Assembly (NCBI GenBank): GCA_050873385.1
Contig: JBNMIS010000001.1
Location: forward strand, 20,957 to 84,956
From: Bacteroidales bacterium
GTDB lineage: Bacteria; Bacteroidota; Bacteroidia; Bacteroidales; Paludibacteraceae
DNA: 64,000 bases
Reading direction: 5' to 3'
Part shown: positions 1 to 64,000 of the stretch, piece after piece
Position numbering within the stretch: position 1 is the stretch's first letter
Layout: each line of letters starts with the position of its first letter
The notes under the pieces: model-generated
Databases searched by the model: none
Told to the model about the DNA's origin: nothing
Seen by the model: the letters and a program-made list of their open reading frames with translations, nothing else
Made by a program: the position numbers and the translations under genes

Positions 1-1
1 T

Positions 2-1033
2 CAATACTGCTCTCCGAACGACCACGTAAACTGCTCGCAATCGACCAACGATGCCTATCCTACCGCCATCCATTTGGGACTATACACGACCCATTTGGAA
101 TTCAGAAAACACCTGCAGGAACTCATTGCCGCTTTCAGGGCAAAAGAGACAGCCTTTGCAGATATTCTGAAAATGGGCCGAACCCAATTGGAAGATGCAG
201 TGCCGATGACTCTTGGTCAGACATTCGGTGCCTTTGCCCAGATATTAGAGGAAGAAGTTGCCCGATTGGACGGCGCAGCAGAAGAATTTCTGACCGTAAA
301 CATGGGCGCAACAGCCATCGGCACAGGAATATGTTCGGAGCCAGAGTACGCAGGATTGTGCGTGAAAGCCCTTTGCGATGTAACAGGCTGGAAAGTGCAA
401 TTAGCACCCAATCTGGTGGCAGCCACCTCAGACACATCGTGCATGGTAGGTTATTCATCCTGCCTGAAACGACTTGCCACAAAAATCAGCAAGATCTGCA
501 ATGATCTCCGTCTTTTGGGCTCCGGTCCACGCTGCGGATTGCACGAAATAGACCTGCCCGCCCGCCAACCGGGTTCCTCGATTATGCCGGGCAAGGTAAA
601 CCCTGTGATGCCGGAAGTGATGACACAGATTGCATTCAAAGTGATAGGCAACGACACCTGCGTCACGATAGGAAACGAAGCCGCACAGATGGAACTTAAT
701 GCCATGGAACCCGTTATGGCACAATGTTGTTTTGAATCAATACAACTGATGATGAACGGTTTTGATGTATTACGCAAATACTGCATCGAAGGCATAGAAG
801 CAAACAAGGCGAGATGCCAACAATATGTAAAAGACTCCATCGGTATCGTCACGGCACTGAATCCCGTAATCGGATACAAGAACTCGACAAAGATAGCGAA
901 AGAGGCGCTGCAGACGGGGAAACCGGTGTATGACCTGGTGTTGGAACACAACATATTGACCAAGGAAGAACTGGACACCATACTATCCCCCGAAAATATG
1001 ATCCGTCCAGTCAAGTTGGGCATCAAACGATAG
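2..1033 (+). CDS. aspA: Aspartate ammonia-lyase, C-terminal ~343 aa (5' end lies upstream of the window)
   Basis: The frame is open from nt 2 (QYCSPNDHVNCSQSTNDAYPTA...), upstream of the listed ORF 74..1033. Carries the fumarate-lyase signature GSSIMPGKVNP. The following block KVNPVMPEV..FKVIGND..MEPV resembles E. coli AspA by recall. Confidence 0.9.
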   Translation, partial: QYCSPNDHVNCSQSTNDAYPTAIHLGLYTTHLEFRKHLQELIAAFRAKETAFADILKMGRTQLEDAVPMTLGQTFGAFAQILEEEVARLDGAAEEFLTVNMGATAIGTGICSEPEYAGLCVKALCDVTGWKVQLAPNLVAATSDTSCMVGYSSCLKRLATKISKICNDLRLLGSGPRCGLHEIDLPARQPGSSIMPGKVNPVMPEVMTQIAFKVIGNDTCVTIGNEAAQMELNAMEPVMAQCCFESIQLMMNGFDVLRKYCIEGIEANKARCQQYVKDSIGIVTALNPVIGYKNSTKIAKEALQTGKPVYDLVLEHNILTKEELDTILSPENMIRPVKLGIKR

Positions 1034-1111
1034 GAACAACAAGCACTGCACAGCCTTTCCCAAGAAACAGACTGCAAAGAATCCAGTATTCCGAAAGGAT
1101 TTATTGAAAAA

Positions 1112-1161
1112 ACAGAAAGACCCTCCTTATTCCATACAGAGAACAAGGAGGGTCTTTCTGT
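1112..1161 (+). terminator. Perfect 17-bp inverted repeat downstream of aspA (putative terminator stem-loop)
   Basis: acagaaagaccctcctt (1112-1128) pairs perfectly with aaggagggtctttctgt (1145-1161) around a 16-nt loop. The following T tract is weak (tctccctt). Confidence 0.5.
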
Positions 1162-1181
1162 TCTCCCTTGCAAGAAGGTTG

Positions 1182-1269
1182 GCGGGAACCAACGAAACAT
1201 CCACTGACGGGACTTACGCCAAGGTGCAGGTCCCGTCGAGGGGTGCTTGAGGTGTGCTCAAATTCCCGC
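1182..1269 (+). repeat. Copy A of the interspersed 11-nt-unit intergenic element
   Basis: Units tcccgtcgagg (1231-1241), ggtgcttgagg (1242-1252) and tgtgctcaaat (1253-1263). An 8-bp internal stem gacgggac (1206-1213) / gtcccgtc (1230-1237) and a 7-bp closing stem gcgggaa (1182-1188) / ttcccgc (1263-1269) are present. Confidence 0.75.
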
Positions 1270-1485
1270 AAAACCAAATGAACCGGTATAAAACGAGAAG
1301 CAAAATGCAATATGCAGAAATGATAATTTGTACTATTTTTCCACATTCAGGTTATCACAATGCACACAAACTACAAAATATACCGTGCAAAATTTGTACA
1401 TACAGATTATTTTTGTCACCTTTGCAATGTATTTCAGTATAATGCGGCGAAATACCGCAGGTACAAACAAAAAAACGTATATCTT

Positions 1486-3333
1486 ATGAAACAAAAATTA
1501 CTTCTCGTGCTGCTAATTGCAGCCATGGTATCAGTGCCCAGCATTTCACGGGCTACCACCCTACTGACAGAGAACTTCGACTACGCTACAGGCAACCTAT
1601 ACGGTCAAGGCAAAACGATCGACCCCACAGGATTGGGATGGATTAAATATGGAGCCAACTCGGCTGATCCTATTCAAGTTGTTGACGAGGTTCTGACATA
1701 TACGGGCTATCAGGATGCTGCTACAGGCAAAGCCGTTGCGTTGAAGAAAACGAAATTGGGCGAAGATTTGCAGATTGCTTTCGCTACGGCAGAAAACGCC
1801 TTTTTGTCAGGAACTATTTATGCTGCCATGCTGGTCAAAGTAACAGATGCGACCGGTGCCGATACTTATTTTATGGGTTTTACAGGGAAGAACTATTCGG
1901 GTTGGCAAGATGGTGTAAGTGCTACTGAATACGGTCGTGCCTTTGTTATGAAAGGTTCAGACAACACCAAGTTCAAGTTTGGTGTGAGCAAGAATAATGC
2001 CACTCCGAGCGAGGCAACAGAGGAATTGAATGTGGGTGAGACTTATCTTATGGTTATCAAATATGAATTTGTGAACGGAGCAACAAATGACATCGTCACT
2101 TTGTGGGTAAATCCTGCTACAGATGCTACAACAGAACCGCAAGCGACTATCAGCGCATTGGTTTCCCAAGGCGATGCCAGCACAACGAACGGCTTGCAAG
2201 GCTTGGAACTGCGTCAAGGTACAACCGCTTCCAAGACCATGGCGGCAATGACCATTGATGCCGTGCGTGTTGCCACTGCATGGGCAGATCTCTTTGAGAC
2301 CGGCGGAGGCGATGACCCGAAACCCGTTGCGACATTGTCGATAGAAAAGGCGAGTGCCACTTCAGATTATCATGTTCAGAACGAAGCGTTTGCAGATACG
2401 TTTGTAGTGAAAGGTGCGAACCTCAGCGACGAGGCTATCACTACAACGTGTGTACATGAGGACATCACGATTACCAGAGGTGCCACTTTGGACAGAGACA
2501 AAGTGATGTCTGAGACGGGTGATACCATTATTATCAGGAATACAGCGGCAACCAATGGTGAAAACCGAACCACCATATCCGTCGTACAAGGAGAGACCAA
2601 AAAAGAAATTGCATACGCATGGACAGTAACCGCTCCGACACCGAAGTATCCTACCATAGCGGCATGGAAAGATGCTTTGCAAACCTCCACCTACGGAGAA
2701 ACGGGTCTTACGTTCAGCGGTACGGCTATCGTTACATTTGTGAAAGCAGGTATTGCTTATATAGAAGACGCGACAGGGGCTATGCGATTGGATCTCGCAT
2801 ATTTGGATTATCTGGAGACGCCCTTGGTCATAGGGGAAAAAGTTACATATATATCAGCGATTTATGAGTATAACACCTACTACGCGAAGTACTTTGAGGT
2901 GGACGGCTCGGGATATCCCACCCCAACAGTTGTAACTTTGGCAGAACTGAATGCCAACAAGGAAGACTATCTCTATCGTCTTCTAAAGATAGAGGGCGTT
3001 ACTTTTGAATCCGGAGAATTTGCCACTGCACAGACCGACTGTACACAAGGGGATGAGACAATCAAAGTGAATGCAGCAGTTCTGGCAGGGACAGAGAAAC
3101 CTGCCAAAGCCAACATCACAGGCATCTGGAACACCAGTTTCGGTTCTTATTATCTACAACTCCGCACAGACCAAGATATTGAAGCAATTGCAGGACCGCC
3201 TACGGCAATAGAGAATACAACCGTTGAGGGAGAAACAGAAATCTACACCATATCGGGCATACGCGTCTCCACCCTCCAACCAGGAGTAAACATTGTCCGC
3301 AGAGGCAACACCATCTACAAGGTGGTCCGCTAA
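1486..3333 (+). CDS. Secreted protein of unknown function with signal peptide and T9SS-type C-terminal sorting tail
   Basis: ATG at 1486 gives MKQKLLLVLLIAAMVSVPSISRA, a signal peptide; the upstream extension to 1360 has none. The C-terminus ...EIYTISGIRVSTLQPGVNIVRRGNTIYKVVR looks like a Por/T9SS type-A CTD. The middle part has Ig-like and OB-like segments, which I did not identify rigorously. Confidence 0.7.
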   Translation: MKQKLLLVLLIAAMVSVPSISRATTLLTENFDYATGNLYGQGKTIDPTGLGWIKYGANSADPIQVVDEVLTYTGYQDAATGKAVALKKTKLGEDLQIAFATAENAFLSGTIYAAMLVKVTDATGADTYFMGFTGKNYSGWQDGVSATEYGRAFVMKGSDNTKFKFGVSKNNATPSEATEELNVGETYLMVIKYEFVNGATNDIVTLWVNPATDATTEPQATISALVSQGDASTTNGLQGLELRQGTTASKTMAAMTIDAVRVATAWADLFETGGGDDPKPVATLSIEKASATSDYHVQNEAFADTFVVKGANLSDEAITTTCVHEDITITRGATLDRDKVMSETGDTIIIRNTAATNGENRTTISVVQGETKKEIAYAWTVTAPTPKYPTIAAWKDALQTSTYGETGLTFSGTAIVTFVKAGIAYIEDATGAMRLDLAYLDYLETPLVIGEKVTYISAIYEYNTYYAKYFEVDGSGYPTPTVVTLAELNANKEDYLYRLLKIEGVTFESGEFATAQTDCTQGDETIKVNAAVLAGTEKPAKANITGIWNTSFGSYYLQLRTDQDIEAIAGPPTAIENTTVEGETEIYTISGIRVSTLQPGVNIVRRGNTIYKVVR

Positions 3334-3342
3334 TCAGACTAT

Positions 3343-3381
3343 CATACCCCAGGAATATCCAAACAATACTCTTGGGGTATG
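3343..3381 (+). terminator. Intercistronic stem-loop between the two secreted-protein genes
   Basis: cataccccа-type 9-bp stem: cataccccа = cataccccа read as cataccccA (3343-3351) pairs with tggggtatg (3373-3381) around a 21-nt loop. No U tract follows, so it may be an attenuator or processing site rather than a terminator. Confidence 0.3.
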
Positions 3382-3416
3382 CTATCATTACAACAAATCT
3401 ATAACATACAGCAGTT

Positions 3417-5609
3417 ATGAAGAAAATACTATTACCCTTGCTTCTTTGCAGTGCAATGTGCATATCGTCCACGGCTGCAGACAACCTGCTCAGCAACGGC
3501 GACTTTGAGTCCGCTACATCCAATGGCATGTTCGGTTATCAATGGGATTCGTGGCAATGCAAAGCCATTACCACTGTTGAGACATCCGATGTCCTTGAAG
3601 GGAGACAAGCCCTGCGTTTTACAGAGGCTAATACAGCAGGCAATATCACCCAAGAAGTGACAACCATGTCAGACGAGGCAGACGGGCAAGTCTTTGAACT
3701 CACATTTCATTACAAACTGCTCAGTTATACGGCAGAGAGACCCGTTTGGCTCAATTGTGTATGGGAACACCCGAAAGACGGTGTGCTTAATCATGATGAG
3801 GAGGTACTGACACAGACTCTGAGTACAGAAAGCGGTTGGCAGACTATAACCGTAACGACCTCCAAGCCTGTCGGTGCTACAAAGTTGGTAGTGAGTATGG
3901 CATACGCCCGGAAGACCTTACTTCTGTTGGACGACTGGCGTTTAGAGCGCACCGAGGCAACAGAACCATGGCTGACAGTGGTGCCCACCACATTGCCCAA
4001 GGTAACAGCCAATGTAGGAGAGACCAAACCAGTCGCAGATATAACAATCCGTCAAGGACACCTAACCCAACCCGTGTCAGTCTATCTGGCAGGAGCGGGC
4101 AGTGCGATGTTCTCGTTGGACAAACAGCAAGCAGCGGCTGCCGAGGAAGTAGTCAAACTGACTTATCACCCTACGGCGGCAGGACAACACAGAGCCATGC
4201 TGATTATCGAGTCTTCAGAGGTTCCTACCCTCAACCAGACACTCTCCGTATCAGGTTCGGCAAGCGACCCGACCCTCAAACCGGAGATTACTATCACTCC
4301 TACCACTCTCGGAGAATTCAAATGCAGTGCGGGAGAAACCATGACTGCAACGATAACGGTCAATGCCGTCAACTGCACCAACAATGTAGAAATCTCTCTG
4401 TTAAACAATCAGAATCCAGGAGCATTCACTATCAACAACACATTGATGCCAAAGAATGTACAGGACGGCAGGTCGGTCATCACCTTCCATCCTCTCAAAG
4501 CAGGAGAATATACTGCTACGGTTTATTATCAGACAGAAGGCGGCACAGCCAAACGTATTGCTCTCAAGGGCACGGCTACCGCAGGAGAGGAGGAACCGGA
4601 TGACTTCGATACGGAGTTTGTCTTTGACAACAAAAATCCACAACGTGTGCTTATAGAGCGTTTTGACAACATGGGACATAACGAGCAACTTCGTTTGACG
4701 AATTGGCAGAATGTGGTGGTGACGGGCAAACGTCCGTGGCAAGGCATAGACAATCTCAATGGCGAACAAATGGATTGTGCCAAAGCGACTGCTTTTGTCA
4801 GCGGACAGACTGACGACAGCGAGTGGGGGATATGGCTTGTAACACCTGCATTGGATTACAAAAACGCTGTCAACCAAGTCTTTACTTTCCGCGTACGCGG
4901 AGACTATCTGTTTGACGATATGACCACCGCCTTGGAACTCTATTACATTGATGCCACCAACCCGACGGATGTACACATGGAGAAAATCGACGCGGGTATC
5001 CCTGCTACTGCAGACGAGAAAGGGAAATGGGTGGATATCCATGTCAATCTGACAGGATTAGAGAACATCGCCGATGTCTTCTACATGGCGTTCCGTTATG
5101 TCGGTCCGAGCGGTATCAATGGTGCTGTAACCTATTATGTGGACGATGTAACATGGGGTAACCCCGATCTGCCAATCATCACCTGTGACCATAGCCAGAT
5201 TGTCTTCCAGACCAAACCCGGTGTCGCCGGCGGTGTAGGGTTTAACATCACGGGACAAAACCTGACGGAACCTATCAAAATAGCATTAGGGGGCTCGAAT
5301 CCCAACAGTTTTGTATTGGCAAGTGCTACTACCACACAGCCTGCCACCACCATCGAACTGCCTGCAGAGGGAGGGAAAGCGGCGATTGCGCTGCTACAGG
5401 ATGCAGAGGGAGTGTATGAAGCCTATTTGGCAATGAGTTCCAAAGGGGCGGCAACTATTTATGTTCCCGTGTCATGTCTGGTGAAGAATACCACCGCGCT
5501 TGACCAAACGGAGACCGATAATATACCGATGAAACGAATAGTCAACGGGCATATTGTTATCCAGAAGGGCGAAACACTTTATGATGTCTTAGGCAACAAG
5601 ATGATTTGA
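3417..5609 (+). CDS. Large secreted or surface protein of unknown function, probable T9SS cargo
   Basis: Signal peptide MKKILLPLLLCSAMCISSTAA. The N-terminal NGDFE... segment resembles carbohydrate-binding-module starts. Repeated Ig-like segments follow. The region KRPWQGID..CAKATAFV..WLVTPALDY..FTFRVRG resembles a choice-of-anchor-J/MAM-like domain. The C-terminal RIVNGHIVIQKGETLYDVLGNKMI resembles Por secretion tails. Confidence 0.65.
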   Translation: MKKILLPLLLCSAMCISSTAADNLLSNGDFESATSNGMFGYQWDSWQCKAITTVETSDVLEGRQALRFTEANTAGNITQEVTTMSDEADGQVFELTFHYKLLSYTAERPVWLNCVWEHPKDGVLNHDEEVLTQTLSTESGWQTITVTTSKPVGATKLVVSMAYARKTLLLLDDWRLERTEATEPWLTVVPTTLPKVTANVGETKPVADITIRQGHLTQPVSVYLAGAGSAMFSLDKQQAAAAEEVVKLTYHPTAAGQHRAMLIIESSEVPTLNQTLSVSGSASDPTLKPEITITPTTLGEFKCSAGETMTATITVNAVNCTNNVEISLLNNQNPGAFTINNTLMPKNVQDGRSVITFHPLKAGEYTATVYYQTEGGTAKRIALKGTATAGEEEPDDFDTEFVFDNKNPQRVLIERFDNMGHNEQLRLTNWQNVVVTGKRPWQGIDNLNGEQMDCAKATAFVSGQTDDSEWGIWLVTPALDYKNAVNQVFTFRVRGDYLFDDMTTALELYYIDATNPTDVHMEKIDAGIPATADEKGKWVDIHVNLTGLENIADVFYMAFRYVGPSGINGAVTYYVDDVTWGNPDLPIITCDHSQIVFQTKPGVAGGVGFNITGQNLTEPIKIALGGSNPNSFVLASATTTQPATTIELPAEGGKAAIALLQDAEGVYEAYLAMSSKGAATIYVPVSCLVKNTTALDQTETDNIPMKRIVNGHIVIQKGETLYDVLGNKMI

Positions 5610-5638
5610 AAAGCACTTGACAGATAAACCCTGTGGTT

Positions 5639-5693
5639 AATTGCCCACGTATTTTTCCGCATATCACGAAGAATACGCGGGCAATTTGTTTTG
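5639..5693 (+). terminator. Rho-independent terminator after the secreted-protein pair
   Basis: aattgcccacgtatt (5639-5653) pairs with aatacgcgggcaatt (5672-5686) at 14 of 15 positions, followed by tgttttg. Confidence 0.6.
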
Positions 5694-5809
5694 ACTAACG
5701 AAAGAATACAATACCTGTATCAGAACTCATTGAGACATGTACCGCAACAAACGGAGAGTATGACAGCGCGAGTAAACAAGAGGGGTTTGCAGAAACGGAA
5801 AACAGTTTG

Positions 5810-5817
5810 TACCTTTG
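5810..5817 (+). promoter_or_regulatory. Bacteroidota -7 promoter box TACCTTTG upstream of potA
   Basis: Exact match to TAnnTTTG, 67 nt upstream of the potA ATG at 5884. Confidence 0.55.
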
Positions 5818-5883
5818 TGGCGCGTTTACAAACAGCGTATTTATGAGATTTACCTTTTGTGTTCCATAGTAGATTTGACGATA

Positions 5884-7344
5884 ATGCAAAAACCAAATTA
5901 CATTATTGAGGTGAACCATGTGTCTAAACAATTCGAAGACGGTAAGTTCGCCTTGGACGATGTAAGCCTTTCGGTAGAGAAAGGCGAGTTTGTAACAATT
6001 CTCGGGCCTTCCGGCTGTGGCAAGACCACCCTGTTGCGCTGTATAGCAGGTTTTCAGGTAGCCACGAGCGGTGATATTCTTCTGAACGGGCAGGACGTGA
6101 CCAAAACACCACCGCACAAGCGTCCAGTAAATACAGTATTTCAAAAATACGCTCTTTTCCCCCATCTCAACGTATTTGACAATGTTGCTTTCGGCTTAAA
6201 ATTGCGTCGTCTGAACAAAGCCGTCATTGCGAAACGTGTGCGCACCGCTCTGAAGACAGTGGGCATGACAGATTATGAAGCGCGCGATGTGAACAGTCTG
6301 TCGGGCGGACAACAACAACGCGTTGCCATTGCCAGAGCAATTGTGAACCAGCCCGAGGTTCTCCTGTTGGACGAACCTTTGGCCGCCTTGGATTTGAAGA
6401 TGCGCAAAGATATGCAGATTGAACTCAAGGAAATGCACAAACGACTGGGTATCACATTCATCTATGTGACCCATGACCAAGAGGAAGCCTTGACGCTATC
6501 GGACAGAGTAGTCGTAATGAACGAGGGCAAGATACAGCAAATAGGCGTACCAACAGACGTATATAACGAGCCTCAGAATGCCTTTGTAGCAGACTTTATC
6601 GGAGAAAGCAATATCCTGAATGCTACGATGATACACGACAGACGTGTCCGCTTCTGCGATTTGGAATTCGATTGTATAGACGAAGGTTTTGGCGAAAACA
6701 CTCCCGTGGATGTGGTTATCCGCCCTGAAGACATATACATTTGGAACGATTCTTCCAAGACAACCATTGCCGAGCAACAGGCAGATTACGACCCCGACGA
6801 CCGTATCCCCAAAGGGAACTTCACCCATTTCTACGGGAAAGTGGAGAGTTGTATCTTCAAAGGAGTGCACTACGAGATGCTCGTAAATACGGATAACGGT
6901 TACGAGTTTATGGTTCAGGACTACCATGCCTTTGAAGCAGGAACACAAGTGGGTATGCTTGTGAAACCTGAAGATATACAGGTGATGAAGAAGGAGCGTC
7001 TTACCAATCGCTTTGAAGGTGAAATAGCAGCGGACAACAAAGTGCTTTTCCTTGGTGAAGAATGGGAAATAGGAGAAGAAACGGCGCGGCAATTCGAGGT
7101 TGGACAACCAGTGGAAGTGACTGTGGATTTCGACAAGATCAACCTGCAAGACTACGAAGAGGACGGAACTCTTTCAGGAGAAGTGCATTTCATCTTGTAC
7201 AAAGGTGACCACTATCACTTAACTATCCGCACGGACGAAGGCGATGACCTGTATGTTGACACCAATGATGTCTGGGATGACGGGGACAGAGTGGGAATAG
7301 AGATTGCTCCGGAACATATCCAAATAAGAAAGGGAAAGGCATGA
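5884..7344 (+). CDS. potA: Spermidine/putrescine ABC transporter ATP-binding protein
   Basis: Walker [10 protein letters not shown], signature [14 protein letters not shown], Walker B LLLDEP. ATG at 5884 ([17 protein letters not shown]). It heads a potBCD operon. The C-terminus is about 100 aa longer than E. coli PotA and looks like a second TOBE-like repeat. Confidence 0.9.
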
Positions 7345-8144
7345 AACTATCCAGTTTGTTTGGCAGCCGCCGTTCGTGGGCATGGCCATATATACTGTTT
7401 CTGGTATTGTTTGTGGTATTGCCCCTGCTGTTGATTCTATTCTACGCTTTCCAAGATCCGCAGGGGAACTTCACACTGCGTAATTTTACGCAGTTCTTTT
7501 CGACCTCAGAAGCCGTAAACACATTCATTTACTCGCTGGCAATTGCCCTGATTACGACTTTCATATGCCTTGTGATAGGTTATCCTGCAGCCTATATCAT
7601 GGCAGCCGAAGAGTTTTCGACTCCCAAGGTGATGGCAATGCTCTTCATATTGCCGATGTGGATAAACTTCCTGCTCCGCACCATTGCGACCGTGGAACTC
7701 TTCAACATGTTTTCCCTTCCTTTAGGAGAAGGCGCCTTGCTATTCGGTATGTGTTATGACTTCCTGCCTTTCATGATCTATCCGATATACAACACATTGC
7801 AGAAGATGGACCGTTCGCTGATTGAGGCCGCCTCGGACTTAGGTGCCAACCGCAGAGAGATTTTCCAAAAAGTGATTCTTCCGTTGTCCGTCCCTGGTAT
7901 ATACAGCGGTGTCATCATGGTGTTCATGCCAACTGTCAGCACTTTTGCGATTTCGGAACTCCTGACCCGGAACAAGATCACCTTGTTCGGTTCGCTCATA
8001 CAACGGGCTTTCGGCGAAGGCGGACTGAGCATGTGGAACTACGGAGCAGCCTTGTCGCTCATCATGCTTATCATCATAGCCTTGACCAGTTTCTTCGGAA
8101 ACAACGACGAAGAAACCGATGCACAGAAAGGAGGTCTTCTATGA
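7341..8144 (+). CDS. potB: Spermidine/putrescine ABC transporter permease
   Basis: Multi-TM permease with an EAA-like loop ([21 protein letters not shown]). Its ATGA start overlaps the potA stop. Confidence 0.85.
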
Positions 8145-8983
8145 AAAAGAGCCATTCGTTTTCCTGGAGCCGTTTCTTTTCGCAGGCATATCTATGGATG
8201 ATACTGCTTGTCCTGTATGCACCTATTGTACTGATTATTGTATTTTCGTTCACGAAAAGCAAAGTATTCGGCAACTGGACGGGCTTTACGTTTGCTCTCT
8301 ACGAGAATCTCTTCACGGGGTATGATCATGTGGCACAAGTGCATGTAGATCCGAACCTATACCATGCTATTTTCTACACCGTAATCATTGCCCTTATTTC
8401 AGCAACAATTGCCACCCTGCTTGGCACTTTGGCAGCCATAGGCATCTACAACATGCGGCAACGAGACCGGAAGATTGTCCAGTTTATCAACAGTATCCCC
8501 ATGATAAATCCCGACATACTGACCGGTATATCGCTGTTTCTCCTGTTTGTATTCCTGGGTATCAGTCGCGGTCTGACCACGGTAATCATCGCTCACGTGG
8601 TGTTCTGTACCCCCTATGTGGTGCTCTCGGTTATGCCAAGACTTACCAAAATGAATCCAAACCTCTACGAGGCGGCTCTTGACCTGGGCGCAACACCATT
8701 CCAAGCGTTACGCAAGATTCTCATTCCCGAATTGTGGCCGGGTATGATAAGCGGGTTCATTCTTTCCATCACTCTTTCGATAGACGACTTCGGAGTGACA
8801 TTCTTTACCAAAGGAAGCGGAGGACTGAATACGCTCTCGACGTTTATCTATGCCGATGCCCGCAAAGGAGGATTGACACCGGAACTAAGACCTCTGTTCT
8901 CGCTTATCTTTATTACGATGCTTGCCCTACTCATCATCGTGAACTGGAGAGCCGACAAACAAGCCAAAGAAACCAAAAAATAA
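8141..8983 (+). CDS. potC: Spermidine/putrescine ABC transporter permease
   Basis: ATG at 8141 (MKKSHSFSW...) overlaps the potB stop by 4 nt. EAA loop YEAALDLGATPFQALRKILIPE. Confidence 0.85.
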   Translation: MKKSHSFSWSRFFSQAYLWMILLVLYAPIVLIIVFSFTKSKVFGNWTGFTFALYENLFTGYDHVAQVHVDPNLYHAIFYTVIIALISATIATLLGTLAAIGIYNMRQRDRKIVQFINSIPMINPDILTGISLFLLFVFLGISRGLTTVIIAHVVFCTPYVVLSVMPRLTKMNPNLYEAALDLGATPFQALRKILIPELWPGMISGFILSITLSIDDFGVTFFTKGSGGLNTLSTFIYADARKGGLTPELRPLFSLIFITMLALLIIVNWRADKQAKETKK

Positions 8984-8995
8984 TAGTATAAAAGA

Positions 8996-10318
8996 ATGAA
9001 AAAGAACTTACAAAAGTTGTTTGCCGTACTGTTTGCGTGTACGGTTTGTTTCCCCGTGTCTGCCATAGACAGAGCACATACCCTAAAAGTTTATAACTGG
9101 GCAGACTATATTGACGATGATGTTTTGAAATCGTTCCCCAGTTGGTACAAGCAGATGACCGGGGAGGAAGTGGAAATCATTTACCAGACTTTCGACATCA
9201 ACGAGTCCATGCTTACCGAGATAGAGGTGGGACACGAAGATTATGATGTCATTTGTCCTTCGGAATACATCATAGAAAGAATGCTCAAACTGAACTTATT
9301 GCAAAAGATACAGAAAGCCGAGATTCCGGATTCATTGCAGTATTTCAACAATGTCGCCCCTTTTGTAGTGGACAAATTCCAGCAGATGAGTCAGACAAAA
9401 ACCGTATCGGACTATGCAACAGGTTATATGTGGGGGACGACTGGTTTCATTTACAACCCACAATGGGTGGAACGCGAAGATCTGAATTCATGGAGCGCCA
9501 TGCTTAATCCGAAATTCAAGGGAAAGATATATATGAAAGACGCTTTCCGAGATGTTTATTCGGTGGTTGTTCTGTATGCTTACAGAGACGAGATAGCAGC
9601 AGGAGAAGTGACTCGCGACGAATTGGTAAGAGAAATTACCCCCGAGCGCATTGCACGCGTGGAGGAAGTACTGCTGCAGGCAAAAGAGAATGTGGCTGGC
9701 TGGGAAGTAGATTTCGGGAAAGAGGAGATGACCAAAGGAAATACGTGGATGAACCTTTCGTGGAGCGGTGATGCGCAGTGGGCGATTGACGAAGCCAAGG
9801 AGGTGGGAGTCACACTTGAATACATCGTTCCCCAAGAAGGTTCGAACGTGTGGTTTGACGGCTGGTGTATTCCCGTATATGCGAAGAATCCGAAAGCGGC
9901 ATCGTGGTTTATCAACTATTTGTGCATTCCGGAAAATGCCATCAAAAACATGGAGTTTATCGGCTATGTATCCGTTATAGGAACTCCGGAAATTCTGGAA
10001 TGGGCCAATGATTCCACTGAATGGAAAGAAAGTGCGGACTTGAGTTATTTCTTTGGCGAAGATGCTACAAAAGTATATGTGAACCAAGTAATGTATCCAG
10101 ACAACAGCGTAGTGGACAAGTGTGCCTTAATGCACGATGCGGGTGACATGAACGAGGAACTGGTCCGTATGTGGAACCGCGTAAAAGGAGATAATCTTTC
10201 CATGGGAAAAGTAATCTTCATATTGGTTGTGTTTGGCGGTATCGTAGGTTTTGTAGTTTTCAGAATCGTCAAGAAGCGCCGTTTACAAACCAATTACCGC
10301 CGATGCAAGAAAAAATAA
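8996..10318 (+). CDS. potD: Spermidine/putrescine-binding protein with an extra C-terminal TM anchor
   Basis: Signal peptide MKKNLQKLFAVLFACTVCFPVSA and a PotD/PotF-like body (VYNWADYI.., GYMWGTTG..). It ends in a hydrophobic helix VIFILVVFGGIVGFVVFRIV followed by a basic tail KKRRLQTNYRRCKKK. Confidence 0.8.
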   Translation: MKKNLQKLFAVLFACTVCFPVSAIDRAHTLKVYNWADYIDDDVLKSFPSWYKQMTGEEVEIIYQTFDINESMLTEIEVGHEDYDVICPSEYIIERMLKLNLLQKIQKAEIPDSLQYFNNVAPFVVDKFQQMSQTKTVSDYATGYMWGTTGFIYNPQWVEREDLNSWSAMLNPKFKGKIYMKDAFRDVYSVVVLYAYRDEIAAGEVTRDELVREITPERIARVEEVLLQAKENVAGWEVDFGKEEMTKGNTWMNLSWSGDAQWAIDEAKEVGVTLEYIVPQEGSNVWFDGWCIPVYAKNPKAASWFINYLCIPENAIKNMEFIGYVSVIGTPEILEWANDSTEWKESADLSYFFGEDATKVYVNQVMYPDNSVVDKCALMHDAGDMNEELVRMWNRVKGDNLSMGKVIFILVVFGGIVGFVVFRIVKKRRLQTNYRRCKKK

Positions 10319-10382
10319 GGAAAAAGCGGATAGAAAATCGTCAAAAAATTCCATTGTCCTTTGTATATTCAGAAAAAGGCAG

Positions 10383-10390
10383 TACTTTTG
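10383..10390 (+). promoter_or_regulatory. -7 promoter box TACTTTTG for the small lipoprotein gene
   Basis: Exact TAnnTTTG match, 35 nt upstream of the ATG at 10425. Confidence 0.55.
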
Positions 10391-10424
10391 CAGCGTTATT
10401 TTTAATCATTGTATTAATACTAAG

Positions 10425-10634
10425 ATGAAAAAGATTTTATTTGTGGCTGCAATCGCTTGCTTAGCAATGGGTTGCTGCAAGAAAGCAGAAAAGGCTGAAG
10501 GTACTTGCTGCGAGAACAAAGAGTGCTGCGAGAAAGCAGACAGTTGTGCTGCTGAGGCAGAAGTTGCTGCTGAAGACACAGTTGTCGTTGACACCGTAGC
10601 AGAAGAGGTTGCTGAGGAAGTTGTTGCAGAATAA
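10425..10634 (+). CDS. Small (69 aa) Cys-rich, acidic putative lipoprotein
   Basis: MKKILFVAAIACLAMGC is a signal peptide plus lipobox-like motif. It is followed by CKKAEKAEGTCCENKECCEKADSC and an acidic, Ala/Val/Glu-rich tail. The gene has its own promoter box and a strong terminator. Confidence 0.6.
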   Translation: MKKILFVAAIACLAMGCCKKAEKAEGTCCENKECCEKADSCAAEAEVAAEDTVVVDTVAEEVAEEVVAE

Positions 10635-10653
10635 CTCCACCGCCTTAAACAAA

Positions 10654-10690
10654 ACGGCATTACTCGAGAGAGTGATGCCGTTTTTGTTTT
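10654..10690 (+). terminator. Strong rho-independent terminator
   Basis: 12-bp stem acggcattactc / gagtgatgccgt (one G-U pair) with a GAGA tetraloop, then tttttgtttt. An A-rich tract upstream could allow bidirectional function. Confidence 0.85.
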
Positions 10691-10802
10691 TACAAGAGCC
10701 TACGGAATGAATCCAAGCAGAAGGTTCTATTGGTTGATTGAGTTTACGAGTTCCAGATATTGAGTTCATCGTACCCATGCCAAGGAAGTATTTTACCAAT
10801 TT

Positions 10803-10875
10803 GACCTCCCGTCCAGGTCGGCTTGAGGTCTCGATGAGGGTTCGTATGGTCTCTGTTTGAAACTTACGGAGTTTC
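10803..10875 (+). repeat. Copy B of the interspersed 11-nt-unit intergenic element
   Basis: tcccgtccagg (10807) | tcggcttgagg (10818) | tctcgatgagg (10829) | gttcgtatggt (10840), then tctgttt and the hairpin gaaac-ttacgga-gtttc (10859-10875). Colinear with copy C over about 75 nt. Confidence 0.8.
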
Positions 10876-11017
10876 GGAGAAAAATGACAAAGCAGCAAGT
10901 AATCCTTGACAAATCATTTACTTCCTTATCAGCACCTCTGTATAAGTTTCACTCATTTACATTCTTGCCCGAAAAGAAGATATTTTGTGCAGAAAAGACA
11001 AATCGGAACCATCTCCA

Positions 11018-11063
11018 TGGGAAACAAATGCCCCCTCTGTCTCCATATTGACAGAAGGGGCAT
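11018..11063 (-). terminator. Terminator of the acyl-CoA ligase gene
   Basis: atgccccctctgtc (11028-11041) pairs with gacagaaggggcat (11050-11063): 13 bp with one mismatch and an 8-nt loop. On the minus strand it is followed by atttgtttccc. Confidence 0.6.
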
Positions 11064-11089
11064 CCAATAAACAACGATATTATTACGCT

Positions 11090-12997
11090 TTAGATTGACT
11101 CCATATTTTTTTCATTAAAAAGTGACTTTCCTTCCGCAGTGTAGGCATAATCAATACGATCCTGATAGAATGTCTCCACCTTGCCCCGAACAATCTTCAT
11201 AGTGCTATTGACCATGTGATTCTGCTCAGTGAAAGGCTCAGGAAGGACAACAATTGCCGCAGGCAACCAACGTTCAGGGAACATTCCTTCATGAACGCCA
11301 CCACGCCGATAAGCATCCACTTCATCCTGGATTTTCTGCAACATCAGATGCTTGCCTTCTTCCGTAGCAGTGTCTTTTCCCGCACTCTTAACATAGGCCT
11401 TCAGAGCGTCCTTATTGGGCACAATGAGAACTATAGTGTAAGGATCCTGGTTGTTGTGAAGAATAACCTGCTCAATGTATTTTGAGCCGTCGGTAAGCGA
11501 ATCTTCGAATCCTTCCGGACTATATTTCTCTCCATCGGAAGAGATAAGAAGAGATTTGAAGCGGCCCGTCACATAGAGATAGTCGGGATGCTGAGCCGTA
11601 ATGTATCCCATATCACCCGTATGCAGCCAACCATCCACGATGGTATCGGCTGTAGCGGCAGGGTTCTTCCAATAGCCAGCCATGACATTCTCGCCCCGAA
11701 TAACGATTTCGCCTTTCTCTCCCGAAGCGACCTCTTTTCCCTCGGAATCGCAAATCTTGATATCCAACGGCTTGACCACACGACCCGATGAACCAAAAAT
11801 GCAGTGTCCCGGTGCATTGGCACAAATGATAGGCGTCGCCTCGGAAAGCCCGTAACCTTGGAACATGGGTATTCCTATTGCGTTGAAATAGCGCTGCAAC
11901 TCAATATCGAGCAAAGCACCACCTCCGACAAAGAACTTCATACGACCGCCAAGTCCCTGACGAACCTGCTTGAAGATGAGTTTATCGAACAATGCCAAGA
12001 ACGGCCGTTTCCATGCTTGGCAAAAACCTCCACGATTGTAGTATTCCTTGTTGTAAGAAATTGCCATATTGAGAGCAAAATTGTAGAGTTTCTCCACGGT
12101 TGCCCCTTTCTTTTGTATTCCCGTTTCGATATTCTTCTTGAAATTCCGCGCCAATGCCGGAACGGACAACATAACCATAGGTTTGATTTCCTGTATGGCG
12201 ACAGGGATATTCTTCAACGTAGCCAACGCCGTTTTACCAACCGGTACCGTAGCAATACTTCCGCCATAGGACATCATTGTATAGAATCCTGCCACATGAG
12301 CAAAGCAGTGATCCAAGGGAAGGATAATAAGCATGACATCGTCCACATCGATACTGATTACAGAATGTGCCTGCTCCACGTTTGCCGTATAGTTTCTATG
12401 TGTCAGCAAGATTCCCTTCGGGTCGGCAGTAGTTCCGGAAGTATAACTGATGTTGGCATAATCATCCGGTCCCACGCTTTGATACCGCTCCTTAAACAAA
12501 TCACCATGTTCCTTCAGAAAATCATCACCCATCTGCTGCAACATATGCAAACCCAGTTCCTTGTCCTGCAACTCCACCGGATCAAGCACTATGATTTTTT
12601 CCAAGCCAGGCAACTCGTTGACAATATGCCGAATCTTGGACAACTGCCCTGCCGAGACAATTGCAAAACGGGCATCGGAATGCTGCAAACGGAACAAAAG
12701 ATCATTGCTTTCCTCCAACTTTATGCTCAAAGGAACATTGACGCCCCCTGCATACAAAATTCCCAACTCGCCAATTACCCACATATTTCTTCCCTCTGAC
12801 AACAGAGCCACACGATCGCCTTTCTGCAATCCCAAAGCCATGAGCCCGGCACCTATACGATAAGCCTCTTCACGCGTTTGTGCAAATGTTGTTTCTCTCC
12901 ACTCTCCATCCACTTTTTCTCTGAGGAACGTATGCTCGGAGAATCGGTGCGTATAACGCTCCACAAAGTCGATGATAGTAATTTTATTTGTTTCCAT
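11090..12997 (-). CDS. Long-chain-fatty-acid--CoA ligase (AMP-dependent synthetase family)
   Basis: AMP-binding motif YTSGTTADPKGILLTHRNY. Also GYGLSEATP and the later ...TGDMGY.. block. 635 aa. Confidence 0.85.
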   Translation of the reverse strand: METNKITIIDFVERYTHRFSEHTFLREKVDGEWRETTFAQTREEAYRIGAGLMALGLQKGDRVALLSEGRNMWVIGELGILYAGGVNVPLSIKLEESNDLLFRLQHSDARFAIVSAGQLSKIRHIVNELPGLEKIIVLDPVELQDKELGLHMLQQMGDDFLKEHGDLFKERYQSVGPDDYANISYTSGTTADPKGILLTHRNYTANVEQAHSVISIDVDDVMLIILPLDHCFAHVAGFYTMMSYGGSIATVPVGKTALATLKNIPVAIQEIKPMVMLSVPALARNFKKNIETGIQKKGATVEKLYNFALNMAISYNKEYYNRGGFCQAWKRPFLALFDKLIFKQVRQGLGGRMKFFVGGGALLDIELQRYFNAIGIPMFQGYGLSEATPIICANAPGHCIFGSSGRVVKPLDIKICDSEGKEVASGEKGEIVIRGENVMAGYWKNPAATADTIVDGWLHTGDMGYITAQHPDYLYVTGRFKSLLISSDGEKYSPEGFEDSLTDGSKYIEQVILHNNQDPYTIVLIVPNKDALKAYVKSAGKDTATEEGKHLMLQKIQDEVDAYRRGGVHEGMFPERWLPAAIVVLPEPFTEQNHMVNSTMKIVRGKVETFYQDRIDYAYTAEGKSLFNEKNMESI

Positions 12998-13027
12998 ATT
13001 TGATTATGTATAAATGGTTATTCACTG

Positions 13028-13035
13028 CAAAGGTA
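13028..13035 (-). promoter_or_regulatory. -7 promoter box (TACCTTTG on the minus strand) for the acyl-CoA ligase gene
   Basis: caaaggta on the plus strand, 31 nt upstream of the ATG at 12997. Confidence 0.55.
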
Positions 13036-13076
13036 GTCAAAAAAGACAAGCCCCCAAAACAGTCAGGCAAACGCAC

Positions 13077-14855
13077 CTATTCATCGGAGAAATGAACAAG
13101 TACATGGCGGTAGGAATTGAATATCTTGGATTTGCTGACAAAGCCCATATAGTGCTTCTCTGAGTCCACCACAGGAAGATTCCATGCCCCCGTATCTTCA
13201 AAGACTTCCATCACCTTTTCCATCGGCATGCCATATTCCAGGACAGCAGGAGGAGAGGTCATAAGTTGCCCTACCGTAAAACGATTGTACAAGCGCGGTT
13301 GAAACATGATATTACGCACTTCATCCAACAAAAGGACACCCATCAGTTTCCCTTCGGAATTAACAACGGGGAACGTATTTCTATTGCTGTGGGAGATTAC
13401 TTTAACCAACCCTCCCAAAGTCATATCGGGCGGAAGTAGCGTAAAATCCGTTTCCAAGACCACATCCATCTTCAGCAAGGTCAGTACCGAACGATCTTTG
13501 TTATGTGTCAGCAACTCGCCCTTTTGCGCCAAACGCATCGCATAGAGAGAATGGGGCTCAAAGAGCATTATCGTAAGATAAGACAAGACAGAGACAATCA
13601 TCAAGGGCATAAGCAGATGGTAGCCCCCTGTAAGTTCTGCAATAAGGAAAATACCCGTGAGAGGAGCATGCATGACTCCAGACATGAGACCCGCCATGCC
13701 TGCCAAAGCGAAATTGGCTTCCGATACATTCATCCCCGACAAATTGAGGAGATGTGCCACAATAAATCCCGTAATACTGCCGATGAAAAGAGAAGGAGCA
13801 AAGATTCCTCCCACGCCACCACCTCCGTTGGTTGCCACAGATGCCGCTATCTTGAAAAAGATGATGAGTGCAAGATAGCACAGCAATCCCCATTCATATT
13901 TCCCAACAGCCTCAAAGGGGCTTTGCAAAATAGTTTCCGCATATTTTCCGTTAAGGAGTTCGGTTATGGTATCATATCCTTCACCATAGAGAGGGGGGAA
14001 AAGGAATACGAGCAGACCTAACGTACAGCCTCCGAGGACAACTTTCAAAGAGGTCTGACGGATGTTCTTGAACTTCCCCTCCAAGTAGTTCATACCTCTC
14101 GTAAAATAGAGGGAGACCATTCCACAAACGACGCCCAGCAAAAGGAAAAAAGGAATACGTTCCACCGCAAAAGGTTCGATAACCGTCAACGGGAACATCG
14201 GCTCCATCCCCGAAAAGATATATGTGAACGCCGTAGCCGTTGTGCTGGCAATGATTAAAGGAGAGACGGACGCCATGGTGAGATCAATCATCAAGACCTC
14301 CAACGTGAAGACAAGACCCGCTATGGGAGCCTTGAAAATGCCACCAATGGCACCAGCCGCCCCACAGGCGATCATCAACATCATCGTCTTCTGGTCAAGA
14401 CGGAAGAACTTGGCAAGATTGGAACCTATAGCGGCTCCCGTAAGAACAATAGGAGCCTCCGCACCGACAGACCCACCAAAACCTATCGTGATGGAACTAC
14501 CGACAATACTACTCCACATATTGTGCGGCTTGATGATGGATTTACGTTGGGAAATGGCATAAAGAATCTTGGTGATACCGTGCGAAATATCGTCGCGCAC
14601 CACATACTTAACGAAGAGTGCCGAAAGGGCGATGCCTATCGTAGGACACACAAGATACCAGAAAGTATGCCCCGTGGCAATGATATTACTTTCGATGAAA
14701 TGCTGGAAAAAATGTATCAGCGTCTTCAGAACAAGTGCCGCAACAGAAGAGAAAAAGCCCACGAAGAAACTTAGCAGCAATATAAAATGCCGCTCCTGAA
14801 TGTGATCCTCTCTCCATTGGATCATTCTGTTATATAGTTTACTGTCCCTCACCAT
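13077..14855 (-). CDS. ClC-family voltage-gated chloride channel / H+-Cl- antiporter with C-terminal CBS pair
   Basis: ClC motifs GGSVGAEAP, GIFKAPIAG and GGIFAPSLFIG, with a CBS-like C-terminus. A second ATG at 14825 (MIQWRED...) would avoid the 17-nt overlap with the upstream gene. Confidence 0.85.
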   Translation of the reverse strand: MVRDSKLYNRMIQWREDHIQERHFILLLSFFVGFFSSVAALVLKTLIHFFQHFIESNIIATGHTFWYLVCPTIGIALSALFVKYVVRDDISHGITKILYAISQRKSIIKPHNMWSSIVGSSITIGFGGSVGAEAPIVLTGAAIGSNLAKFFRLDQKTMMLMIACGAAGAIGGIFKAPIAGLVFTLEVLMIDLTMASVSPLIIASTTATAFTYIFSGMEPMFPLTVIEPFAVERIPFFLLLGVVCGMVSLYFTRGMNYLEGKFKNIRQTSLKVVLGGCTLGLLVFLFPPLYGEGYDTITELLNGKYAETILQSPFEAVGKYEWGLLCYLALIIFFKIAASVATNGGGGVGGIFAPSLFIGSITGFIVAHLLNLSGMNVSEANFALAGMAGLMSGVMHAPLTGIFLIAELTGGYHLLMPLMIVSVLSYLTIMLFEPHSLYAMRLAQKGELLTHNKDRSVLTLLKMDVVLETDFTLLPPDMTLGGLVKVISHSNRNTFPVVNSEGKLMGVLLLDEVRNIMFQPRLYNRFTVGQLMTSPPAVLEYGMPMEKVMEVFEDTGAWNLPVVDSEKHYMGFVSKSKIFNSYRHVLVHFSDE

Positions 14856-16215
14856 CTACAATTACACGGATTGTATAGAACAAAATCTTCAGGTCCAAGA
14901 GCAACGACATGTTCTCCATATACACCATATCGAAGTTGAGGCGGTCAATCATTTTCGCGATGGTGTCGGTATAGCCTACACGTATAGGTCCCCATGAGGT
15001 AAGCCCCGGACGAATCTTATAAAGAAGACAATAGTATGGCGCCTGCTGCATGATCTGCTGAATGTAGTAAGAACGCTCAGGACGAGGTCCGACAACAGAC
15101 ATATCCCCACGCAAAACATTCCAGAACTGCGGCAACTCATCCAGCCGATATTTTCTCAACCAATGCCCGACAGGCGTGACACGATCATCGTCAGGAGATG
15201 TCAACCGAGGCAGTTGCATCTCAGCATTATTCTTCATTGTGCGGAACTTCCATATCATGAACGGACGTCCATACAATCCGATGCGTTCCTGCTTGTAAAT
15301 GACAGGACCAGAAGAAGTGGTTTTGACCAAAACAGCAATCAGCAGACAGAGCGGCGACAGCACTACAAGACAGAACAAAGAGACAACCACATCCGCAGCA
15401 CGCTTAATACAAATTTGCCAATCGCTCATAGAGGGATCGGTGATCGTAACCAACGGAGTACCGGCAAGATCGGTGATGCGCGCCGCCCCAATCAGCATAT
15501 CATAGACACTCGGTGTGAAACTAATCTCGACCTGAAGAGGGTATATCCTGTTAATCAATTGATACAAGAGTTCCTTGGAGACGTCGCTATCAACGGCTAT
15601 TATCACACGCTGAATCTTTTCCGAGAGTATCGTATCGGACAGCCTATCCAAGTCAGACAACGCGAGGAAAGAAATGTCTTCATCACTATGAAGATCCCGA
15701 GCAATCCGGTGCGCCATTCCGTCTTCCCCGACAATCAGGGTACGCGTTTGCAATGCTCCTTTTTTCAACTCAATGTAATCGCTCAGTCTTACGCACAAAC
15801 GCAGGGACACAGACACTACAAACTGGAGAGAAAAAAGCACCACCAGAGACAAATAATAGTCGGTGTAATCGTTGATTTTGTCATTGATTATGATGCAAAA
15901 GAACGCCACGATACTGATTATGAATGCACAGACGAGCGTATTCCCCACGACTTGCGCAATACGTTTATGCTGCGGCTGCGGGCGGAGATAGAATCCTGAG
16001 AGGTAGTACAAGACGACACATCCAAAAGGATAGAGCAACAAGGGCTGATAGAAATTAAAGGCGGGTATAAGCACCGTATCAACGCCAAAGATACGTCCTT
16101 CATACACCAGCCAGCGGAACAACAAGAAGAGAAGCCAAACACACTCTGCAGACAACAAATCAACCAGAACATATTTCAGTTGTTGTTTCCGATATATTGC
16201 TTTTGGGGACATCAT
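14839..16215 (-). CDS. Polyprenyl-phosphate glycosyl-1-phosphate transferase (WbaP/EpsB-like bacterial sugar transferase)
   Basis: N-terminal TM helices and a C-terminal sugar-transferase domain (..LDELPQFWNVLRGDMSVVGPRPERSYY..). The listed ORF starts at a TTG (16230); the first ATG pair (MMSPK) is at 16215. Confidence 0.8.
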   Translation of the reverse strand: MMSPKAIYRKQQLKYVLVDLLSAECVWLLFLLFRWLVYEGRIFGVDTVLIPAFNFYQPLLLYPFGCVVLYYLSGFYLRPQPQHKRIAQVVGNTLVCAFIISIVAFFCIIINDKINDYTDYYLSLVVLFSLQFVVSVSLRLCVRLSDYIELKKGALQTRTLIVGEDGMAHRIARDLHSDEDISFLALSDLDRLSDTILSEKIQRVIIAVDSDVSKELLYQLINRIYPLQVEISFTPSVYDMLIGAARITDLAGTPLVTITDPSMSDWQICIKRAADVVVSLFCLVVLSPLCLLIAVLVKTTSSGPVIYKQERIGLYGRPFMIWKFRTMKNNAEMQLPRLTSPDDDRVTPVGHWLRKYRLDELPQFWNVLRGDMSVVGPRPERSYYIQQIMQQAPYYCLLYKIRPGLTSWGPIRVGYTDTIAKMIDRLNFDMVYMENMSLLLDLKILFYTIRVIVDGEGQ

Positions 16216-16236
16216 ACAGAGAAAAGGCAAACTATC

Positions 16237-16824
16237 TCAGGCTCTAATGATATGGAAAACATTCCCCTCTCCAATTTTAATAACGGACGAAGGCAAGGGT
16301 TCACTCAAATCGTTCCGTCTATAGCGCACCACATAATCCACAGAACCGAGAACCTGTTGTGTTATTTCTCCAAAATTTCTTGCAGCCGGCTCCCCGCTGA
16401 CATTAGCAGAAGTGGAAACAAGCGGTGCATGCAATGCTTCACAGAGTTTTCTGGAGAACAATTCGTTCGTAATACGGATACCGATGCTGCCATCCGCCGC
16501 CAAAAGATTATGCGCCAGATTACGCCCTTTCGGATAAACAATCGTCAGAGGACGTGTAGCACAGTCCATCAAATCCCAAGCAATCGAAGGAATATCTTCG
16601 ACATATCCCTGCAATTTGCCCGGCGCATCCAAAAGGCACAACATTGCCTTGGAATCGGAACGCTGCTTAATAGAATAGATACGCTCCACCGCCTTCGGAT
16701 TGGTGGCATCGCACCCTATTCCCCAGACCGTGTCGGTAGGATAAAGTATCACACCGCCAGCCCGAAGCACAGACAAGGCTTCCCTGAAGTCATCCAAATC
16801 GTATTTTTCGGCTATCTTATCCAT
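16237..16824 (-). CDS. tsaC: L-threonylcarbamoyladenylate synthase (YrdC/Sua5 family)
   Basis: YPTDTVWGIGCDATN and SANVSGEP motifs. The ATG at 16824 (MDKIAEKY...) avoids overlap with rfbB; the ORF continues to 16872. Confidence 0.8.
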   Translation of the reverse strand: MDKIAEKYDLDDFREALSVLRAGGVILYPTDTVWGIGCDATNPKAVERIYSIKQRSDSKAMLCLLDAPGKLQGYVEDIPSIAWDLMDCATRPLTIVYPKGRNLAHNLLAADGSIGIRITNELFSRKLCEALHAPLVSTSANVSGEPAARNFGEITQQVLGSVDYVVRYRRNDLSEPLPSSVIKIGEGNVFHIIRA

Positions 16825-16840
16825 AAGTATTCCTGAAGCA

Positions 16841-17902
16841 CTATCCTTTATTTCCCCCATACATACGTTCATAATAGGACTGATAGTCGCCAGACGTCAC
16901 ATGGTCCAACCATTCCTGATTAGCAAGATACCAATCCACAGTCCGAGCCAATCCCTCCTCGAAAGTCACACAAGGTTGCCACCCCAATTCCTGCTGTAGT
17001 TTGGAAGAATTGATAGCGTAGCGGAGGTCGTGTCCTGCACGATCGGTTACAAACGTAATCAGATTTTCCGAAGTACCGGCAGGACGTCCCAATCTGTCAT
17101 CCATAATCTTACACAAGCGGCGAACAAGTTCTATATTGGTTTTTTCGTTATTACCACCAATGTTATATGTTTCTCCATCTTTCCCTTCATGGAAAATCAA
17201 ATCAATTGCGGCTGCATGATCCTCAACAAAAAGCCAATCACGCACATTCTCTCCCGTACCGTAAACAGGAATAGCCCGATTGTGCTGGATGTTGTTTATC
17301 ACCAATGGTATCAGTTTCTCAGGGAACTGGTGTGAGCCATAATTGTTAGAGCAATTGGAAATCACCACAGGGAGACCATAGGTATCATGGAAAGCGCGGA
17401 CAAAGTGATCGGAGGATGCCTTTGCCGCAGAATACGGTGAATGCGGCTGATAACGGGTTGTCTCCGTAAAAGAAGCGTCGCCTTTCTGCAATGCGCCATA
17501 CACCTCATCGGTAGAGATATGATAGAAGCGTTTTCCCCTGTAATCATTTTTCCAAGCATTTTTTGCCGCCAAAAGAAGATTACACGTACCAAACACATTT
17601 GTACGCACAAAAGCAAACGGGTCGGCGATACTTCTGTCGACATGACTTTCAGCAGCCAGATGAATGATTCCATCGGGGTTATATTGAGAAAACAACTGAT
17701 TGATCCGCTGCTCATCCGTAATATCGGCTTTCTCGAAAATATAGTTGGGCAAAGCGTCCACATCCTTCAGGTTTTCAAGATTACCCGCATAAGTAAGGAC
17801 ATCAATGTTTACGATTCTATAATCGGGATAACGTTGAACAAAGCGCCGTACCACATGTGAACCAATGAAGCCTGCGCCTCCTGTTATGAATATCGTTTTC
17901 AT
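16841..17902 (-). CDS. rfbB: dTDP-glucose 4,6-dehydratase
   Basis: MKTIFITGGAGFIGSHVV Rossmann start, YSAAKASSDH catalytic YxxxK, and typical length (353 aa). Confidence 0.9.
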   Translation of the reverse strand: MKTIFITGGAGFIGSHVVRRFVQRYPDYRIVNIDVLTYAGNLENLKDVDALPNYIFEKADITDEQRINQLFSQYNPDGIIHLAAESHVDRSIADPFAFVRTNVFGTCNLLLAAKNAWKNDYRGKRFYHISTDEVYGALQKGDASFTETTRYQPHSPYSAAKASSDHFVRAFHDTYGLPVVISNCSNNYGSHQFPEKLIPLVINNIQHNRAIPVYGTGENVRDWLFVEDHAAAIDLIFHEGKDGETYNIGGNNEKTNIELVRRLCKIMDDRLGRPAGTSENLITFVTDRAGHDLRYAINSSKLQQELGWQPCVTFEEGLARTVDWYLANQEWLDHVTSGDYQSYYERMYGGNKG

Positions 17903-17927
17903 CGTTATGAAATAATGTTTATGGTTG

Positions 17928-17935
17928 CAAAGGTA
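17928..17935 (-). promoter_or_regulatory. -7 promoter box (TACCTTTG on the minus strand) for rfbB
   Basis: caaaggta on the plus strand, 26 nt upstream of the ATG at 17902. Confidence 0.55.
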
Positions 17936-18045
17936 GCATTTTCCCCATACTTATACAAATCCGCACAAAAAGAGCGTACGAGGTTTAACCGACAAGAAAG
18001 GTTCGGGATATATCCTATAATCCAAAGAGACAGAGTGACAGCCGA

Positions 18046-18128
18046 GCCGATCTCCCGTTGAGGGGTCGGTTAGGTCTCGATGAGGAATCGTATAAATCTG
18101 TTTATTGTTTCCGGAGAATACAGAAACA
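18046..18128 (+). repeat. Copy C of the interspersed 11-nt-unit intergenic element
   Basis: tcccgttgagg (18053) | ggtcggttagg (18064) | tctcgatgagg (18075) | aatcgtataaa (18086), then tctgttt and the hairpin tgtttc-cggagaataca-gaaaca (18106-18128). Shares the 17-mer tctcccgttgaggggtc with copy E. Confidence 0.8.
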
Positions 18129-18241
18129 TCAGACTCGCCATTCAGGGATTGACAAGCAGATACGGACAATACAAAAGGTAATAGGAAAAGAGTTTATACA
18201 AAGTAATTACTCTGACGGATTGGAGTATGTCTTTTTTGTTG

Positions 18242-18249
18242 TATATTTG
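18242..18249 (+). promoter_or_regulatory. -7 promoter box TATATTTG for serB
   Basis: Exact TAnnTTTG match, 27 nt upstream of the ATG at 18276. Confidence 0.55.
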
Positions 18250-18275
18250 CACAAAGAATTCAGCAATCAGACCTT

Positions 18276-19502
18276 ATGAAACAGCACGAAATCATTCTCA
18301 TCACCATTTCAGGAGAAGATCACCCCGGCGTCACATCGTCAATCACACAGATACTGGGGAAATACAATGCCGTTATTCTGGATATCGGGCAAGCCAACCT
18401 ACATCACCAACTGTCGTTAGGGCTGATGTTCAAAATAGAGAATACCCTCCACTCGGGAGATATGCTCAAGGAGATTCTGTTCCGCTGTACGGAATTAGGG
18501 ATGCAAGTCCGATTTACCCCGATTTCCGATGAAGAATATTCAGCATGGGTTATGCGACACGGCAAGCCCCGTCATGTTGTCACGCTGTTGGGACAAGAAA
18601 TCACGGCAAAACAGATATCTCTTGTAACGAAGGCCGTTGCAGACAGGAATCTGAACATAGACTCCATCACCCGTTTGACAGGAAGACCTCCTCTGAACCC
18701 TCCCACGACAGAACATCCACGCTCCTGTGTGGAATTCTCAGTAAGAGGCGACGTCCAAGACAAACACGCTCTCGCAGCGGAATTTCTGGAAATATCCGCC
18801 AAAGAAGGGATTGACATTTCTTTCCAACGCGATGATATATACCGTCGCAACAGACGATTGATCTGTTTTGACATGGATTCCACCCTGATAAAGACGGAAG
18901 TAATCGATGAATTGGCAGACAGAGCGGGGGTAGGAGCGGAAGTGAGAGCCATCACAGAATCTGCCATGCGCGGCGAAATAGACTTCAAGGAGAGTTTCAC
19001 ACGCCGTGTATCCCTATTGAAAGGATTAGACGAATCGGTAATGAAGGACATTGCCGAGCATCTCCCAATCATGGAAGGCGCAGACCGCGTGATGTCCGTA
19101 CTGAAGAAATGCGGCATGAAAATAGCCATTCTATCGGGTGGTTTTACGTATTTCGGCAAGTATCTGCAAGAACGATTCGGCGTGGACTATGTCTATGCAA
19201 ACAACTTAGAGATAGTTGACGGGAAACTTACAGGACGTTATACAGGCGACATCGTTGACGGGAAGAGAAAAGCAGAACTGCTCAACCTGATCGCACAAGT
19301 GGAAAAAATAGATCTGGCACAAGTGATTGCCGTAGGCGACGGCGCAAACGACTTACCCATGCTGAACATCGCAGGCTTAGGCATCGCTTTCCATGCAAAA
19401 CCCAAAGTGAAAGCCAACGCCCAACAATCCATTTCCACAATAGGTTTGGACGGAATACTCTATTTTCTGGGATTCCGAGATGTACATCTTGAGACCCTAT
19501 AA
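18276..19502 (+). CDS. serB: Phosphoserine phosphatase with N-terminal ACT-like domains
   Basis: HAD motif I CFDMDSTLI, later GDGANDLPM, and an N-terminal ACT-like ITISGEDHPGVTS. Confidence 0.85.
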   Translation: MKQHEIILITISGEDHPGVTSSITQILGKYNAVILDIGQANLHHQLSLGLMFKIENTLHSGDMLKEILFRCTELGMQVRFTPISDEEYSAWVMRHGKPRHVVTLLGQEITAKQISLVTKAVADRNLNIDSITRLTGRPPLNPPTTEHPRSCVEFSVRGDVQDKHALAAEFLEISAKEGIDISFQRDDIYRRNRRLICFDMDSTLIKTEVIDELADRAGVGAEVRAITESAMRGEIDFKESFTRRVSLLKGLDESVMKDIAEHLPIMEGADRVMSVLKKCGMKIAILSGGFTYFGKYLQERFGVDYVYANNLEIVDGKLTGRYTGDIVDGKRKAELLNLIAQVEKIDLAQVIAVGDGANDLPMLNIAGLGIAFHAKPKVKANAQQSISTIGLDGILYFLGFRDVHLETL

Positions 19503-19508
19503 AGGAGG

Positions 19509-20417
19509 TTACCACAGTTTTCTGCCATGACAGAGACGGTACACCCCCCATATACAGAACAACGTCACGGCAATACTAACGCAACCGACCCATAAAGTCG
19601 GTCCGGCTCCAAACATGTCGATTTCATCGGTAGAAATTCCACGCATATAGTAGCAATTATACAGCAATACCGCCATTGCATTGTTCATGAAATGTGCCAA
19701 CACAGGCAGCCAAAGGCTTCCGGACCAAACGAGCAAATATCCAAAGAAAGCCCCTAAAAGCATACGGGGAACAAATCCATAAAATTGGAGATGCATCGCC
19801 GAGAACAGGATCGCCGATACCCAAACCGACAAATGGATTGCTGTTTTTGAAATCTGTTTCCCACCACGAGAAAGCACAGCCGGTTGGAACAGTTTCTGTA
19901 TTACACCACGAAAGCAAAGTTCTTCACCTACAGCAGGAAGAAGTGCCATAATGAAAAGATTAGCAAACAATACGCCAACCGTATCAGCCTTGATGAACCG
20001 CTCTGTGAGTACGGCGGCATTATTCTCTTGCGTTTGCATCCACTGCTCCACACCAGCGAGGAAACCAGGCAATTGAATCTGCTGATTACACCAACTCAAC
20101 AGATTGATTCCAGGCAAAGCAAGCAGCATAGTGAGAACGGTGAAGCAGGCAACAACCACCGAGGGTAGTCTATCCATTTGCAAATAGTGCATCGGATGCA
20201 CATCCCACAAATATGCACAAAGCAAGCAGGGAAGAACAAACACGCAGACCGTCTGCAGAGTTTGCAGGAATTTTAAAGCAGCCAGATCTTGCCTTGTACC
20301 ACACACAAGCCCATAGAAAATAACAACAAAAAACGACGATAGCAACATCAGCAACACCAACATAAATATTTTCCACACGGGATGAATGTTGTTAGCCTTT
20401 CCTCTTACAGATTTCAT
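19509..20417 (-). CDS. CPBP family intramembrane glutamic endopeptidase (CAAX protease-like)
   Basis: Motifs EELCFRG, FSAMHL and HFMNN in a polytopic membrane protein. The first ATG is at 20417; the listed ORF begins at a TTG at 20423. Confidence 0.8.
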   Translation of the reverse strand: MKSVRGKANNIHPVWKIFMLVLLMLLSSFFVVIFYGLVCGTRQDLAALKFLQTLQTVCVFVLPCLLCAYLWDVHPMHYLQMDRLPSVVVACFTVLTMLLALPGINLLSWCNQQIQLPGFLAGVEQWMQTQENNAAVLTERFIKADTVGVLFANLFIMALLPAVGEELCFRGVIQKLFQPAVLSRGGKQISKTAIHLSVWVSAILFSAMHLQFYGFVPRMLLGAFFGYLLVWSGSLWLPVLAHFMNNAMAVLLYNCYYMRGISTDEIDMFGAGPTLWVGCVSIAVTLFCIWGVYRLCHGRKLW

Positions 20418-20428
20418 TTTCAATACTA

Positions 20429-22891
20429 TTACAAAGGTTCTACATCTGTAAAAACAGTTGCTGCCTTGGCATCCGGCATTTCACGCACCACCTTTATACA
20501 CTGCAGCAAAAGTTCTTTTGCCTTGGCAAAGGAGCCACTGACTTCTATCTTCAGAATGATTCGACGCTCGTATTGATTATACAGTTTACCAATCACAGGA
20601 GTAATCACAGACGAACAACGCCGTCCAAACACTTGGAACAACTGCTTTTGCAGCAAAGATGCCACCACCTCAACCTGCCTGACGTCTCTATGACGAATAT
20701 ACACTTCCAACAGACGATAAAAGGGAGGATACTTAAACAACCGTCTTTCTTCAATCTGTTGCCGATAGAATGTTTCATAATCATGCGTAATCACCTGTTG
20801 AAGAACAGGATTATCCATTTGATAGGTTTGAATATAGACTTTTCCTTCACACCCCTGCCGTCCCGCACGTCCACTCACCTGTTCCAACTGTTGAAAAGCA
20901 TACTCATAGGCCCGAAAAGACGGTTGATTCATCAAGTTATCCGCATTAAGGACTGCGACCAAACTAACATCCGGAAAATGCAACCCTTTACTAACCATCT
21001 GCGTTCCAATCAATATATCCGCCTCATGGTTGGCAAAAGCATCAAGTATCTGTTGATATGCATCTTTCCTGCGTGTAGTATCCAAGTCCATCCGCACAAC
21101 TTTTGCCTCAGGGAAAAGAGTCTGTACTTCATCTTCAATCTGTTCCGTTCCAAATCCCTTTGTCAGAAGAGGACTTGCACCACACGAGGGACACCGGACA
21201 GGAACGGGAGTGGTGTATCCGCAATAATGGCAAACAAGTTGTCCCAGATTCCGGTGCACCGTGAGCGTTACATCACAATTCACACACTTCGGCACACAGC
21301 CACATTGTTTACACTCAATCTGTGAAGCATATCCTCTCCTGTTTTGGAAGATGATAACCTGCTTATGCCTTTCCGTTTCTTCTTTTATCTTTTCTACCAA
21401 CGGCCATGAGAAGTGCCCATTCATCTCCTTCCGACGATAGTTCTCCTTGAGATCCATAAGGCATATATGCGGTAAAGAGGCATTATTATGACGATGCATC
21501 AACTTTACCAGACCTATCTTCCCATGCAGGGCATTATAATAACTTTCGACGGAAGGAGTGGCTGACCCCAACAAGACTTTTGCCCCATATAAATGAGCCA
21601 AGTAAAAAGCAACCGTACGTGCATGATAACGAGGTGAAGGCTCTTGCTGCTTATAAGAAGAATCGTGCTCTTCGTCCATAACGATAAGCCCCAAGTCGTT
21701 GAAAGCAAGAAACAGGGCTGAGCGGACCCCTAACAACAGTTTGATTTCCCCATGCTGCAGGCGATGGTATATTTCTCCACGTTCTCTTTCAGAAAGACGA
21801 GAATGGTACACCCCTAATTGTTTACCAAACACAGAAAACAACCTTTCGCTCAATTGAGCCGTGAGTGCTATTTCCGGGACAAGATAGAGCACTTGTCTTC
21901 CCATTGCCAGCATATTCTCAATCAAATGGATGTAGACCTCCGTCTTCCCACTTGCAGTCACTCCATAGAGCAATACAACATTCTTAGTTTGCCATTGTTC
22001 TTTTATTTGAGAAAGTGCTTCCTGCTGAAACGGATTAAGCCCGTTTTTCTCCTGAAGCGACCCGGTCAATCCTATAGATTCATCCACCAGCAATCGTTCT
22101 TCCTTCAGAATCTTCTTCTCCAAAAGACTCTTCAATGCAGACTCGGAGAAACCATCTTGTTGAAGCAATACTTTCCTGCTGACCGGCTTTTCTGATGCAA
22201 CAAGCACATCACCACACCGTTCTTGACAAAAATGTCTCAGTATTTCACATTGTTTCGGAGCATTCTTTAGTAGCCTGAAAGTCTGTTGCAATCCGGTTTC
22301 ATCCAATAAATCAGCAGACAAAGAATAGAACACCCCGGGGTTTCGAACAAGACGTTCTCTGACATTTTCTTCCACTTGCACACATCCCTCATCTATCAAG
22401 CGTTTAAGAGCATGGGCAACAGATTTTATCCCTATAATTTTCCCCAATTCCTTCACCTCTCTCGGTTTGCCATCTGCGAGCAGGTCCAATATATTACGCT
22501 GCGATACAGACAACCTATCCGCTGGCATAATCACCTCCTTATTCAGAGATATTCGTGTCTCACTCTCCAATTTGAATATTGCAGGCAAAGCGGCTTTCAT
22601 GACTTCCCCTACAGAACAAAGATAATAACCGGACAACCATTGCCAAAGATTCAATTGCGGCTCTGTAAGAACAGGCTCTCTATCCAAAAAGCAAATGATA
22701 TCCTTTATCTTCACTCCCGTCAGTTCTGTCGGGGTCTCAGACAATGCAGATTGCATAATACCCGTAAATATTTTGTTGCCTACCGGCAACAACGCACGCA
22801 TTCCCACATGAGACAATTCAACCATTTCATCGGGTATATTATAGATGAATGTACCCTCAATGGCAAGCGGGAGAATAAAGTTGGCAAACAT
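20429..22891 (-). CDS. priA: Primosomal protein N' (replication restart helicase)
   Basis: Walker A GVTASGKTEVY, DEEHD box, and the Cys-rich zinc-binding insert CKQCGCVPKCVNCDVTLTVH..CHYCG..CPSCG. 820 aa. Confidence 0.9.
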   Translation of the reverse strand: MFANFILPLAIEGTFIYNIPDEMVELSHVGMRALLPVGNKIFTGIMQSALSETPTELTGVKIKDIICFLDREPVLTEPQLNLWQWLSGYYLCSVGEVMKAALPAIFKLESETRISLNKEVIMPADRLSVSQRNILDLLADGKPREVKELGKIIGIKSVAHALKRLIDEGCVQVEENVRERLVRNPGVFYSLSADLLDETGLQQTFRLLKNAPKQCEILRHFCQERCGDVLVASEKPVSRKVLLQQDGFSESALKSLLEKKILKEERLLVDESIGLTGSLQEKNGLNPFQQEALSQIKEQWQTKNVVLLYGVTASGKTEVYIHLIENMLAMGRQVLYLVPEIALTAQLSERLFSVFGKQLGVYHSRLSERERGEIYHRLQHGEIKLLLGVRSALFLAFNDLGLIVMDEEHDSSYKQQEPSPRYHARTVAFYLAHLYGAKVLLGSATPSVESYYNALHGKIGLVKLMHRHNNASLPHICLMDLKENYRRKEMNGHFSWPLVEKIKEETERHKQVIIFQNRRGYASQIECKQCGCVPKCVNCDVTLTVHRNLGQLVCHYCGYTTPVPVRCPSCGASPLLTKGFGTEQIEDEVQTLFPEAKVVRMDLDTTRRKDAYQQILDAFANHEADILIGTQMVSKGLHFPDVSLVAVLNADNLMNQPSFRAYEYAFQQLEQVSGRAGRQGCEGKVYIQTYQMDNPVLQQVITHDYETFYRQQIEERRLFKYPPFYRLLEVYIRHRDVRQVEVVASLLQKQLFQVFGRRCSSVITPVIGKLYNQYERRIILKIEVSGSFAKAKELLLQCIKVVREMPDAKAATVFTDVEPL

Positions 22892-22910
22892 ATAACCGCG
22901 ACGAGAAGAA

Positions 22911-23510
22911 CTACTCTGCCGGCTGTGATTCCGAAATCTTCAATTGTTCATAGCAATGCCGGCAAATCGGCTCATATTCCGCCGTTTCACCGAGTAAAAT
23001 CTGCTTGGTACTATTCACCAACCGGTGAGAGACATATGCAAGGTCTCCACAACGGACACATATAGCATGCACCTTATAAACATCTTCTGCAATCGCCATC
23101 AGCGCCGGCATTGCACCGAAAGGATGTCCCAGAAAGTCCATATCCAAACCTGCGACTATAACACGGACGCCAGAATTTGCCAACTGCACACACACATCCA
23201 CGATGCCCTCATCAAAGAACTGCGCTTCATCAATACCCACCACCTCTACATCCGTTGCCAGAAGAAGGATATTGCCAGAAGAATCGACCGGAGTGGACGG
23301 AATGGTGTTTCTATCGTGCGAAACGACGTCCACATCCGAATAGCGCACATCCAAAGCAGGTTTGAATATTTCCACCTTCTGCTTAGCAAACTGAGCACGT
23401 TTCATCCTCCGGATAAGTTCTTCCGTTTTACCTGAAAACATACTCCCACAGATAACTTCTATACTTCCTCTCCGCTGCTTAGGCGATTGCTGATCTCTTT
23501 CTGAAAACAT
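22911..23510 (-). CDS. tdk: Thymidine kinase
   Basis: [15 protein letters not shown]-loop, IDEAQFF, and the C-terminal zinc ribbon CVRCG...CRHCY. Confidence 0.9.
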
Positions 23511-23516
23511 GGCGTG

Positions 23517-25274
23517 TTAATTATGACGGTTGTTTGTATATATAATTTTCTCTTTGTCTGCAGGGAAATGTACGTCTTGCACCATTATTTGCAACGATGT
23601 GGTACCCTTGTACACATTTTTCTCTACACTATAGCAGATATCCATCTTGTCTCCAGAAAGGAGACGATTCGCCAATTCGCCTTTACCAAAGGCGATTCCC
23701 GCCATTGCATGCTGCCCATCGTCCGTCACATCCAACCGCAAATGCTCCGCTGATTTTCCAACTGCCCTAGTGTAGCGGTAATTGGATATTCCCTGTGTCA
23801 CAAAGAGTGGCTTCGGATTTCCCGGTCCAAAAGGTTCCAAATGCTGCAATATATTGAAGAATTGACTTGTGATATCGGCAAAAGACAATTCACATTCCGC
23901 CTGAATGGTATGCAACAACTGTTCAGGCAAAATATGCTCTCGCACATACCGTTCAAACCTTTCCCTGAATGCAGGGTAATTTTCCGCTTTCATAGACAAA
24001 CCCGCCGCAAACATATGTCCTCCGAAGTTATCCAGCAAATCGCGACAAGAGTCAATGGCTGTGTATATATCAAATCCGGCAACAGACCGGGCAGATCCGG
24101 ACACTACTCCATCACACTCAGTCAGTACTATTGTAGGGCGGTAGTACTTTTCAGTCAGTCTTGAAGCCACAATACCTATCACACCCTTATGCCAACCCTT
24201 CCCACAGACCACATTGGTTCGTCTTTGCAAGTTTTCGGAATCTTCTTCCAAAAGCCGCAATGCCTCACCGGTTGTTGTCTGGTCCAAATCCTTTCTGGTC
24301 TGATTATGTTCATTGATAGCCTTGCTTATTTGGCTCGCCTCCCGTTCGTCTTGCGTAATCAAGAGTTGTACGGCCTCTCTACCCGACTCTATTCTTCCGC
24401 AAGCATTCAAGCGCGGTCCGATGCGATAGACCAAATCTGACATCGTCACTTTCCCTTGCTGCAAATCAGTTATTTGCAACAAATTCATCACCCCAACAGA
24501 AGGACAAGTATTTATCATTTTCAGCCCATGGTATGCAAGGATTCTGTTCTCTCCCACAACAGGAACGATATCAGATGCGATGCTCATGGCTGTCAGTTCA
24601 AGCAAAGGCAGCAACTCATCAGGGCTGATATTCTTCTCTCGGGCAAATGCCTGCATCAAGCAAAACCCCACTCCACAACCCGACAACTCCTTGTACGGAA
24701 ACGCACAGTCCGTCCGTTTAGGGTCCAAAACAGCGACAGCCTGAGGCACCTCCGCCCCTGGCAAATGGTGATCACAGATTATAAAGTCGATGTTTTTCCC
24801 TGCAGCATACCGGACCTGTTCGTTGTTGCGGATGCCACAATCCAATGCAATAATGAGCGAACATCCCTTTTGCGCCGCGTAATCCACCCCTTTACAGGAC
24901 ACCCCGTACCCCTCCGTGTACCTATCAGGAATATAGAAATCAATGGCAGAATAGTGTTTTCTCAGGAAACGATACACCAGAGCAACCGCTGTCGTCCCGT
25001 CCACATCGTAATCACCATAAATCAAAATCTTTTCATTTCCATCAATCGCTACCAACAGGCGCCGCACTGCCTTATCCATATCCTTCATAAGGAACGGATC
25101 TGCCAAGTCTGTCAGTTTAGGAGAAATGAAATCACGTGCAGACTGCGGAGTGAGCAAACCTCTCCGAACGAGGACAGACGCCGAGACCAAACTAATATTC
25201 AGTTCGCCGGCCAACTCCTTCGCAGTTTGTTTTTCCGCATAGGACAACTCATGTATTTCCCAAACAGATTGCAT
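23517..25274 (-). CDS. recJ: Single-stranded-DNA-specific exonuclease RecJ
   Basis: DHH family motifs: IYGDYDVDGTT, ALDCG, ICDHHLPG and GGHMFAAG. Confidence 0.9.
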   Translation of the reverse strand: MQSVWEIHELSYAEKQTAKELAGELNISLVSASVLVRRGLLTPQSARDFISPKLTDLADPFLMKDMDKAVRRLLVAIDGNEKILIYGDYDVDGTTAVALVYRFLRKHYSAIDFYIPDRYTEGYGVSCKGVDYAAQKGCSLIIALDCGIRNNEQVRYAAGKNIDFIICDHHLPGAEVPQAVAVLDPKRTDCAFPYKELSGCGVGFCLMQAFAREKNISPDELLPLLELTAMSIASDIVPVVGENRILAYHGLKMINTCPSVGVMNLLQITDLQQGKVTMSDLVYRIGPRLNACGRIESGREAVQLLITQDEREASQISKAINEHNQTRKDLDQTTTGEALRLLEEDSENLQRRTNVVCGKGWHKGVIGIVASRLTEKYYRPTIVLTECDGVVSGSARSVAGFDIYTAIDSCRDLLDNFGGHMFAAGLSMKAENYPAFRERFERYVREHILPEQLLHTIQAECELSFADITSQFFNILQHLEPFGPGNPKPLFVTQGISNYRYTRAVGKSAEHLRLDVTDDGQHAMAGIAFGKGELANRLLSGDKMDICYSVEKNVYKGTTSLQIMVQDVHFPADKEKIIYTNNRHN

Positions 25275-25393
25275 AAAAAGCAGATTCGGTATCGTATAAT
25301 TGAGCGTGTAAAGGTAATACTTTCAAGCCACATTCACAAATCGATGTGTCCAAGAATGCAACAAAAGAGTCCGGCATAACACCGAACTCTTTG

Positions 25394-25467
25394 TAGCGGG
25401 ACCCGGGATTGAACCGGGGACCTCATGATTATGAATCATGCGCTCTAACCAGCTGAGCTATCCCGCC
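25394..25467 (-). tRNA. tRNA with CAT anticodon (elongator Met, or Ile2 if lysidine-modified); CCA not encoded
   Basis: The reverse complement reads GGCGGGA-TA-GCTC-AGCTGGTTA-GAGC-G-CATGA-TTCATAA-TCATG-AGGTC-CCCGG-TTCAATC-CCGGG-TCCCGCT-A. This is a full cloverleaf with a G1-U72 wobble. The anticodon stem lacks the three G-C pairs of initiator tRNA. Confidence 0.85.
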
Positions 25468-25518
25468 ATCTCCCGCTTCTGCACAGAAGCGACCACGCTC
25501 CTTCAGGAGAAGCGGCTG

Positions 25519-25526
25519 CAAAGGTA
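25519..25526 (-). promoter_or_regulatory. -7 promoter box (TACCTTTG on the minus strand) upstream of the tRNA
   Basis: caaaggta on the plus strand, 52 nt upstream of the tRNA 5' end and downstream of the metG stop. Confidence 0.5.
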
Positions 25527-25570
25527 CAACAAGTTTTTGAAATGCGCAAGCATTTACTTATTTTCTTACA

Positions 25571-27625
25571 CTACCCGACACAAACTCCATTTACCACGGG
25601 GGCAGAAGGTGCCGTTACTACCAATTTCCCATCTGCATTCACAGCGGAAAGAATCATACCTTCCGACTCCATACCCATCATTTTCCGCGGAGGGAAGTTT
25701 GCAACAAAAAGAACCTGTTTGCCTACCAAAACCTGCGGATCGGGATAACTATGAGCAATACCCGACAAGATGGTCCGTCCACCCATTCCGTCATCGATGC
25801 GGAACTGAAGCAGTTTATCAGATTTTTTCACTTTCTGACACTCCAGCACTGTTCCCACACGAATGTCCATCTTATCGAAATCGTCAATAGTTGCCGCTTT
25901 TTTTACCGCTTCAGGCTGGAATAACTTCAACTGATTTTCCTTTTTGATCCGTGCCAACCGGTCCAATTGCGCCTGTATGGCATCATCTTCTATCTTCTCG
26001 AACAGCAATTGGGGTTCATTCAACCGGTGGCCCACCTCCAAGAGTCCGGTATCGCCCAATCTATTCCAGAGCACTTCATCCAAATTAAGCATCGTACGCA
26101 GTTTGGCCGACGAGAACGGAAGGAACGGTTCGAACGCAATACTCAAGTTTGCTGCAATCTGCAAACTGAGATTAAGGATAGTCCCCACTCTGTTCATATC
26201 GGTTTTTGCCAACTTCCACGGCTCCGTGTCAGCCAGATACTTATTCCCTATCCGCGCGAGATTCATAGCCTCTTTTTGCGCTTCGCGGAAACGGAACTGA
26301 TCCAAGTTATCCTCCAATCGCCGCTTCACATCGCTAAACTCACGAACAGTCTGCAGGTCGTATTCATCAAATTCGGCCGCAGCAGGTACTTTCCCAGCAA
26401 AATACTTATGCGTCAGCACCATTGCACGGTTGATGAAATTACCAAAGATAGCGACCAACTCGTTGTTGTTGCGTGCCTGGAAATCGCTCCAAGTGAAATC
26501 ATTGTCTTTCGTCTCCGGCGCATTGGCGGTAAGAACATAGCGCAAAACATCCTGCTTTCCGGGGAAATCGCGCAAGTACTCATGCAACCATACAGCCCAA
26601 TTGCGGGATGTGGAGATCTTGTCTCCCTCCAAATTCAAGAACTCATTGGACGGCACATTGTCGGGCAATATGAAAGAGCCTTCCGCCTTAAGCATTGCAG
26701 GGAAGACAATGCAATGGAAGACGATATTGTCTTTCCCGATGAAGTGGACAAGACGCGTATCTTCGGATTTCCACCACGTTTTCCAATCACCGAAGCGTTC
26801 AGGTTCCGCCTCACAGAGTTCCTGTGTATTGGAAATATACCCGATTGGTGCATCGAACCAGACATACAGCACTTTCCCTTCCGCCCCTTCAACAGGCAAC
26901 GGGATACCCCAATCCAAGTCACGGCTGACAGCACGCGGCTGAAGTCCCTGGTCGAGCCAAGACTTGCATTGTCCATAGACATTTGGACGCCATTCCTTAT
27001 GCCCCTCCAGAATCCACTTACGCAACCATGCTTCATGCTTATCAAGAGGCAGATACCAATGCTTCGTTTCGCGTTTTACGAGAGGACTACCCGAAATAGC
27101 GGATTTAGGATTGATCAACTCATCCGGCGACAAAGACGAACCGCACTTTTCGCATTGGTCGCCATAGGCGCCTTGAGCGTGACAATGAGGACATTCCCCC
27201 ACAATATAGCGATCGGCAAGAAAAGTTTTCGCCTCCTCGTCGTAGTACTGCATTGACGTTTTGGTAATGAATTCGCCCTTATCGTAAAGGGTCTTGAAGA
27301 ATGCAGACGCCGTCTTGCAATGCTGTGCAGATGTTGTACGGGAATATATATCGAACGAGATACCGAACTCTTCGAATGATTTCTTAATCAGCGTATGGTA
27401 GCGATCCACGATGTCCTGCGGCGTCACGCCTTCGCGACGTGCTTTAATCGTAATGGGGACTCCGTGTTCATCGCTTCCTCCGATGAACATAACATCTTCC
27501 CCCTTGAGACGCAAGTAGCGTACATAGATGTCGGCAGGAACATAGACTCCCGCAAGATGCCCAATATGCACGGGTCCGTTAGCATAGGGAAGAGCCGAGG
27601 TTACAAGTGTTCTTTTGAATTTCAT
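25571..27625 (-). CDS. metG: Methionine--tRNA ligase with C-terminal tRNA-binding (EMAP-like) domain
   Basis: [16 protein letters not shown] (HIGH motif), zinc knuckle [20 protein letters not shown] (KMSKS-like motif). 684 aa. Confidence 0.92.
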
Positions 27626-27724
27626 AAACGTTCATTTTAGAATGATTGCTGCAGCAAAAAGTGTAAAAAATGAGCAAAAATGCAGAGTTTCTTCTATTTA
27701 TTTGCTTGCGTCAATCTTTTGTAG

Positions 27725-27732
27725 TATTTTTG
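27725..27732 (+). promoter_or_regulatory. -7 promoter box TATTTTTG upstream of the outer-membrane protein gene
   Basis: Exact TAnnTTTG match, 70 nt upstream of the ATG at 27802. Confidence 0.45.
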
Positions 27733-27801
27733 TACACTGAAACTTTGCGCAAAGGTAGTGCAAGTTTTGCAAACATGCAAGGAAGAAAACAAGAAGGCAT
27801 C

Positions 27802-28743
27802 ATGAAAAGGAGATTATACACAGGCATCGGCTTATTGTTGTGTTGCAGTATGGTAGCCACGGCTCAAGTGAAGAATTATGTTTCGCTGTGGGGGAACGTG
27901 GGAGAGGCATCACTCTTGAGCAAATTAGACAATATGCCGACCAACAGGAGTATGGGTATCGGCGGAGGATTAGGTGTCGGTTACGAACTGAATGCCAACC
28001 ACTTCTTGTTCACCGTCGGTTTATCAGCCAACATCGCTCATTCCGCCTTTAATTTGAGCGGAGGAGAATCGACTTTTGACGCAATAGACACCCAAGGAGA
28101 TCCTTTGGAATTTATCATCTCCACCAACGAGAGAAAAGATGTCTATACGAACACAAGCATTCAAGTACCTCTGATGGCCGGCGGCGAATTCGGGCGGTTT
28201 TATTTCTTAGCCGGTGCAAAATTTGATTTAAGCGTAAATTGCGCCACCAACGTAAAGGCAACAGTACGAACAGTGGGCGACTACACGAATACACTCGGTT
28301 TTATAGACAAGTTTACCAACATGCCCGAGCATGGTTTTTATGAAAACGCCGAGTTCAACGCACAACAGGGAAAGATACAATTCAATCCCAATGTCATGGC
28401 TTCTGCGGAGATAGGCTGGCGCTTAGGATTAGTGGCAAAAGGTACAGGTTATGATGTTCCAAAGCCTAAGACTCACTATCGAATCGCTTTGTTTGCCGAC
28501 TATGGTCTGCTGGATTTACACCAACGCGGTCAGAAAGAATTTTTCACATGGACAGACGCCGTGATAGACTATGACTGCTTGAATTATATCGGCATGAATG
28601 ACGTTTTATCAACAGACCGTGCACCAAAAGCCGTAAACAACCTGCTGGTAGGTGTAAAGTTCACCGTATTGTTCCAATTGCCAGAGCGCAAGGCTTGCGT
28701 TATCTGTCGAGACGGGTATCGCGGAAACTACCGCAACTATTAA
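27802..28743 (+). CDS. Putative outer-membrane beta-barrel protein
   Basis: ATG at 27802 gives the signal peptide MKRRLYTGIGLLLCCSMVATAQ. The body has alternating amphipathic beta-strand segments rich in G/Y/F (GGGLGVGYEL.., FLAGAKFDL.., LVGVKFTVLF). No specific family was recognised. Confidence 0.55.
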   Translation: MKRRLYTGIGLLLCCSMVATAQVKNYVSLWGNVGEASLLSKLDNMPTNRSMGIGGGLGVGYELNANHFLFTVGLSANIAHSAFNLSGGESTFDAIDTQGDPLEFIISTNERKDVYTNTSIQVPLMAGGEFGRFYFLAGAKFDLSVNCATNVKATVRTVGDYTNTLGFIDKFTNMPEHGFYENAEFNAQQGKIQFNPNVMASAEIGWRLGLVAKGTGYDVPKPKTHYRIALFADYGLLDLHQRGQKEFFTWTDAVIDYDCLNYIGMNDVLSTDRAPKAVNNLLVGVKFTVLFQLPERKACVICRDGYRGNYRNY

Positions 28744-28772
28744 AGATTTTCCAGAAGTCAAAGAAAAAAAGG

Positions 28773-28809
28773 CTGCCACTCTCCTCAAAAGGATGGTGGC
28801 AGTTTTTTT
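28773..28809 (+). terminator. Rho-independent terminator of the outer-membrane protein gene
   Basis: ctgccac (28773-28779) pairs with gtggcag (28796-28802), with inner tcc/gga pairs, followed by ttttttt (28803-28809). Confidence 0.8.
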
Positions 28810-28824
28810 ACAATATACAGAACA

Positions 28825-28868
28825 TCTCCTTCAGGGGTGCTTCAGGTCCCGTTGAGGTTGCCTTGAAA
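28825..28868 (+). repeat. Copy D of the interspersed 11-nt-unit intergenic element
   Basis: tctccttcagg (28825) | ggtgcttcagg (28836) | tcccgttgagg (28847) | ttgccttgaaa (28858). Begins 16 nt after the terminator T-run. Confidence 0.8.
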
Positions 28869-29618
28869 CACCAAAGTATTTACGGACAAGTTATCCACAA
28901 CATACAATACATCATGGCAGGGAAACCGACATACCATAATAAAGGCATGGCAATCGCTCCAAAACCAAAGTATAGACGTAATAGAGAGTAGGGATTGGAG
29001 AGCGGGAGAGTATATAGATACTATCCATAGGACATACTACTTCATTACACACAGGAGAGGTGGTTATAGAAATCTTAGTTGTCTGAGAAGTTCCATGACA
29101 TTAAACAGACCTTTCTTTTGTGTGAGCAAAAGAAAAGAAACCAAGGGGACTTCCACAACTTCCTACAGAGGGGAATTATATCCCACTTTACTCATCAGAA
29201 AACTCCATGTCGGGTGAAAAGAAGACGCACCGTCACAATGCCAGAAGCAGCAGCACCGACAACCCGCATAATTGCACTTGTTTTTCTTCGGGAATTCATC
29301 TATAATTATCGGAACAACCATCCGAGTACTATCCTTTTTATGCGGTTCCCCTGTAGCAAGAAAGACGCCTAACAGTTTGCGAGAACAGAAAACAGAACAA
29401 ACGAAAAACACCACCCACTTACCACTTTTGTATTTCCACCCTCAGAAATCTCCGCCACAAAGCAAATTATCATTCAACATACAACACAGACAATCCGACA
29501 CAGACATAATCATAATCCACCGCAGGTTAAGGCTTGTGCCATTTGCAAATATGGAGAACTTTATCGAACTTTGCGGCATCCTTATGCATATCAAACAAGA
29601 CACCCTGAATATCACGCC

Positions 29619-31160
29619 ATGAAGAGATTCTGTTTGCCCATACTATTGACCCTATGTACATCTTTATACGGTCAGTTCACCGAGAGTTTTACTGACGGTG
29701 ATTATACGAACAAGCCACAATGGACAGGGCAATATGAAAACTTTGCCATCAACCCATGGAAGCAATTACAAACCAAAGCCAACGGAGCCGCCATCAGTTA
29801 CCTATCCACCCGATGCAGGGTCAATTCGCAAGCCGAATGGTCGTTCTGGTGCAGAATTGCGTGCGAGCCATCATCGTATAACTACCTGCGTATATACATT
29901 GTGTCCACCACTGAGGACCCAGCCACAGGCGACGGTTTATATGTGCAAGCAGGAGGAGCAGACAAGAACATCACCCTCTATCAACAACACGGCGATGCAA
30001 GAAAATTACTCATCGCCAACGATGAACGCAAACAGATACTATCAAAGGAAGACAATAAAGTACAGGTAAGAATTTCCATCGATGAAAAGGGAAATTTGCA
30101 TCTATATAGCAAGGTCATTGGCATAGATACAGACTATATGCAGGAAGGAACATGTGCCTTAGGAAAAACAGGAAAGAACGAATGGTTCAGCATTCTCGTA
30201 AGAAACACAAAACAGACAGGAGACTGTTATTATGTGGACGACATCGTAGCAAAAGGAGACATCAATGATGCGGCTGAAACGGAATCAGCAAACGAGAATT
30301 TAGTTATCAACGAAATCATGTTTGACCCCGCAGAGGGTGGACAGGAATACATAGAGATATACAACAAAGACAGCCTTTCTGCAGACTTATCACAAATAAG
30401 GTTAGCAACCAAAAACTCTGACGGAGAGTTTCTTTCACCCAACAAATTTCCACTCTTTTCATTTATAGAGGCAAACGATTATGCCGTTTTATGCAAAGAT
30501 GCAGACAGTTTGATACAGTTTCATCAACCTGAACGAATTGACAACATCTGGTCAAGCAATTGGTCAAGGAAACTGTCAAACAACGGAACAACGATCTATC
30601 TAATCAAGACAAAAGAAAACAAGGACAGCATCCTTGTATTAGATTCGGTCTGTTATTCTCCGAAATGGCATCACCCATTGCTGGACGAGACAAAGGGCGT
30701 TTCGCTAGAAAGAATCAACCCTGATCTGCCAAGCAACGAATCCACCTCATGGCATTCTGCAAGCAAGGACAGAGCCTATGCCACCCCAGGAGCACAAAAC
30801 TCACAATATAGAGATATATCCAATACAGAGATTTTCGACAGCAAGCACTATGCATGGCCCGAACAAGAGAGTTTCTCACCCAATGGAGACGGCACAGAAG
30901 ATGTCTGCCTTATTCATTATCTGCTACCATCGGAAGGATATACCATCACCTTGCGTATCTTTACCCCCCGAGGCATATTAGTGGCATATCCTTACAAGAA
31001 CAGCGTTGTATCCACAGAGGGAGTGCTGATTTGGGACGGGACACTCACAAACAACCATGCAGGAGAGGTTGGTGTATACGTAGTTCAATGCGAATTCATC
31101 AATCCAAGCACGGGGAAAACAATCAGAGAGCGTTTTCCTGTGGTGATTTCGGATCGATAA
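29619..31160 (+). CDS. Lamin-tail-domain (LTD) secreted protein with a gliding/T9SS type-B-like C-terminal domain
   Basis: ATG at 29619 gives the signal peptide MKRFCLPILLTLCTSLYGQ. LTD-like core LVINEIMFDPAEGGQEYIEIYN. The C-terminal FSPNGDGTEDVCLIHYLL... resembles the (F/Y)(T/S)PNGDG start of type-B sorting / CHU_C domains. Confidence 0.6.
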   Translation: MKRFCLPILLTLCTSLYGQFTESFTDGDYTNKPQWTGQYENFAINPWKQLQTKANGAAISYLSTRCRVNSQAEWSFWCRIACEPSSYNYLRIYIVSTTEDPATGDGLYVQAGGADKNITLYQQHGDARKLLIANDERKQILSKEDNKVQVRISIDEKGNLHLYSKVIGIDTDYMQEGTCALGKTGKNEWFSILVRNTKQTGDCYYVDDIVAKGDINDAAETESANENLVINEIMFDPAEGGQEYIEIYNKDSLSADLSQIRLATKNSDGEFLSPNKFPLFSFIEANDYAVLCKDADSLIQFHQPERIDNIWSSNWSRKLSNNGTTIYLIKTKENKDSILVLDSVCYSPKWHHPLLDETKGVSLERINPDLPSNESTSWHSASKDRAYATPGAQNSQYRDISNTEIFDSKHYAWPEQESFSPNGDGTEDVCLIHYLLPSEGYTITLRIFTPRGILVAYPYKNSVVSTEGVLIWDGTLTNNHAGEVGVYVVQCEFINPSTGKTIRERFPVVISDR

Positions 31161-31908
31161 TATATCGTACTTCTTTGAAATGACAGGTTCTTTGTTTACC
31201 TTGTTGATCCTGAAGCACCAAACAGCCAGTTTCTGTAATATCCACAATTTTTGCCAAGAAACTACCATCAATATCGTGGCAGGCAATCTTCATGGGAGCA
31301 GAAGAGCATGGCACTTCCACATAAGGGAAATAGCCACTGCGGCGGAAAAGATGCTCCATATAACATTGTTTCAACGTTTCAGGCTGATACAGAAGAGGAC
31401 GTAATTTCTTGAATTCATCGAGGATTTCTTGCAATAGTTTTTCCCGAGGCATGTCTTTGCCGAGGATACACTTCAGAGAGGTAGGGTTAGGCGCATTACT
31501 AAGGAATTTCACTTGATTGACATTCAGTCCGACCCCGACAATACTCTTTTCAATATGGCCTCCTTGAAGAAAATTCTCAATGAGAATGCCACCCAATTTC
31601 TTATTTCTCCAATAGATGTCATTGGGCCATTTGACAGTAATCTCCGACACATACTGCGTCAATACATTCACTATAGCCAAAGGAACCAATTCTGAAAGAA
31701 GAAATTGCCGTTGAACAGGGATATCATGCAAACGAAACAAGGTTGAAAAGAGGAGATTCTCACCATCTGCACTCTCCCACGAATTACCTTGCTGTCCACG
31801 CCCCGATGTCTGAAAATCGGTATATATAGTAAACCCCTCCGGCAACTCCTGTCCATCAGACAAGTCGCGCAACAAAGAATTGGTGCTATTGGTTTGCTTG
31901 ATAAACAT
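31123..31908 (-). CDS. birA: Biotin--[acetyl-CoA-carboxylase] ligase (no N-terminal HTH)
   Basis: GRGQQGNSWES biotin-binding motif and KWPNDIY. 261 aa. The 3' end overlaps the convergent LTD gene by 38 nt. Confidence 0.85.
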   Translation of the reverse strand: MFIKQTNSTNSLLRDLSDGQELPEGFTIYTDFQTSGRGQQGNSWESADGENLLFSTLFRLHDIPVQRQFLLSELVPLAIVNVLTQYVSEITVKWPNDIYWRNKKLGGILIENFLQGGHIEKSIVGVGLNVNQVKFLSNAPNPTSLKCILGKDMPREKLLQEILDEFKKLRPLLYQPETLKQCYMEHLFRRSGYFPYVEVPCSSAPMKIACHDIDGSFLAKIVDITETGCLVLQDQQGKQRTCHFKEVRYIIDPKSPQENAL

Positions 31909-33316
31909 CTATAAGAAACGATTCTATGATATGTTGCACAACTTTCGGTTTACAATTCGCATTATTCACGATGACAGCAAATGCCAATGTTTGATTATTA
32001 GGCAGGTAGATATATCCTGCATAGCTTTTTATGCGAGAGGTAGTTCCGCTTTTAGCCTGCACTTTCCCTTCCAAAGGAGTGCCTGAAAGAAAAGATTTCA
32101 GTGTACCGGATTGCCCTGCAACAGGGAGAGACTCAAGAAACGACTGACGGTGGTTTCCCCGCCACATATAGGAGAGTATCTGCACCAATATCTCAGCAGA
32201 AAGCGCATCCTGCGGAGCCAACCCGCAACCATCCATAATGAACGATGAATTCAAGAATATTCCCCTATTCCTCCAGCAATTACGTTCCACTTCGACCGAA
32301 TTGGCAATGGTACAAGGCGTTGACAACACACTGCCAAGATACCGAAAGACCTGCTCCGCATACAAATTGTTGGAATGTTGATTCACCTCCTTAATTATCC
32401 CAGAAAGAGGTTCGGACAAATGTGTATACAGAACAGTGCGAGATTCGAGAGAAGATTCCGTTTGATAATCCGCCTGTCCACGTACGACTATGCCTATCTC
32501 ACGCAGACGCATACACAAGTGTTGCGCCAGCAAAAGAGGAGGATTGGGAATATCCCCACGGACACCAAATATGCCACGATTGCTCGGAACACTCCCTACC
32601 AAATAGCGGACGTTGCTATATGGTACTCCATGAATATAGGCACCATCGTAAGTGATAGAAGTGCAGCGGATGTGATTCTCAAAAGAAAGTCCTTCAATGT
32701 AAGGGATAGTCTTCACCACTTCTGCCACACTCCCTACAGCAGCACTACGCAATTGGACATTCAAAGTATTGTCCATGTAAGGAAGAGCATATATGCCCGG
32801 TGCATAATAGTTGCCAATATCTTCCCATATCCACTGCGGATTGATTGCGTCGCCATCAAAGAAGGATACATCAGAAACAACATCACCTTGGATTTCCCTT
32901 ATTCCGGCAGTTTTGAGCGCTTTAGCCCATTTGTACAAGAAAGAACGGTCGCCCAGTTTCGCACTACCCAGAGTAGGATCGCCCGTTCCCCTTATGTACA
33001 GATTACCTTTAAGTACACCATTTTCCAATATACCGTCGGTTTCCAAAAATGTAGAGAAACGGAAATTCTCACCAAGCAACTCCAATGCGGTTGCCGACGT
33101 GACAACTTTCATAACCGAAGCGGGCGGCACGACGGCCTGTGGACGACAGGATATTAGCGTTTTGCCAGTGGAAAGATTTTGCACACAGAGACTCACATTG
33201 GCATTCTTGGTACATTCGTTTGACAGAATCTTCTGCAGAGGCTCTGTCTGCGCCGTCAAAACAAGACTAACCAACAAACCAATACCTAACAGTACATTCC
33301 GCTTCATTGCTCTCAT
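31886..33316 (-). CDS. dacB: D-alanyl-D-alanine carboxypeptidase/endopeptidase (PBP4 family)
   Basis: Signal peptide, SxxK motif PASVMKV, KSGT box (VQAKSGTT), and a PBP4-like length of 476 aa. A second ATG lies at 33307. Confidence 0.8.
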   Translation of the reverse strand: MRAMKRNVLLGIGLLVSLVLTAQTEPLQKILSNECTKNANVSLCVQNLSTGKTLISCRPQAVVPPASVMKVVTSATALELLGENFRFSTFLETDGILENGVLKGNLYIRGTGDPTLGSAKLGDRSFLYKWAKALKTAGIREIQGDVVSDVSFFDGDAINPQWIWEDIGNYYAPGIYALPYMDNTLNVQLRSAAVGSVAEVVKTIPYIEGLSFENHIRCTSITYDGAYIHGVPYSNVRYLVGSVPSNRGIFGVRGDIPNPPLLLAQHLCMRLREIGIVVRGQADYQTESSLESRTVLYTHLSEPLSGIIKEVNQHSNNLYAEQVFRYLGSVLSTPCTIANSVEVERNCWRNRGIFLNSSFIMDGCGLAPQDALSAEILVQILSYMWRGNHRQSFLESLPVAGQSGTLKSFLSGTPLEGKVQAKSGTTSRIKSYAGYIYLPNNQTLAFAVIVNNANCKPKVVQHIIESFLIDVYQANQ

Positions 33317-33358
33317 TCGTATTCTTCGTTCGGGGGTGCGAAATTACGAAAAACTTAT

Positions 33359-33366
33359 TATCTTTG
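33359..33366 (+). promoter_or_regulatory. -7 promoter box TATCTTTG for the cytidylate-kinase-like gene
   Basis: Exact TAnnTTTG match, 27 nt upstream of the ATG at 33393. Confidence 0.55.
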
Positions 33367-33392
33367 CAAATGTAACTCTACACAAAAACCAT

Positions 33393-33962
33393 ATGATCAT
33401 CAACATAGGCAGAGAACTTGCTGCGGGCGGACGGGCCGTGGGTCAGGCGCTTTCCAAAGTTCTTTCCTTGTCATATTATGACAAGGAACTTCTCTTCGAG
33501 GCTGCAAAAGCAAGTAATTTCGATGCCGGCCTGTTTGCCCAAGCCGACGAAGTCTGCAACCCCTATATATACGCTCTCGGGGGCGCGAACCCCGATTTGT
33601 TCCAGATTCAGAGTCAAGTCATTCAAAAATTAGCCGCAGAAGGGGATTGTATTTTTGTAGGCAGATGTGCAGATTATATTCTTCGCGACAGAAAAGACTG
33701 TCTTAACATATTTCTCTCCTGCGACAAAGAGGAACGGGTCAAGCGTCTGGAGGAGAGATTGTCGATATCAGCCAAGCATGCGGAAGAACTGATAGAAAAG
33801 ACCGACAAGAAAAGGTCGGCATACTATAATTTCTACACCAACAGGAAGTGGGGTGAAGCCGGTAATTACGACTTATGCATCAATACCACTTCCATTGACT
33901 TGGATACAACCGTCCAAATAATCCGTAATCTCTGTGAGACGCTCTATCCTAATCGTTCCTGA
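33393..33962 (+). CDS. Cytidylate kinase-like family protein (P-loop-like small kinase)
   Basis: The ATG at 33393 lies inside the long listed ORF 32811..33962. MIINIGRELAAGGRAVGQALS... is the typical start of this family. About 189 aa. Confidence 0.7.
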   Translation: MIINIGRELAAGGRAVGQALSKVLSLSYYDKELLFEAAKASNFDAGLFAQADEVCNPYIYALGGANPDLFQIQSQVIQKLAAEGDCIFVGRCADYILRDRKDCLNIFLSCDKEERVKRLEERLSISAKHAEELIEKTDKKRSAYYNFYTNRKWGEAGNYDLCINTTSIDLDTTVQIIRNLCETLYPNRS

Positions 33963-34995
33963 CTCCCTGAAAGGAAGTTGTTCCGCCAAGCGAGCCGCCA
34001 GCGCCATAGCAGAGGGGCTCGTACAGGCTGACCCTGAACTCATCGTCAGGGAAATGCCTTTAGCAGACGGAGGCGAGGGTACGATGGAAGCCATCCGTTC
34101 TGCATGCGGCGGTGAATACAAAAAAACAGAAGCCAGCGACCCGCTCCGCAGAAAACGCGCAGCACGCTATCTGCAACTACCCGACAAGAGGACTGCCGCC
34201 ATAGAAGCAGCCGAGACGTGCGGTCTGACTTTATTGTCACCGGAAGAGAGGGACCCCATACAAACAACGACAGCCGGTTTGGGCGAGCAATTGATGGCAG
34301 CCTACAATGAAGGCAACAGACACTTCATTGTAGGACTGGGCGGCAGTGCCACGTGTGATGCGGGTGCGGGAATGATAGAAGCAATAGGGGAAGAGGGGCT
34401 CAGACAACTCAGGAACTGCACATACACAATACTATGCGATGTAAGCACCCCCCTGTATGGCAAAGCCGGTGCCGCTTACGTCTTTGCGCCTCAGAAAGGA
34501 GCCAATGCCGAGGAAGTGAAGATATTGGATGACTATCTCCGCCAGTTCGCCCGATTACACGGAGAAGAACACGCTTTTACTTCCGGAGCAGGAGCCGCAG
34601 GAGGTTTAGGGTATGCCTTTCTGACATTCTTTGATGCCCATCTATGTTCCGGCATTGACTATCTGCTACATCTCTCGGATTTTGAACGACTGGCAAAAGA
34701 AGCGAATCTTATCATCACGGCAGAAGGCCGTTCGGACAAGCAAACTCTATCCGGAAAAGTTCCTTCCGGCGTGCTCCGACATGCCCGACATTACGGCTTG
34801 CCCGTAATCCTCATGGCAGGAGAGGTGAGAGACAAAGAAGCATTATCCGCCGCAGGCTTTGCCGATGTGCTTTGCATCAACCCCGCAAACACAGACAAAC
34901 AAACCGCCATGCAAGAGACCTATGCCTATCAACGACTCAGAGAGTGTGCAAAGAACCTCAACATCGAGCACTATATCACAGGAAAAGTGACATGA
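33934..34995 (+). CDS. Glycerate kinase
   Basis: GTG start. N-terminus ILIVPDSLKGSCSA, GLGGSATCDAGAGM, and TAEGRSDKQTLSGKVP, all typical of the glycerate kinase family. Confidence 0.85.
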   Translation: MRRSILIVPDSLKGSCSAKRAASAIAEGLVQADPELIVREMPLADGGEGTMEAIRSACGGEYKKTEASDPLRRKRAARYLQLPDKRTAAIEAAETCGLTLLSPEERDPIQTTTAGLGEQLMAAYNEGNRHFIVGLGGSATCDAGAGMIEAIGEEGLRQLRNCTYTILCDVSTPLYGKAGAAYVFAPQKGANAEEVKILDDYLRQFARLHGEEHAFTSGAGAAGGLGYAFLTFFDAHLCSGIDYLLHLSDFERLAKEANLIITAEGRSDKQTLSGKVPSGVLRHARHYGLPVILMAGEVRDKEALSAAGFADVLCINPANTDKQTAMQETYAYQRLRECAKNLNIEHYITGKVT

Positions 34996-36016
34996 TGCCA
35001 TAAACCCCGGCACCAATCAAGGCGCTGACAGGAATAGTGATAATCCATGCCGTAAGCAATTCCAAGGTTACTCCCCAACGGACAGCCGAAAGACGCTTGA
35101 CAGCCCCTACACCCATGATACCGCCACTTATTACATGAGTGGTGGAAACGGGGACTTTAAGGATTTCCGTAATTAACAGCGTGACAGCCCCTGAAGTCTG
35201 CGAGCAAAAGCCTTCTACCGGTGTGAGTTTGGTTATCTTGTTGCCCATTGTCTTTATAATCTTCATTCCGCCGGACATCGTCCCTACAGCCATGGCAAAG
35301 AAACATGCAAACGGCACCCACTCGGGAACAGGAAGGCTCTTCATAGGAGTAAGCCAATGCGGCAGTTCGTCAAGACCTATTCCATACGTATTGGAGTATG
35401 CCATCAAGGCACATGCCACCACGCCCATCGCTTTCTGCGAGTCGTTCAACCCGTGCCCAATACTGAGGCCTGCAGAGGAAACAAGTTGCAGGCGTTTGAA
35501 CCACTTATCCGCCTTATGCGGTTTGACCCCTTTCGCCAACCAATAAGTGAGAATGGCTATCAAGTTTCCCGCCACAAAACCAATCATAGGCGCCAGAAAG
35601 ATGAAAAGCGCAATAAAACCGACCGTTCCCCAATGCACGGCGTTCCAACCTTGTGCTGCAACAGCGGCTCCCATGAGCCCGCCGATAAGCGTATGCGATG
35701 AAGAAGAAGGAATCCCTTTCCACCAAGTAAGCAAGTTCCATATTATAGCCGCAACCATCCCCGCGACGAGGAGATGAAGCGTCACAGACTCTTCAACCAC
35801 GGTATTCTGCACCGTCCGGGCTACCCCGAACTCCCCAATGACATACTTTGCAATGAAGAAAGCCACAAAATTAAAAAAAGCAGCCCACACCACGGCAACA
35901 AACGGACGCAGCACTTTCGTGGAGACCACAGTGGCTATAGAATTGGCACTATCGTGGAAACCGTTTATAAAATCGAAGCAGACAGCAAGAACGATGATAG
36001 CAATAAGAAGTCCCAT
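34976..36016 (-). CDS. Inorganic phosphate transporter, PiT family
   Basis: GFHDSANSIAT and GLNDSQKAMG duplicated PiT signature motifs in a polytopic protein. Sits downstream of a DUF47 partner gene. Confidence 0.9.
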   Translation of the reverse strand: MGLLIAIIVLAVCFDFINGFHDSANSIATVVSTKVLRPFVAVVWAAFFNFVAFFIAKYVIGEFGVARTVQNTVVEESVTLHLLVAGMVAAIIWNLLTWWKGIPSSSSHTLIGGLMGAAVAAQGWNAVHWGTVGFIALFIFLAPMIGFVAGNLIAILTYWLAKGVKPHKADKWFKRLQLVSSAGLSIGHGLNDSQKAMGVVACALMAYSNTYGIGLDELPHWLTPMKSLPVPEWVPFACFFAMAVGTMSGGMKIIKTMGNKITKLTPVEGFCSQTSGAVTLLITEILKVPVSTTHVISGGIMGVGAVKRLSAVRWGVTLELLTAWIITIPVSALIGAGVYGIMSLFL

Positions 36017-36028
36017 AACACAATCAGA

Positions 36029-36068
36029 GAAAACAAATCCCTGCTTAACACCACGTCAAGCAGGGATT
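36029..36068 (-). terminator. Intercistronic stem-loop / attenuator between the DUF47 gene and the PiT gene
   Basis: Perfect 11-bp stem aatccctgctt (36036-36046) / aagcagggatt (36058-36068). On the minus strand it is followed by tgttttctct. Confidence 0.5.
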
Positions 36069-36073
36069 GCTGT

Positions 36074-36724
36074 TTATGCGTACTTTACAATTATAGTCTT
36101 TAACGTTTTACCCACACTATTAGCACGGTCGGTAGCCTCCTCCATGCATGACATTATTTCCTTTATCTTGATAAGTTCGCGCGCATCTTCTTCGTTTTCG
36201 AACAGGTCTTTCACGAAATTATCGTACACATCGTCTCCTTCGTGTTCAAGTGTATGCAGTTTGCTGCACTGCTCGAGTGCCACCTGCGGCTTTTTGTTGA
36301 TAGTTCTGAGTTCTTTGAAAGCGACATTGATCGCCTTTGCCCCTTCCAGAATAATCTCAGCCATGTGCATTGCCTTATTCGGCATGCTCTTGGGCTGATA
36401 GAGCATCGTGCGTTTTGCCGACGAATTAATCAAATCCATCACATCGTCCACCATGTCGCACAATTTGTGCATATCCTCCCTGTCAAACGGCGTAACGAAC
36501 GTATCGTTGAGTTCCACAAAGATGTTCTGCGTGATATCATCGCAAGCCGTTTCCAGCGCCTTAATCTTTGCATACAGGTCGTTTTGCCGCGCCAAATCCG
36601 TTTCAGAAATCATTTGAGCAAACAAGTCCGCCGCCTCAACGATGTTTTGCGATACCTGGCGGAATTGCGGAAAGAACTTATCCTCTTCAGGAAGAAAGAT
36701 GGAAAAGATGGAGTTTATTGACAT
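36074..36724 (-). CDS. DUF47-family phosphate transport regulator (PhoU-like, PiT-associated)
   Basis: All-helical 216-aa protein (..FFPQFRQ..,..TPFDREDMH..) immediately upstream of a PiT transporter, which is the conserved pairing for this family. Confidence 0.8.
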   Translation of the reverse strand: MSINSIFSIFLPEEDKFFPQFRQVSQNIVEAADLFAQMISETDLARQNDLYAKIKALETACDDITQNIFVELNDTFVTPFDREDMHKLCDMVDDVMDLINSSAKRTMLYQPKSMPNKAMHMAEIILEGAKAINVAFKELRTINKKPQVALEQCSKLHTLEHEGDDVYDNFVKDLFENEEDARELIKIKEIMSCMEEATDRANSVGKTLKTIIVKYA

Positions 36725-36791
36725 ACAGGGTCGTAATTCGTTTCTTACTATCCGGCTTCAATCAACAAGACAGAGCCAAAAATTCATGTTA

Positions 36792-36799
36792 CAAAATTA
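36792..36799 (-). promoter_or_regulatory. -7 promoter box (TAATTTTG on the minus strand) for the DUF47-PiT operon
   Basis: caaaatta on the plus strand, 68 nt upstream of the ATG at 36724. Confidence 0.5.
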
Positions 36800-36906
36800 C
36801 TATATTTTCCATAGTTACACAAGAAACCACCCTGGAAATCGGCAAAGAGAAGCCATAGTTTGGCAAATGTTCCCCCTCCATAAGACCGCCGCGAACAGTC
36901 CGGAAG

Positions 36907-36981
36907 GCTTGACGAGGTATGATTTGGCCCCTCTGTCTCCCGTTGAGGGGTCGACGAGACCTGCTTGAGGAGTCGAAGAAC
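36907..36981 (+). repeat. Copy E of the interspersed 11-nt-unit intergenic element
   Basis: tcccgttgagg (36938) | ggtcgacgaga (36949) | cctgcttgagg (36960) | agtcgaagaac (36971). Preceded by a related ggcttgacgagg (36907-36918). Confidence 0.8.
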
Positions 36982-37038
36982 ACGTGACAGAAAGGCAGGC
37001 AATCCAAAGCAAGGCACCCTCATGGAAAACAAGGAGGT

Positions 37039-37075
37039 ATCCCGCTGACGGCTATCCGCAACGGGGCACCGCCAG
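37039..37075 (-). repeat. Possible degenerate inverted copy (E2) of the element
   Basis: The minus strand reads ggtgc|cccgttgcgg|atagccgtcag. The plus-strand text atcccgctgacggctatccgcaacgg resembles the left arm of copy A (atccactgacgggacttacgccaagg). Confidence 0.3.
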
Positions 37076-37112
37076 CAAACAGAACAAGGATCCGTACACA
37101 CGGAAACAGAGC

Positions 37113-37149
37113 AAAAAAATCCCCTTTGCAAGACAAGTCTTACAAAGGG
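37113..37149 (-). terminator. Rho-independent terminator of uxaA
   Basis: ccctttg (37122-37128) pairs with caaaggg (37143-37149), extended by inner aaga/tctt pairs. On the minus strand it is followed by attttttt. Confidence 0.8.
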
Positions 37150-37187
37150 AGACACAAACAACAAATAACATCAATTATGACATGAAA

Positions 37188-38681
37188 CTACAATGTCACT
37201 CCATTCTTGAAGATTGCAATTTCACGGTAGGATTTACGCTCATTGTTGGTATATTCGCCACTCGCCACCTTGACAACACAGTCCACAAAACGTTCAAAGA
37301 CCTGCATAACAGGTTCATCTTCAACCATCGTCCCTGCATTGAAGTCAATCCATGCAGGCTTATTGTTTGCCAAAGCAGAATTGGTCGAGACCTTAAGCGT
37401 AGGCACAAAAGTACCAAACGGCGTGCCTCTTCCCGTTGTAAACAATACGAGATGGCAGCCTGCCGCCGCGAGAGCAGAAGCCGCAACAAGGTCATTACCC
37501 GGTGCAGAAAGAAGATTAAGCCCCTTCGTTTCCAGCCGTTCACCATAAGCCAAGACGCCAGATACAGGCGCCTTCCCGCATTTCTGCGTACATCCCAACG
37601 CCTTTTCTTCCAATGTTGATATGCCGCCTGCCTTATTACCCGGAGACGGATTTTCACCTACAGGTTCACCATGGGAAAGAAAATATGCCTTGAAATCATT
37701 AATAAGACTCACTGTTTGGTCGAACAGTTCCCGCGTACGGCAACGGTTCATCAAAATAGTTTCCGCTCCAAACATTTCCGGAACTTCGGTAAGAACCGTA
37801 GTACCTCCCTGTTCCACCAAGAAATCGGAGAACATGCCCAACAAAGGATTCGCCGTTATTCCAGAGAAACCATCGGATCCGCCACATTTAAGCCCCACCT
37901 TCAATTCGGACAACGGGATATCTTCCCTCCTATCTTCAGCCGCCTTTCTGTACAATTCTCTCAAGACAGGCATACAATACTCCACCTCATCCCCCTGTAC
38001 CTTCTGCGCCACCACAAAACGGACGCGCTCCGTATTATAATCTCCGCAAAATTCACGGAAGACATCAGGCTGATTGTTTTCGCAACCGAGTCCTACCACC
38101 AATACGGCTCCTGCATTGGGATGAAGCACCATATCACGCAATATCTTTTTGGTATTTTCGTGGTCATCCCCCAATTGCGAGCAGCCATAGTTGTGCGGAA
38201 AAGCAACAATGGCGTCCACACCCCGGCTCTTCGTTTCCTGACGGAGACGTTCCGCCAACTGCGAAACGATACCATTCACACAACCGACAGTAGGAATTAT
38301 CCAAACTTCATTGCGGATACCGACTTGCCCGTCAGCACGCCGATAGCCCTTGAAAGAAAGTTTCTTTGCAGGCAATGAAGGTTTTTCGAACTTGACAGGC
38401 TTGTATTCATAGTTGAGCAGTCCTGCCAAATTGGTCTGAATATTATGTTCATTCACCCAATCTCCTGCAGAAATCCGGCAGCGTGTATGCCCAATGGGGT
38501 AACCATACTTGATTACATTTTCCCCCTCGGCGAAATCCTTCAATGCGATTTTATGCCCCGCAGGAATATCTTGACGCAAAACAATGCTGATTCCATCGAC
38601 AGAAACTACAGAACCTGCAGTTTGAGGAACAATTGCCACCGCCACATTATCGACAGGGTTGATACGAAAAACAGGTGTCAT
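37188..38681 (-). CDS. uxaA: Altronate dehydratase
   Basis: N-terminal SAF-like domain (NPVDNVAVA..AGHKIAL), then GYRRADGQVGIRNEVWIIPTVGCVN and the C-terminal UxaA block. The ATG at 38681 (MTPVFRINP) is preferred over the longer ORF start at 38714. Confidence 0.88.
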   Translation of the reverse strand: MTPVFRINPVDNVAVAIVPQTAGSVVSVDGISIVLRQDIPAGHKIALKDFAEGENVIKYGYPIGHTRCRISAGDWVNEHNIQTNLAGLLNYEYKPVKFEKPSLPAKKLSFKGYRRADGQVGIRNEVWIIPTVGCVNGIVSQLAERLRQETKSRGVDAIVAFPHNYGCSQLGDDHENTKKILRDMVLHPNAGAVLVVGLGCENNQPDVFREFCGDYNTERVRFVVAQKVQGDEVEYCMPVLRELYRKAAEDRREDIPLSELKVGLKCGGSDGFSGITANPLLGMFSDFLVEQGGTTVLTEVPEMFGAETILMNRCRTRELFDQTVSLINDFKAYFLSHGEPVGENPSPGNKAGGISTLEEKALGCTQKCGKAPVSGVLAYGERLETKGLNLLSAPGNDLVAASALAAAGCHLVLFTTGRGTPFGTFVPTLKVSTNSALANNKPAWIDFNAGTMVEDEPVMQVFERFVDCVVKVASGEYTNNERKSYREIAIFKNGVTL

Positions 38682-38735
38682 AGAAACAGATAAAACAACA
38701 GGGAGAGACAACACTCTCCCTGTTGCAAAAAGATG

Positions 38736-40214
38736 TTATAGAATAGATTTAACAGTTTCAAGCATACCTTTCTTCTGGATATCACGCAGGAATTGCTCCA
38801 CCATGGCCGTGAGTCCAGGTATTTGGTTGAGGTCTCCGTGTTCTGTCCAAATCAGGTCTTTGGCAGCCAAAACCCCTTCTGCAATCTTGTGGTAGTCAGC
38901 CGTAGCCCACAACTGCTTCAAGAGTTCCATTATCTGCGGGTCGTCATTAGGCTGAACAGGTGTGCCATCCTCTCTTACGCCGCCTTTATAGTAGGTAATA
39001 ATTGCAGCCAGTCCAAGAACAAGTCCCTTAGGCAGTTCTCCTTTGCGCTGGAGATAGGTTTTCAGACCAGGCAAATCGCGCGTTTGGAACTTCGGGAAAG
39101 AATTGAGCATAATGGATGTGACCTGATGGTCAACATACGGATTATTGAACCGCTCCAGAACATCGGCTGCAAATTTCTCCAATTCATCCATAGGAAGATT
39201 GAGCGTCTGCATGAGTTCATCAAACTGCACTTTGTGAATATACCGCCCAATGACAGGATGGTTGCAAGCATCCCGCACGATATCCACTCCGGAAAGGAAT
39301 GCGACGGGAGACAATACCGTGTGAGGACCATTGAGCAACGTCACTTTGCGTTCGTGATAGGGCGCTTCCGACTTCACGAAGAGTACATTCAAGCCCGCTT
39401 TATCGGCAGGGAACTCCTTTGCCAATTGTTCAAGCGGCAAATTCTCTGCAGTCTCTATGACCCACAAATGGAAAATCTCCGCCTGCACCACAAGATTATC
39501 GGCATAGCATATCTTTTCCTGTATTTGCTTAATTTCCTTACGAGGGAATCCGGGTACAATACGATCGACCAAAGTGGCACAAACATAGTTGTAATCCGTA
39601 AACCACTGTTTGAACGCTTCATAATCAGCACCAAAATCCTCTTTCCAAAGTTCGATATACTTATATATACATTCTTTGAGATGGTGTCCGTTGAGGAAAA
39701 TCAACTCACAAGGCATGATAATAAGACCTTTGTCGGGCGCGCCATTGAAAGTTTTGAATCGCCGATAGAGAAGTTGAGTGAGTTTTCCGGGATAGGAAGC
39801 CGCCGGTGCATCAGAGAACTTGCATTCAGGATCGAAAGCGATACCTGCTTCGGTTGTATTAGAAATGACAAAACGAATTTCGGGTTGGTCAGCCAATGCC
39901 ATAAAAGCGGCATTCTGAGAATAAGGATTGAGAGCCCGAGAAATGCAATCGATACGAGTCATCGTGTTGACGGCCTCACCATTGAGGCGCCCTTGCAAGT
40001 TCACATGATACATACAATCCTGCCCGTTGAGCCAATCGACCATACCTTTATCGATAGGTTGTACAACGACTACACTTGCATTGAAATCGGTGCATCGGTT
40101 TGTGTTATAGATAATCCAATCAACAAATGCACGCAAGAAATTACCTTCACCAAATTGGATAACTCGCTCCGGAGCAACACTCTTAGGAGCCGTAAGTTTG
40201 TTTAATGCTTTCAT
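38736..40214 (-). CDS. uxaB: Tagaturonate reductase (altronate oxidoreductase), mannitol dehydrogenase family
   Basis: VIQFGEGNFLRAFVDWI Rossmann start, a mannitol-dehydrogenase-like C-terminus, and adjacency to uxaA. ATG at 40214 (MKALNKL); the ORF extends to 40247. Confidence 0.85.
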   Translation of the reverse strand: MKALNKLTAPKSVAPERVIQFGEGNFLRAFVDWIIYNTNRCTDFNASVVVVQPIDKGMVDWLNGQDCMYHVNLQGRLNGEAVNTMTRIDCISRALNPYSQNAAFMALADQPEIRFVISNTTEAGIAFDPECKFSDAPAASYPGKLTQLLYRRFKTFNGAPDKGLIIMPCELIFLNGHHLKECIYKYIELWKEDFGADYEAFKQWFTDYNYVCATLVDRIVPGFPRKEIKQIQEKICYADNLVVQAEIFHLWVIETAENLPLEQLAKEFPADKAGLNVLFVKSEAPYHERKVTLLNGPHTVLSPVAFLSGVDIVRDACNHPVIGRYIHKVQFDELMQTLNLPMDELEKFAADVLERFNNPYVDHQVTSIMLNSFPKFQTRDLPGLKTYLQRKGELPKGLVLGLAAIITYYKGGVREDGTPVQPNDDPQIMELLKQLWATADYHKIAEGVLAAKDLIWTEHGDLNQIPGLTAMVEQFLRDIQKKGMLETVKSIL

Positions 40215-40279
40215 GTTAGTTGTTTTTATATTACAGACATTCGCCATTTACCACCCATAGCAGGGCTTTATGAACGCTG

Positions 40280-40287
40280 CAAAAGTA
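40280..40287 (-). promoter_or_regulatory. -7 promoter box (TACTTTTG on the minus strand) for uxaB-uxaA
   Basis: caaaagta on the plus strand, 66 nt upstream of the ATG at 40214. Confidence 0.5.
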
Positions 40288-40458
40288 CTACTAAACCAAC
40301 AAGCCTGCACCCATAAACTGACATTTTTTGTGGAATTATTTAACAAATCACCCTCACAAGACACAATGTGCGGCAAATCAACGCTATACGCCTGAGCAAA
40401 CGGAAGAACAGAAAACAGTTTTTTTGACGTATTTATTCCGAGAGTGCATAATTAGTGG

Positions 40459-40466
40459 TATCTTTG
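40459..40466 (+). promoter_or_regulatory. -7 promoter box TATCTTTG only 7 nt before the rdgB ATG (implies a leaderless or near-leaderless mRNA)
   Basis: Exact TAnnTTTG match ending at 40466; the ATG is at 40474. Confidence 0.45.
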
Positions 40467-40473
40467 CAGGCGT

Positions 40474-41055
40474 ATGAAATTAGTATTCGCCACCAATAAT
40501 GCCCACAAATTGGAAGAAGTCCGCGAGATGTTCCAAGGAAAAGCGGAAATTTCAAGTTTGAAAGAAATCGGCTGTACTGCGGATATACCCGAGACATCGC
40601 CCACGATAGAAGAGAATTCATTACAGAAAGCCCGCTACATTTACGACCAGTACGGCATGGATTGCTTCTCAGACGACACGGGTTTGGAAGTGGAAGCCTT
40701 AGGCGGCGCTCCTGGAGTGTATTCGGCACGGTATGCCGGAGAGCCAAGCAATCCGGAACGGAACAGGAAGAAACTGTTACAGGAAATGGAGGGGCACACA
40801 AACAGGAAAGCACGGTTCAGAACCGTTATCACACTGATTATCCAAGGGGAAGTGCATCAGTTTGAAGGGATTGCAGAAGGAGAGATAAGCACCCAAGAGA
40901 ACGGAGAACAAGGTTTCGGATATGACTCACTATTCATCCCCAAAGGATACACCCAGACATTTGCCCAATTGGGGAACAGTGAGAAAAACCGGCTAAGTCA
41001 CCGCAGCAAGGCTATGGCTGCATTGTGGGAATATATCAATCATCACTGCTTATGA
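40474..41055 (+). CDS. rdgB: dITP/XTP pyrophosphatase (non-canonical purine NTP pyrophosphatase)
   Basis: MKLVFATNNAHKLEE start, ..FSDDTGLEVEAL.G.PGVYSARY.., and FGYDSLF, the Ham1/RdgB signatures. Confidence 0.9.
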   Translation: MKLVFATNNAHKLEEVREMFQGKAEISSLKEIGCTADIPETSPTIEENSLQKARYIYDQYGMDCFSDDTGLEVEALGGAPGVYSARYAGEPSNPERNRKKLLQEMEGHTNRKARFRTVITLIIQGEVHQFEGIAEGEISTQENGEQGFGYDSLFIPKGYTQTFAQLGNSEKNRLSHRSKAMAALWEYINHHCL

Positions 41056-43343
41056 AAAGATATCTGTTTATTGTTTTGACGTTTCTTTGTACACAGGTTT
41101 GGTCACAGACAGAAATGCACGGATGGCGCATTCACTATGCCTACAACGACGTGACCTCCATCGAACAAAACGAGAACCGCGTATACGCCTTGAGTGATGG
41201 CGCATTATTCTATACCGAAAAAGAGACAGAAAGCATAGAACGCTGCGACAAACTCATGGGATTGAATGATGTCAACATTGTTCAAATGCGTTATTCAGAA
41301 GATATACACGGTCTGTTGCTCTTGTATGCCGACGGCAACATAGACATTCTCTATGATGATAATTCCGTTTACAACATACCCGATCTATACAATGCACAGA
41401 TAAACATGAGCAAACGTGCAAATTCTATTTATCTGCACGAGGGAAGAGCATACATATCTATGGATTTCGGTATACTGGTGTTGAACTTGAGACGAAAAGA
41501 GATACAAGACACATACTACATCGGCAACAAAGCCTCCAAGGTGAAAGTGCATTCCATCTGCATTGCCGGAGATTCCATCTATGCAGTCTCTTCAGATTCC
41601 ATATATACGGCAAAACTGGATGACAACCTGGTGGATTACGCCAATTGGAAAACCCTAAAAGGATTGTCAGGACATGGAGAAATCGCCCAAATCATCGTAT
41701 TCAACGACCAACTATGTCTTTTGAGAGACGGTATATTGTACACAAGAGAACAGAATCGATGGGTTGCATATTCTGCAATAGACAAAATAAACAGCATAAA
41801 AACGAACGGAAACAAGTTGTATGCCCTGACGACTCAATCAGTATATGAAATAGATGAAAACATGACAGCATCTGCCTTTCCCGTTTTTATCGGTGCAACA
41901 GACGTGACATATGATGCATTGAACAAAACCTACTGGTTTGCTTATTATGCTGACGGAGTCGGGAAATATGATACAAGGGATATGAGCGTAAACCATTATA
42001 TTCCCTCAGGCCCAATCAATAACAGCGCATATAGAATCCGAGTGAAAGAGAACAGAGTCTTTATTGTTCCAGGCGGCTACCTGAGCGTATATTACAACAG
42101 AAGTGGCAGTGTGTCAATATATGACTCAGGCGAGTGGACAAACTTCTCACAAACATACCTGATGGAAAAGACGGGTGTATACACGGAAGATTATAGCGAC
42201 GTCATCTGTCTAAACGGAGATCCTGCACATTTCTTTGTCGCCTCGTTCGGTTATGGTCTGATAGAATTCAGGGACAACGAGTTTTATGCCCGTTACAACC
42301 AACTCAACAGCCCGTTGGTGCCCCAGATAGATCAGCCGGAAAAATACACGTGGGTGGACGCATTGGCCGTTGATGCAAACAACAATCTCTGGATGTACAA
42401 CAAAGCGACAGACGGAGTGAAAGTACTAACCAGCAACGGAAAATGGTATTCCATCGAAAATGCCGCCACCAACCAGTTATCACGTTGCAAGAACCTGCTT
42501 ATATGGAATAAAAACGAGAATGTCAAGATTTTAAACAGTGCCCGAGCAGCAGCGGGAATAGGTATATTCGATGATAACGGAACCCTAGACAACAGCAGAG
42601 ACGACAAGGGCGTATTCCATTCGACCTTTACAGATCAGGACGGCAACGAACTCACGCCCGATTTGATTCTGTCCATTGCCCAAGACAAATCGGGCGCTCT
42701 ATGGGTCGGAACAAACAGCGGCATCCTGACATTTGAAAATCCGGAGAGTCTCTTCTCGTCGAATGCCTGCACGCGCATAAAGATAAGGAGAAACGACGGG
42801 ACAAATCTCGCCGACTACCTCTTGAACGACGAAAGCATCAATGCCATCGCCGTGGACGGAGCAAACAGAAAGTGGATCGGCACAGCATCTTCCGGTCTGT
42901 ATCTGATGTCGGAAGACGGAAAAGAGACAATCGAGCACTTCACCGCGGAGAACTCTCCACTGCTATCCAACAACATAACAGCAATTGCCACCAATGACGA
43001 GAACGGCGAAGTGTTCATAGGAACAGACGGCGGATTGGTGTCTTATCAAAGTGATGCTGCCAAGAGCATGGACAACCTGAGCGAAGCATACGCTTACCCC
43101 AACCCTATAAGACCGGGATTTGAAGGTGTGATTACCATTGCAAAACTATCGGATAAATCGACCGTCAAGATAACAGACACGGCAGGCAACCTCATTTGCA
43201 CCACCTTATCAAACGGAGGTATCGCCATCTGGGACGGCAACGATGCATACGGAAAGAAAGTCCGCAGCGGAATCTATTATGCCCACTGCAACAACGAAGC
43301 CGGAGACGAATATGCTCTAGTCAAGATCCTCTTCCTGCAATAA
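41052..43343 (+). CDS. Two-component-regulator-propeller-type beta-propeller protein with T9SS C-terminal domain (PorZ-like)
   Basis: Signal peptide MKRYLFIVLTFLCTQVWSQ. Repeated propeller blades (ALWVGTNSGILTF, KWIGTASSGLYLM, VFIGTDGGLVSYQ). CTD YAYPNPIRPGFEGVITI...GIYYAHC...VKILFLQ. About 763 aa and this architecture match PorZ by recall. Its ATGA start overlaps the rdgB stop. Confidence 0.6.
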   Translation: MKRYLFIVLTFLCTQVWSQTEMHGWRIHYAYNDVTSIEQNENRVYALSDGALFYTEKETESIERCDKLMGLNDVNIVQMRYSEDIHGLLLLYADGNIDILYDDNSVYNIPDLYNAQINMSKRANSIYLHEGRAYISMDFGILVLNLRRKEIQDTYYIGNKASKVKVHSICIAGDSIYAVSSDSIYTAKLDDNLVDYANWKTLKGLSGHGEIAQIIVFNDQLCLLRDGILYTREQNRWVAYSAIDKINSIKTNGNKLYALTTQSVYEIDENMTASAFPVFIGATDVTYDALNKTYWFAYYADGVGKYDTRDMSVNHYIPSGPINNSAYRIRVKENRVFIVPGGYLSVYYNRSGSVSIYDSGEWTNFSQTYLMEKTGVYTEDYSDVICLNGDPAHFFVASFGYGLIEFRDNEFYARYNQLNSPLVPQIDQPEKYTWVDALAVDANNNLWMYNKATDGVKVLTSNGKWYSIENAATNQLSRCKNLLIWNKNENVKILNSARAAAGIGIFDDNGTLDNSRDDKGVFHSTFTDQDGNELTPDLILSIAQDKSGALWVGTNSGILTFENPESLFSSNACTRIKIRRNDGTNLADYLLNDESINAIAVDGANRKWIGTASSGLYLMSEDGKETIEHFTAENSPLLSNNITAIATNDENGEVFIGTDGGLVSYQSDAAKSMDNLSEAYAYPNPIRPGFEGVITIAKLSDKSTVKITDTAGNLICTTLSNGGIAIWDGNDAYGKKVRSGIYYAHCNNEAGDEYALVKILFLQ

Positions 43344-43395
43344 TAACCGAAGTACAAGCCAAACAGCAGAGCAACCTCTTATCTTGCAGTCCAGA

Positions 43396-43980
43396 TTACA
43401 ACCTAATCTGCTGCAGGAACTCTTCTCTCAATTCGGGTTGATTGAACGCACCGGAATACTGCATCGTAGTTGTGACAGCACCTGTTTTCTGTATACCTCT
43501 CATCTGCATACAAAGGTGTTGCGCTTCCACGACAACCATCGCCCCCATCGGGGATAATGCGGTGTTGATACTATCCAATATCTCATGCGACATGCGCTCC
43601 TGCACCTGCAAGCGATGTGCGTACACATCCACAATGCGTGCCAATTTACTCAATCCCGTGATGGTTCCATCCGGAATATAGGCGACGTGCACTTTCCCAA
43701 AGAAAGGCAACAAATGGTGCTCACACAGGGAATAGAACTCAATGTCTTTCACCAATACCATTTGTTTGGAGTCTTCATGGAAGAGAGCAGAACGAAGAAT
43801 TGCCACTGCATCTTCCGCATACCCTTTGCAAAGGAACTGATAAGCCTCCCCTACCCGTTGCGGGGTTTTCAGGAGCCCCTCCCGTTCAGTGTCTTCACCA
43901 AGCAGCCTGAGTATCTGTCTTACGGGGTTTGCTATTTCGCCAGTCAACTCCGAAGACGGAGTAAAAGATTGCATATCCAT
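43396..43980 (-). CDS. folE: GTP cyclohydrolase I
   Basis: [18 protein letters not shown] and HLCMQMRG motifs. 194 aa. Confidence 0.92.
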
Positions 43981-43995
43981 AGGTCTGTAGTCTCT

Positions 43996-44469
43996 TTATT
44001 GTATAACCTGTATCTGGTCGCGTACGATGTAGGTCTCGGCCTGCAACTGCGGCAACGTACGTGCCACCTCTTCAAGAAACGCCTGCGCCTCCTCTTTTGT
44101 GCGGAAATCACCTAACCGCACTTTGAAGAAAGGCGGGTTGTAAAGAACATAGACAGGGACTTCGATCGTTGACTCCTTGACCAACTTTTCCACTTTATAC
44201 GCATCCGCTTTCGCCGTTTTCTGACGATTGCTGGAGAAGACCTGCACACGAAAACCCTGCACAGTGACCTGTTCACGCTGTACATTGTTAATCTTATCCA
44301 GCAATACACGATCAATCGCGGGATCGGAGATGACCATTACATCATCGCCCATTGCCTCAAAAATGCTCGCACGCTGCGGTACTATCGAGTCCGTCCGGAC
44401 CTCGTCAGCCGCAGCACAGAACAGCAGAGACACCTGCAACAATAAACCAAATATGAACAAACGCTTCAT
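43996..44469 (-). CDS. SPOR domain-containing protein
   Basis: Signal peptide MKRLFIFGLLLQVSLLFCAAA (ATG at 44469; an upstream ATG lies at 44481). The C-terminal FRVQVFSS..A.A....L.......V.....PFFKVRLGDFRTKEEAQ is a SPOR fold pattern. Confidence 0.75.
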   Translation of the reverse strand: MKRLFIFGLLLQVSLLFCAAADEVRTDSIVPQRASIFEAMGDDVMVISDPAIDRVLLDKINNVQREQVTVQGFRVQVFSSNRQKTAKADAYKVEKLVKESTIEVPVYVLYNPPFFKVRLGDFRTKEEAQAFLEEVARTLPQLQAETYIVRDQIQVIQ

Positions 44470-44483
44470 TGGCAATTCCATTA

Positions 44484-46166
44484 TTAGTAGCGGAATGAAC
44501 TTCCTCCGACGAATTCCCGCAAGAGAGATGTAGGCGGGATTTCCTTTTCGGGTATGCTCACAAAGTACTGCAAGAATTTAAGCAGACGATGCGCCTCCGT
44601 ATATTCCTCACAATGTTTAGGTACTTCTGCCAAAATGGGCTCCGCGTGACGCTTCAGGACTGCCAACTCGAAGAGCAAAGCAGAATTGAACATGGCATCG
44701 GCATTTTCCTGATAGGGATATATCCACTTTTCCTCACCCCGCTTCACACTATTGCAACGCGCAATGGTTTCCCGCGCCGAATAGTTGCGGTACCGATAGT
44801 CACGGATAATGCGGCGCAACAACCGCGTATCGGTGGTCGGAATCCAGTTGTGGTTATCCAGATTGATCGTGGTCAACGCCGATACATAAATCTTGAACGT
44901 CGCTTCCTTGGGTATATTAGGAATAAGAGACGGATTGAGGGCATGAATACCTTCCAGAATGACAATATTGTCCTGCTCCATTTTCAGTTTGTTTCCCAAG
45001 TAATGACGTTTACCATCCTCAAAATTAAACGTAGGAAGGCTTATTTCTTTTCCCTGCAACAAATCGGAAAGTTGACTGCGGAAAAGGTCCAAGTCCAACG
45101 CATTTATATCTTCAAAATCCCATTCGCCGTTCTCGTCGCGAGGAGTATCTTCCCTATTCACAAAATAGTTATCCATACTAATGACGACGGGCGTAATACC
45201 GTTGAGCCTCAACTGTATGGTGAGTCGTTTTGAGAAAGTGGTTTTACCGGAAGAACTGGGACCGGAAATCAGGACGAATTTAGGTCTTCCTCCTTCCCGA
45301 TTGGCAATCATATCCGCAATTTGAGCCACCTTTTTCTCATGGAGCGCCTCGGACAACTTAATCATATCAAAGGCTTCATGCTTCTTGCATGCAATATTGA
45401 AGTCTGCCACATTGTTGATATGCATCAACTGATTCCATCCGATGTATTCATTGAAAATACCAAAGGTTTTCTCCTGCGGGATGTTATCCTCCAGCCGTAC
45501 GGGTTTTTCCCGATTAGGAATACGCAGCAACATACCATCATAGTATGGTTCCAAATCAAAGAGGGAGATATAACCGGTACTGGGCATCAAGACGCCATTA
45601 TAATAATCGATATAGTCACCCATGCGGAAATAACGCGTATAAGGTTCGCCAAAGGTCTCGAACAAATTGGATTCCCCATCCGTATGTTCATGGAACATCT
45701 CGATGACATCCTGCGTCCGGCGTTCTTCCGTAATGATAGGACGGTCCTCGTCCACAATCTGCTGCATCTTCCGACGGATATCAGCAATCATCCTTTCATC
45801 CAAGTCAGGATGAGGTTCCCCATCTTTGCGCCACTGAACAGTACAATAATATCCTTTGGAAATCGGGTGTTCTATCCGCAAATCAGCACGCGGATACAAC
45901 TCGTGTATTGCACAACTGAGCACCATACTCAGCGTACGCACATAGCAGCGCATTCCACTGGGGCAACTGACGTCTATAAATTCTATATCTTTGGGGCGAT
46001 AGAGCGTGAAATTGAGGTCCTCTACCTTGTAATTCACTCGAGCAGCCGCTACGGGATACGGTAACTTGATACCCAACATTTTGTACACTTCCAATACCGA
46101 ACTGCCCCGAGGAACATTGTGATATTGCCGTGTATTCTTACAGAAAATAGTAATATCGTTTTGCAT
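44484..46166 (-). CDS. Nucleoside/uridine kinase family protein with N-terminal TGS-like domain
   Basis: P-loop ISGPSSSGKTTFSKRL and a uridine-kinase-like body. ATG at 46166 (MQNDITIF); the listed ORF starts at a TTG at 46190, inside the promoter box. Confidence 0.75.
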   Translation of the reverse strand: MQNDITIFCKNTRQYHNVPRGSSVLEVYKMLGIKLPYPVAAARVNYKVEDLNFTLYRPKDIEFIDVSCPSGMRCYVRTLSMVLSCAIHELYPRADLRIEHPISKGYYCTVQWRKDGEPHPDLDERMIADIRRKMQQIVDEDRPIITEERRTQDVIEMFHEHTDGESNLFETFGEPYTRYFRMGDYIDYYNGVLMPSTGYISLFDLEPYYDGMLLRIPNREKPVRLEDNIPQEKTFGIFNEYIGWNQLMHINNVADFNIACKKHEAFDMIKLSEALHEKKVAQIADMIANREGGRPKFVLISGPSSSGKTTFSKRLTIQLRLNGITPVVISMDNYFVNREDTPRDENGEWDFEDINALDLDLFRSQLSDLLQGKEISLPTFNFEDGKRHYLGNKLKMEQDNIVILEGIHALNPSLIPNIPKEATFKIYVSALTTINLDNHNWIPTTDTRLLRRIIRDYRYRNYSARETIARCNSVKRGEEKWIYPYQENADAMFNSALLFELAVLKRHAEPILAEVPKHCEEYTEAHRLLKFLQYFVSIPEKEIPPTSLLREFVGGSSFRY

Positions 46167-46187
46167 AGCGGTGAAATTTAATACTTG

Positions 46188-46195
46188 CAAAGGTA
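46188..46195 (-). promoter_or_regulatory. -7 promoter box (TACCTTTG on the minus strand) for the nucleoside kinase operon
   Basis: caaaggta on the plus strand, 22 nt upstream of the ATG at 46166. Confidence 0.55.
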
Positions 46196-46288
46196 CTACA
46201 TATTTTCCATTTCTACAATATAGACAACCCGTTCCGTCGATGACAGCGGCACAAGCCGGAGGGACAGCACCATGGAAGAGTCGGAAAT

Positions 46289-46332
46289 TTCTGTTCAGGA
46301 GTGCTTCAGGTCTCGATGAGACCGGCTAAAAC
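46289..46332 (+). repeat. Copy F of the interspersed 11-nt-unit intergenic element
   Basis: ttctgttcagg (46289) | agtgcttcagg (46300) | tctcgatgaga (46311) | ccggctaaaac (46322). Contains the perfect hairpin ggtctc-gat-gagacc (46309-46323). Closest to copy D. Confidence 0.8.
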
Positions 46333-46502
46333 AAAGCCACCTTTTCCCACGTTTCCAACAAAAGGAAACCGCGGAAAAATCTTACATAAAACATCTTCCA
46401 AAAAAAGCAATCAGCCCGTTGTCCGCAAGTAAGTTATTCACTTCCGCCGGATTTACAATCATCCGCACAGAATTACACATACAGAAGAAAAGCCACAGAT
46501 AA

Positions 46503-47624
46503 TCACTCCAATGCCCGATAGACACCGCCCGGAAGCGATTTGACAATTCCCCGGAACTCCATCTGAAGCAACAAGGAAGCCACCTTTGAGTAAGGCATTT
46601 TTGTCTCCATTACCAAGAGATTGATATGCAAGCCTTCCATATTTTCATGGAGCAAACGCAACAGATTATTCTCCTCATCGCTCAAATCGGTAAACAATTT
46701 CGTTTGCAAAGATGCCAGTGAGGCAACAGTCTCCCACTGCATCGCTTGCAGAATCTCATGACCATTTTCCACCAACATCGCTTTATTTTGCTTGACAAGC
46801 GCATTGCAACCCCGGGAACAAATATCATCGATCCGACCGGGAACCGCGAATACATCTCTGTCGTACGAATTCGCCATTTCGGCAGTCAACAAAGCCCCAC
46901 CCTTTTCCTTGGATTCGACCACCAGAATAGCATCACTCAATCCTGCTATAATACGATTTCTTGCCACAAAATTCTGCCGATCAGGATTGGTACCAGCCAT
47001 ATATTCTGTCAGTATTCCCCCATTTTGCAACGCATCTACAGCCGTTTTCCGGTGCACAGCAGGATATATCCGGTCCAATCCGTGCCCCGGAATAATGAAG
47101 GTAGGAATCCCCGCCTCAATAGCAGCACGATGCGCCGTAATATCAATACCATAAGCCAAACCGCTTACAATGGTGAGGTTTTTCGTCAAAGAAGCCATCT
47201 CAAGAATCATCTTGCGACATTCGTCTTTCCCCCGTTCCGTAGGAACCCGCGTTCCCACAACCGCCAAGAAATGTCCTTCATTCGGCTTGATATTCCCCTT
47301 GGCAAACAAGAGCAGCGGAGCATCCGGACATTCCCGAAGACGGTAAGGATAGTTATCGTCTTGATAGTAAAATGTGGAAAGATGGTGAGAAAATATGAAA
47401 TCCAACTCTTTATCCGCTCTTCTCAAAGCATTCTCGCGTTGGCTGAGAATATCTTGTACCAAACTCGGGCGTATGTTAGGGATTGATTCCAGTTCTTCCT
47501 GAGATGCCATAAACACATCACGAGCAGAACCAAAGAACTCAATCAGAGCCTTGGCATGTCTCAAGCCGATACGGGGCAACAAACCAACCGCTATCTGATA
47601 TCTCAGTTGTTCTTCATTTTGCAT
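46503..47624 (-). CDS. dprA: DNA-processing protein DprA
   Basis: SAM-like N-terminus, Rossmann-like core (VVGTR..., VSGLAYGIDITAHRAA, GGALLTA) and a C-terminal winged-helix-like region. Confidence 0.88.
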   Translation of the reverse strand: MQNEEQLRYQIAVGLLPRIGLRHAKALIEFFGSARDVFMASQEELESIPNIRPSLVQDILSQRENALRRADKELDFIFSHHLSTFYYQDDNYPYRLRECPDAPLLLFAKGNIKPNEGHFLAVVGTRVPTERGKDECRKMILEMASLTKNLTIVSGLAYGIDITAHRAAIEAGIPTFIIPGHGLDRIYPAVHRKTAVDALQNGGILTEYMAGTNPDRQNFVARNRIIAGLSDAILVVESKEKGGALLTAEMANSYDRDVFAVPGRIDDICSRGCNALVKQNKAMLVENGHEILQAMQWETVASLASLQTKLFTDLSDEENNLLRLLHENMEGLHINLLVMETKMPYSKVASLLLQMEFRGIVKSLPGGVYRALE

Positions 47625-47974
47625 AACATAACACCCGTAAAATAGCCGATGAAAACGCCAATAATATCCGATAACCAGTCAAAAATATCACCGGTTCGAG
47701 GAGGAAAAAAACATTCTTGCAAGACTTCTATCAACCCACCATACAAGACTGGAAGCAGGATACCCAATACCGCTGATTTGACGACGGACACGCCGTCTCT
47801 CCGCAAAGAGCCCCAAAAGACAATGGACAACAAAGCATACATCAAGAGATGCACCACCTTGTCGATATGAGGAAAAGAACCCACCAACGGTAAACGAACA
47901 TCTCGCAGCAGTGACCCATAAAGGATCAAACCTGCCACGAGAATCGTCGGAATATATGTCCGTATTCTTTTCAA
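47603..47974 (-). CDS. VanZ family membrane protein
   Basis: 123 aa with 4 TM helices and the pattern ...DKVVHLLMY...GGLIEVLQ.....R.GDIFDW. Apparent TTG start at 47974. Overlaps the dprA start by 22 nt. Confidence 0.6.
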   Translation of the reverse strand: MKRIRTYIPTILVAGLILYGSLLRDVRLPLVGSFPHIDKVVHLLMYALLSIVFWGSLRRDGVSVVKSAVLGILLPVLYGGLIEVLQECFFPPRTGDIFDWLSDIIGVFIGYFTGVMLCKMKNN

Positions 47975-47980
47975 GAAATT

Positions 47981-49504
47981 CTAATGAATCAGATTATGCC
48001 CCGTCATTTCAGCAGGTTGCTTCAATCCCAATATATGACACAAGGAGGGCGCAACATCTGCCAAAATACCATTATCCACACGGGCATCCTTGTTCTCACT
48101 TATATAAACAAACGGAACAGGATTGAGCGAGTGTGCCGTATTAGGCGTACCATCCGCATTCTTGGCATGATCGGCATTCCCATGATCGGCAATGATGATG
48201 ACTTCATAGTCATTGCGACGGGCTGCCTCCACTACTTCTCCCACACAGGTATCTATCGTTTCGACTGCTTTTTGTATGGCAGAATAAACACCCGTATGTC
48301 CGACCATATCTCCGTTAGCGAAATTGAGCGTTATATAGTCGTACTTCTTTGTATCCAACGCCTTGACCAATGCCTCCGTGACTTGCGGAGCCGACATCTC
48401 CGGCTGCAAATCGTAGGTTGCCACCTTGGGAGAAGGTATCAGTATGCGGTCTTCGCCTTCAAACGGTGCTTCTCTACCTCCGGAGAAAAAGAATGTGACA
48501 TGTGCAAATTTTTCAGTCTCAGCAATACGCAACTGTTTCATTCCCGCCTTGGATACAATCTCACCGATTGTGTTCTCCACGTTCTCCTTCGGGAACAAGA
48601 TATGTACACCCGTGAAGGAAGAATCATAAGGAGTCATGCAATAATATTGCAAGTCTTTTATAGTCGTCATCCCCATCTCCAGCATATCCTTCTGCGTCAA
48701 AACGACAGTTATCTCCTTAGCCCGATCGTTTCTATAGTTAAAGAAGATAACCACATCGCCTTCCTGGATGGTGGCTATCGGTTTGCCATCAGCATCCACG
48801 GCAACAATGGGTTTAATGAATTCATCGGTTATTCCTTCGGCATAAGAATCGCTCATTGCCTGCAATAAATCAGCAGCAGGTTTCCCTTCACCGTGCACCA
48901 ACAAATCATATGCTAACTTTATGCGCTCCCAGCGTTTATCACGATCCATAGCATAATAACGACCGCAGATGGAAGCAATATGCCCTGCCGTAGCGGCGCA
49001 ATGTTCTTGCAAATCCCGAATGAACCCAATCCCGCTCTTAGGATCGGTGTCGCGGCCATCCATAAAGCAGTGAATATACGTCTTTTCTATACCGTATATC
49101 TTTGAAATCTCACACAACTTGAACAAATGTTCCAGGCTGCTATGCACTCCACCATTCGAGGTCAGCCCCATAAAGTGAATCTGCTTGCCATGCTGCTTGG
49201 CATAGGCAAATGCCGAGATAATCTCAGGATTCTGAAGAATTGAATTATCCTTACAAGCTCTATTTATTTTCACAAGATCCTGATAAACAATCCGCCCTGC
49301 GCCAATATTCAAGTGTCCGACTTCCGAATTCCCCATCTGTCCATCGGGCAAACCTACATTTTCTCCCGAAGCCTGCAACTGAGAGTGAGGATATGTCGCC
49401 AACAATCTATCCCAATTGGGAGTCGGGGTTGAATAAATTGCATCGGCTGCCGACTTGTCTCCGATTCCCCAGCCGTCAAGAATCATCAATAATGCTTTTT
49501 TCAT
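47981..49504 (-). CDS. gpmI: 2,3-bisphosphoglycerate-independent phosphoglycerate mutase
   Basis: [13 protein letters not shown] start, [12 protein letters not shown], and ADHGNA. 507 aa. Confidence 0.93.
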
Positions 49505-49516
49505 ATCTATTACTAT

Positions 49517-49978
49517 TTATCTATTCTCTTTCAATACTCTATCCATCATACGTTTGTCTTCGTTCTCTTTGAGAGTCTGACGCTTATCATACATATGCTT
49601 TCCCTGACACAACGCTATCTCCAATTTTGCCAATCCTCTCTCGTTTATAAAAAGACGCAACGGGATAATTGTTTTCCCCGTCTCTTTGGTCTGACGTTGC
49701 AATTTTATCAATTCCTTACGTTGCAGCAAAAGTTTTCTATCCCGACGGGGAACATGATTATTGAACGTCCCTAACGCATATTCCGCAATATGCATATTTT
49801 TCACCCACAATTCTCCCGATGAAAACAAGCAATATGTATCATTCAGACCCGCCCTGCCTTCACGTATAGACTTTATTTCCGTACCATACAATTGCAAACC
49901 TGCCACATATCGGTCCAGAACCTCATAATCGAACAGTGCCCTTTTGTTCTTTATATTTACATCTGACTTAAAATGCAT
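49517..49978 (-). CDS. smpB: SsrA-binding protein
   Basis: [30 protein letters not shown] and the C-terminal basic tail. 153 aa. Confidence 0.92.
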
Positions 49979-49980
49979 AA

Positions 49981-50562
49981 CTACATATTCGGGAGTAACA
50001 AATTCAATACCAAATACAAAAGAATAGGCAAAAGTATCATAACCACTGACAATATGGCAACTGCACGAGTCAATGAGCCCTTCGATTCAATTCCAAGTGC
50101 CCTGCACCCCGTATAAATCAAGTACACCACATATATGTCCAAGACAATCAAATAATCCATCTCCGGCAAAATGGTCAATAATATATCCACCACAATATAA
50201 ATTGTCATTGAATATGGAATCAAAGTATAGAGCGCCTCCGTTGCATATTTTTCCTTTCCGCTTCCAAACAAGAATACACTTCCAACTATCACGGCAAAAT
50301 AGTAGAATATTCCATAAAAAATAACCGGTAGCAGAAATGCCCCAAAAGAATGTATCAAACCAAATGGTTCTTCTCCATCAAACAATGTACACGTAAAGTG
50401 AAATATAGCACATAAAAATACGCATGGCAACAGATAACCCATTACAATCCGCTTGATTGGAACTTTTTCTTTTGATATTTGCCGCCATTCTTCCGTAGGG
50501 AACAATAATATTCTCCACACATGGTTCCACACACTTTTTATATACTCAACAACTCCTGCCAC
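49981..50562 (-). CDS. Yip1-like / DUF1282-type integral membrane protein
   Basis: 193 aa with five predicted TM helices after a short cytosolic N-terminus. Apparent GTG start. The family assignment rests on architecture only. Confidence 0.5.
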
Positions 50563-50605
50563 TTCGACCTACACATTCATTAAAAGAACTATTTCTAACA
50601 CATTG

Positions 50606-50613
50606 CAAAGATA
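50606..50613 (-). promoter_or_regulatory. -7 promoter box (TATCTTTG on the minus strand) for the Yip1-smpB-gpmI gene string
   Basis: caaagata on the plus strand, 44 nt upstream of the start at 50562. Confidence 0.5.
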
Positions 50614-50765
50614 CAACAAATTTGAAATAATACACATCTATTTCATGCATCATTACAACAAAATCATCATCAATCAAATCTTCTTCCATGTGACATCATC
50701 TGATCACCATGCCATATATGCTGCAAGAATATCGTCTCCGGATTTGTAGATTGAAATAAAAGCAG

Positions 50766-50773
50766 TACTTTTG
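50766..50773 (+). promoter_or_regulatory. -7 promoter box TACTTTTG for the DUF5606-like gene
   Basis: Exact TAnnTTTG match, 24 nt upstream of the ATG at 50797. Confidence 0.55.
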
Positions 50774-50796
50774 CAAACAAACTAAACAAACTTATT

Positions 50797-51330
50797 ATGC
50801 TCAAAAACATCTTAGCAATAACAGGGAAATCCGGTCTATTTCGCTTGGTAAGCAGAGGAAATGGAATGCTGATAGTAGAATCTCTCGAAGACGGTAAACG
50901 TATGCCAACTTATGCGCGCGATAAAATTGTAAGCCTTGCCGACATCTCTATGTTTACAACAGGAGAAGATGTACCGTTGCGTTTGGTATTGGAGAGTCTT
51001 GGAAAAAAAGAGAGTTTAAAGGAGTGTCCATTGGATGTAAAAAAAATGGATACAGAATCTCTCCGTTCTTTCTTTGCTGAAGTTCTTCCCGATTTCGATC
51101 GGGATCGTGTCTATCCTTCTGATATCCGCAAATTAGTACAATGGTATAATACCTTGATCAAAGCAGGTATCACCGATTTCAGCGAGCAGGAAGAGGATAA
51201 TCACGATATTGCGACAACAACCGACAACAATACGTTTGAAGAGAAGAAAACTATCCAAAAAACTGAAGGAAAAATACGTAAAGCGGCTGTAAATAATACA
51301 CGCTCCAATGTGGGTACCAAAAAGGGTTAA
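50797..51330 (+). CDS. Conserved Bacteroidota hypothetical protein (DUF5606-like by recall)
   Basis: MLKNILAITGKSGLFRLVSRGNGMLIVESL... The N-terminus resembles a widely conserved Bacteroidales protein. The C-terminal third is low-complexity and charged. Confidence 0.6.
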   Translation: MLKNILAITGKSGLFRLVSRGNGMLIVESLEDGKRMPTYARDKIVSLADISMFTTGEDVPLRLVLESLGKKESLKECPLDVKKMDTESLRSFFAEVLPDFDRDRVYPSDIRKLVQWYNTLIKAGITDFSEQEEDNHDIATTTDNNTFEEKKTIQKTEGKIRKAAVNNTRSNVGTKKG

Positions 51331-51333
51331 TGG

Positions 51334-52137
51334 TTGAGGGTTAAAAAGATCACTGAAAAAATAGAATCTGTTGCACCGCTGTCATTGCAAGAGCATTGGG
51401 ACAATTCGGGGCTGCAGATCGGAAAACCGGAGCAGGAAGTCCGTTCCGTTTTGCTGTGTACAGACATAACGGAGAATATCCTGCGGGAGGCATATGAGAA
51501 ACAATGCCAATTGGTTATCTCTCACCATCCATTGCTTTTTCGTGGACTGAAAACTATTCAAGGAAGCACAATGCAAGAGCGTTGTGCTATTTTTGCAATA
51601 GAACATAATATATCCATCTATTCATCCCATACTCCGATGGATGCATATCCGCATGGTGTCAGCGGACACATAGCGGATAAATTGGGAATCCGTGATTACA
51701 CCGTCCTCGCACTCACACAACCGCCTGCAGGATTAGGTGTTATCGGAGACCTTCCGGAACCTATGCATTTCTCTGCTTTTCTTAGGAAAGTTGCGGCGGC
51801 GTTTCAAGTAGAGACCATTCGCTATACTCTGCCTGCAAAAGAGTTTGTACAACATATTGCGATCTGCGGCGGAGCAGGAAGTGAATTTATGCAATTGGCG
51901 ATTGATCAAAAAGCGGATGTCTATCTAAGTTCGGATTTCAAATATCACGAGTTTTGCGATGCAGTTCCCCGAATTGCTGTTGTGGATATCGGACATTTTG
52001 AGAGCGAACAATTCACCAAAGAGATATTTTACTCTATTTTAGAGCCTTACAAAAAATCTATCAATCTGTTGATGGCAGAAAACGACATCAACCCTATTCA
52101 TACATATATTGCAAATAACAACATAAACAATAATTAA
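51334..52137 (+). CDS. Nif3-like dinuclear metal centre protein (GTP cyclohydrolase 1 type 2 homologue)
   Basis: ..APLSLQEHWDNSGLQIG.., ISHHPLLF, and the C-terminal DIGHFESE motifs. Apparent TTG start at 51334; there is no in-frame ATG nearby. Confidence 0.85.
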   Translation: MRVKKITEKIESVAPLSLQEHWDNSGLQIGKPEQEVRSVLLCTDITENILREAYEKQCQLVISHHPLLFRGLKTIQGSTMQERCAIFAIEHNISIYSSHTPMDAYPHGVSGHIADKLGIRDYTVLALTQPPAGLGVIGDLPEPMHFSAFLRKVAAAFQVETIRYTLPAKEFVQHIAICGGAGSEFMQLAIDQKADVYLSSDFKYHEFCDAVPRIAVVDIGHFESEQFTKEIFYSILEPYKKSINLLMAENDINPIHTYIANNNINNN

Positions 52138-52150
52138 AAACTAAAGTAGT

Positions 52151-52912
52151 ATGGCAACAAAAGAAAATGAATTGACCAATGAACAAAAATTGCAACTCCT
52201 GTACGATTTGCAGAAGGTATATTCCAAAATTGACGAACTGCGGGTTCTGTTGGGAGAACTACCTGGAGAAGTAAAGGATATGGGCGATGAAGTCGAAGGT
52301 CTGAAATGCCGTTTGTCAAACATCAAAAAAGAGATTGAAGACCTGGAGAATCATATAAGTGAAAAGAAAGTGCAGGCAGAAACTGCCAATGCAATGGTTT
52401 CGCGCTACAAAGAGCAGCAGGAAAATGTCCGTAACAACAGGGAATACGACAACCTGTCAAAAGAGATTGAATACCAAACTCTTGAGATTGAACTATGCCA
52501 AAAGCGTATCAAAGAATACTCCGCTGCCTTGGAGCAAAAACAGGCTGAAAAACAGAAAACAATTGCGGAAATCGAAGAACGCACAATCGACCTCAAAGAG
52601 AAAGAGCATGAGTTGGACGACATCCTGAGCGAGACCAAAGGACAAACTGAGCAACTGATGCTTCATGCGCAGGATTTGGAAAAACAAATGACAGACGAGC
52701 GGTTGCTTACGGCTTTCAAACGGATACGTAAAAATGCGCACAATGGCTTGGCCGTTGTTACGGTTGAGCGCGATGCATGTGGTGGTTGCCACAATAAGAT
52801 TCCGGCACAACGCCAATTGGATATTCGTTTGCGTAAGAAAATCATCGTGTGTGAATATTGTGGACGTATCCTCATTGATCCCGAAATGGCAAACGAATCA
52901 AGCGAAAACTAA
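52151..52912 (+). CDS. Coiled-coil protein with C-terminal C4 zinc ribbon (DUF164 family, usual Nif3 partner)
   Basis: Long heptad-rich helical region, then CGGCHNKIP...VCEYCGRIL. Conserved adjacency to Nif3. Confidence 0.8.
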   Translation: MATKENELTNEQKLQLLYDLQKVYSKIDELRVLLGELPGEVKDMGDEVEGLKCRLSNIKKEIEDLENHISEKKVQAETANAMVSRYKEQQENVRNNREYDNLSKEIEYQTLEIELCQKRIKEYSAALEQKQAEKQKTIAEIEERTIDLKEKEHELDDILSETKGQTEQLMLHAQDLEKQMTDERLLTAFKRIRKNAHNGLAVVTVERDACGGCHNKIPAQRQLDIRLRKKIIVCEYCGRILIDPEMANESSEN

Positions 52913-52945
52913 AAAAGCCATCTTCCATATATTTTGATATTGTTC

Positions 52946-52985
52946 ATTGCGGCGTATCCTGGGCGGGGTGCGCCGCAATTCTTGT
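52946..52985 (+). terminator. Stem-loop downstream of the zinc-ribbon gene
   Basis: attgcggcg (52946-52954) pairs with cgccgcaat (52971-52979): 9 bp with a 16-nt loop, followed by a weak T tract (ttcttg). Confidence 0.45.
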
Positions 52986-53004
52986 ATATCCGAAACTTTT
53001 CACT

Positions 53005-53012
53005 TACCTTTG
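53005..53012 (+). promoter_or_regulatory. -7 promoter box TACCTTTG for parE
   Basis: Exact TAnnTTTG match, 30 nt upstream of the ATG at 53042. Confidence 0.55.
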
Positions 53013-53041
53013 CGTGCAGATTTTGTTTTCCTTATCTCATT

Positions 53042-54949
53042 ATGGCAGAACTACAACTTACTCCCGAAACGGCTGAATATACCAAAGATAATGTCCGGCA
53101 CCTTGACGATGTAGAGCACATTCGTCTCCGGCCGGGTATGTATATCGGAAAATTAGGTGATGGATCCCATTCCGATGATGGAATTTATGTACTCATCAAG
53201 GAAACGGTTGACAATTCCATTGATGAGTTCCGAATGAATGCTGGGAAAGTCATTGACGTGCATGTCAATGACGGGAAAGTTGCCGTTCGGGACTATGGAC
53301 GTGGGATTCCGTTGGAAGTATTGGTGGATGTTGTCTCACTGCTCAACACGGGAGCCAAGTACGACTCAAAGGCTTTCAAGAAATCCGTCGGACTCAATGG
53401 AGTGGGTCTCAAGGCTGTCAATGCGTTGTCGTGGAAGTTCGTGGCACAGGCATTTAGGGATGGCAAAACGCGGCGGGTCGAATTCAAACAGGGTAAGTTG
53501 CTGCAAGATAGCGGAATCATTGATGATGTCAACCGCTCTCAGCGTGGAACTCTTATCGAATTTGAACCGGATGCATCGCGAGGTATCTTCGAAAATTACA
53601 CATTCAGAGAGGAGTATATTGAAACCATGATGCGCAATTATGCGTATCTCAATACGGGACTCACGCTCAACTTCAACGGACGGCGGTATTGTTCAAAGCG
53701 AGGACTGTTGGACTTGCTCACGGAGACCATGACGGTAGAACCGCTCTACCCTATTATTCACTTAAAAGGCGAAGACATTGAAATCGCACTTACGCACACC
53801 AATCAGAACAACGACGAATACTATTCTTTCGTCAATGGGCAACACACCATACAGGGAGGAACCCATCAAGCCGCTTTCAGGGAAGCAATCGGAAGAACCA
53901 TTAAAGAGTTCTTTGGAAAGAATATGGATCTGACCGATGTCCGCAACGGAGTCGTTGGGGCGATTGCCATTAACATCGAAGAACCCGTTTTCGAAAGCCA
54001 GACAAAAACGAAGTTGGGATCTCGCGACATCTCACCAAAAGAAGGCAGCATATCTGTCAACAAATTCGTTAACGATTTCGTTAAAAAGGAATTGGACAAC
54101 TTCCTCCATAAACATCCGGAGATTACGGAAGTGATGCTCCAGAAGATACAGGATTCGGAGAAAGAGCGAAAAGCCATATTGAGTGTCACCAAGGTCGCAC
54201 GGGAACGCGCAAAAAAGAATAATCTCAACAATCCTAAACTGCGCGACTGCCGGATACATCTGAATGATACACGGCCTGCACGGGTGAGCAAAGATTCCGA
54301 CGAAGACCTGAGAGACTTCAGTTCCATTTTCATCACGGAGGGCTTGTCTGCATCGGGTTCTATCACAAAATCCAGGGATGTGAATACACAGGCGGTCTTT
54401 TCTCTGCGCGGAAAACCAAAAAACAGTTACGGGCTGACCAAGGAAATCGTTTATGAAAACGAAGAGTTCTTCTGTCTCCAATCGGCGCTGAACATCGAGG
54501 ACGGGCTGGATAATCTTCGGTACAACAAGGTTATTATTGCCACGGATGCGGATGTCGATGGCATGCACATCCGACTGCTCTTGCTTACATTCTTCCTGCA
54601 GTTTTTCCCCGATCTGGTCAAGAAAGGACATGTATATATCTTGCAAACCCCTCTGTTTCGGGTAAAGAATAAGAAAGAAATACGCTACTGCTATTCCGAA
54701 GAAGAACGCCTGCAGGCTATTGAAGACCTGAAACCCAATCCGGAGATTACACGTTTCAAAGGACTTGGAGAGATTTCTCCCGATGAGTTCAAGGGATTCA
54801 TCGGAAAAAATATCCGGTTAGACCAAGTCACGCTGCGCAAGGAGGATGCTGTAAGCGACCTTATGGAATTTTACATGGGGAAAAACACTATGGAACGCCA
54901 AAACTTCATCATTGAGAATCTTGTCGTGGAGGAAGATGCTGTAGATTAG
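53042..54949 (+). CDS. parE: DNA topoisomerase IV subunit B (type IIA topoisomerase ATPase subunit)
   Basis: [39 protein letters not shown], the Toprim block [11 protein letters not shown], and [20 protein letters not shown]. The 635-aa length and the IGKLGDG start fit the Bacteroidota ParE type rather than GyrB (by recall). Confidence 0.8.
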
Positions 54950-54952
54950 GTT

Positions 54953-55378
54953 ATGTGGTGGATTCCTGTTGTCATATTTGTAGGGTTGGGACTGGCCACA
55001 GCCGTTGCCTTGGAACTCAGAGAACGCAAACGAAGCCGGAACTGCGTGGAAAATTCCGGATCCGCCGCTAAGTCGTCAGTCTCAGATGGGGAATGTTGTG
55101 GGCAGCATGCTGTGTGTGAACGCGATCTCCTCCTGAACAAAAAAGATGAGATAATCTATTATGATGATGATGAATTGGATGCTCTGTCGGGTATTTCTCC
55201 CGATGAATACGATGAAAAACAATTGCACGAATTGGAAGATGTCTTCTATACTCTTCAGGAAAAAGATGTTGCAGGTTGGCTTAGAAGCCTGCAGTTGCGC
55301 AACATCGCTCTGCCGGATGAACTGCGCGACGAAGCGCTCCTTATCGTGAGTGAACGCCGCCGTTCCGGCAATCAATGA
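54953..55378 (+). CDS. Small membrane-anchored hypothetical protein (141 aa)
   Basis: N-terminal TM helix WWIPVVIFVGLGLATAVAL, a Cys cluster DGECCGQHAVCE, then an acidic helical tail. Starts 3 nt after the parE stop. Confidence 0.55.
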   Translation: MWWIPVVIFVGLGLATAVALELRERKRSRNCVENSGSAAKSSVSDGECCGQHAVCERDLLLNKKDEIIYYDDDELDALSGISPDEYDEKQLHELEDVFYTLQEKDVAGWLRSLQLRNIALPDELRDEALLIVSERRRSGNQ

Positions 55379-55456
55379 CCAACTCTTTAACCTGCTTGGC
55401 AGAGGTGCCTCCGTCTTTGCTTCGGATTGTTCTTCATATCGCTCTTCGTTGTGGAA

Positions 55457-55500
55457 AATCGAGGGGACCTCAACGACCCCCGAAGCCGACCTCGACGGGT
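55457..55500 (-). repeat. Copy G of the interspersed 11-nt-unit intergenic element (the only clear minus-strand copy)
   Basis: The reverse complement reads acccgtcgagg | tcggcttcggg | ggtcgttgagg | tcccctcgatt (55500 down to 55457). Confidence 0.8.
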
Positions 55501-55571
55501 ACCCCGAAAAACACAAATGACAGGACATAAAAAATCAATTCCGTTAACTTGTGTATATCAGGAAATATAAT

Positions 55572-55579
55572 TAGTTTTG
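55572..55579 (+). promoter_or_regulatory. -7 promoter box TAGTTTTG for the mreBCD-mrdA-rodA operon
   Basis: Exact TAnnTTTG match, 85 nt upstream of the mreB ATG at 55664. Confidence 0.5.
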
Positions 55580-55580
55580 C

Positions 55581-55610
55581 GGTCGGTTAGGTAGGGGCTT
55601 GTGCTCTTGC
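55581..55610 (+). repeat. Partial or degenerate copy H of the element
   Basis: ggtcggttagg (55581-55591) is identical to the second unit of copy C. The following taggggcttgtgctcttgc resembles aggggtgcttgaggtgtgctc of copy A. Confidence 0.4.
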
Positions 55611-55663
55611 TTTTTGTGTTTGATGCCGATCATATAATTAACTAAATACCAATAAGTGAAGAA

Positions 55664-56683
55664 ATGAGTCTTTTTTCGTTTACACAAGAGATTGCCATTG
55701 ACTTGGGTACGGCAAATACCATCATTATTTGCGACGACAAGATTGTGGTAGATGAGCCATCTGTGGTGGCTATAAGCATGCAGACCAACGAAATGGTCGC
55801 TGTGGGGCGCAAAGCACAACAAATGATAGGTAAGGGCGGTAATATGATACGCACGGTTCGTCCGCTGCGGAATGGTGTGATTGCCGACTTCCAGGCTTGC
55901 GAAATGATGATTCGCGGGCTTGTCAAGATGATTCCTCGAAAGAACAAATTGTTCATGCCTTCACTCAAAATGGTGGTTTGTATCCCTTCTGGAAGTACGG
56001 AGGTCGAGATTCGTGCCGTGCGCGATAGTAGCGAGCACGCCGGAGGAAGGGAAGTTTATATGATTTACGAGCCTATGGCGGCGGCTATCGGTATGGGCAT
56101 TGACGTGGAAAGCCCGAAAGGCTGCATGATTGTGGATATCGGTGGTGGTACTACCGAGATTGCCGTCATCTCTCTGGGAGGTATCGTAACCAACAAGTCC
56201 ATACAGATTGCAGGGGACGAGTTGAATGCCGACATCATCGAATACATGGGACGGATGCACAATCTGCGTATCGACGAACCTACGGCTGAGAGAATCAAAA
56301 TGAGAGTGGGCTCTGCACTGACCGAACTGGATAATCCGCCTGAAGATTTCATGGTCATCGGACCTAACAAAACGTCGGCTCTTCCTATGGAAGTGCCGGT
56401 TAGTTATCAGGAAATTGCACACTGCCTTGAGAAATCCATTTCTAAGATTGAAAACGCCATACTGCAAGCATTGGAAGGGACTCCTCCTGAATTGTATGCC
56501 GACATCGTCACAAACGGAATCTTCTTGGCGGGCGGTGGTGCACTCTTGCATGGATTGGCAAAACGTCTGAGCGATAAGATTACGATTCCTTTCCATGTAG
56601 CGGAAGACCCGTTACACTCTGTAGCATTGGGTACGGGTATCGCGCTGAAAAATGTCAACAACTTCAATTTCTTGATACGCTAA
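55664..56683 (+). CDS. mreB: Rod shape-determining protein MreB
   Basis: IAIDLGTANTII, the actin-fold phosphate loops VDIGGGTTEIAV, and GGGALLHGL. 339 aa. Confidence 0.95.
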   Translation: MSLFSFTQEIAIDLGTANTIIICDDKIVVDEPSVVAISMQTNEMVAVGRKAQQMIGKGGNMIRTVRPLRNGVIADFQACEMMIRGLVKMIPRKNKLFMPSLKMVVCIPSGSTEVEIRAVRDSSEHAGGREVYMIYEPMAAAIGMGIDVESPKGCMIVDIGGGTTEIAVISLGGIVTNKSIQIAGDELNADIIEYMGRMHNLRIDEPTAERIKMRVGSALTELDNPPEDFMVIGPNKTSALPMEVPVSYQEIAHCLEKSISKIENAILQALEGTPPELYADIVTNGIFLAGGGALLHGLAKRLSDKITIPFHVAEDPLHSVALGTGIALKNVNNFNFLIR

Positions 56684-56693
56684 TCATGAATAA

Positions 56694-56720
56694 CAGAGAA
56701 GGGACGCACTCCCTTCTCTG
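56694..56720 (+). terminator. Perfect 11-bp stem-loop between mreB and mreC (attenuator or mRNA-stabilising hairpin)
   Basis: cagagaaggga (56694-56704) pairs with tcccttctctg (56710-56720) around the loop cgcac. No strong U tract follows; the mreC ATG is 9 nt downstream. Confidence 0.45.
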
Positions 56721-56728
56721 CTTGTAAA

Positions 56729-57547
56729 ATGAAGACTCTTCTACGGTTTATCATACGGAATGGTGTGGTCCTCTTGTTCATTTTGCTGGAGGGACTCTCT
56801 TTCGTACTGATTCTGCGTAATAGTTGCTATCCGAGAAGTGCGACATTCTCCTCTGTCAATCGGATATCTTCGGCTTGCTACACTTGTTGCAACGACATCG
56901 CAAACTATTTCCGGCTGCGGACTGAAAATGAAAACCTCATAGCCGAAAATGCACAACTGAGGCAGGAACTGATTTCCTCGCAGGAAATGCTCGCAGACAA
57001 TTGCGATACCATCATACACTACTCCGGTTTCTCTGTCATACCTGCACGGATAATCAACTATACGGGAAACTTGCAAAAAAACTACATTACAATCAACAAG
57101 GGGGCAAAAGACGGAGTAACTGAAGACATGGGGGTTATTTGCAAAGAAGGAGTCGTCGGAATCATCGTCACTGTCTCCGACCGCTATTCTTTGGCGATTC
57201 CTGTTGTTAACAACGCACTCACCATCAGTTGCCGGCTCAAAAATGATGGGTATATCGGAACTTTGCAGTGGGATGGCAAAAATGTTCACTATGCACAACT
57301 GAACGATATTGGCCGGCATGTTTCAATCAATAAAGGAGACACTGTCGTTACCAGCGGGGTCTCGGCTATCTTCCCCAAGGGCATAACGGTAGGCACTGTT
57401 GAAAACGACAAATTGTCGGACAGTGATTCCTTTCATCACATCACGGTCGCATTGTCAACTGATTTCAAAAAATTGCAAAACGTAAGTATCCTCAGCCGTA
57501 ACGATTTGAAGGAGATAAAAACCTTGGAAGAATATGTAAAACAATGA
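56729..57547 (+). CDS. mreC: Rod shape-determining protein MreC
   Basis: N-terminal TM helix, a coiled-coil (ENENLIAENAQLRQEL), and beta-rich domains with ..VVTSG.S.IFPKGI.VG.V. Operon position after mreB. Confidence 0.88.
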   Translation: MKTLLRFIIRNGVVLLFILLEGLSFVLILRNSCYPRSATFSSVNRISSACYTCCNDIANYFRLRTENENLIAENAQLRQELISSQEMLADNCDTIIHYSGFSVIPARIINYTGNLQKNYITINKGAKDGVTEDMGVICKEGVVGIIVTVSDRYSLAIPVVNNALTISCRLKNDGYIGTLQWDGKNVHYAQLNDIGRHVSINKGDTVVTSGVSAIFPKGITVGTVENDKLSDSDSFHHITVALSTDFKKLQNVSILSRNDLKEIKTLEEYVKQ

Positions 57548-58053
57548 ATGGTATAGAACTTTGGAGAGATAATATTCTGCGTTTCGTAGTGCTGGTTTTG
57601 TTGCAACTGTTGCTTGTCAACAATCTGCACTTCCTTGGTCTTTGCCATCCGTGCCTGTACGTCTTGTTTCTCATTGCCCTCCCGCAGACACTGCCTCGGT
57701 GGGCGGAATTGTTAATCGGTTTCATGACGGGTCTCGTCATTGACGTTGCGTGCAATAGTCTCGGAGTACATTGTGCAGCATGCACGTTGATAGCCTTCTT
57801 GCGACCTGTATTCCTCAAAAAGATGGTACTCGAAAAAAAACAGGTACTCAGTGAGCCGAGTAGTCAGACACTCGGTTTCATCGTATATTTCAAACTTATA
57901 ACACTGCTCGTACTGCTACACCATAGCACGGTCTTCATTCTCTCCGCTTTCACGTGGAGCAATTGGTGGATTACTTTGTTGCAAATCATTGTTAGTTCCT
58001 TGTTCACCATCGGATTCATCGTAGTATATGATTTACTGCTGCATAGATCATGA
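57544..58053 (+). CDS. mreD: Rod shape-determining protein MreD
   Basis: 169-aa polytopic membrane protein with ATGA overlaps to both mreC and mrdA. Called from its operon position. Confidence 0.75.
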   Translation: MNGIELWRDNILRFVVLVLLQLLLVNNLHFLGLCHPCLYVLFLIALPQTLPRWAELLIGFMTGLVIDVACNSLGVHCAACTLIAFLRPVFLKKMVLEKKQVLSEPSSQTLGFIVYFKLITLLVLLHHSTVFILSAFTWSNWWITLLQIIVSSLFTIGFIVVYDLLLHRS

Positions 58054-59912
58054 TTAACGACAAATACTATAACCGCCGGTATGTCATTTCCGCTATCATT
58101 ATTGTGGTAGTGGTTATTTATTTATGCAGGTTATTCTATTTGCAAGTCATCGACAAAAGCACAATTGACAAAGCCGAAAACAACGCTCTGGTAAAGCAGA
58201 CCATATATGCTCCGCGGGGTCTCATATACGATCGAAACGGAGAACTGCTTGTTTACAACCAACCGGTCTACGAAGTGACCATGACGATGCAGGAGATGGG
58301 AAAAACTTTCGATACCATCGGCTTTTGCCATACGCTCAATATGGATACCTGTTACTTCAACGAGCGTGTACTGCAGATTAAGAACCGGCGGTTGAATCGT
58401 GGATATTCCAGACATACACCGCAAGTTTTCCTGTCACAACTGAACAAAGAAGAGATTGCTCCGCTGCAAGAAACGCTTTATAAATACCCGGGAATCCATA
58501 TACGGCAACGCACCCTGCGGGGTTACACTTATCCCTATGCCGCACAAGTGCTTGGAAGCGTTGGAGAAGTATCCCAACGCGACATGGAAAAAGATGATTA
58601 CTATGCTGTAGGCGATTATTCGGGGCGTGATGGAATCGAACGTACCTATGAGAAATCGCTACGGGGAGAAAAAGGAACTGAGGTGCTCCTGCGTGATGTG
58701 CGGGGACGTATCCAAGGCAGTTACAATGATGGAGAATTGGACAAAAATGCCGTTAAAGGCGAGGATCTTACGCTCACATTGGATATCCGCCTGCAGGCTT
58801 TGGCTGAAGAATTGCTTACCGGCAAAATTGGCAGTGTTGTCGCTATTGAACCTAAAACGGGAGAGATTCTCACTTTGGCATCAAATCCGACATGGGATCC
58901 TGCGCTGTTAGTCGGGAAACAACGTTCCGAACATTATAGGGAACTGCAAAGCGATCCTGCCAAACCACTGCTCAACCGGGCGACACAAGCCCAATATCCG
59001 CCTGGTTCCCCCTTTAAGTTAGTGCAATCATTGATTGGACTTCAGCATGGCATAATAACTCCTGAAACGAAATACACCTGTAGCGGAAAAGGAACTCGCC
59101 CTATCAGTTGTACGCACACCCATACATCTCCGGTCAACCTTTTCACGGCAATTGAACAAAGTTGTAATCCTTACTATTGGTGCTTGTTTCGGGATTTCTT
59201 GGAAGTCAACGGATATGGCAAAAAAAACGAAGAATTCCGCAAGCAATATGAACTATGGCGCAATGATGTCATGCTCTTCGGATTTGGGCATAAATTTACC
59301 GATACCGACCTGTCTGAACAAAGTTCCGGCAATGTACCTACCACGTCTTTTTACGACCGGTACTATGGGAAAACAGGATGGAAAGCACTGACAATTAGAT
59401 CCTTGTCAATAGGACAAGGAGAGATTACAGTCACTCCGTTGCAATTGGCTAATATGGCGGCTACCATCGCAAACGATGGTTATTACATCACTCCACACCT
59501 CAATAAGAACGATACAATGCTCACCCGTCGGCATACAACAGGCATTGATGCTGTCTACTACAAATATGTCAAAGAAGGTATGAAGCGGGTCATGGAAAAC
59601 GGCACGGGACGATTCTATAAATTGGATAATATATCAATCGGAGGTAAAACGGGAACGGCACAGGCTGGAAAAGGTAAAAAAGACCACGCCATTTTCGTGG
59701 CCATTGCACCGTTGGACGACCCGCAGATAGCAATTGCAGTAGTTGTTGAGAACGCAGGCTTTGGAGCCACATGGGCTGCACCTGTTGCCAGCCTTATGAT
59801 AGAAGAGTATCTGACGGATACGATCACGAGAACCGCACTCCGGGAACGTATCCGCATATCAGTATTGAATGAGAATGTCAAGAAACGAAACGAATATAAT
59901 CAAGGGAATTGA
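58050..59912 (+). CDS. mrdA: Penicillin-binding protein 2 (elongasome transpeptidase)
   Basis: N-terminal anchor, PRG.IYDRNG, SxxK (PGSPFKL), SxN-like motif, and KTGTAQ box (GGKTGTAQ). Confidence 0.9.
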   Translation: MINDKYYNRRYVISAIIIVVVVIYLCRLFYLQVIDKSTIDKAENNALVKQTIYAPRGLIYDRNGELLVYNQPVYEVTMTMQEMGKTFDTIGFCHTLNMDTCYFNERVLQIKNRRLNRGYSRHTPQVFLSQLNKEEIAPLQETLYKYPGIHIRQRTLRGYTYPYAAQVLGSVGEVSQRDMEKDDYYAVGDYSGRDGIERTYEKSLRGEKGTEVLLRDVRGRIQGSYNDGELDKNAVKGEDLTLTLDIRLQALAEELLTGKIGSVVAIEPKTGEILTLASNPTWDPALLVGKQRSEHYRELQSDPAKPLLNRATQAQYPPGSPFKLVQSLIGLQHGIITPETKYTCSGKGTRPISCTHTHTSPVNLFTAIEQSCNPYYWCLFRDFLEVNGYGKKNEEFRKQYELWRNDVMLFGFGHKFTDTDLSEQSSGNVPTTSFYDRYYGKTGWKALTIRSLSIGQGEITVTPLQLANMAATIANDGYYITPHLNKNDTMLTRRHTTGIDAVYYKYVKEGMKRVMENGTGRFYKLDNISIGGKTGTAQAGKGKKDHAIFVAIAPLDDPQIAIAVVVENAGFGATWAAPVASLMIEEYLTDTITRTALRERIRISVLNENVKKRNEYNQGN

Positions 59913-61332
59913 TTGGGTCACGGTTGTCCTGTATCTGCTGTTGGTTTGCTTTGGGTGGATCAATATCTATGGTGCCGACTACAATTTTGACCAAACCGCC
60001 ATTTTCGATATAAGCAACCGGGCAGGCAAACAGTTTCTGTGGATGAATATATCATTGCTTGCAGGCTTCGCTATTATGCTGATTGATGAGAAGATCTACG
60101 ACATTTTCGCCTACATTTTCTATGCGGTTTGGATTCTTGTGCTGATTGCCACTCCTTTTCTGGCAAACGATGTCAAAGGCTCCTTCTCATGGATTAGTTT
60201 GGGTGGTTTCAGCATCCAGCCTGCCGAGTTTGCCAAATGTTTTACGGCGCTCGCATTGGCTAAATATATGAGTCAATACGGCTACAATATCCATCGTACC
60301 AAAGATATTGTAATCACTGCGGCCATCATTCTGCTCCCGATGGCGATCATCATGGTACCTCAAAAAGAAACAGGTTCTGCGCTCGTCTTTGCAGCGTTCG
60401 TTTTTGTCCTCTATCGCGAGGGAATGAGTAAATACGTACTGCTTTTGTTCGCCACGGCTGTCTATTTCTTTGTAGCGACCATCAAATTCAGCCAGACTGC
60501 CCTGCCGCTGGGTATAGGGAAATTAGGTCTGCTGATTGATTGTATTTCAATACTCTTGATAGAATGTTATTTCCTGTTCTTCAAAATAAACCTAAAGAAA
60601 CATGCATGGATTCTGATGGGAGGCACAATCTTTCTATATGCCGTTACTATTATTATAAACATCTGGTTTACAATCAATTTTGACATCGTATCAACCGTTA
60701 TTGTCAGTCTGTCGATTGTTTATCTTGCCGTCCTCGCGCTTTTCTACCGAATCAAATATATAGCCGTCCTCACTATCTGTTCCCTATGCATACTCTTGTA
60801 TAGTTTTGGTTGTAACTATATCTTTACGGACATACTACAACCCCATCAGCAAAAGCGCATTGAGATTCTATTTGGATTGGACAACGACCCGTCCGGAGCC
60901 GGATACAATGTCAATCAATCCAAAATTGCAATCGGTTCTGGCCGTTTTCTCGGCAAAGGCTATCTTCAAGGCACACAAACAAAGATGAAGTTCGTACCTG
61001 AACAGGCAACCGACTTTATTTTCTGCACAGTGGGAGAGGAATGGGGGTTCATCGGATCGGCAGGAGTACTGATAGTGTATCTTATCTTCATTCTGCGCCT
61101 TATTTATCTCGCAGAACGGCAGAAAGATAAATTCAGTCGCGTCTATGCTTATTGCGTTGCATCTATTTTTATTGCCCACCTGACTATCAACATAGGAATG
61201 GTTCTCGGACTTATGCCCGTCATCGGAATACCGCTACCATTTTTCAGTTACGGCGGGTCATCTCTGCTTGGTTTCACTATTTTGCTGTTTATATTGCTCA
61301 AATTGGATGCTGCGCGCATCAATAAGATATAA
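59869..61332 (+). CDS. rodA: Rod shape-determining protein RodA (SEDS family)
   Basis: FtsW/RodA/SpoVE motifs (IQPAEFAK, EQATDFIF, PFFSYGGSS). 487 aa, longer than typical RodA because of an internal membrane insert. A second ATG lies at 59875. Confidence 0.88.
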   Translation: MRMSRNETNIIKGIDWVTVVLYLLLVCFGWINIYGADYNFDQTAIFDISNRAGKQFLWMNISLLAGFAIMLIDEKIYDIFAYIFYAVWILVLIATPFLANDVKGSFSWISLGGFSIQPAEFAKCFTALALAKYMSQYGYNIHRTKDIVITAAIILLPMAIIMVPQKETGSALVFAAFVFVLYREGMSKYVLLLFATAVYFFVATIKFSQTALPLGIGKLGLLIDCISILLIECYFLFFKINLKKHAWILMGGTIFLYAVTIIINIWFTINFDIVSTVIVSLSIVYLAVLALFYRIKYIAVLTICSLCILLYSFGCNYIFTDILQPHQQKRIEILFGLDNDPSGAGYNVNQSKIAIGSGRFLGKGYLQGTQTKMKFVPEQATDFIFCTVGEEWGFIGSAGVLIVYLIFILRLIYLAERQKDKFSRVYAYCVASIFIAHLTINIGMVLGLMPVIGIPLPFFSYGGSSLLGFTILLFILLKLDAARINKI

Positions 61333-61340
61333 TAGTGTCT

Positions 61341-63215
61341 ATGATTTTCAAATACGATGTAATAGTGGTTGGTGCAGGACATGCCGGTTGTGAAGCCGCC
61401 AGCGCAGCAGCACATCTCGGCAGTCAAACACTGCTTATCACTATGGATATGAATAAGATCGGTCAGATGAGTTGTAACCCTGCTGTTGGTGGTATTGCAA
61501 AAGGACAAATAGTTCGGGAAATTGATGCCATGGGAGGAATGATGGGCATCATAACTGACCGCAGTGCCATACAGTTTCGTATGCTCAATTCATCGAAAGG
61601 ACCTGCCATGTGGAGTCCTCGTTCACAAAGCGACCGGAAACAATTTATTGAGGAGTGGACAAAACACCTGAGTCAAACCGGCAATCTCTATATCTGGCAA
61701 GATGTTGTATGCAGTTTGATCATTAAAAATAACCGGATAGAAGGCGTAAAAACAGCATTGGGGATAGAGTTCGAAGCCGGTTCTGTTGTTCTGACTAACG
61801 GCACCTTTCTCAACGGACTGCTTCATTTTGGGAAGACACAATTGCATGGTGGGCGTATATCCGAAAATGCCTCTTATGGAATCACGGAACAACTCAGAAA
61901 CTTTGGTTTCAAAGCCGATCGAATGAAGACGGGTACACCGTGCAGGATTGATGCACGAAGCATTGATTTTAATGCAATGATCGAGCAAAAAGGAGATGAT
62001 GACTTCCACCATTTTTCCTATCTCCCGACTATTAAGCGCCACCTCAAGCAGATGAGTTGCTGGATAACATATACTAATCCCGAAACGCACAACATATTGC
62101 GCACTCATCTTACCGACAGTCCGCTTTACAATGGACAAATAAAGAGCATCGGACCTCGCTATTGTCCGAGTATAGAGACCAAGATTGTCACCTTTGCCGA
62201 GAAAGAAACGCATCAATTGTTCATCGAGCCGGAAGGAGTCGATAGCAACGAATATTACGTCAACGGCTTCTCATCATCCCTTCCTTGGAATATCCAACTG
62301 CAAGCCTTACAAACCGTCCATGGTTTAGAGAATGTTGTCATGTATCGTCCAGGTTATGCCATTGAATATGATTTCTTCGATCCGACGCAATTAACCCACT
62401 CTTTGGAAACAAAGCAGATAGCGCACCTGTTTTTCGCAGGACAAATCAACGGGACAACAGGCTACGAAGAAGCCGCAGGACAAGGTATTATTGCAGGAAT
62501 CAATGCACACATTTCATGCCATGGAGGCACTCCCTTCACATTGGGCCGCGATGAAGCGTACATTGGTGTTCTTATTGATGATTTGGTAAACAAAGGAGTG
62601 GATGAGCCCTATCGGATGTTCACTTCGCGAGCCGAATATCGTATTCTCCTGCGGCAAGACAATGCCGATGCTCGGCTCACTGAAAAAGCCTACAATATCG
62701 GGTTAGTCAACAACGAAAGGTTCAATTTGTATCAAAATAAAAGGCAAGATATTTTGCGACTCACTGATTTCATCAAGAGTCACTCCGTTACACCGGACGA
62801 AGTCAACAATTATCTCACGAGGAAAGGGTCACAACCCATCCGCCAAAAGTGCAAAATAGCCGAAGTACTTGCTCGTCCGTTTGTCAGTCTCCAAGAACTA
62901 TCTGCCGTTTTGCCCGCCTTGCAGGAAGAAATCAATACCATATCCCTCCTGCAAGAAGAAATTGTTGAAAGTACCGAAATTAATATTAAATACAAAGGAT
63001 ATATTGAAAGAGAGCGTTTATCTGCTGAAAAGTCCAAACGCCTTGATGAGGTCAGAATTCCTTTCGACTATAACTACACAGACATCGCTTCTCTTTCCAC
63101 GGAAGCAAGGCAAAAATTGAGCAAAATCCGCCCTGCAACCATTGGTGACGCAGCCCGCATACCCGGAGTATCGCCTAATGATATAAGCGTCCTGTTGGTC
63201 CTTATGGGAAGATAA
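61341..63215 (+). CDS. mnmG: tRNA uridine-5-carboxymethylaminomethyl(34) synthesis enzyme MnmG (GidA)
   Basis: YDVIVVGAGHAGCEAA FAD motif, GPRYCPSIE, and FFAGQINGTTGYEEAA. The ATG at 61341 is preferred over the GTG at 61335. Confidence 0.93.
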   Translation: MIFKYDVIVVGAGHAGCEAASAAAHLGSQTLLITMDMNKIGQMSCNPAVGGIAKGQIVREIDAMGGMMGIITDRSAIQFRMLNSSKGPAMWSPRSQSDRKQFIEEWTKHLSQTGNLYIWQDVVCSLIIKNNRIEGVKTALGIEFEAGSVVLTNGTFLNGLLHFGKTQLHGGRISENASYGITEQLRNFGFKADRMKTGTPCRIDARSIDFNAMIEQKGDDDFHHFSYLPTIKRHLKQMSCWITYTNPETHNILRTHLTDSPLYNGQIKSIGPRYCPSIETKIVTFAEKETHQLFIEPEGVDSNEYYVNGFSSSLPWNIQLQALQTVHGLENVVMYRPGYAIEYDFFDPTQLTHSLETKQIAHLFFAGQINGTTGYEEAAGQGIIAGINAHISCHGGTPFTLGRDEAYIGVLIDDLVNKGVDEPYRMFTSRAEYRILLRQDNADARLTEKAYNIGLVNNERFNLYQNKRQDILRLTDFIKSHSVTPDEVNNYLTRKGSQPIRQKCKIAEVLARPFVSLQELSAVLPALQEEINTISLLQEEIVESTEINIKYKGYIERERLSAEKSKRLDEVRIPFDYNYTDIASLSTEARQKLSKIRPATIGDAARIPGVSPNDISVLLVLMGR

Positions 63216-63249
63216 TGTTCCACGTGAAACAATAAAAATATACAATAAT

Positions 63250-63774
63250 ATGACTGAACAACAAGTTAAAAGCAGCATCCGCGAAGTTCCGAATTTCCCA
63301 AAGAAGGGAATTCTTTTCTATGACATCACAACCGCACTTTCTGAACCGCAATGTATCAAGTGGTTTACAGATAATATCATTGAACATTATAAAAACAAAG
63401 GAATTACCAAGGTGCTCGGAATAGAATCACGCGGATTTATCATCGGTTCTATCGTCGCTCGCGACCTCAATGCAGGATTTATTCCTATCCGTAAACCGGG
63501 TAAACTTCCCTATCACACCATCTCTGAGAGTTACAATAAAGAATATGGTATCGATACTATCGAAATCCATGCAGATGCCATCAGTACGGACGATATAGTA
63601 CTTATTCATGACGACCTTTTGGCTACGGGAGGTACATTGGCAGCAGCGGTTCGTCTTGTACAAAAAATGGGCGTAAAGAAGATTTATGTGAATACGCTCA
63701 TTGAACTGGATGCGCTTAAAGGAAGAGACATATTTGATGCTGATATAGATATTTATTCTCTCCTCCATTATTGA
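63250..63774 (+). CDS. apt: Adenine phosphoribosyltransferase
   Basis: PNFPKKGILFYDIT and the PRPP motif VLIHDDLLATGGT. 174 aa. Confidence 0.92.
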   Translation: MTEQQVKSSIREVPNFPKKGILFYDITTALSEPQCIKWFTDNIIEHYKNKGITKVLGIESRGFIIGSIVARDLNAGFIPIRKPGKLPYHTISESYNKEYGIDTIEIHADAISTDDIVLIHDDLLATGGTLAAAVRLVQKMGVKKIYVNTLIELDALKGRDIFDADIDIYSLLHY

Positions 63775-63799
63775 TACTGCCGTCTCTCTTTGCTGAACC

Positions 63800-64000
63800 A
63801 TGCCAATTAGTAATCATCTGCAAGAGATCCTTAATGGGTTGCCTTCTTCACCGGGAGTATACCAACATCTCGATGAAACGGGAGAGATTATATATGTCGG
63901 AAAAGCAAAGAACCTGAAACGGCGGGTTACAAGTTATTTCCAAAAGGATCATCAGTCTCGGAAAACGCTGCATCTTGTCGAGAATATAGCCGACATCAAG
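63800..64000 (+). CDS. uvrC: Excinuclease ABC subunit C, N-terminal 67 aa (3' end beyond the window)
   Basis: Not in the ORF track because the frame runs off the window. The ATG at 63800 gives [47 protein letters not shown], a GIY-YIG domain. Confidence 0.85.

Follow-up and report, generated by a model that had tools for sequence, protein, structure and literature searches.

A mosaic family of 11-nt-unit intergenic repeats in an uncultured, Paludibacteraceae-related Bacteroidales lineage

What are the short G-rich arrays that recur between genes of an uncultured, Paludibacteraceae-related Bacteroidales species, and do they serve the cell? Our window, a stretch of 64,000 nt from this host, contains seven of them, each about 40 nt long and built from 11-nt units that follow one another head to tail and end in SAGG. 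The initial annotation, which first pointed them out, offered a REP/BIME- or MITE-like repeat, a phased protein-binding array and a paralogous small-RNA family as candidate explanations. We argue that the arrays are probably (at a rough probability of 0.6) members of a non-coding, non-autonomous mosaic interspersed repeat family of the kind represented by BrickBuilt, BOX or BIME.

Seven arrays between credible genes

All seven sequences reported by the initial annotation are present at their positions, letter for letter. They are given here with their profile E-values, together with one leader module.

Copy A, 1231..1274, plus strand: solo array TCCCGTCGAGG GGTGCTTGAGG with a decayed third unit TGTGCTCAAAT (E 9.3e-8); the terminator hairpin of a fumarase-like gene (1111-1162) lies on one side and a gene start (1360) on the other.
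Leader of B, 10742..10806, plus strand: diverged TACGA-type module followed by TTTACCAATTT.
Copy B, 10807..10850, plus strand: TCCCGTCCAGG TCGGCTTGAGG TCTCGATGAGG GTTCGTA (E 9.7e-9); between a small lipoprotein ORF (10425-10634, plus) and the 3' end of an AMP-binding gene (11090-12997, minus).
Copy C, 18053..18096, plus strand: TCCCGTTGAGG GGTCGGTTAGG TCTCGATGAGG AATCGTA (E 1.9e-9), with a T/C polymorphism among strains in unit 2; in the divergent region between an epimerase gene (minus) and serB (plus).
Copy D, 28825..28868, plus strand: TCTCCTTCAGG GGTGCTTCAGG TCCCGTTGAGG TTGCCTTGAAA (E 1.3e-8); begins 16 nt past the terminator of an outer-membrane-protein gene.
Copy E, 36938..36981, plus strand: TCCCGTTGAGG GGTCGACGAGA CCTGCTTGAGG AGTCGAA (E 3.9e-7); flanked by two minus-strand genes, a PhoU_div gene with its start and uxaA with its 3' end.
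Copy F, 46289..46332, plus strand: TTCTGTTCAGG AGTGCTTCAGG TCTCGATGAGA CCGGCTA (E 1.3e-8); downstream of dprA (minus strand).
Copy G, 55457..55500, minus strand (the only such copy): ACCCGTCGAGG TCGGCTTCGGG GGTCGTTGAGG TCCCCT (E 9e-7); between a gene of 141 aa and the mreB promoter.

Searching the window with an nhmmer profile made from the seven 44-mers returned exactly these seven matches (E 1.9e-9 to 9e-7), followed by nothing better than noise (E 1.8). The word TCCCGTYGAGG, with up to one mismatch, was observed seven times where 1.2 occurrences are expected, a count reached by none of 100 shuffles; it includes a chance match in coding DNA at 14184, catches copy D via its third unit and misses copy F. 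The 17-mer that C and E were said to share is real and in fact measures 18 identical bases (18051-18068 and 36936-36953). When the window was compared with itself, this word and hairpins at gene ends, which we read as terminators, were the only repeats. The shortness and G-richness of the units, together with the single-unit match in coding DNA, might suggest a chance or low-complexity artefact, but this reading is refuted by the gap between the seventh and the next profile match, by the shuffles, and by the recurrence of the same grammar in at least 51 further copies of a related genome and at orthologous sites; we give it practically no credence.

The arrays were also said to be confined to intergenic DNA, and indeed none of the seven falls in a credible gene. 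The only ORFs that overlap them (10461-10898, minus; 36642-36968, plus; 36784-37164, minus; 36984-37619, plus; 55082-55528, minus) are all without a Pfam match, and on contigs of the same species the gene caller places no gene at B, C or D. The neighbours are unrelated housekeeping genes. By our own reading of the ORF list, roughly seven in ten of the window's longer intergenic regions contain an array.

Unit grammar, mosaic architecture and host range

A close relative, "Bacteroidales bacterium UBA7569", with 93-97% amino-acid and ~85% nucleotide identity to the host, carries at least 51 distinct copies in 382 kb of sampled loci, bringing the sequence covered from both organisms to about 0.5 Mb. 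All but one lie outside credible genes, the exception overlapping an OEP-like ORF at the ORF's 3' end. The homogeneity of this sample is overstated because the pattern used to collect it demanded perfect units.

Taken together, the window and UBA7569 provide 58 arrays of three to five units, and all 189 units keep a strict 11-nt phase, which bears out the head-to-tail organization first described for the window. Positions A9, G10 and G11 are invariant in 183-187 of the 189 units. Arrays open with a dedicated first unit, TCYCGTYSAGG, continue with a few shuffled inner types (GGTGCTTSAGG, GGTCGWTGAGG, TCGGCTTGAGG and TCYCGATGAGG) and close sharply with a truncated last unit, GGTCGTA or YCGGCTA. 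The variable part of the units thus falls into a few discrete types rather than scattering around one motif, a pattern that suggests descent from a few templates.

The UBA7569 arrays form one module of a larger mosaic, alongside an AT-rich TACGAT module, small CCCCTC/GAGGGG hairpins and a linker of sequence TTTACCGACTTCATTTTCATC. A leader of ~60-100 nt is present in roughly 60% of these copies and a tail module in about 20-30%, and the TACGAT module flanks arrays on both sides in one orientation, i.e., as a direct and not an inverted repeat. The window copies are mostly bare "solo" arrays.

How widely is the family distributed? A strict-pattern scan of 185,579 species genomes gave 36 matches, which by our own estimate is about the chance expectation, and the only clustered ones were six in UBA7569. 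Of the 46 loci returned by a metagenome scan, 42 came from the ENA assemblies ERZ808277/8, several with copies identical in sequence to UBA7569 loci; the four matches outside these assemblies (L059, L064, L090 and L093) were not counted, being at chance level or unplaced, with a best E of 2e-4 (L064). More distant relatives (SerB 77-90% or DprA 74-78% identical), sampled over about 92 kb in the partly overlapping contigs L047-L051 and L100-L101, contained no copy except a partial array at the F site. Viral contigs and the phage and plasmid collections gave no match, and a phage, plasmid or viral origin was rejected; a literature search on intergenic repeats in Paludibacteraceae turned up nothing. 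As judged from these sequence searches, the family is restricted to a narrow, genus-level clade of uncultured, Paludibacteraceae-related Bacteroidales.

Placement, orthologous sites and competing readings

The initial annotation counted six of seven window copies in the same orientation. The count is correct, but a 6:1 bias is not significant and the larger sample follows no orientation rule: the four possible configurations of array and flanking genes occur 20, 12, 10 and 9 times, and the distance to the downstream gene ranges from 6 to >1000 nt, with all four configurations represented. Divergent, convergent and co-directional regions all carry copies. Where a window copy lies between genes of the same direction, it is located between the 3' end or terminator of the upstream gene and the next start (five of five).

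Nor does a link with the replication strand hold, since the G-rich strand of UBA7569 loci falls on the inferred lagging and leading strands at 17:15. A replication origin near 50.7 kb with replication-polar arrays was rejected because the third-codon-position GC skew of the plus strand is negative throughout the window (-0.09 to -0.28 per 8 kb), with no switch. Raw local GC skew held no information on array orientation. Runs of like orientation along contigs, such as six of six plus in ERZ808277.8 and eight of nine minus in ERZ808278.3, are a weak effect, with same versus different neighbours at about 25:15 by our own tally. Copies of the family have come to lie, in both orientations, in intergenic DNA that tolerates them.

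Could the elements act as RNA, as the proposal of a paralogous small-RNA family implied? On this view, either the G-rich strand might work, with its repeated SD-like GAGG motifs, as a small RNA or protein sponge, or the C-rich strand as a Rho-utilisation-type or 3'-UTR element. The repeated unpaired GAGG motifs of the arrays recall sponge-type RNAs in their general layout, and the complementary strand shows CCUC every 11 nt and far more C than G. Of 55 scorable cases, 34 (four of seven in the window) have the 3'-side neighbour gene on the opposite strand, so that read-through from it would transcribe the C-rich strand. However, 34 of 55 is not significantly different from one half (our own estimate, two-sided p about 0.1), and copies are found equally in divergent, convergent and co-directional regions, with no consistent placement rule. 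Rfam gave no match at any window copy, whether at the gathering threshold or with E relaxed to 5, and none at the composite locus L098 at E up to 1; a weak CsrC match in the window (E 3.6, 11261-11396) is away from all elements. From the 7 copies and the 58 copies, RNAalifold gave only a 3-bp helix and then nothing, leaving the consensus structure empty, and single-strand folding was no more stable than that of shuffles on both strands (mean z -0.43 and +0.20). By our own reading, the flanks share neither a TAnnTTTG/TTTG promoter at a fixed upstream distance nor a downstream terminator, and the leader has no convincing Bacteroidetes TTTG or TAnnTTTG motif, TACGATTTTG being wrongly spaced. CsrB/RsmY-type sponges display repeated GGA motifs in hairpin loops, have a promoter and terminator of their own and occur in genomes with CsrA/RsmA; the arrays form no hairpins, nor did our reading of the flanks reveal a shared promoter or terminator. 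We consider a role as RNA improbable, and the small-RNA proposal was not borne out.

Five of the seven window sites (B to F) are occupied at matching positions in the ~85%-identical, UBA7569-like relative, with arrays 75-86% identical and adjacent non-coding DNA mostly 11-68% identical; promoters and terminators aside, the arrays are the best-conserved local non-coding DNA. The orthologue of B (L060:4764) is 82% identical and keeps the leader, which resembles the family leader of that species and matches at 15-18 of 25 positions per 25-column bin, versus 3-9 of 25 just upstream. At the C site, L098 carries two arrays, one truncated and one full, along with a 123-nt mosaic, and the single chimeric array of the window is as expected from deletion between direct repeats. 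L102 holds the orthologues of D (86% identical, including the odd fourth unit) and of E (75% identical, with a leader of TACGAT and hairpin modules). The orthologous array of F is 75% identical; orthologues of this copy lie in L099 and in L100, where the contig end cuts the array. The orthologous arrays at D and F differ by whole units. Arrays C, D and F coincide with gene-order breaks relative to a sister species.

Site G provides a presence/absence difference, being filled in the window and empty in the sister species L047, which lacks the stretch holding the array (a 119-column gap in one alignment, about 66 nt in another). This pair, the only one available and with diverged flanks, shows no clear target-site duplication. 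Two further candidate comparisons were rejected: the D-site regions of the window and L047 are not homologous, and in L100 the contig stops before mreB, with no array within 220 nt. Most window sites are older than the split from the ~85%-identical relative, with gain or loss at deeper nodes.

Classical MITEs, that is, deletion derivatives of insertion sequences with terminal inverted repeats and target-site duplications that are mobilised in trans by a parent transposase, would account for the difference at site G and perhaps for a contig that breaks within an array. The succession of tandem units, leader and tail likewise recalls BrickBuilt and MITEPgRS of Porphyromonas gingivalis, which have IS5-type ends (PMC4596501). 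Against this origin, no inverted repeats surround the window copies, and such strong palindromes with short spacing as do occur are all hairpins just downstream of neighbouring genes, again read as terminators; the flanking TACGAT modules of UBA7569 are direct repeats; the filled and empty versions of G show no clear duplication; and no transposase gene was seen in the part of the window's ORFs that was checked. A MITE origin in this strict sense seems to us to have little chance.

Retention at the same sites also bears on the idea of phased platforms for a lineage-specific DNA-binding protein, selected at transcription-unit boundaries and presenting one GAGG core per turn on one face of the DNA. 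Possible binders would include nucleoid-associated proteins, winged-helix regulators that oligomerise head to tail, and domesticated recombinases. The strict phase of the 189 units and the near-invariance of A9/G10/G11 agree with such a role, as do the five of seven sites kept in place in the ~85%-identical species, the standing of the arrays there as the best-conserved local non-coding DNA other than promoters and terminators, and the position of all five copies between same-direction genes; independence of orientation would be acceptable for an architectural site. On the other hand, the family is absent from sister species that have the same genes, making any role dispensable and young. Moreover, the discrete unit types look descended from a few templates, the arrays travel with unrelated repeat modules in UBA7569, and no candidate protein was identified. 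What stands of the earlier protein-binding suggestion is the 11-nt phase and the conservation above the flanks, the latter of which purifying selection would also predict; gene conversion among repeats would fit both equally well. We regard protein binding as unlikely, though the most serious rival. A variant that we hold to be, if anything, a shade more doubtful sees the arrays as selected docking sites of three to five turns for a clade-specific DNA- or RNA-binding protein that marks transcription-unit boundaries. Retention at the same position with intact grammar over ~15% divergence, while flanks decay, would then be purifying selection, with the TACGAT and hairpin modules of UBA7569 as further parts of one nucleoprotein site. 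If true, the family would offer an easy entry to a DNA-organising protein in Bacteroidales.

We favour the mosaic interspersed repeat family on the combined evidence of a real family with narrow distribution, found between credible genes only, with modular shuffled units, orientation independent of both genes (20/12/10/9) and replication (17:15), whole-unit differences between the orthologous D and F arrays, no RNA match or fold, a G site that is filled here and empty in L047, and a C site that is a mosaic in L098 versus one chimeric array in the window. Counting against it are the lack of any mobilising enzyme, target-site duplication or terminal repeats among our findings, the positional stability of five of seven sites across ~15% nucleotide divergence, the array-over-flank identity (75-86% versus 11-68%) that purifying selection would also give, and an occupancy of the longer intergenic regions (~7/10) that is high for pure junk. 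Under this preferred reading, new sites would be seeded by a putative copy-and-paste duplication, and the 11-bp units may then undergo slippage, unequal recombination and gene conversion with one another, processes that would remodel the copies while keeping them similar and would reduce composite elements to the bare solo arrays of the window. The arrays would have no sequence-specific cellular function beyond incidental effects, for example as recombination substrates.

The practical value is modest. A repeat family and its grammar are newly defined for an uncultured Bacteroidales lineage of gut and anaerobic-digester type. Gene annotation benefits, as the arrays are overlapped by spurious ORFs of 100-150 aa, and assembly is concerned too, in that at least one contig ends inside an array. 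For the study of repeat evolution, the family may be a clean example of composite mosaics collapsing to solo arrays by recombination between short phased units.

Comparison with known systems

Direct-repeat binding arrays with a period of ~11 bp are known from the Pho boxes of PhoB/OmpR-family regulators and from the parC iterons bound by ParR on plasmid R1. Their protein partners are known and their sites are few: a handful of promoters, or a single plasmid locus. The window family has the same head-to-tail 11-bp units, one per helical turn, but its copies number in the dozens, lie either way round and occupy every type of intergenic region. OmpR/PhoB-type operators have two or more direct repeats of ~11 bp at a set position from a promoter, in a regulon whose genes are functionally linked. 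The window family has their period, whereas its gene distance and orientation vary and its neighbours are unrelated housekeeping genes.

The BOX elements of Streptococcus pneumoniae consist of boxA, a variable number of boxB units of about 45 nt, and boxC, and are predicted to fold stably. Like them, the window family is modular, intergenic, non-coding and lineage-specific, with tandem middle modules between distinct ends; it differs in having 11-nt units and no conserved fold.

Cyanobacterial STRR heptamers and TAACTGA direct repeats (MacGregor 2015, PMC4679880) likewise place a few short head-to-tail units at many intergenic sites, in patchy lineages that include some Bacteroidetes. Their units are 7 nt long, near-identical and often just upstream of start codons (PMC4679880), whereas ours are 11 nt long and of several types, with fixed first and last members and no fixed distance to genes.

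According to PMC2817692 and PMC3733652, REPs and BIMEs are binding sites for several proteins. REPs are imperfect palindromes of 20-40 bp that can form a stem-loop and carry a GTAG or CGTC tag at one end, and they are linked to RAYT (Y1 transposase) genes, which they flank. The window family resembles the REP/BIME elements of enterobacteria and pseudomonads in being high-copy, genus-restricted, extragenic, mosaic with other motifs and located between transcription units (at least 51 copies, accompanied by TACGAT and hairpin modules, in 382 kb of UBA7569 loci), and differs in that its arrays are direct repeats, with no inverted repeat within or around them. The tag (PMC3733652) is likewise not found: arrays open with TCYCGTYSAGG and finish in GGTCGTA or YCGGCTA, and they have no palindrome that could bear one. 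The label "REP/BIME- or MITE-like" therefore holds for the narrow lineage, the intergenic siting, the multiple copies and the BIME-like mosaic module in the relative, but not for the REP palindrome or the terminal inverted repeats of MITEs.

The closest described analogue is BrickBuilt (and MITEPgRS/MITE464) of P. gingivalis, likewise of the order Bacteroidales (Klein et al. 2015, PMC4596501). BrickBuilt is always intergenic, occurs in tens of copies in one species and its nearest relative, and consists of imperfect head-to-tail units without spacers, with a leader and tail that are present, partial or absent depending on the copy; some loci are conserved between sister species (PMC4596501). 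Compared by layout and not by unit sequence, the two families have in common their organization, including spacer-free units and a variably present leader and tail, their intergenic siting and their limited host range. They differ in the unit, which is 23 nt in BrickBuilt (41 nt in PgRS) versus 11 nt here, in the number of units (1-22.8 versus 3-5), and in the IS5-type terminal inverted repeats (GAGACCTTTGCA) and occasional target duplications of BrickBuilt (PMC4596501), neither of which was found in the window family. Specialised first and last units and discrete inner types further set the window family apart. Its sequence is new, but its kind, that of mosaic, "junk-like" intergenic repeats, is a familiar one.

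Seven intergenic arrays in the window

The initial annotation had described seven copies of an intergenic element built from 11-nt units. All seven proved to lie at the quoted coordinates with the quoted sequences, each forming an array of ~40 nt:

A: 1231, plus strand, array of head-to-tail 11-nt units
B: 10807, plus strand, array
C: 18053, plus strand, array
D: 28825, plus strand, array
E: 36938, plus strand, array
F: 46289, plus strand, array
G: 55500-55457, minus strand, array

When the window was searched with the first-unit word TCCCGTYGAGG, allowing ≤1 mismatch, we obtained 7 matches versus 1.2 expected, a number reached in 0 of 100 shuffles; copy F escapes the pattern, and the match at 14184 is a chance occurrence within coding DNA. 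The seven 44-mers, combined into a profile, recovered exactly the seven copies (E values of 1.9e-9 to 9e-7), and nothing else in the 64 kb scored better than an E value of 1.8. In a multiple alignment that included the flanks, similarity among the window copies was limited to ~40 nt, and self-comparison of the window revealed no other interspersed repeats. As originally proposed, all copies (7/7) fall outside credible genes: the few ORFs overlapping arrays have no Pfam matches, and same-species contigs have no gene calls at B, C and D.

The surrounding gene content is that of ordinary Bacteroidota housekeeping genes, with a type IX secretion signal, and relatives of SerB and DprA at 60-77% identity carry Paludibacteraceae or Paludibacter labels. 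The species recurs in metagenome assemblies only, as ten contigs 99.8% identical to the window, among which B, C and D are fixed and a T/C difference in unit 2 of C is the sole polymorphism in these copies. A close relative is Bacteroidales bacterium UBA7569, accession DLLF01, as judged by a common ABC-transporter block with 93-97% protein identity and by ~85% identity of aligned DNA.

Anatomy of the arrays

Unit statistics were drawn from 58 arrays with 189 units, comprising 51 non-redundant UBA7569 copies plus the seven window copies. All keep a strict 11-nt phase over three to five units, with A, G and G at positions 9 to 11 in 183-187 of the 189 units and G or C at position 8. There is a dedicated first unit, TCTCGTTGAGG in 24 copies and TCYCGTYSAGG in general form, followed by inner units of a few discrete types, in which the position 3-7 cores TGCTT, TCGTT, GGCTT and TCGAT follow GG or TC and whose order varies between copies. 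The last unit is cut short to GGTCGTA/G or YCGGCTA, and most arrays then pass directly into unique DNA.

In UBA7569, ~60% of copies have a further 60-100 nt in common upstream, a leader consisting of ATTTACGATTTGACAATTTACGATGTACGATTTTG and then cTTTACCGACTTCATTTTCATC. The same AT-rich TACGAT module is also found 3′ of array tails, so arrays and TACGAT modules alternate as direct repeats, in places separated by small CCCCTC...GAGGGG hairpins and further short motifs. In the window, copies consist of little more than the array itself, with a recognisable, diverged leader in B only. A perfect SAGG ending (S, G or C) occurs in 16 of 21 window units versus 147 of 153 UBA7569 units, the latter sample being pattern-ascertained and thus biased.

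At loci of UBA7569 and of the metagenomes ERZ808277 and ERZ808278 (L023, L024, L030, L078, L091, L094 and others), intergenic DNA is crowded with additional short repeat modules, none of which was seen in the window: ATTTACGATTTGACAATTTACGATGTACGATTTTG, CCCCTCCAAAGGAGGGG-type hairpins, ATAGACGTTCTAGTTGATCGAGAA, a 3′ extension TTTTGCGAGGAAGATnAnAGGGAGGACAAAGAATCCGCC, and ~9-nt periodic GGACnAATGAG runs. At one such locus (L076:5569-6009, minus strand), a UBA7569 copy together with its TACGAT leader extends over the last ~45 codons of an ORF, the upstream part of which belongs by sequence match to the outer-membrane efflux proteins (OEP, E 6.9e-9). Either the 3′ end of the gene was replaced by the repeat or the ORF is a gene fragment. 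A sister species free of the family has simple intergenic tandem repeats of its own (L047:16945-17709), namely GTTGATWAGTT-like runs and three copies of CCTATATTCGT.

Distribution and orthologous sites

A strict three-unit pattern, run against one genome per species for 185,579 species, gave 36 matches, about our own estimate of the chance expectation. The sole clustered matches were six in UBA7569, at loci that also score well by profile. A second pattern, applied to JGI/ENA metagenome contigs, yielded 46 loci, 42 of them from ERZ808277 and ERZ808278, where several copies are sequence-identical to UBA7569 loci. No copies were present in 80.6 kb around serB of relatives with SerB identities of 90, 89, 80 and 77%, and ~10.5 kb from a relative with a DprA identity of 78% holds just an incomplete array, at the F site. 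Scans of viral contigs, phage genomes and plasmids were negative. The family is thus genuine, multi-copy and confined to roughly one genus.

In the ~85%-identical, UBA7569-like species, five of the seven window sites are filled, with position and orientation unchanged.

Orthologues of window sites in relatives, by locus
Site B: L060
Site C: L098
Site D: L102, with an odd fourth unit in common (TTGCCTTGAAA vs TGTCCTTGAAG)
Site E: L102
Site F: L099, plus a partial array at a contig end in the more distant L100

Identity between orthologous arrays is 75-86%, as against mostly 11-68% in adjoining non-coding DNA; since any two family members are already ~61-75% identical, this excess is modest, and gene conversion among copies would predict it equally well. 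Orthologues also differ by whole units, with an extra unit in the L102 counterpart of D and a different third unit in F. Where the window has one chimeric array at site C, the relative shows a truncated array, a 123-nt mosaic and a full array. Deletion between two direct arrays is expected to leave such a footprint, and so, in the opposite direction, is a cassette inserted into an array. The window has a copy at site G that the sister species locus L047 lacks, the missing stretch amounting to 119 alignment columns or ~66 nt in two comparisons; this comparison revealed no convincing target duplication. Gene order relative to L047 and to L049, from a second sister species, breaks exactly at the intergenic regions 17902-18276 (C), 28743-29571 (D) and 46190-46503 (F), which may just reflect accumulation of arrays where insertions are tolerated.

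Strict phasing with the helix and conservation of position would both suit a selected, phased docking site for a protein. We nevertheless consider such a site rather unlikely, given that the family is missing from sister species and that its units fall into discrete types and travel with other modules.

Several features of the neighbourhoods were also recorded. In L047, dprA lies directly next to serB and recJ next to the LTD gene; L049 has serB inverted with respect to the epimerase block. Phosphate-transporter-like and PhoU_div (DUF47) genes beside array E (34976-36724) are missing from the UBA7569-like species (L102:15377-15963), where glycerate kinase is directly followed by the array-bearing intergenic region and then uxaA. 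The Logan contig of the more distant relative (DprA 78%) terminates within the array 3′ of dprA (L100:9270-9296), which suggests that short-read assemblies are broken by the repeat. The region 10348-10690 holds a small ORF (10425-10634, plus strand, 69 aa) encoding MKKILFVAAIACLAMGCCKK..., whose product looks like a lipoprotein signal followed by an acidic Cys-/Glu-rich tail. A textbook Bacteroidetes promoter (TTTG ... TActTTTG) and a terminator hairpin (10651-10684) accompany this ORF. Comparison with the UBA7569-like species shows nearly 100% conservation of the promoter and of the N-terminal half, and a 21-nt indel within the repetitive tail.

Structure, orientation and known repeat families

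The suggestion of a small-RNA family fared poorly. No copy has an Rfam match, either at the gathering threshold or at E values up to 5 (window) or up to 1 (composite locus); RNAalifold returned only a 3-bp helix for the seven copies and nothing for 58, and the folding energies of single sequences are unremarkable on either strand (mean z -0.43 and +0.20). The sole point in favour of action through RNA is that the C-rich strand is the sense strand downstream of a gene in 34/55 cases, a non-significant figure, and we regard this role as highly improbable. Separately, a very strong hairpin 3′ of a fumarase-like gene (1111-1162, 22-bp stem, 95% complementary) yields weak, spurious Rfam matches to mir-802 and the plastid psbA 3′ UTR.

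Orientation follows neither genes nor replication. Relative to the G-rich strand, flanking genes run opposite/opposite in 20 cases, same/opposite in 12, opposite/same in 10 and same/same in 9 (a tally that includes a few duplicate loci), and the next gene lies 6 to >1000 nt away; arrays have no tie to transcription direction. Third-codon-position GC skew is negative on the plus strand across the whole window (-0.09 to -0.28 per 8 kb), so that all of it belongs to a single replichore, whose leading strand is the minus strand. Across UBA7569 loci, the G-rich strand falls on the inferred lagging strand in 17 cases and on the leading strand in 15, and there is no tie to replication. The 6:1 strand bias noted at the outset is thus correct as a count and unremarkable as a signal, there being no orientation rule in the larger sample.

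An origin near 50.7 kb was rejected for lack of a replichore switch within the window. With the minus strand leading, the 13-kb plus-strand block that starts at 50.8 kb (NIF3, a gyrB/parE-like gene, mreB and others) runs head-on to replication. Perfect DnaA-box nonamers (TTATCCACA) occur at 28891 (+), 48072 (+) and 7665 (-), one of them 23 nt downstream of array D; scattered without clustering, they provide no evidence for an origin.

Of the REP/BIME- or MITE-like identity first considered, the interspersed mosaic repeat survives. The REP palindrome is absent, and a classical MITE is unlikely on present evidence, since terminal inverted repeats do not flank the window arrays and the UBA7569 flanking modules are direct repeats; we give very little credence to a MITE with a putative parent insertion sequence. 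Our preferred reading, to which we assign a probability of roughly 60%, is a non-autonomous, non-coding mosaic interspersed repeat family, spread by copying, reshaped by recombination and serving no host function. The data directly establish the family with its unit grammar, its range and its orthologous sites, as well as its lack of RNA or orientation signatures; both the route of copying and the absence of a host role are inferred. The family would spread inside one Bacteroidales lineage by some copy mechanism, insertions being tolerated solely between transcription units, while slippage, unequal recombination and gene conversion between 11-bp units would continually reshape and homogenise arrays. 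The window would then hold solo arrays that are old, fixed in position and partly decayed.

Among described repeats, the closest in kind is BrickBuilt of Porphyromonas gingivalis, which likewise has imperfect head-to-tail units, a variably present leader and tail, an always intergenic location and tens of copies, and is common only to P. gingivalis and a sister species (PMC4596501). It differs in its 23-nt unit, its copy number per array and its IS5-type inverted ends (PMC4596501). Looser analogues are BOX, BIME and the dispersed heptamer arrays of cyanobacteria, Beggiatoaceae and some Bacteroidetes (PMC4679880). The arrays are thus a new sequence family of an already known kind of repeat, whose chief use lies in annotation, in assembly and in the study of repeat dynamics.
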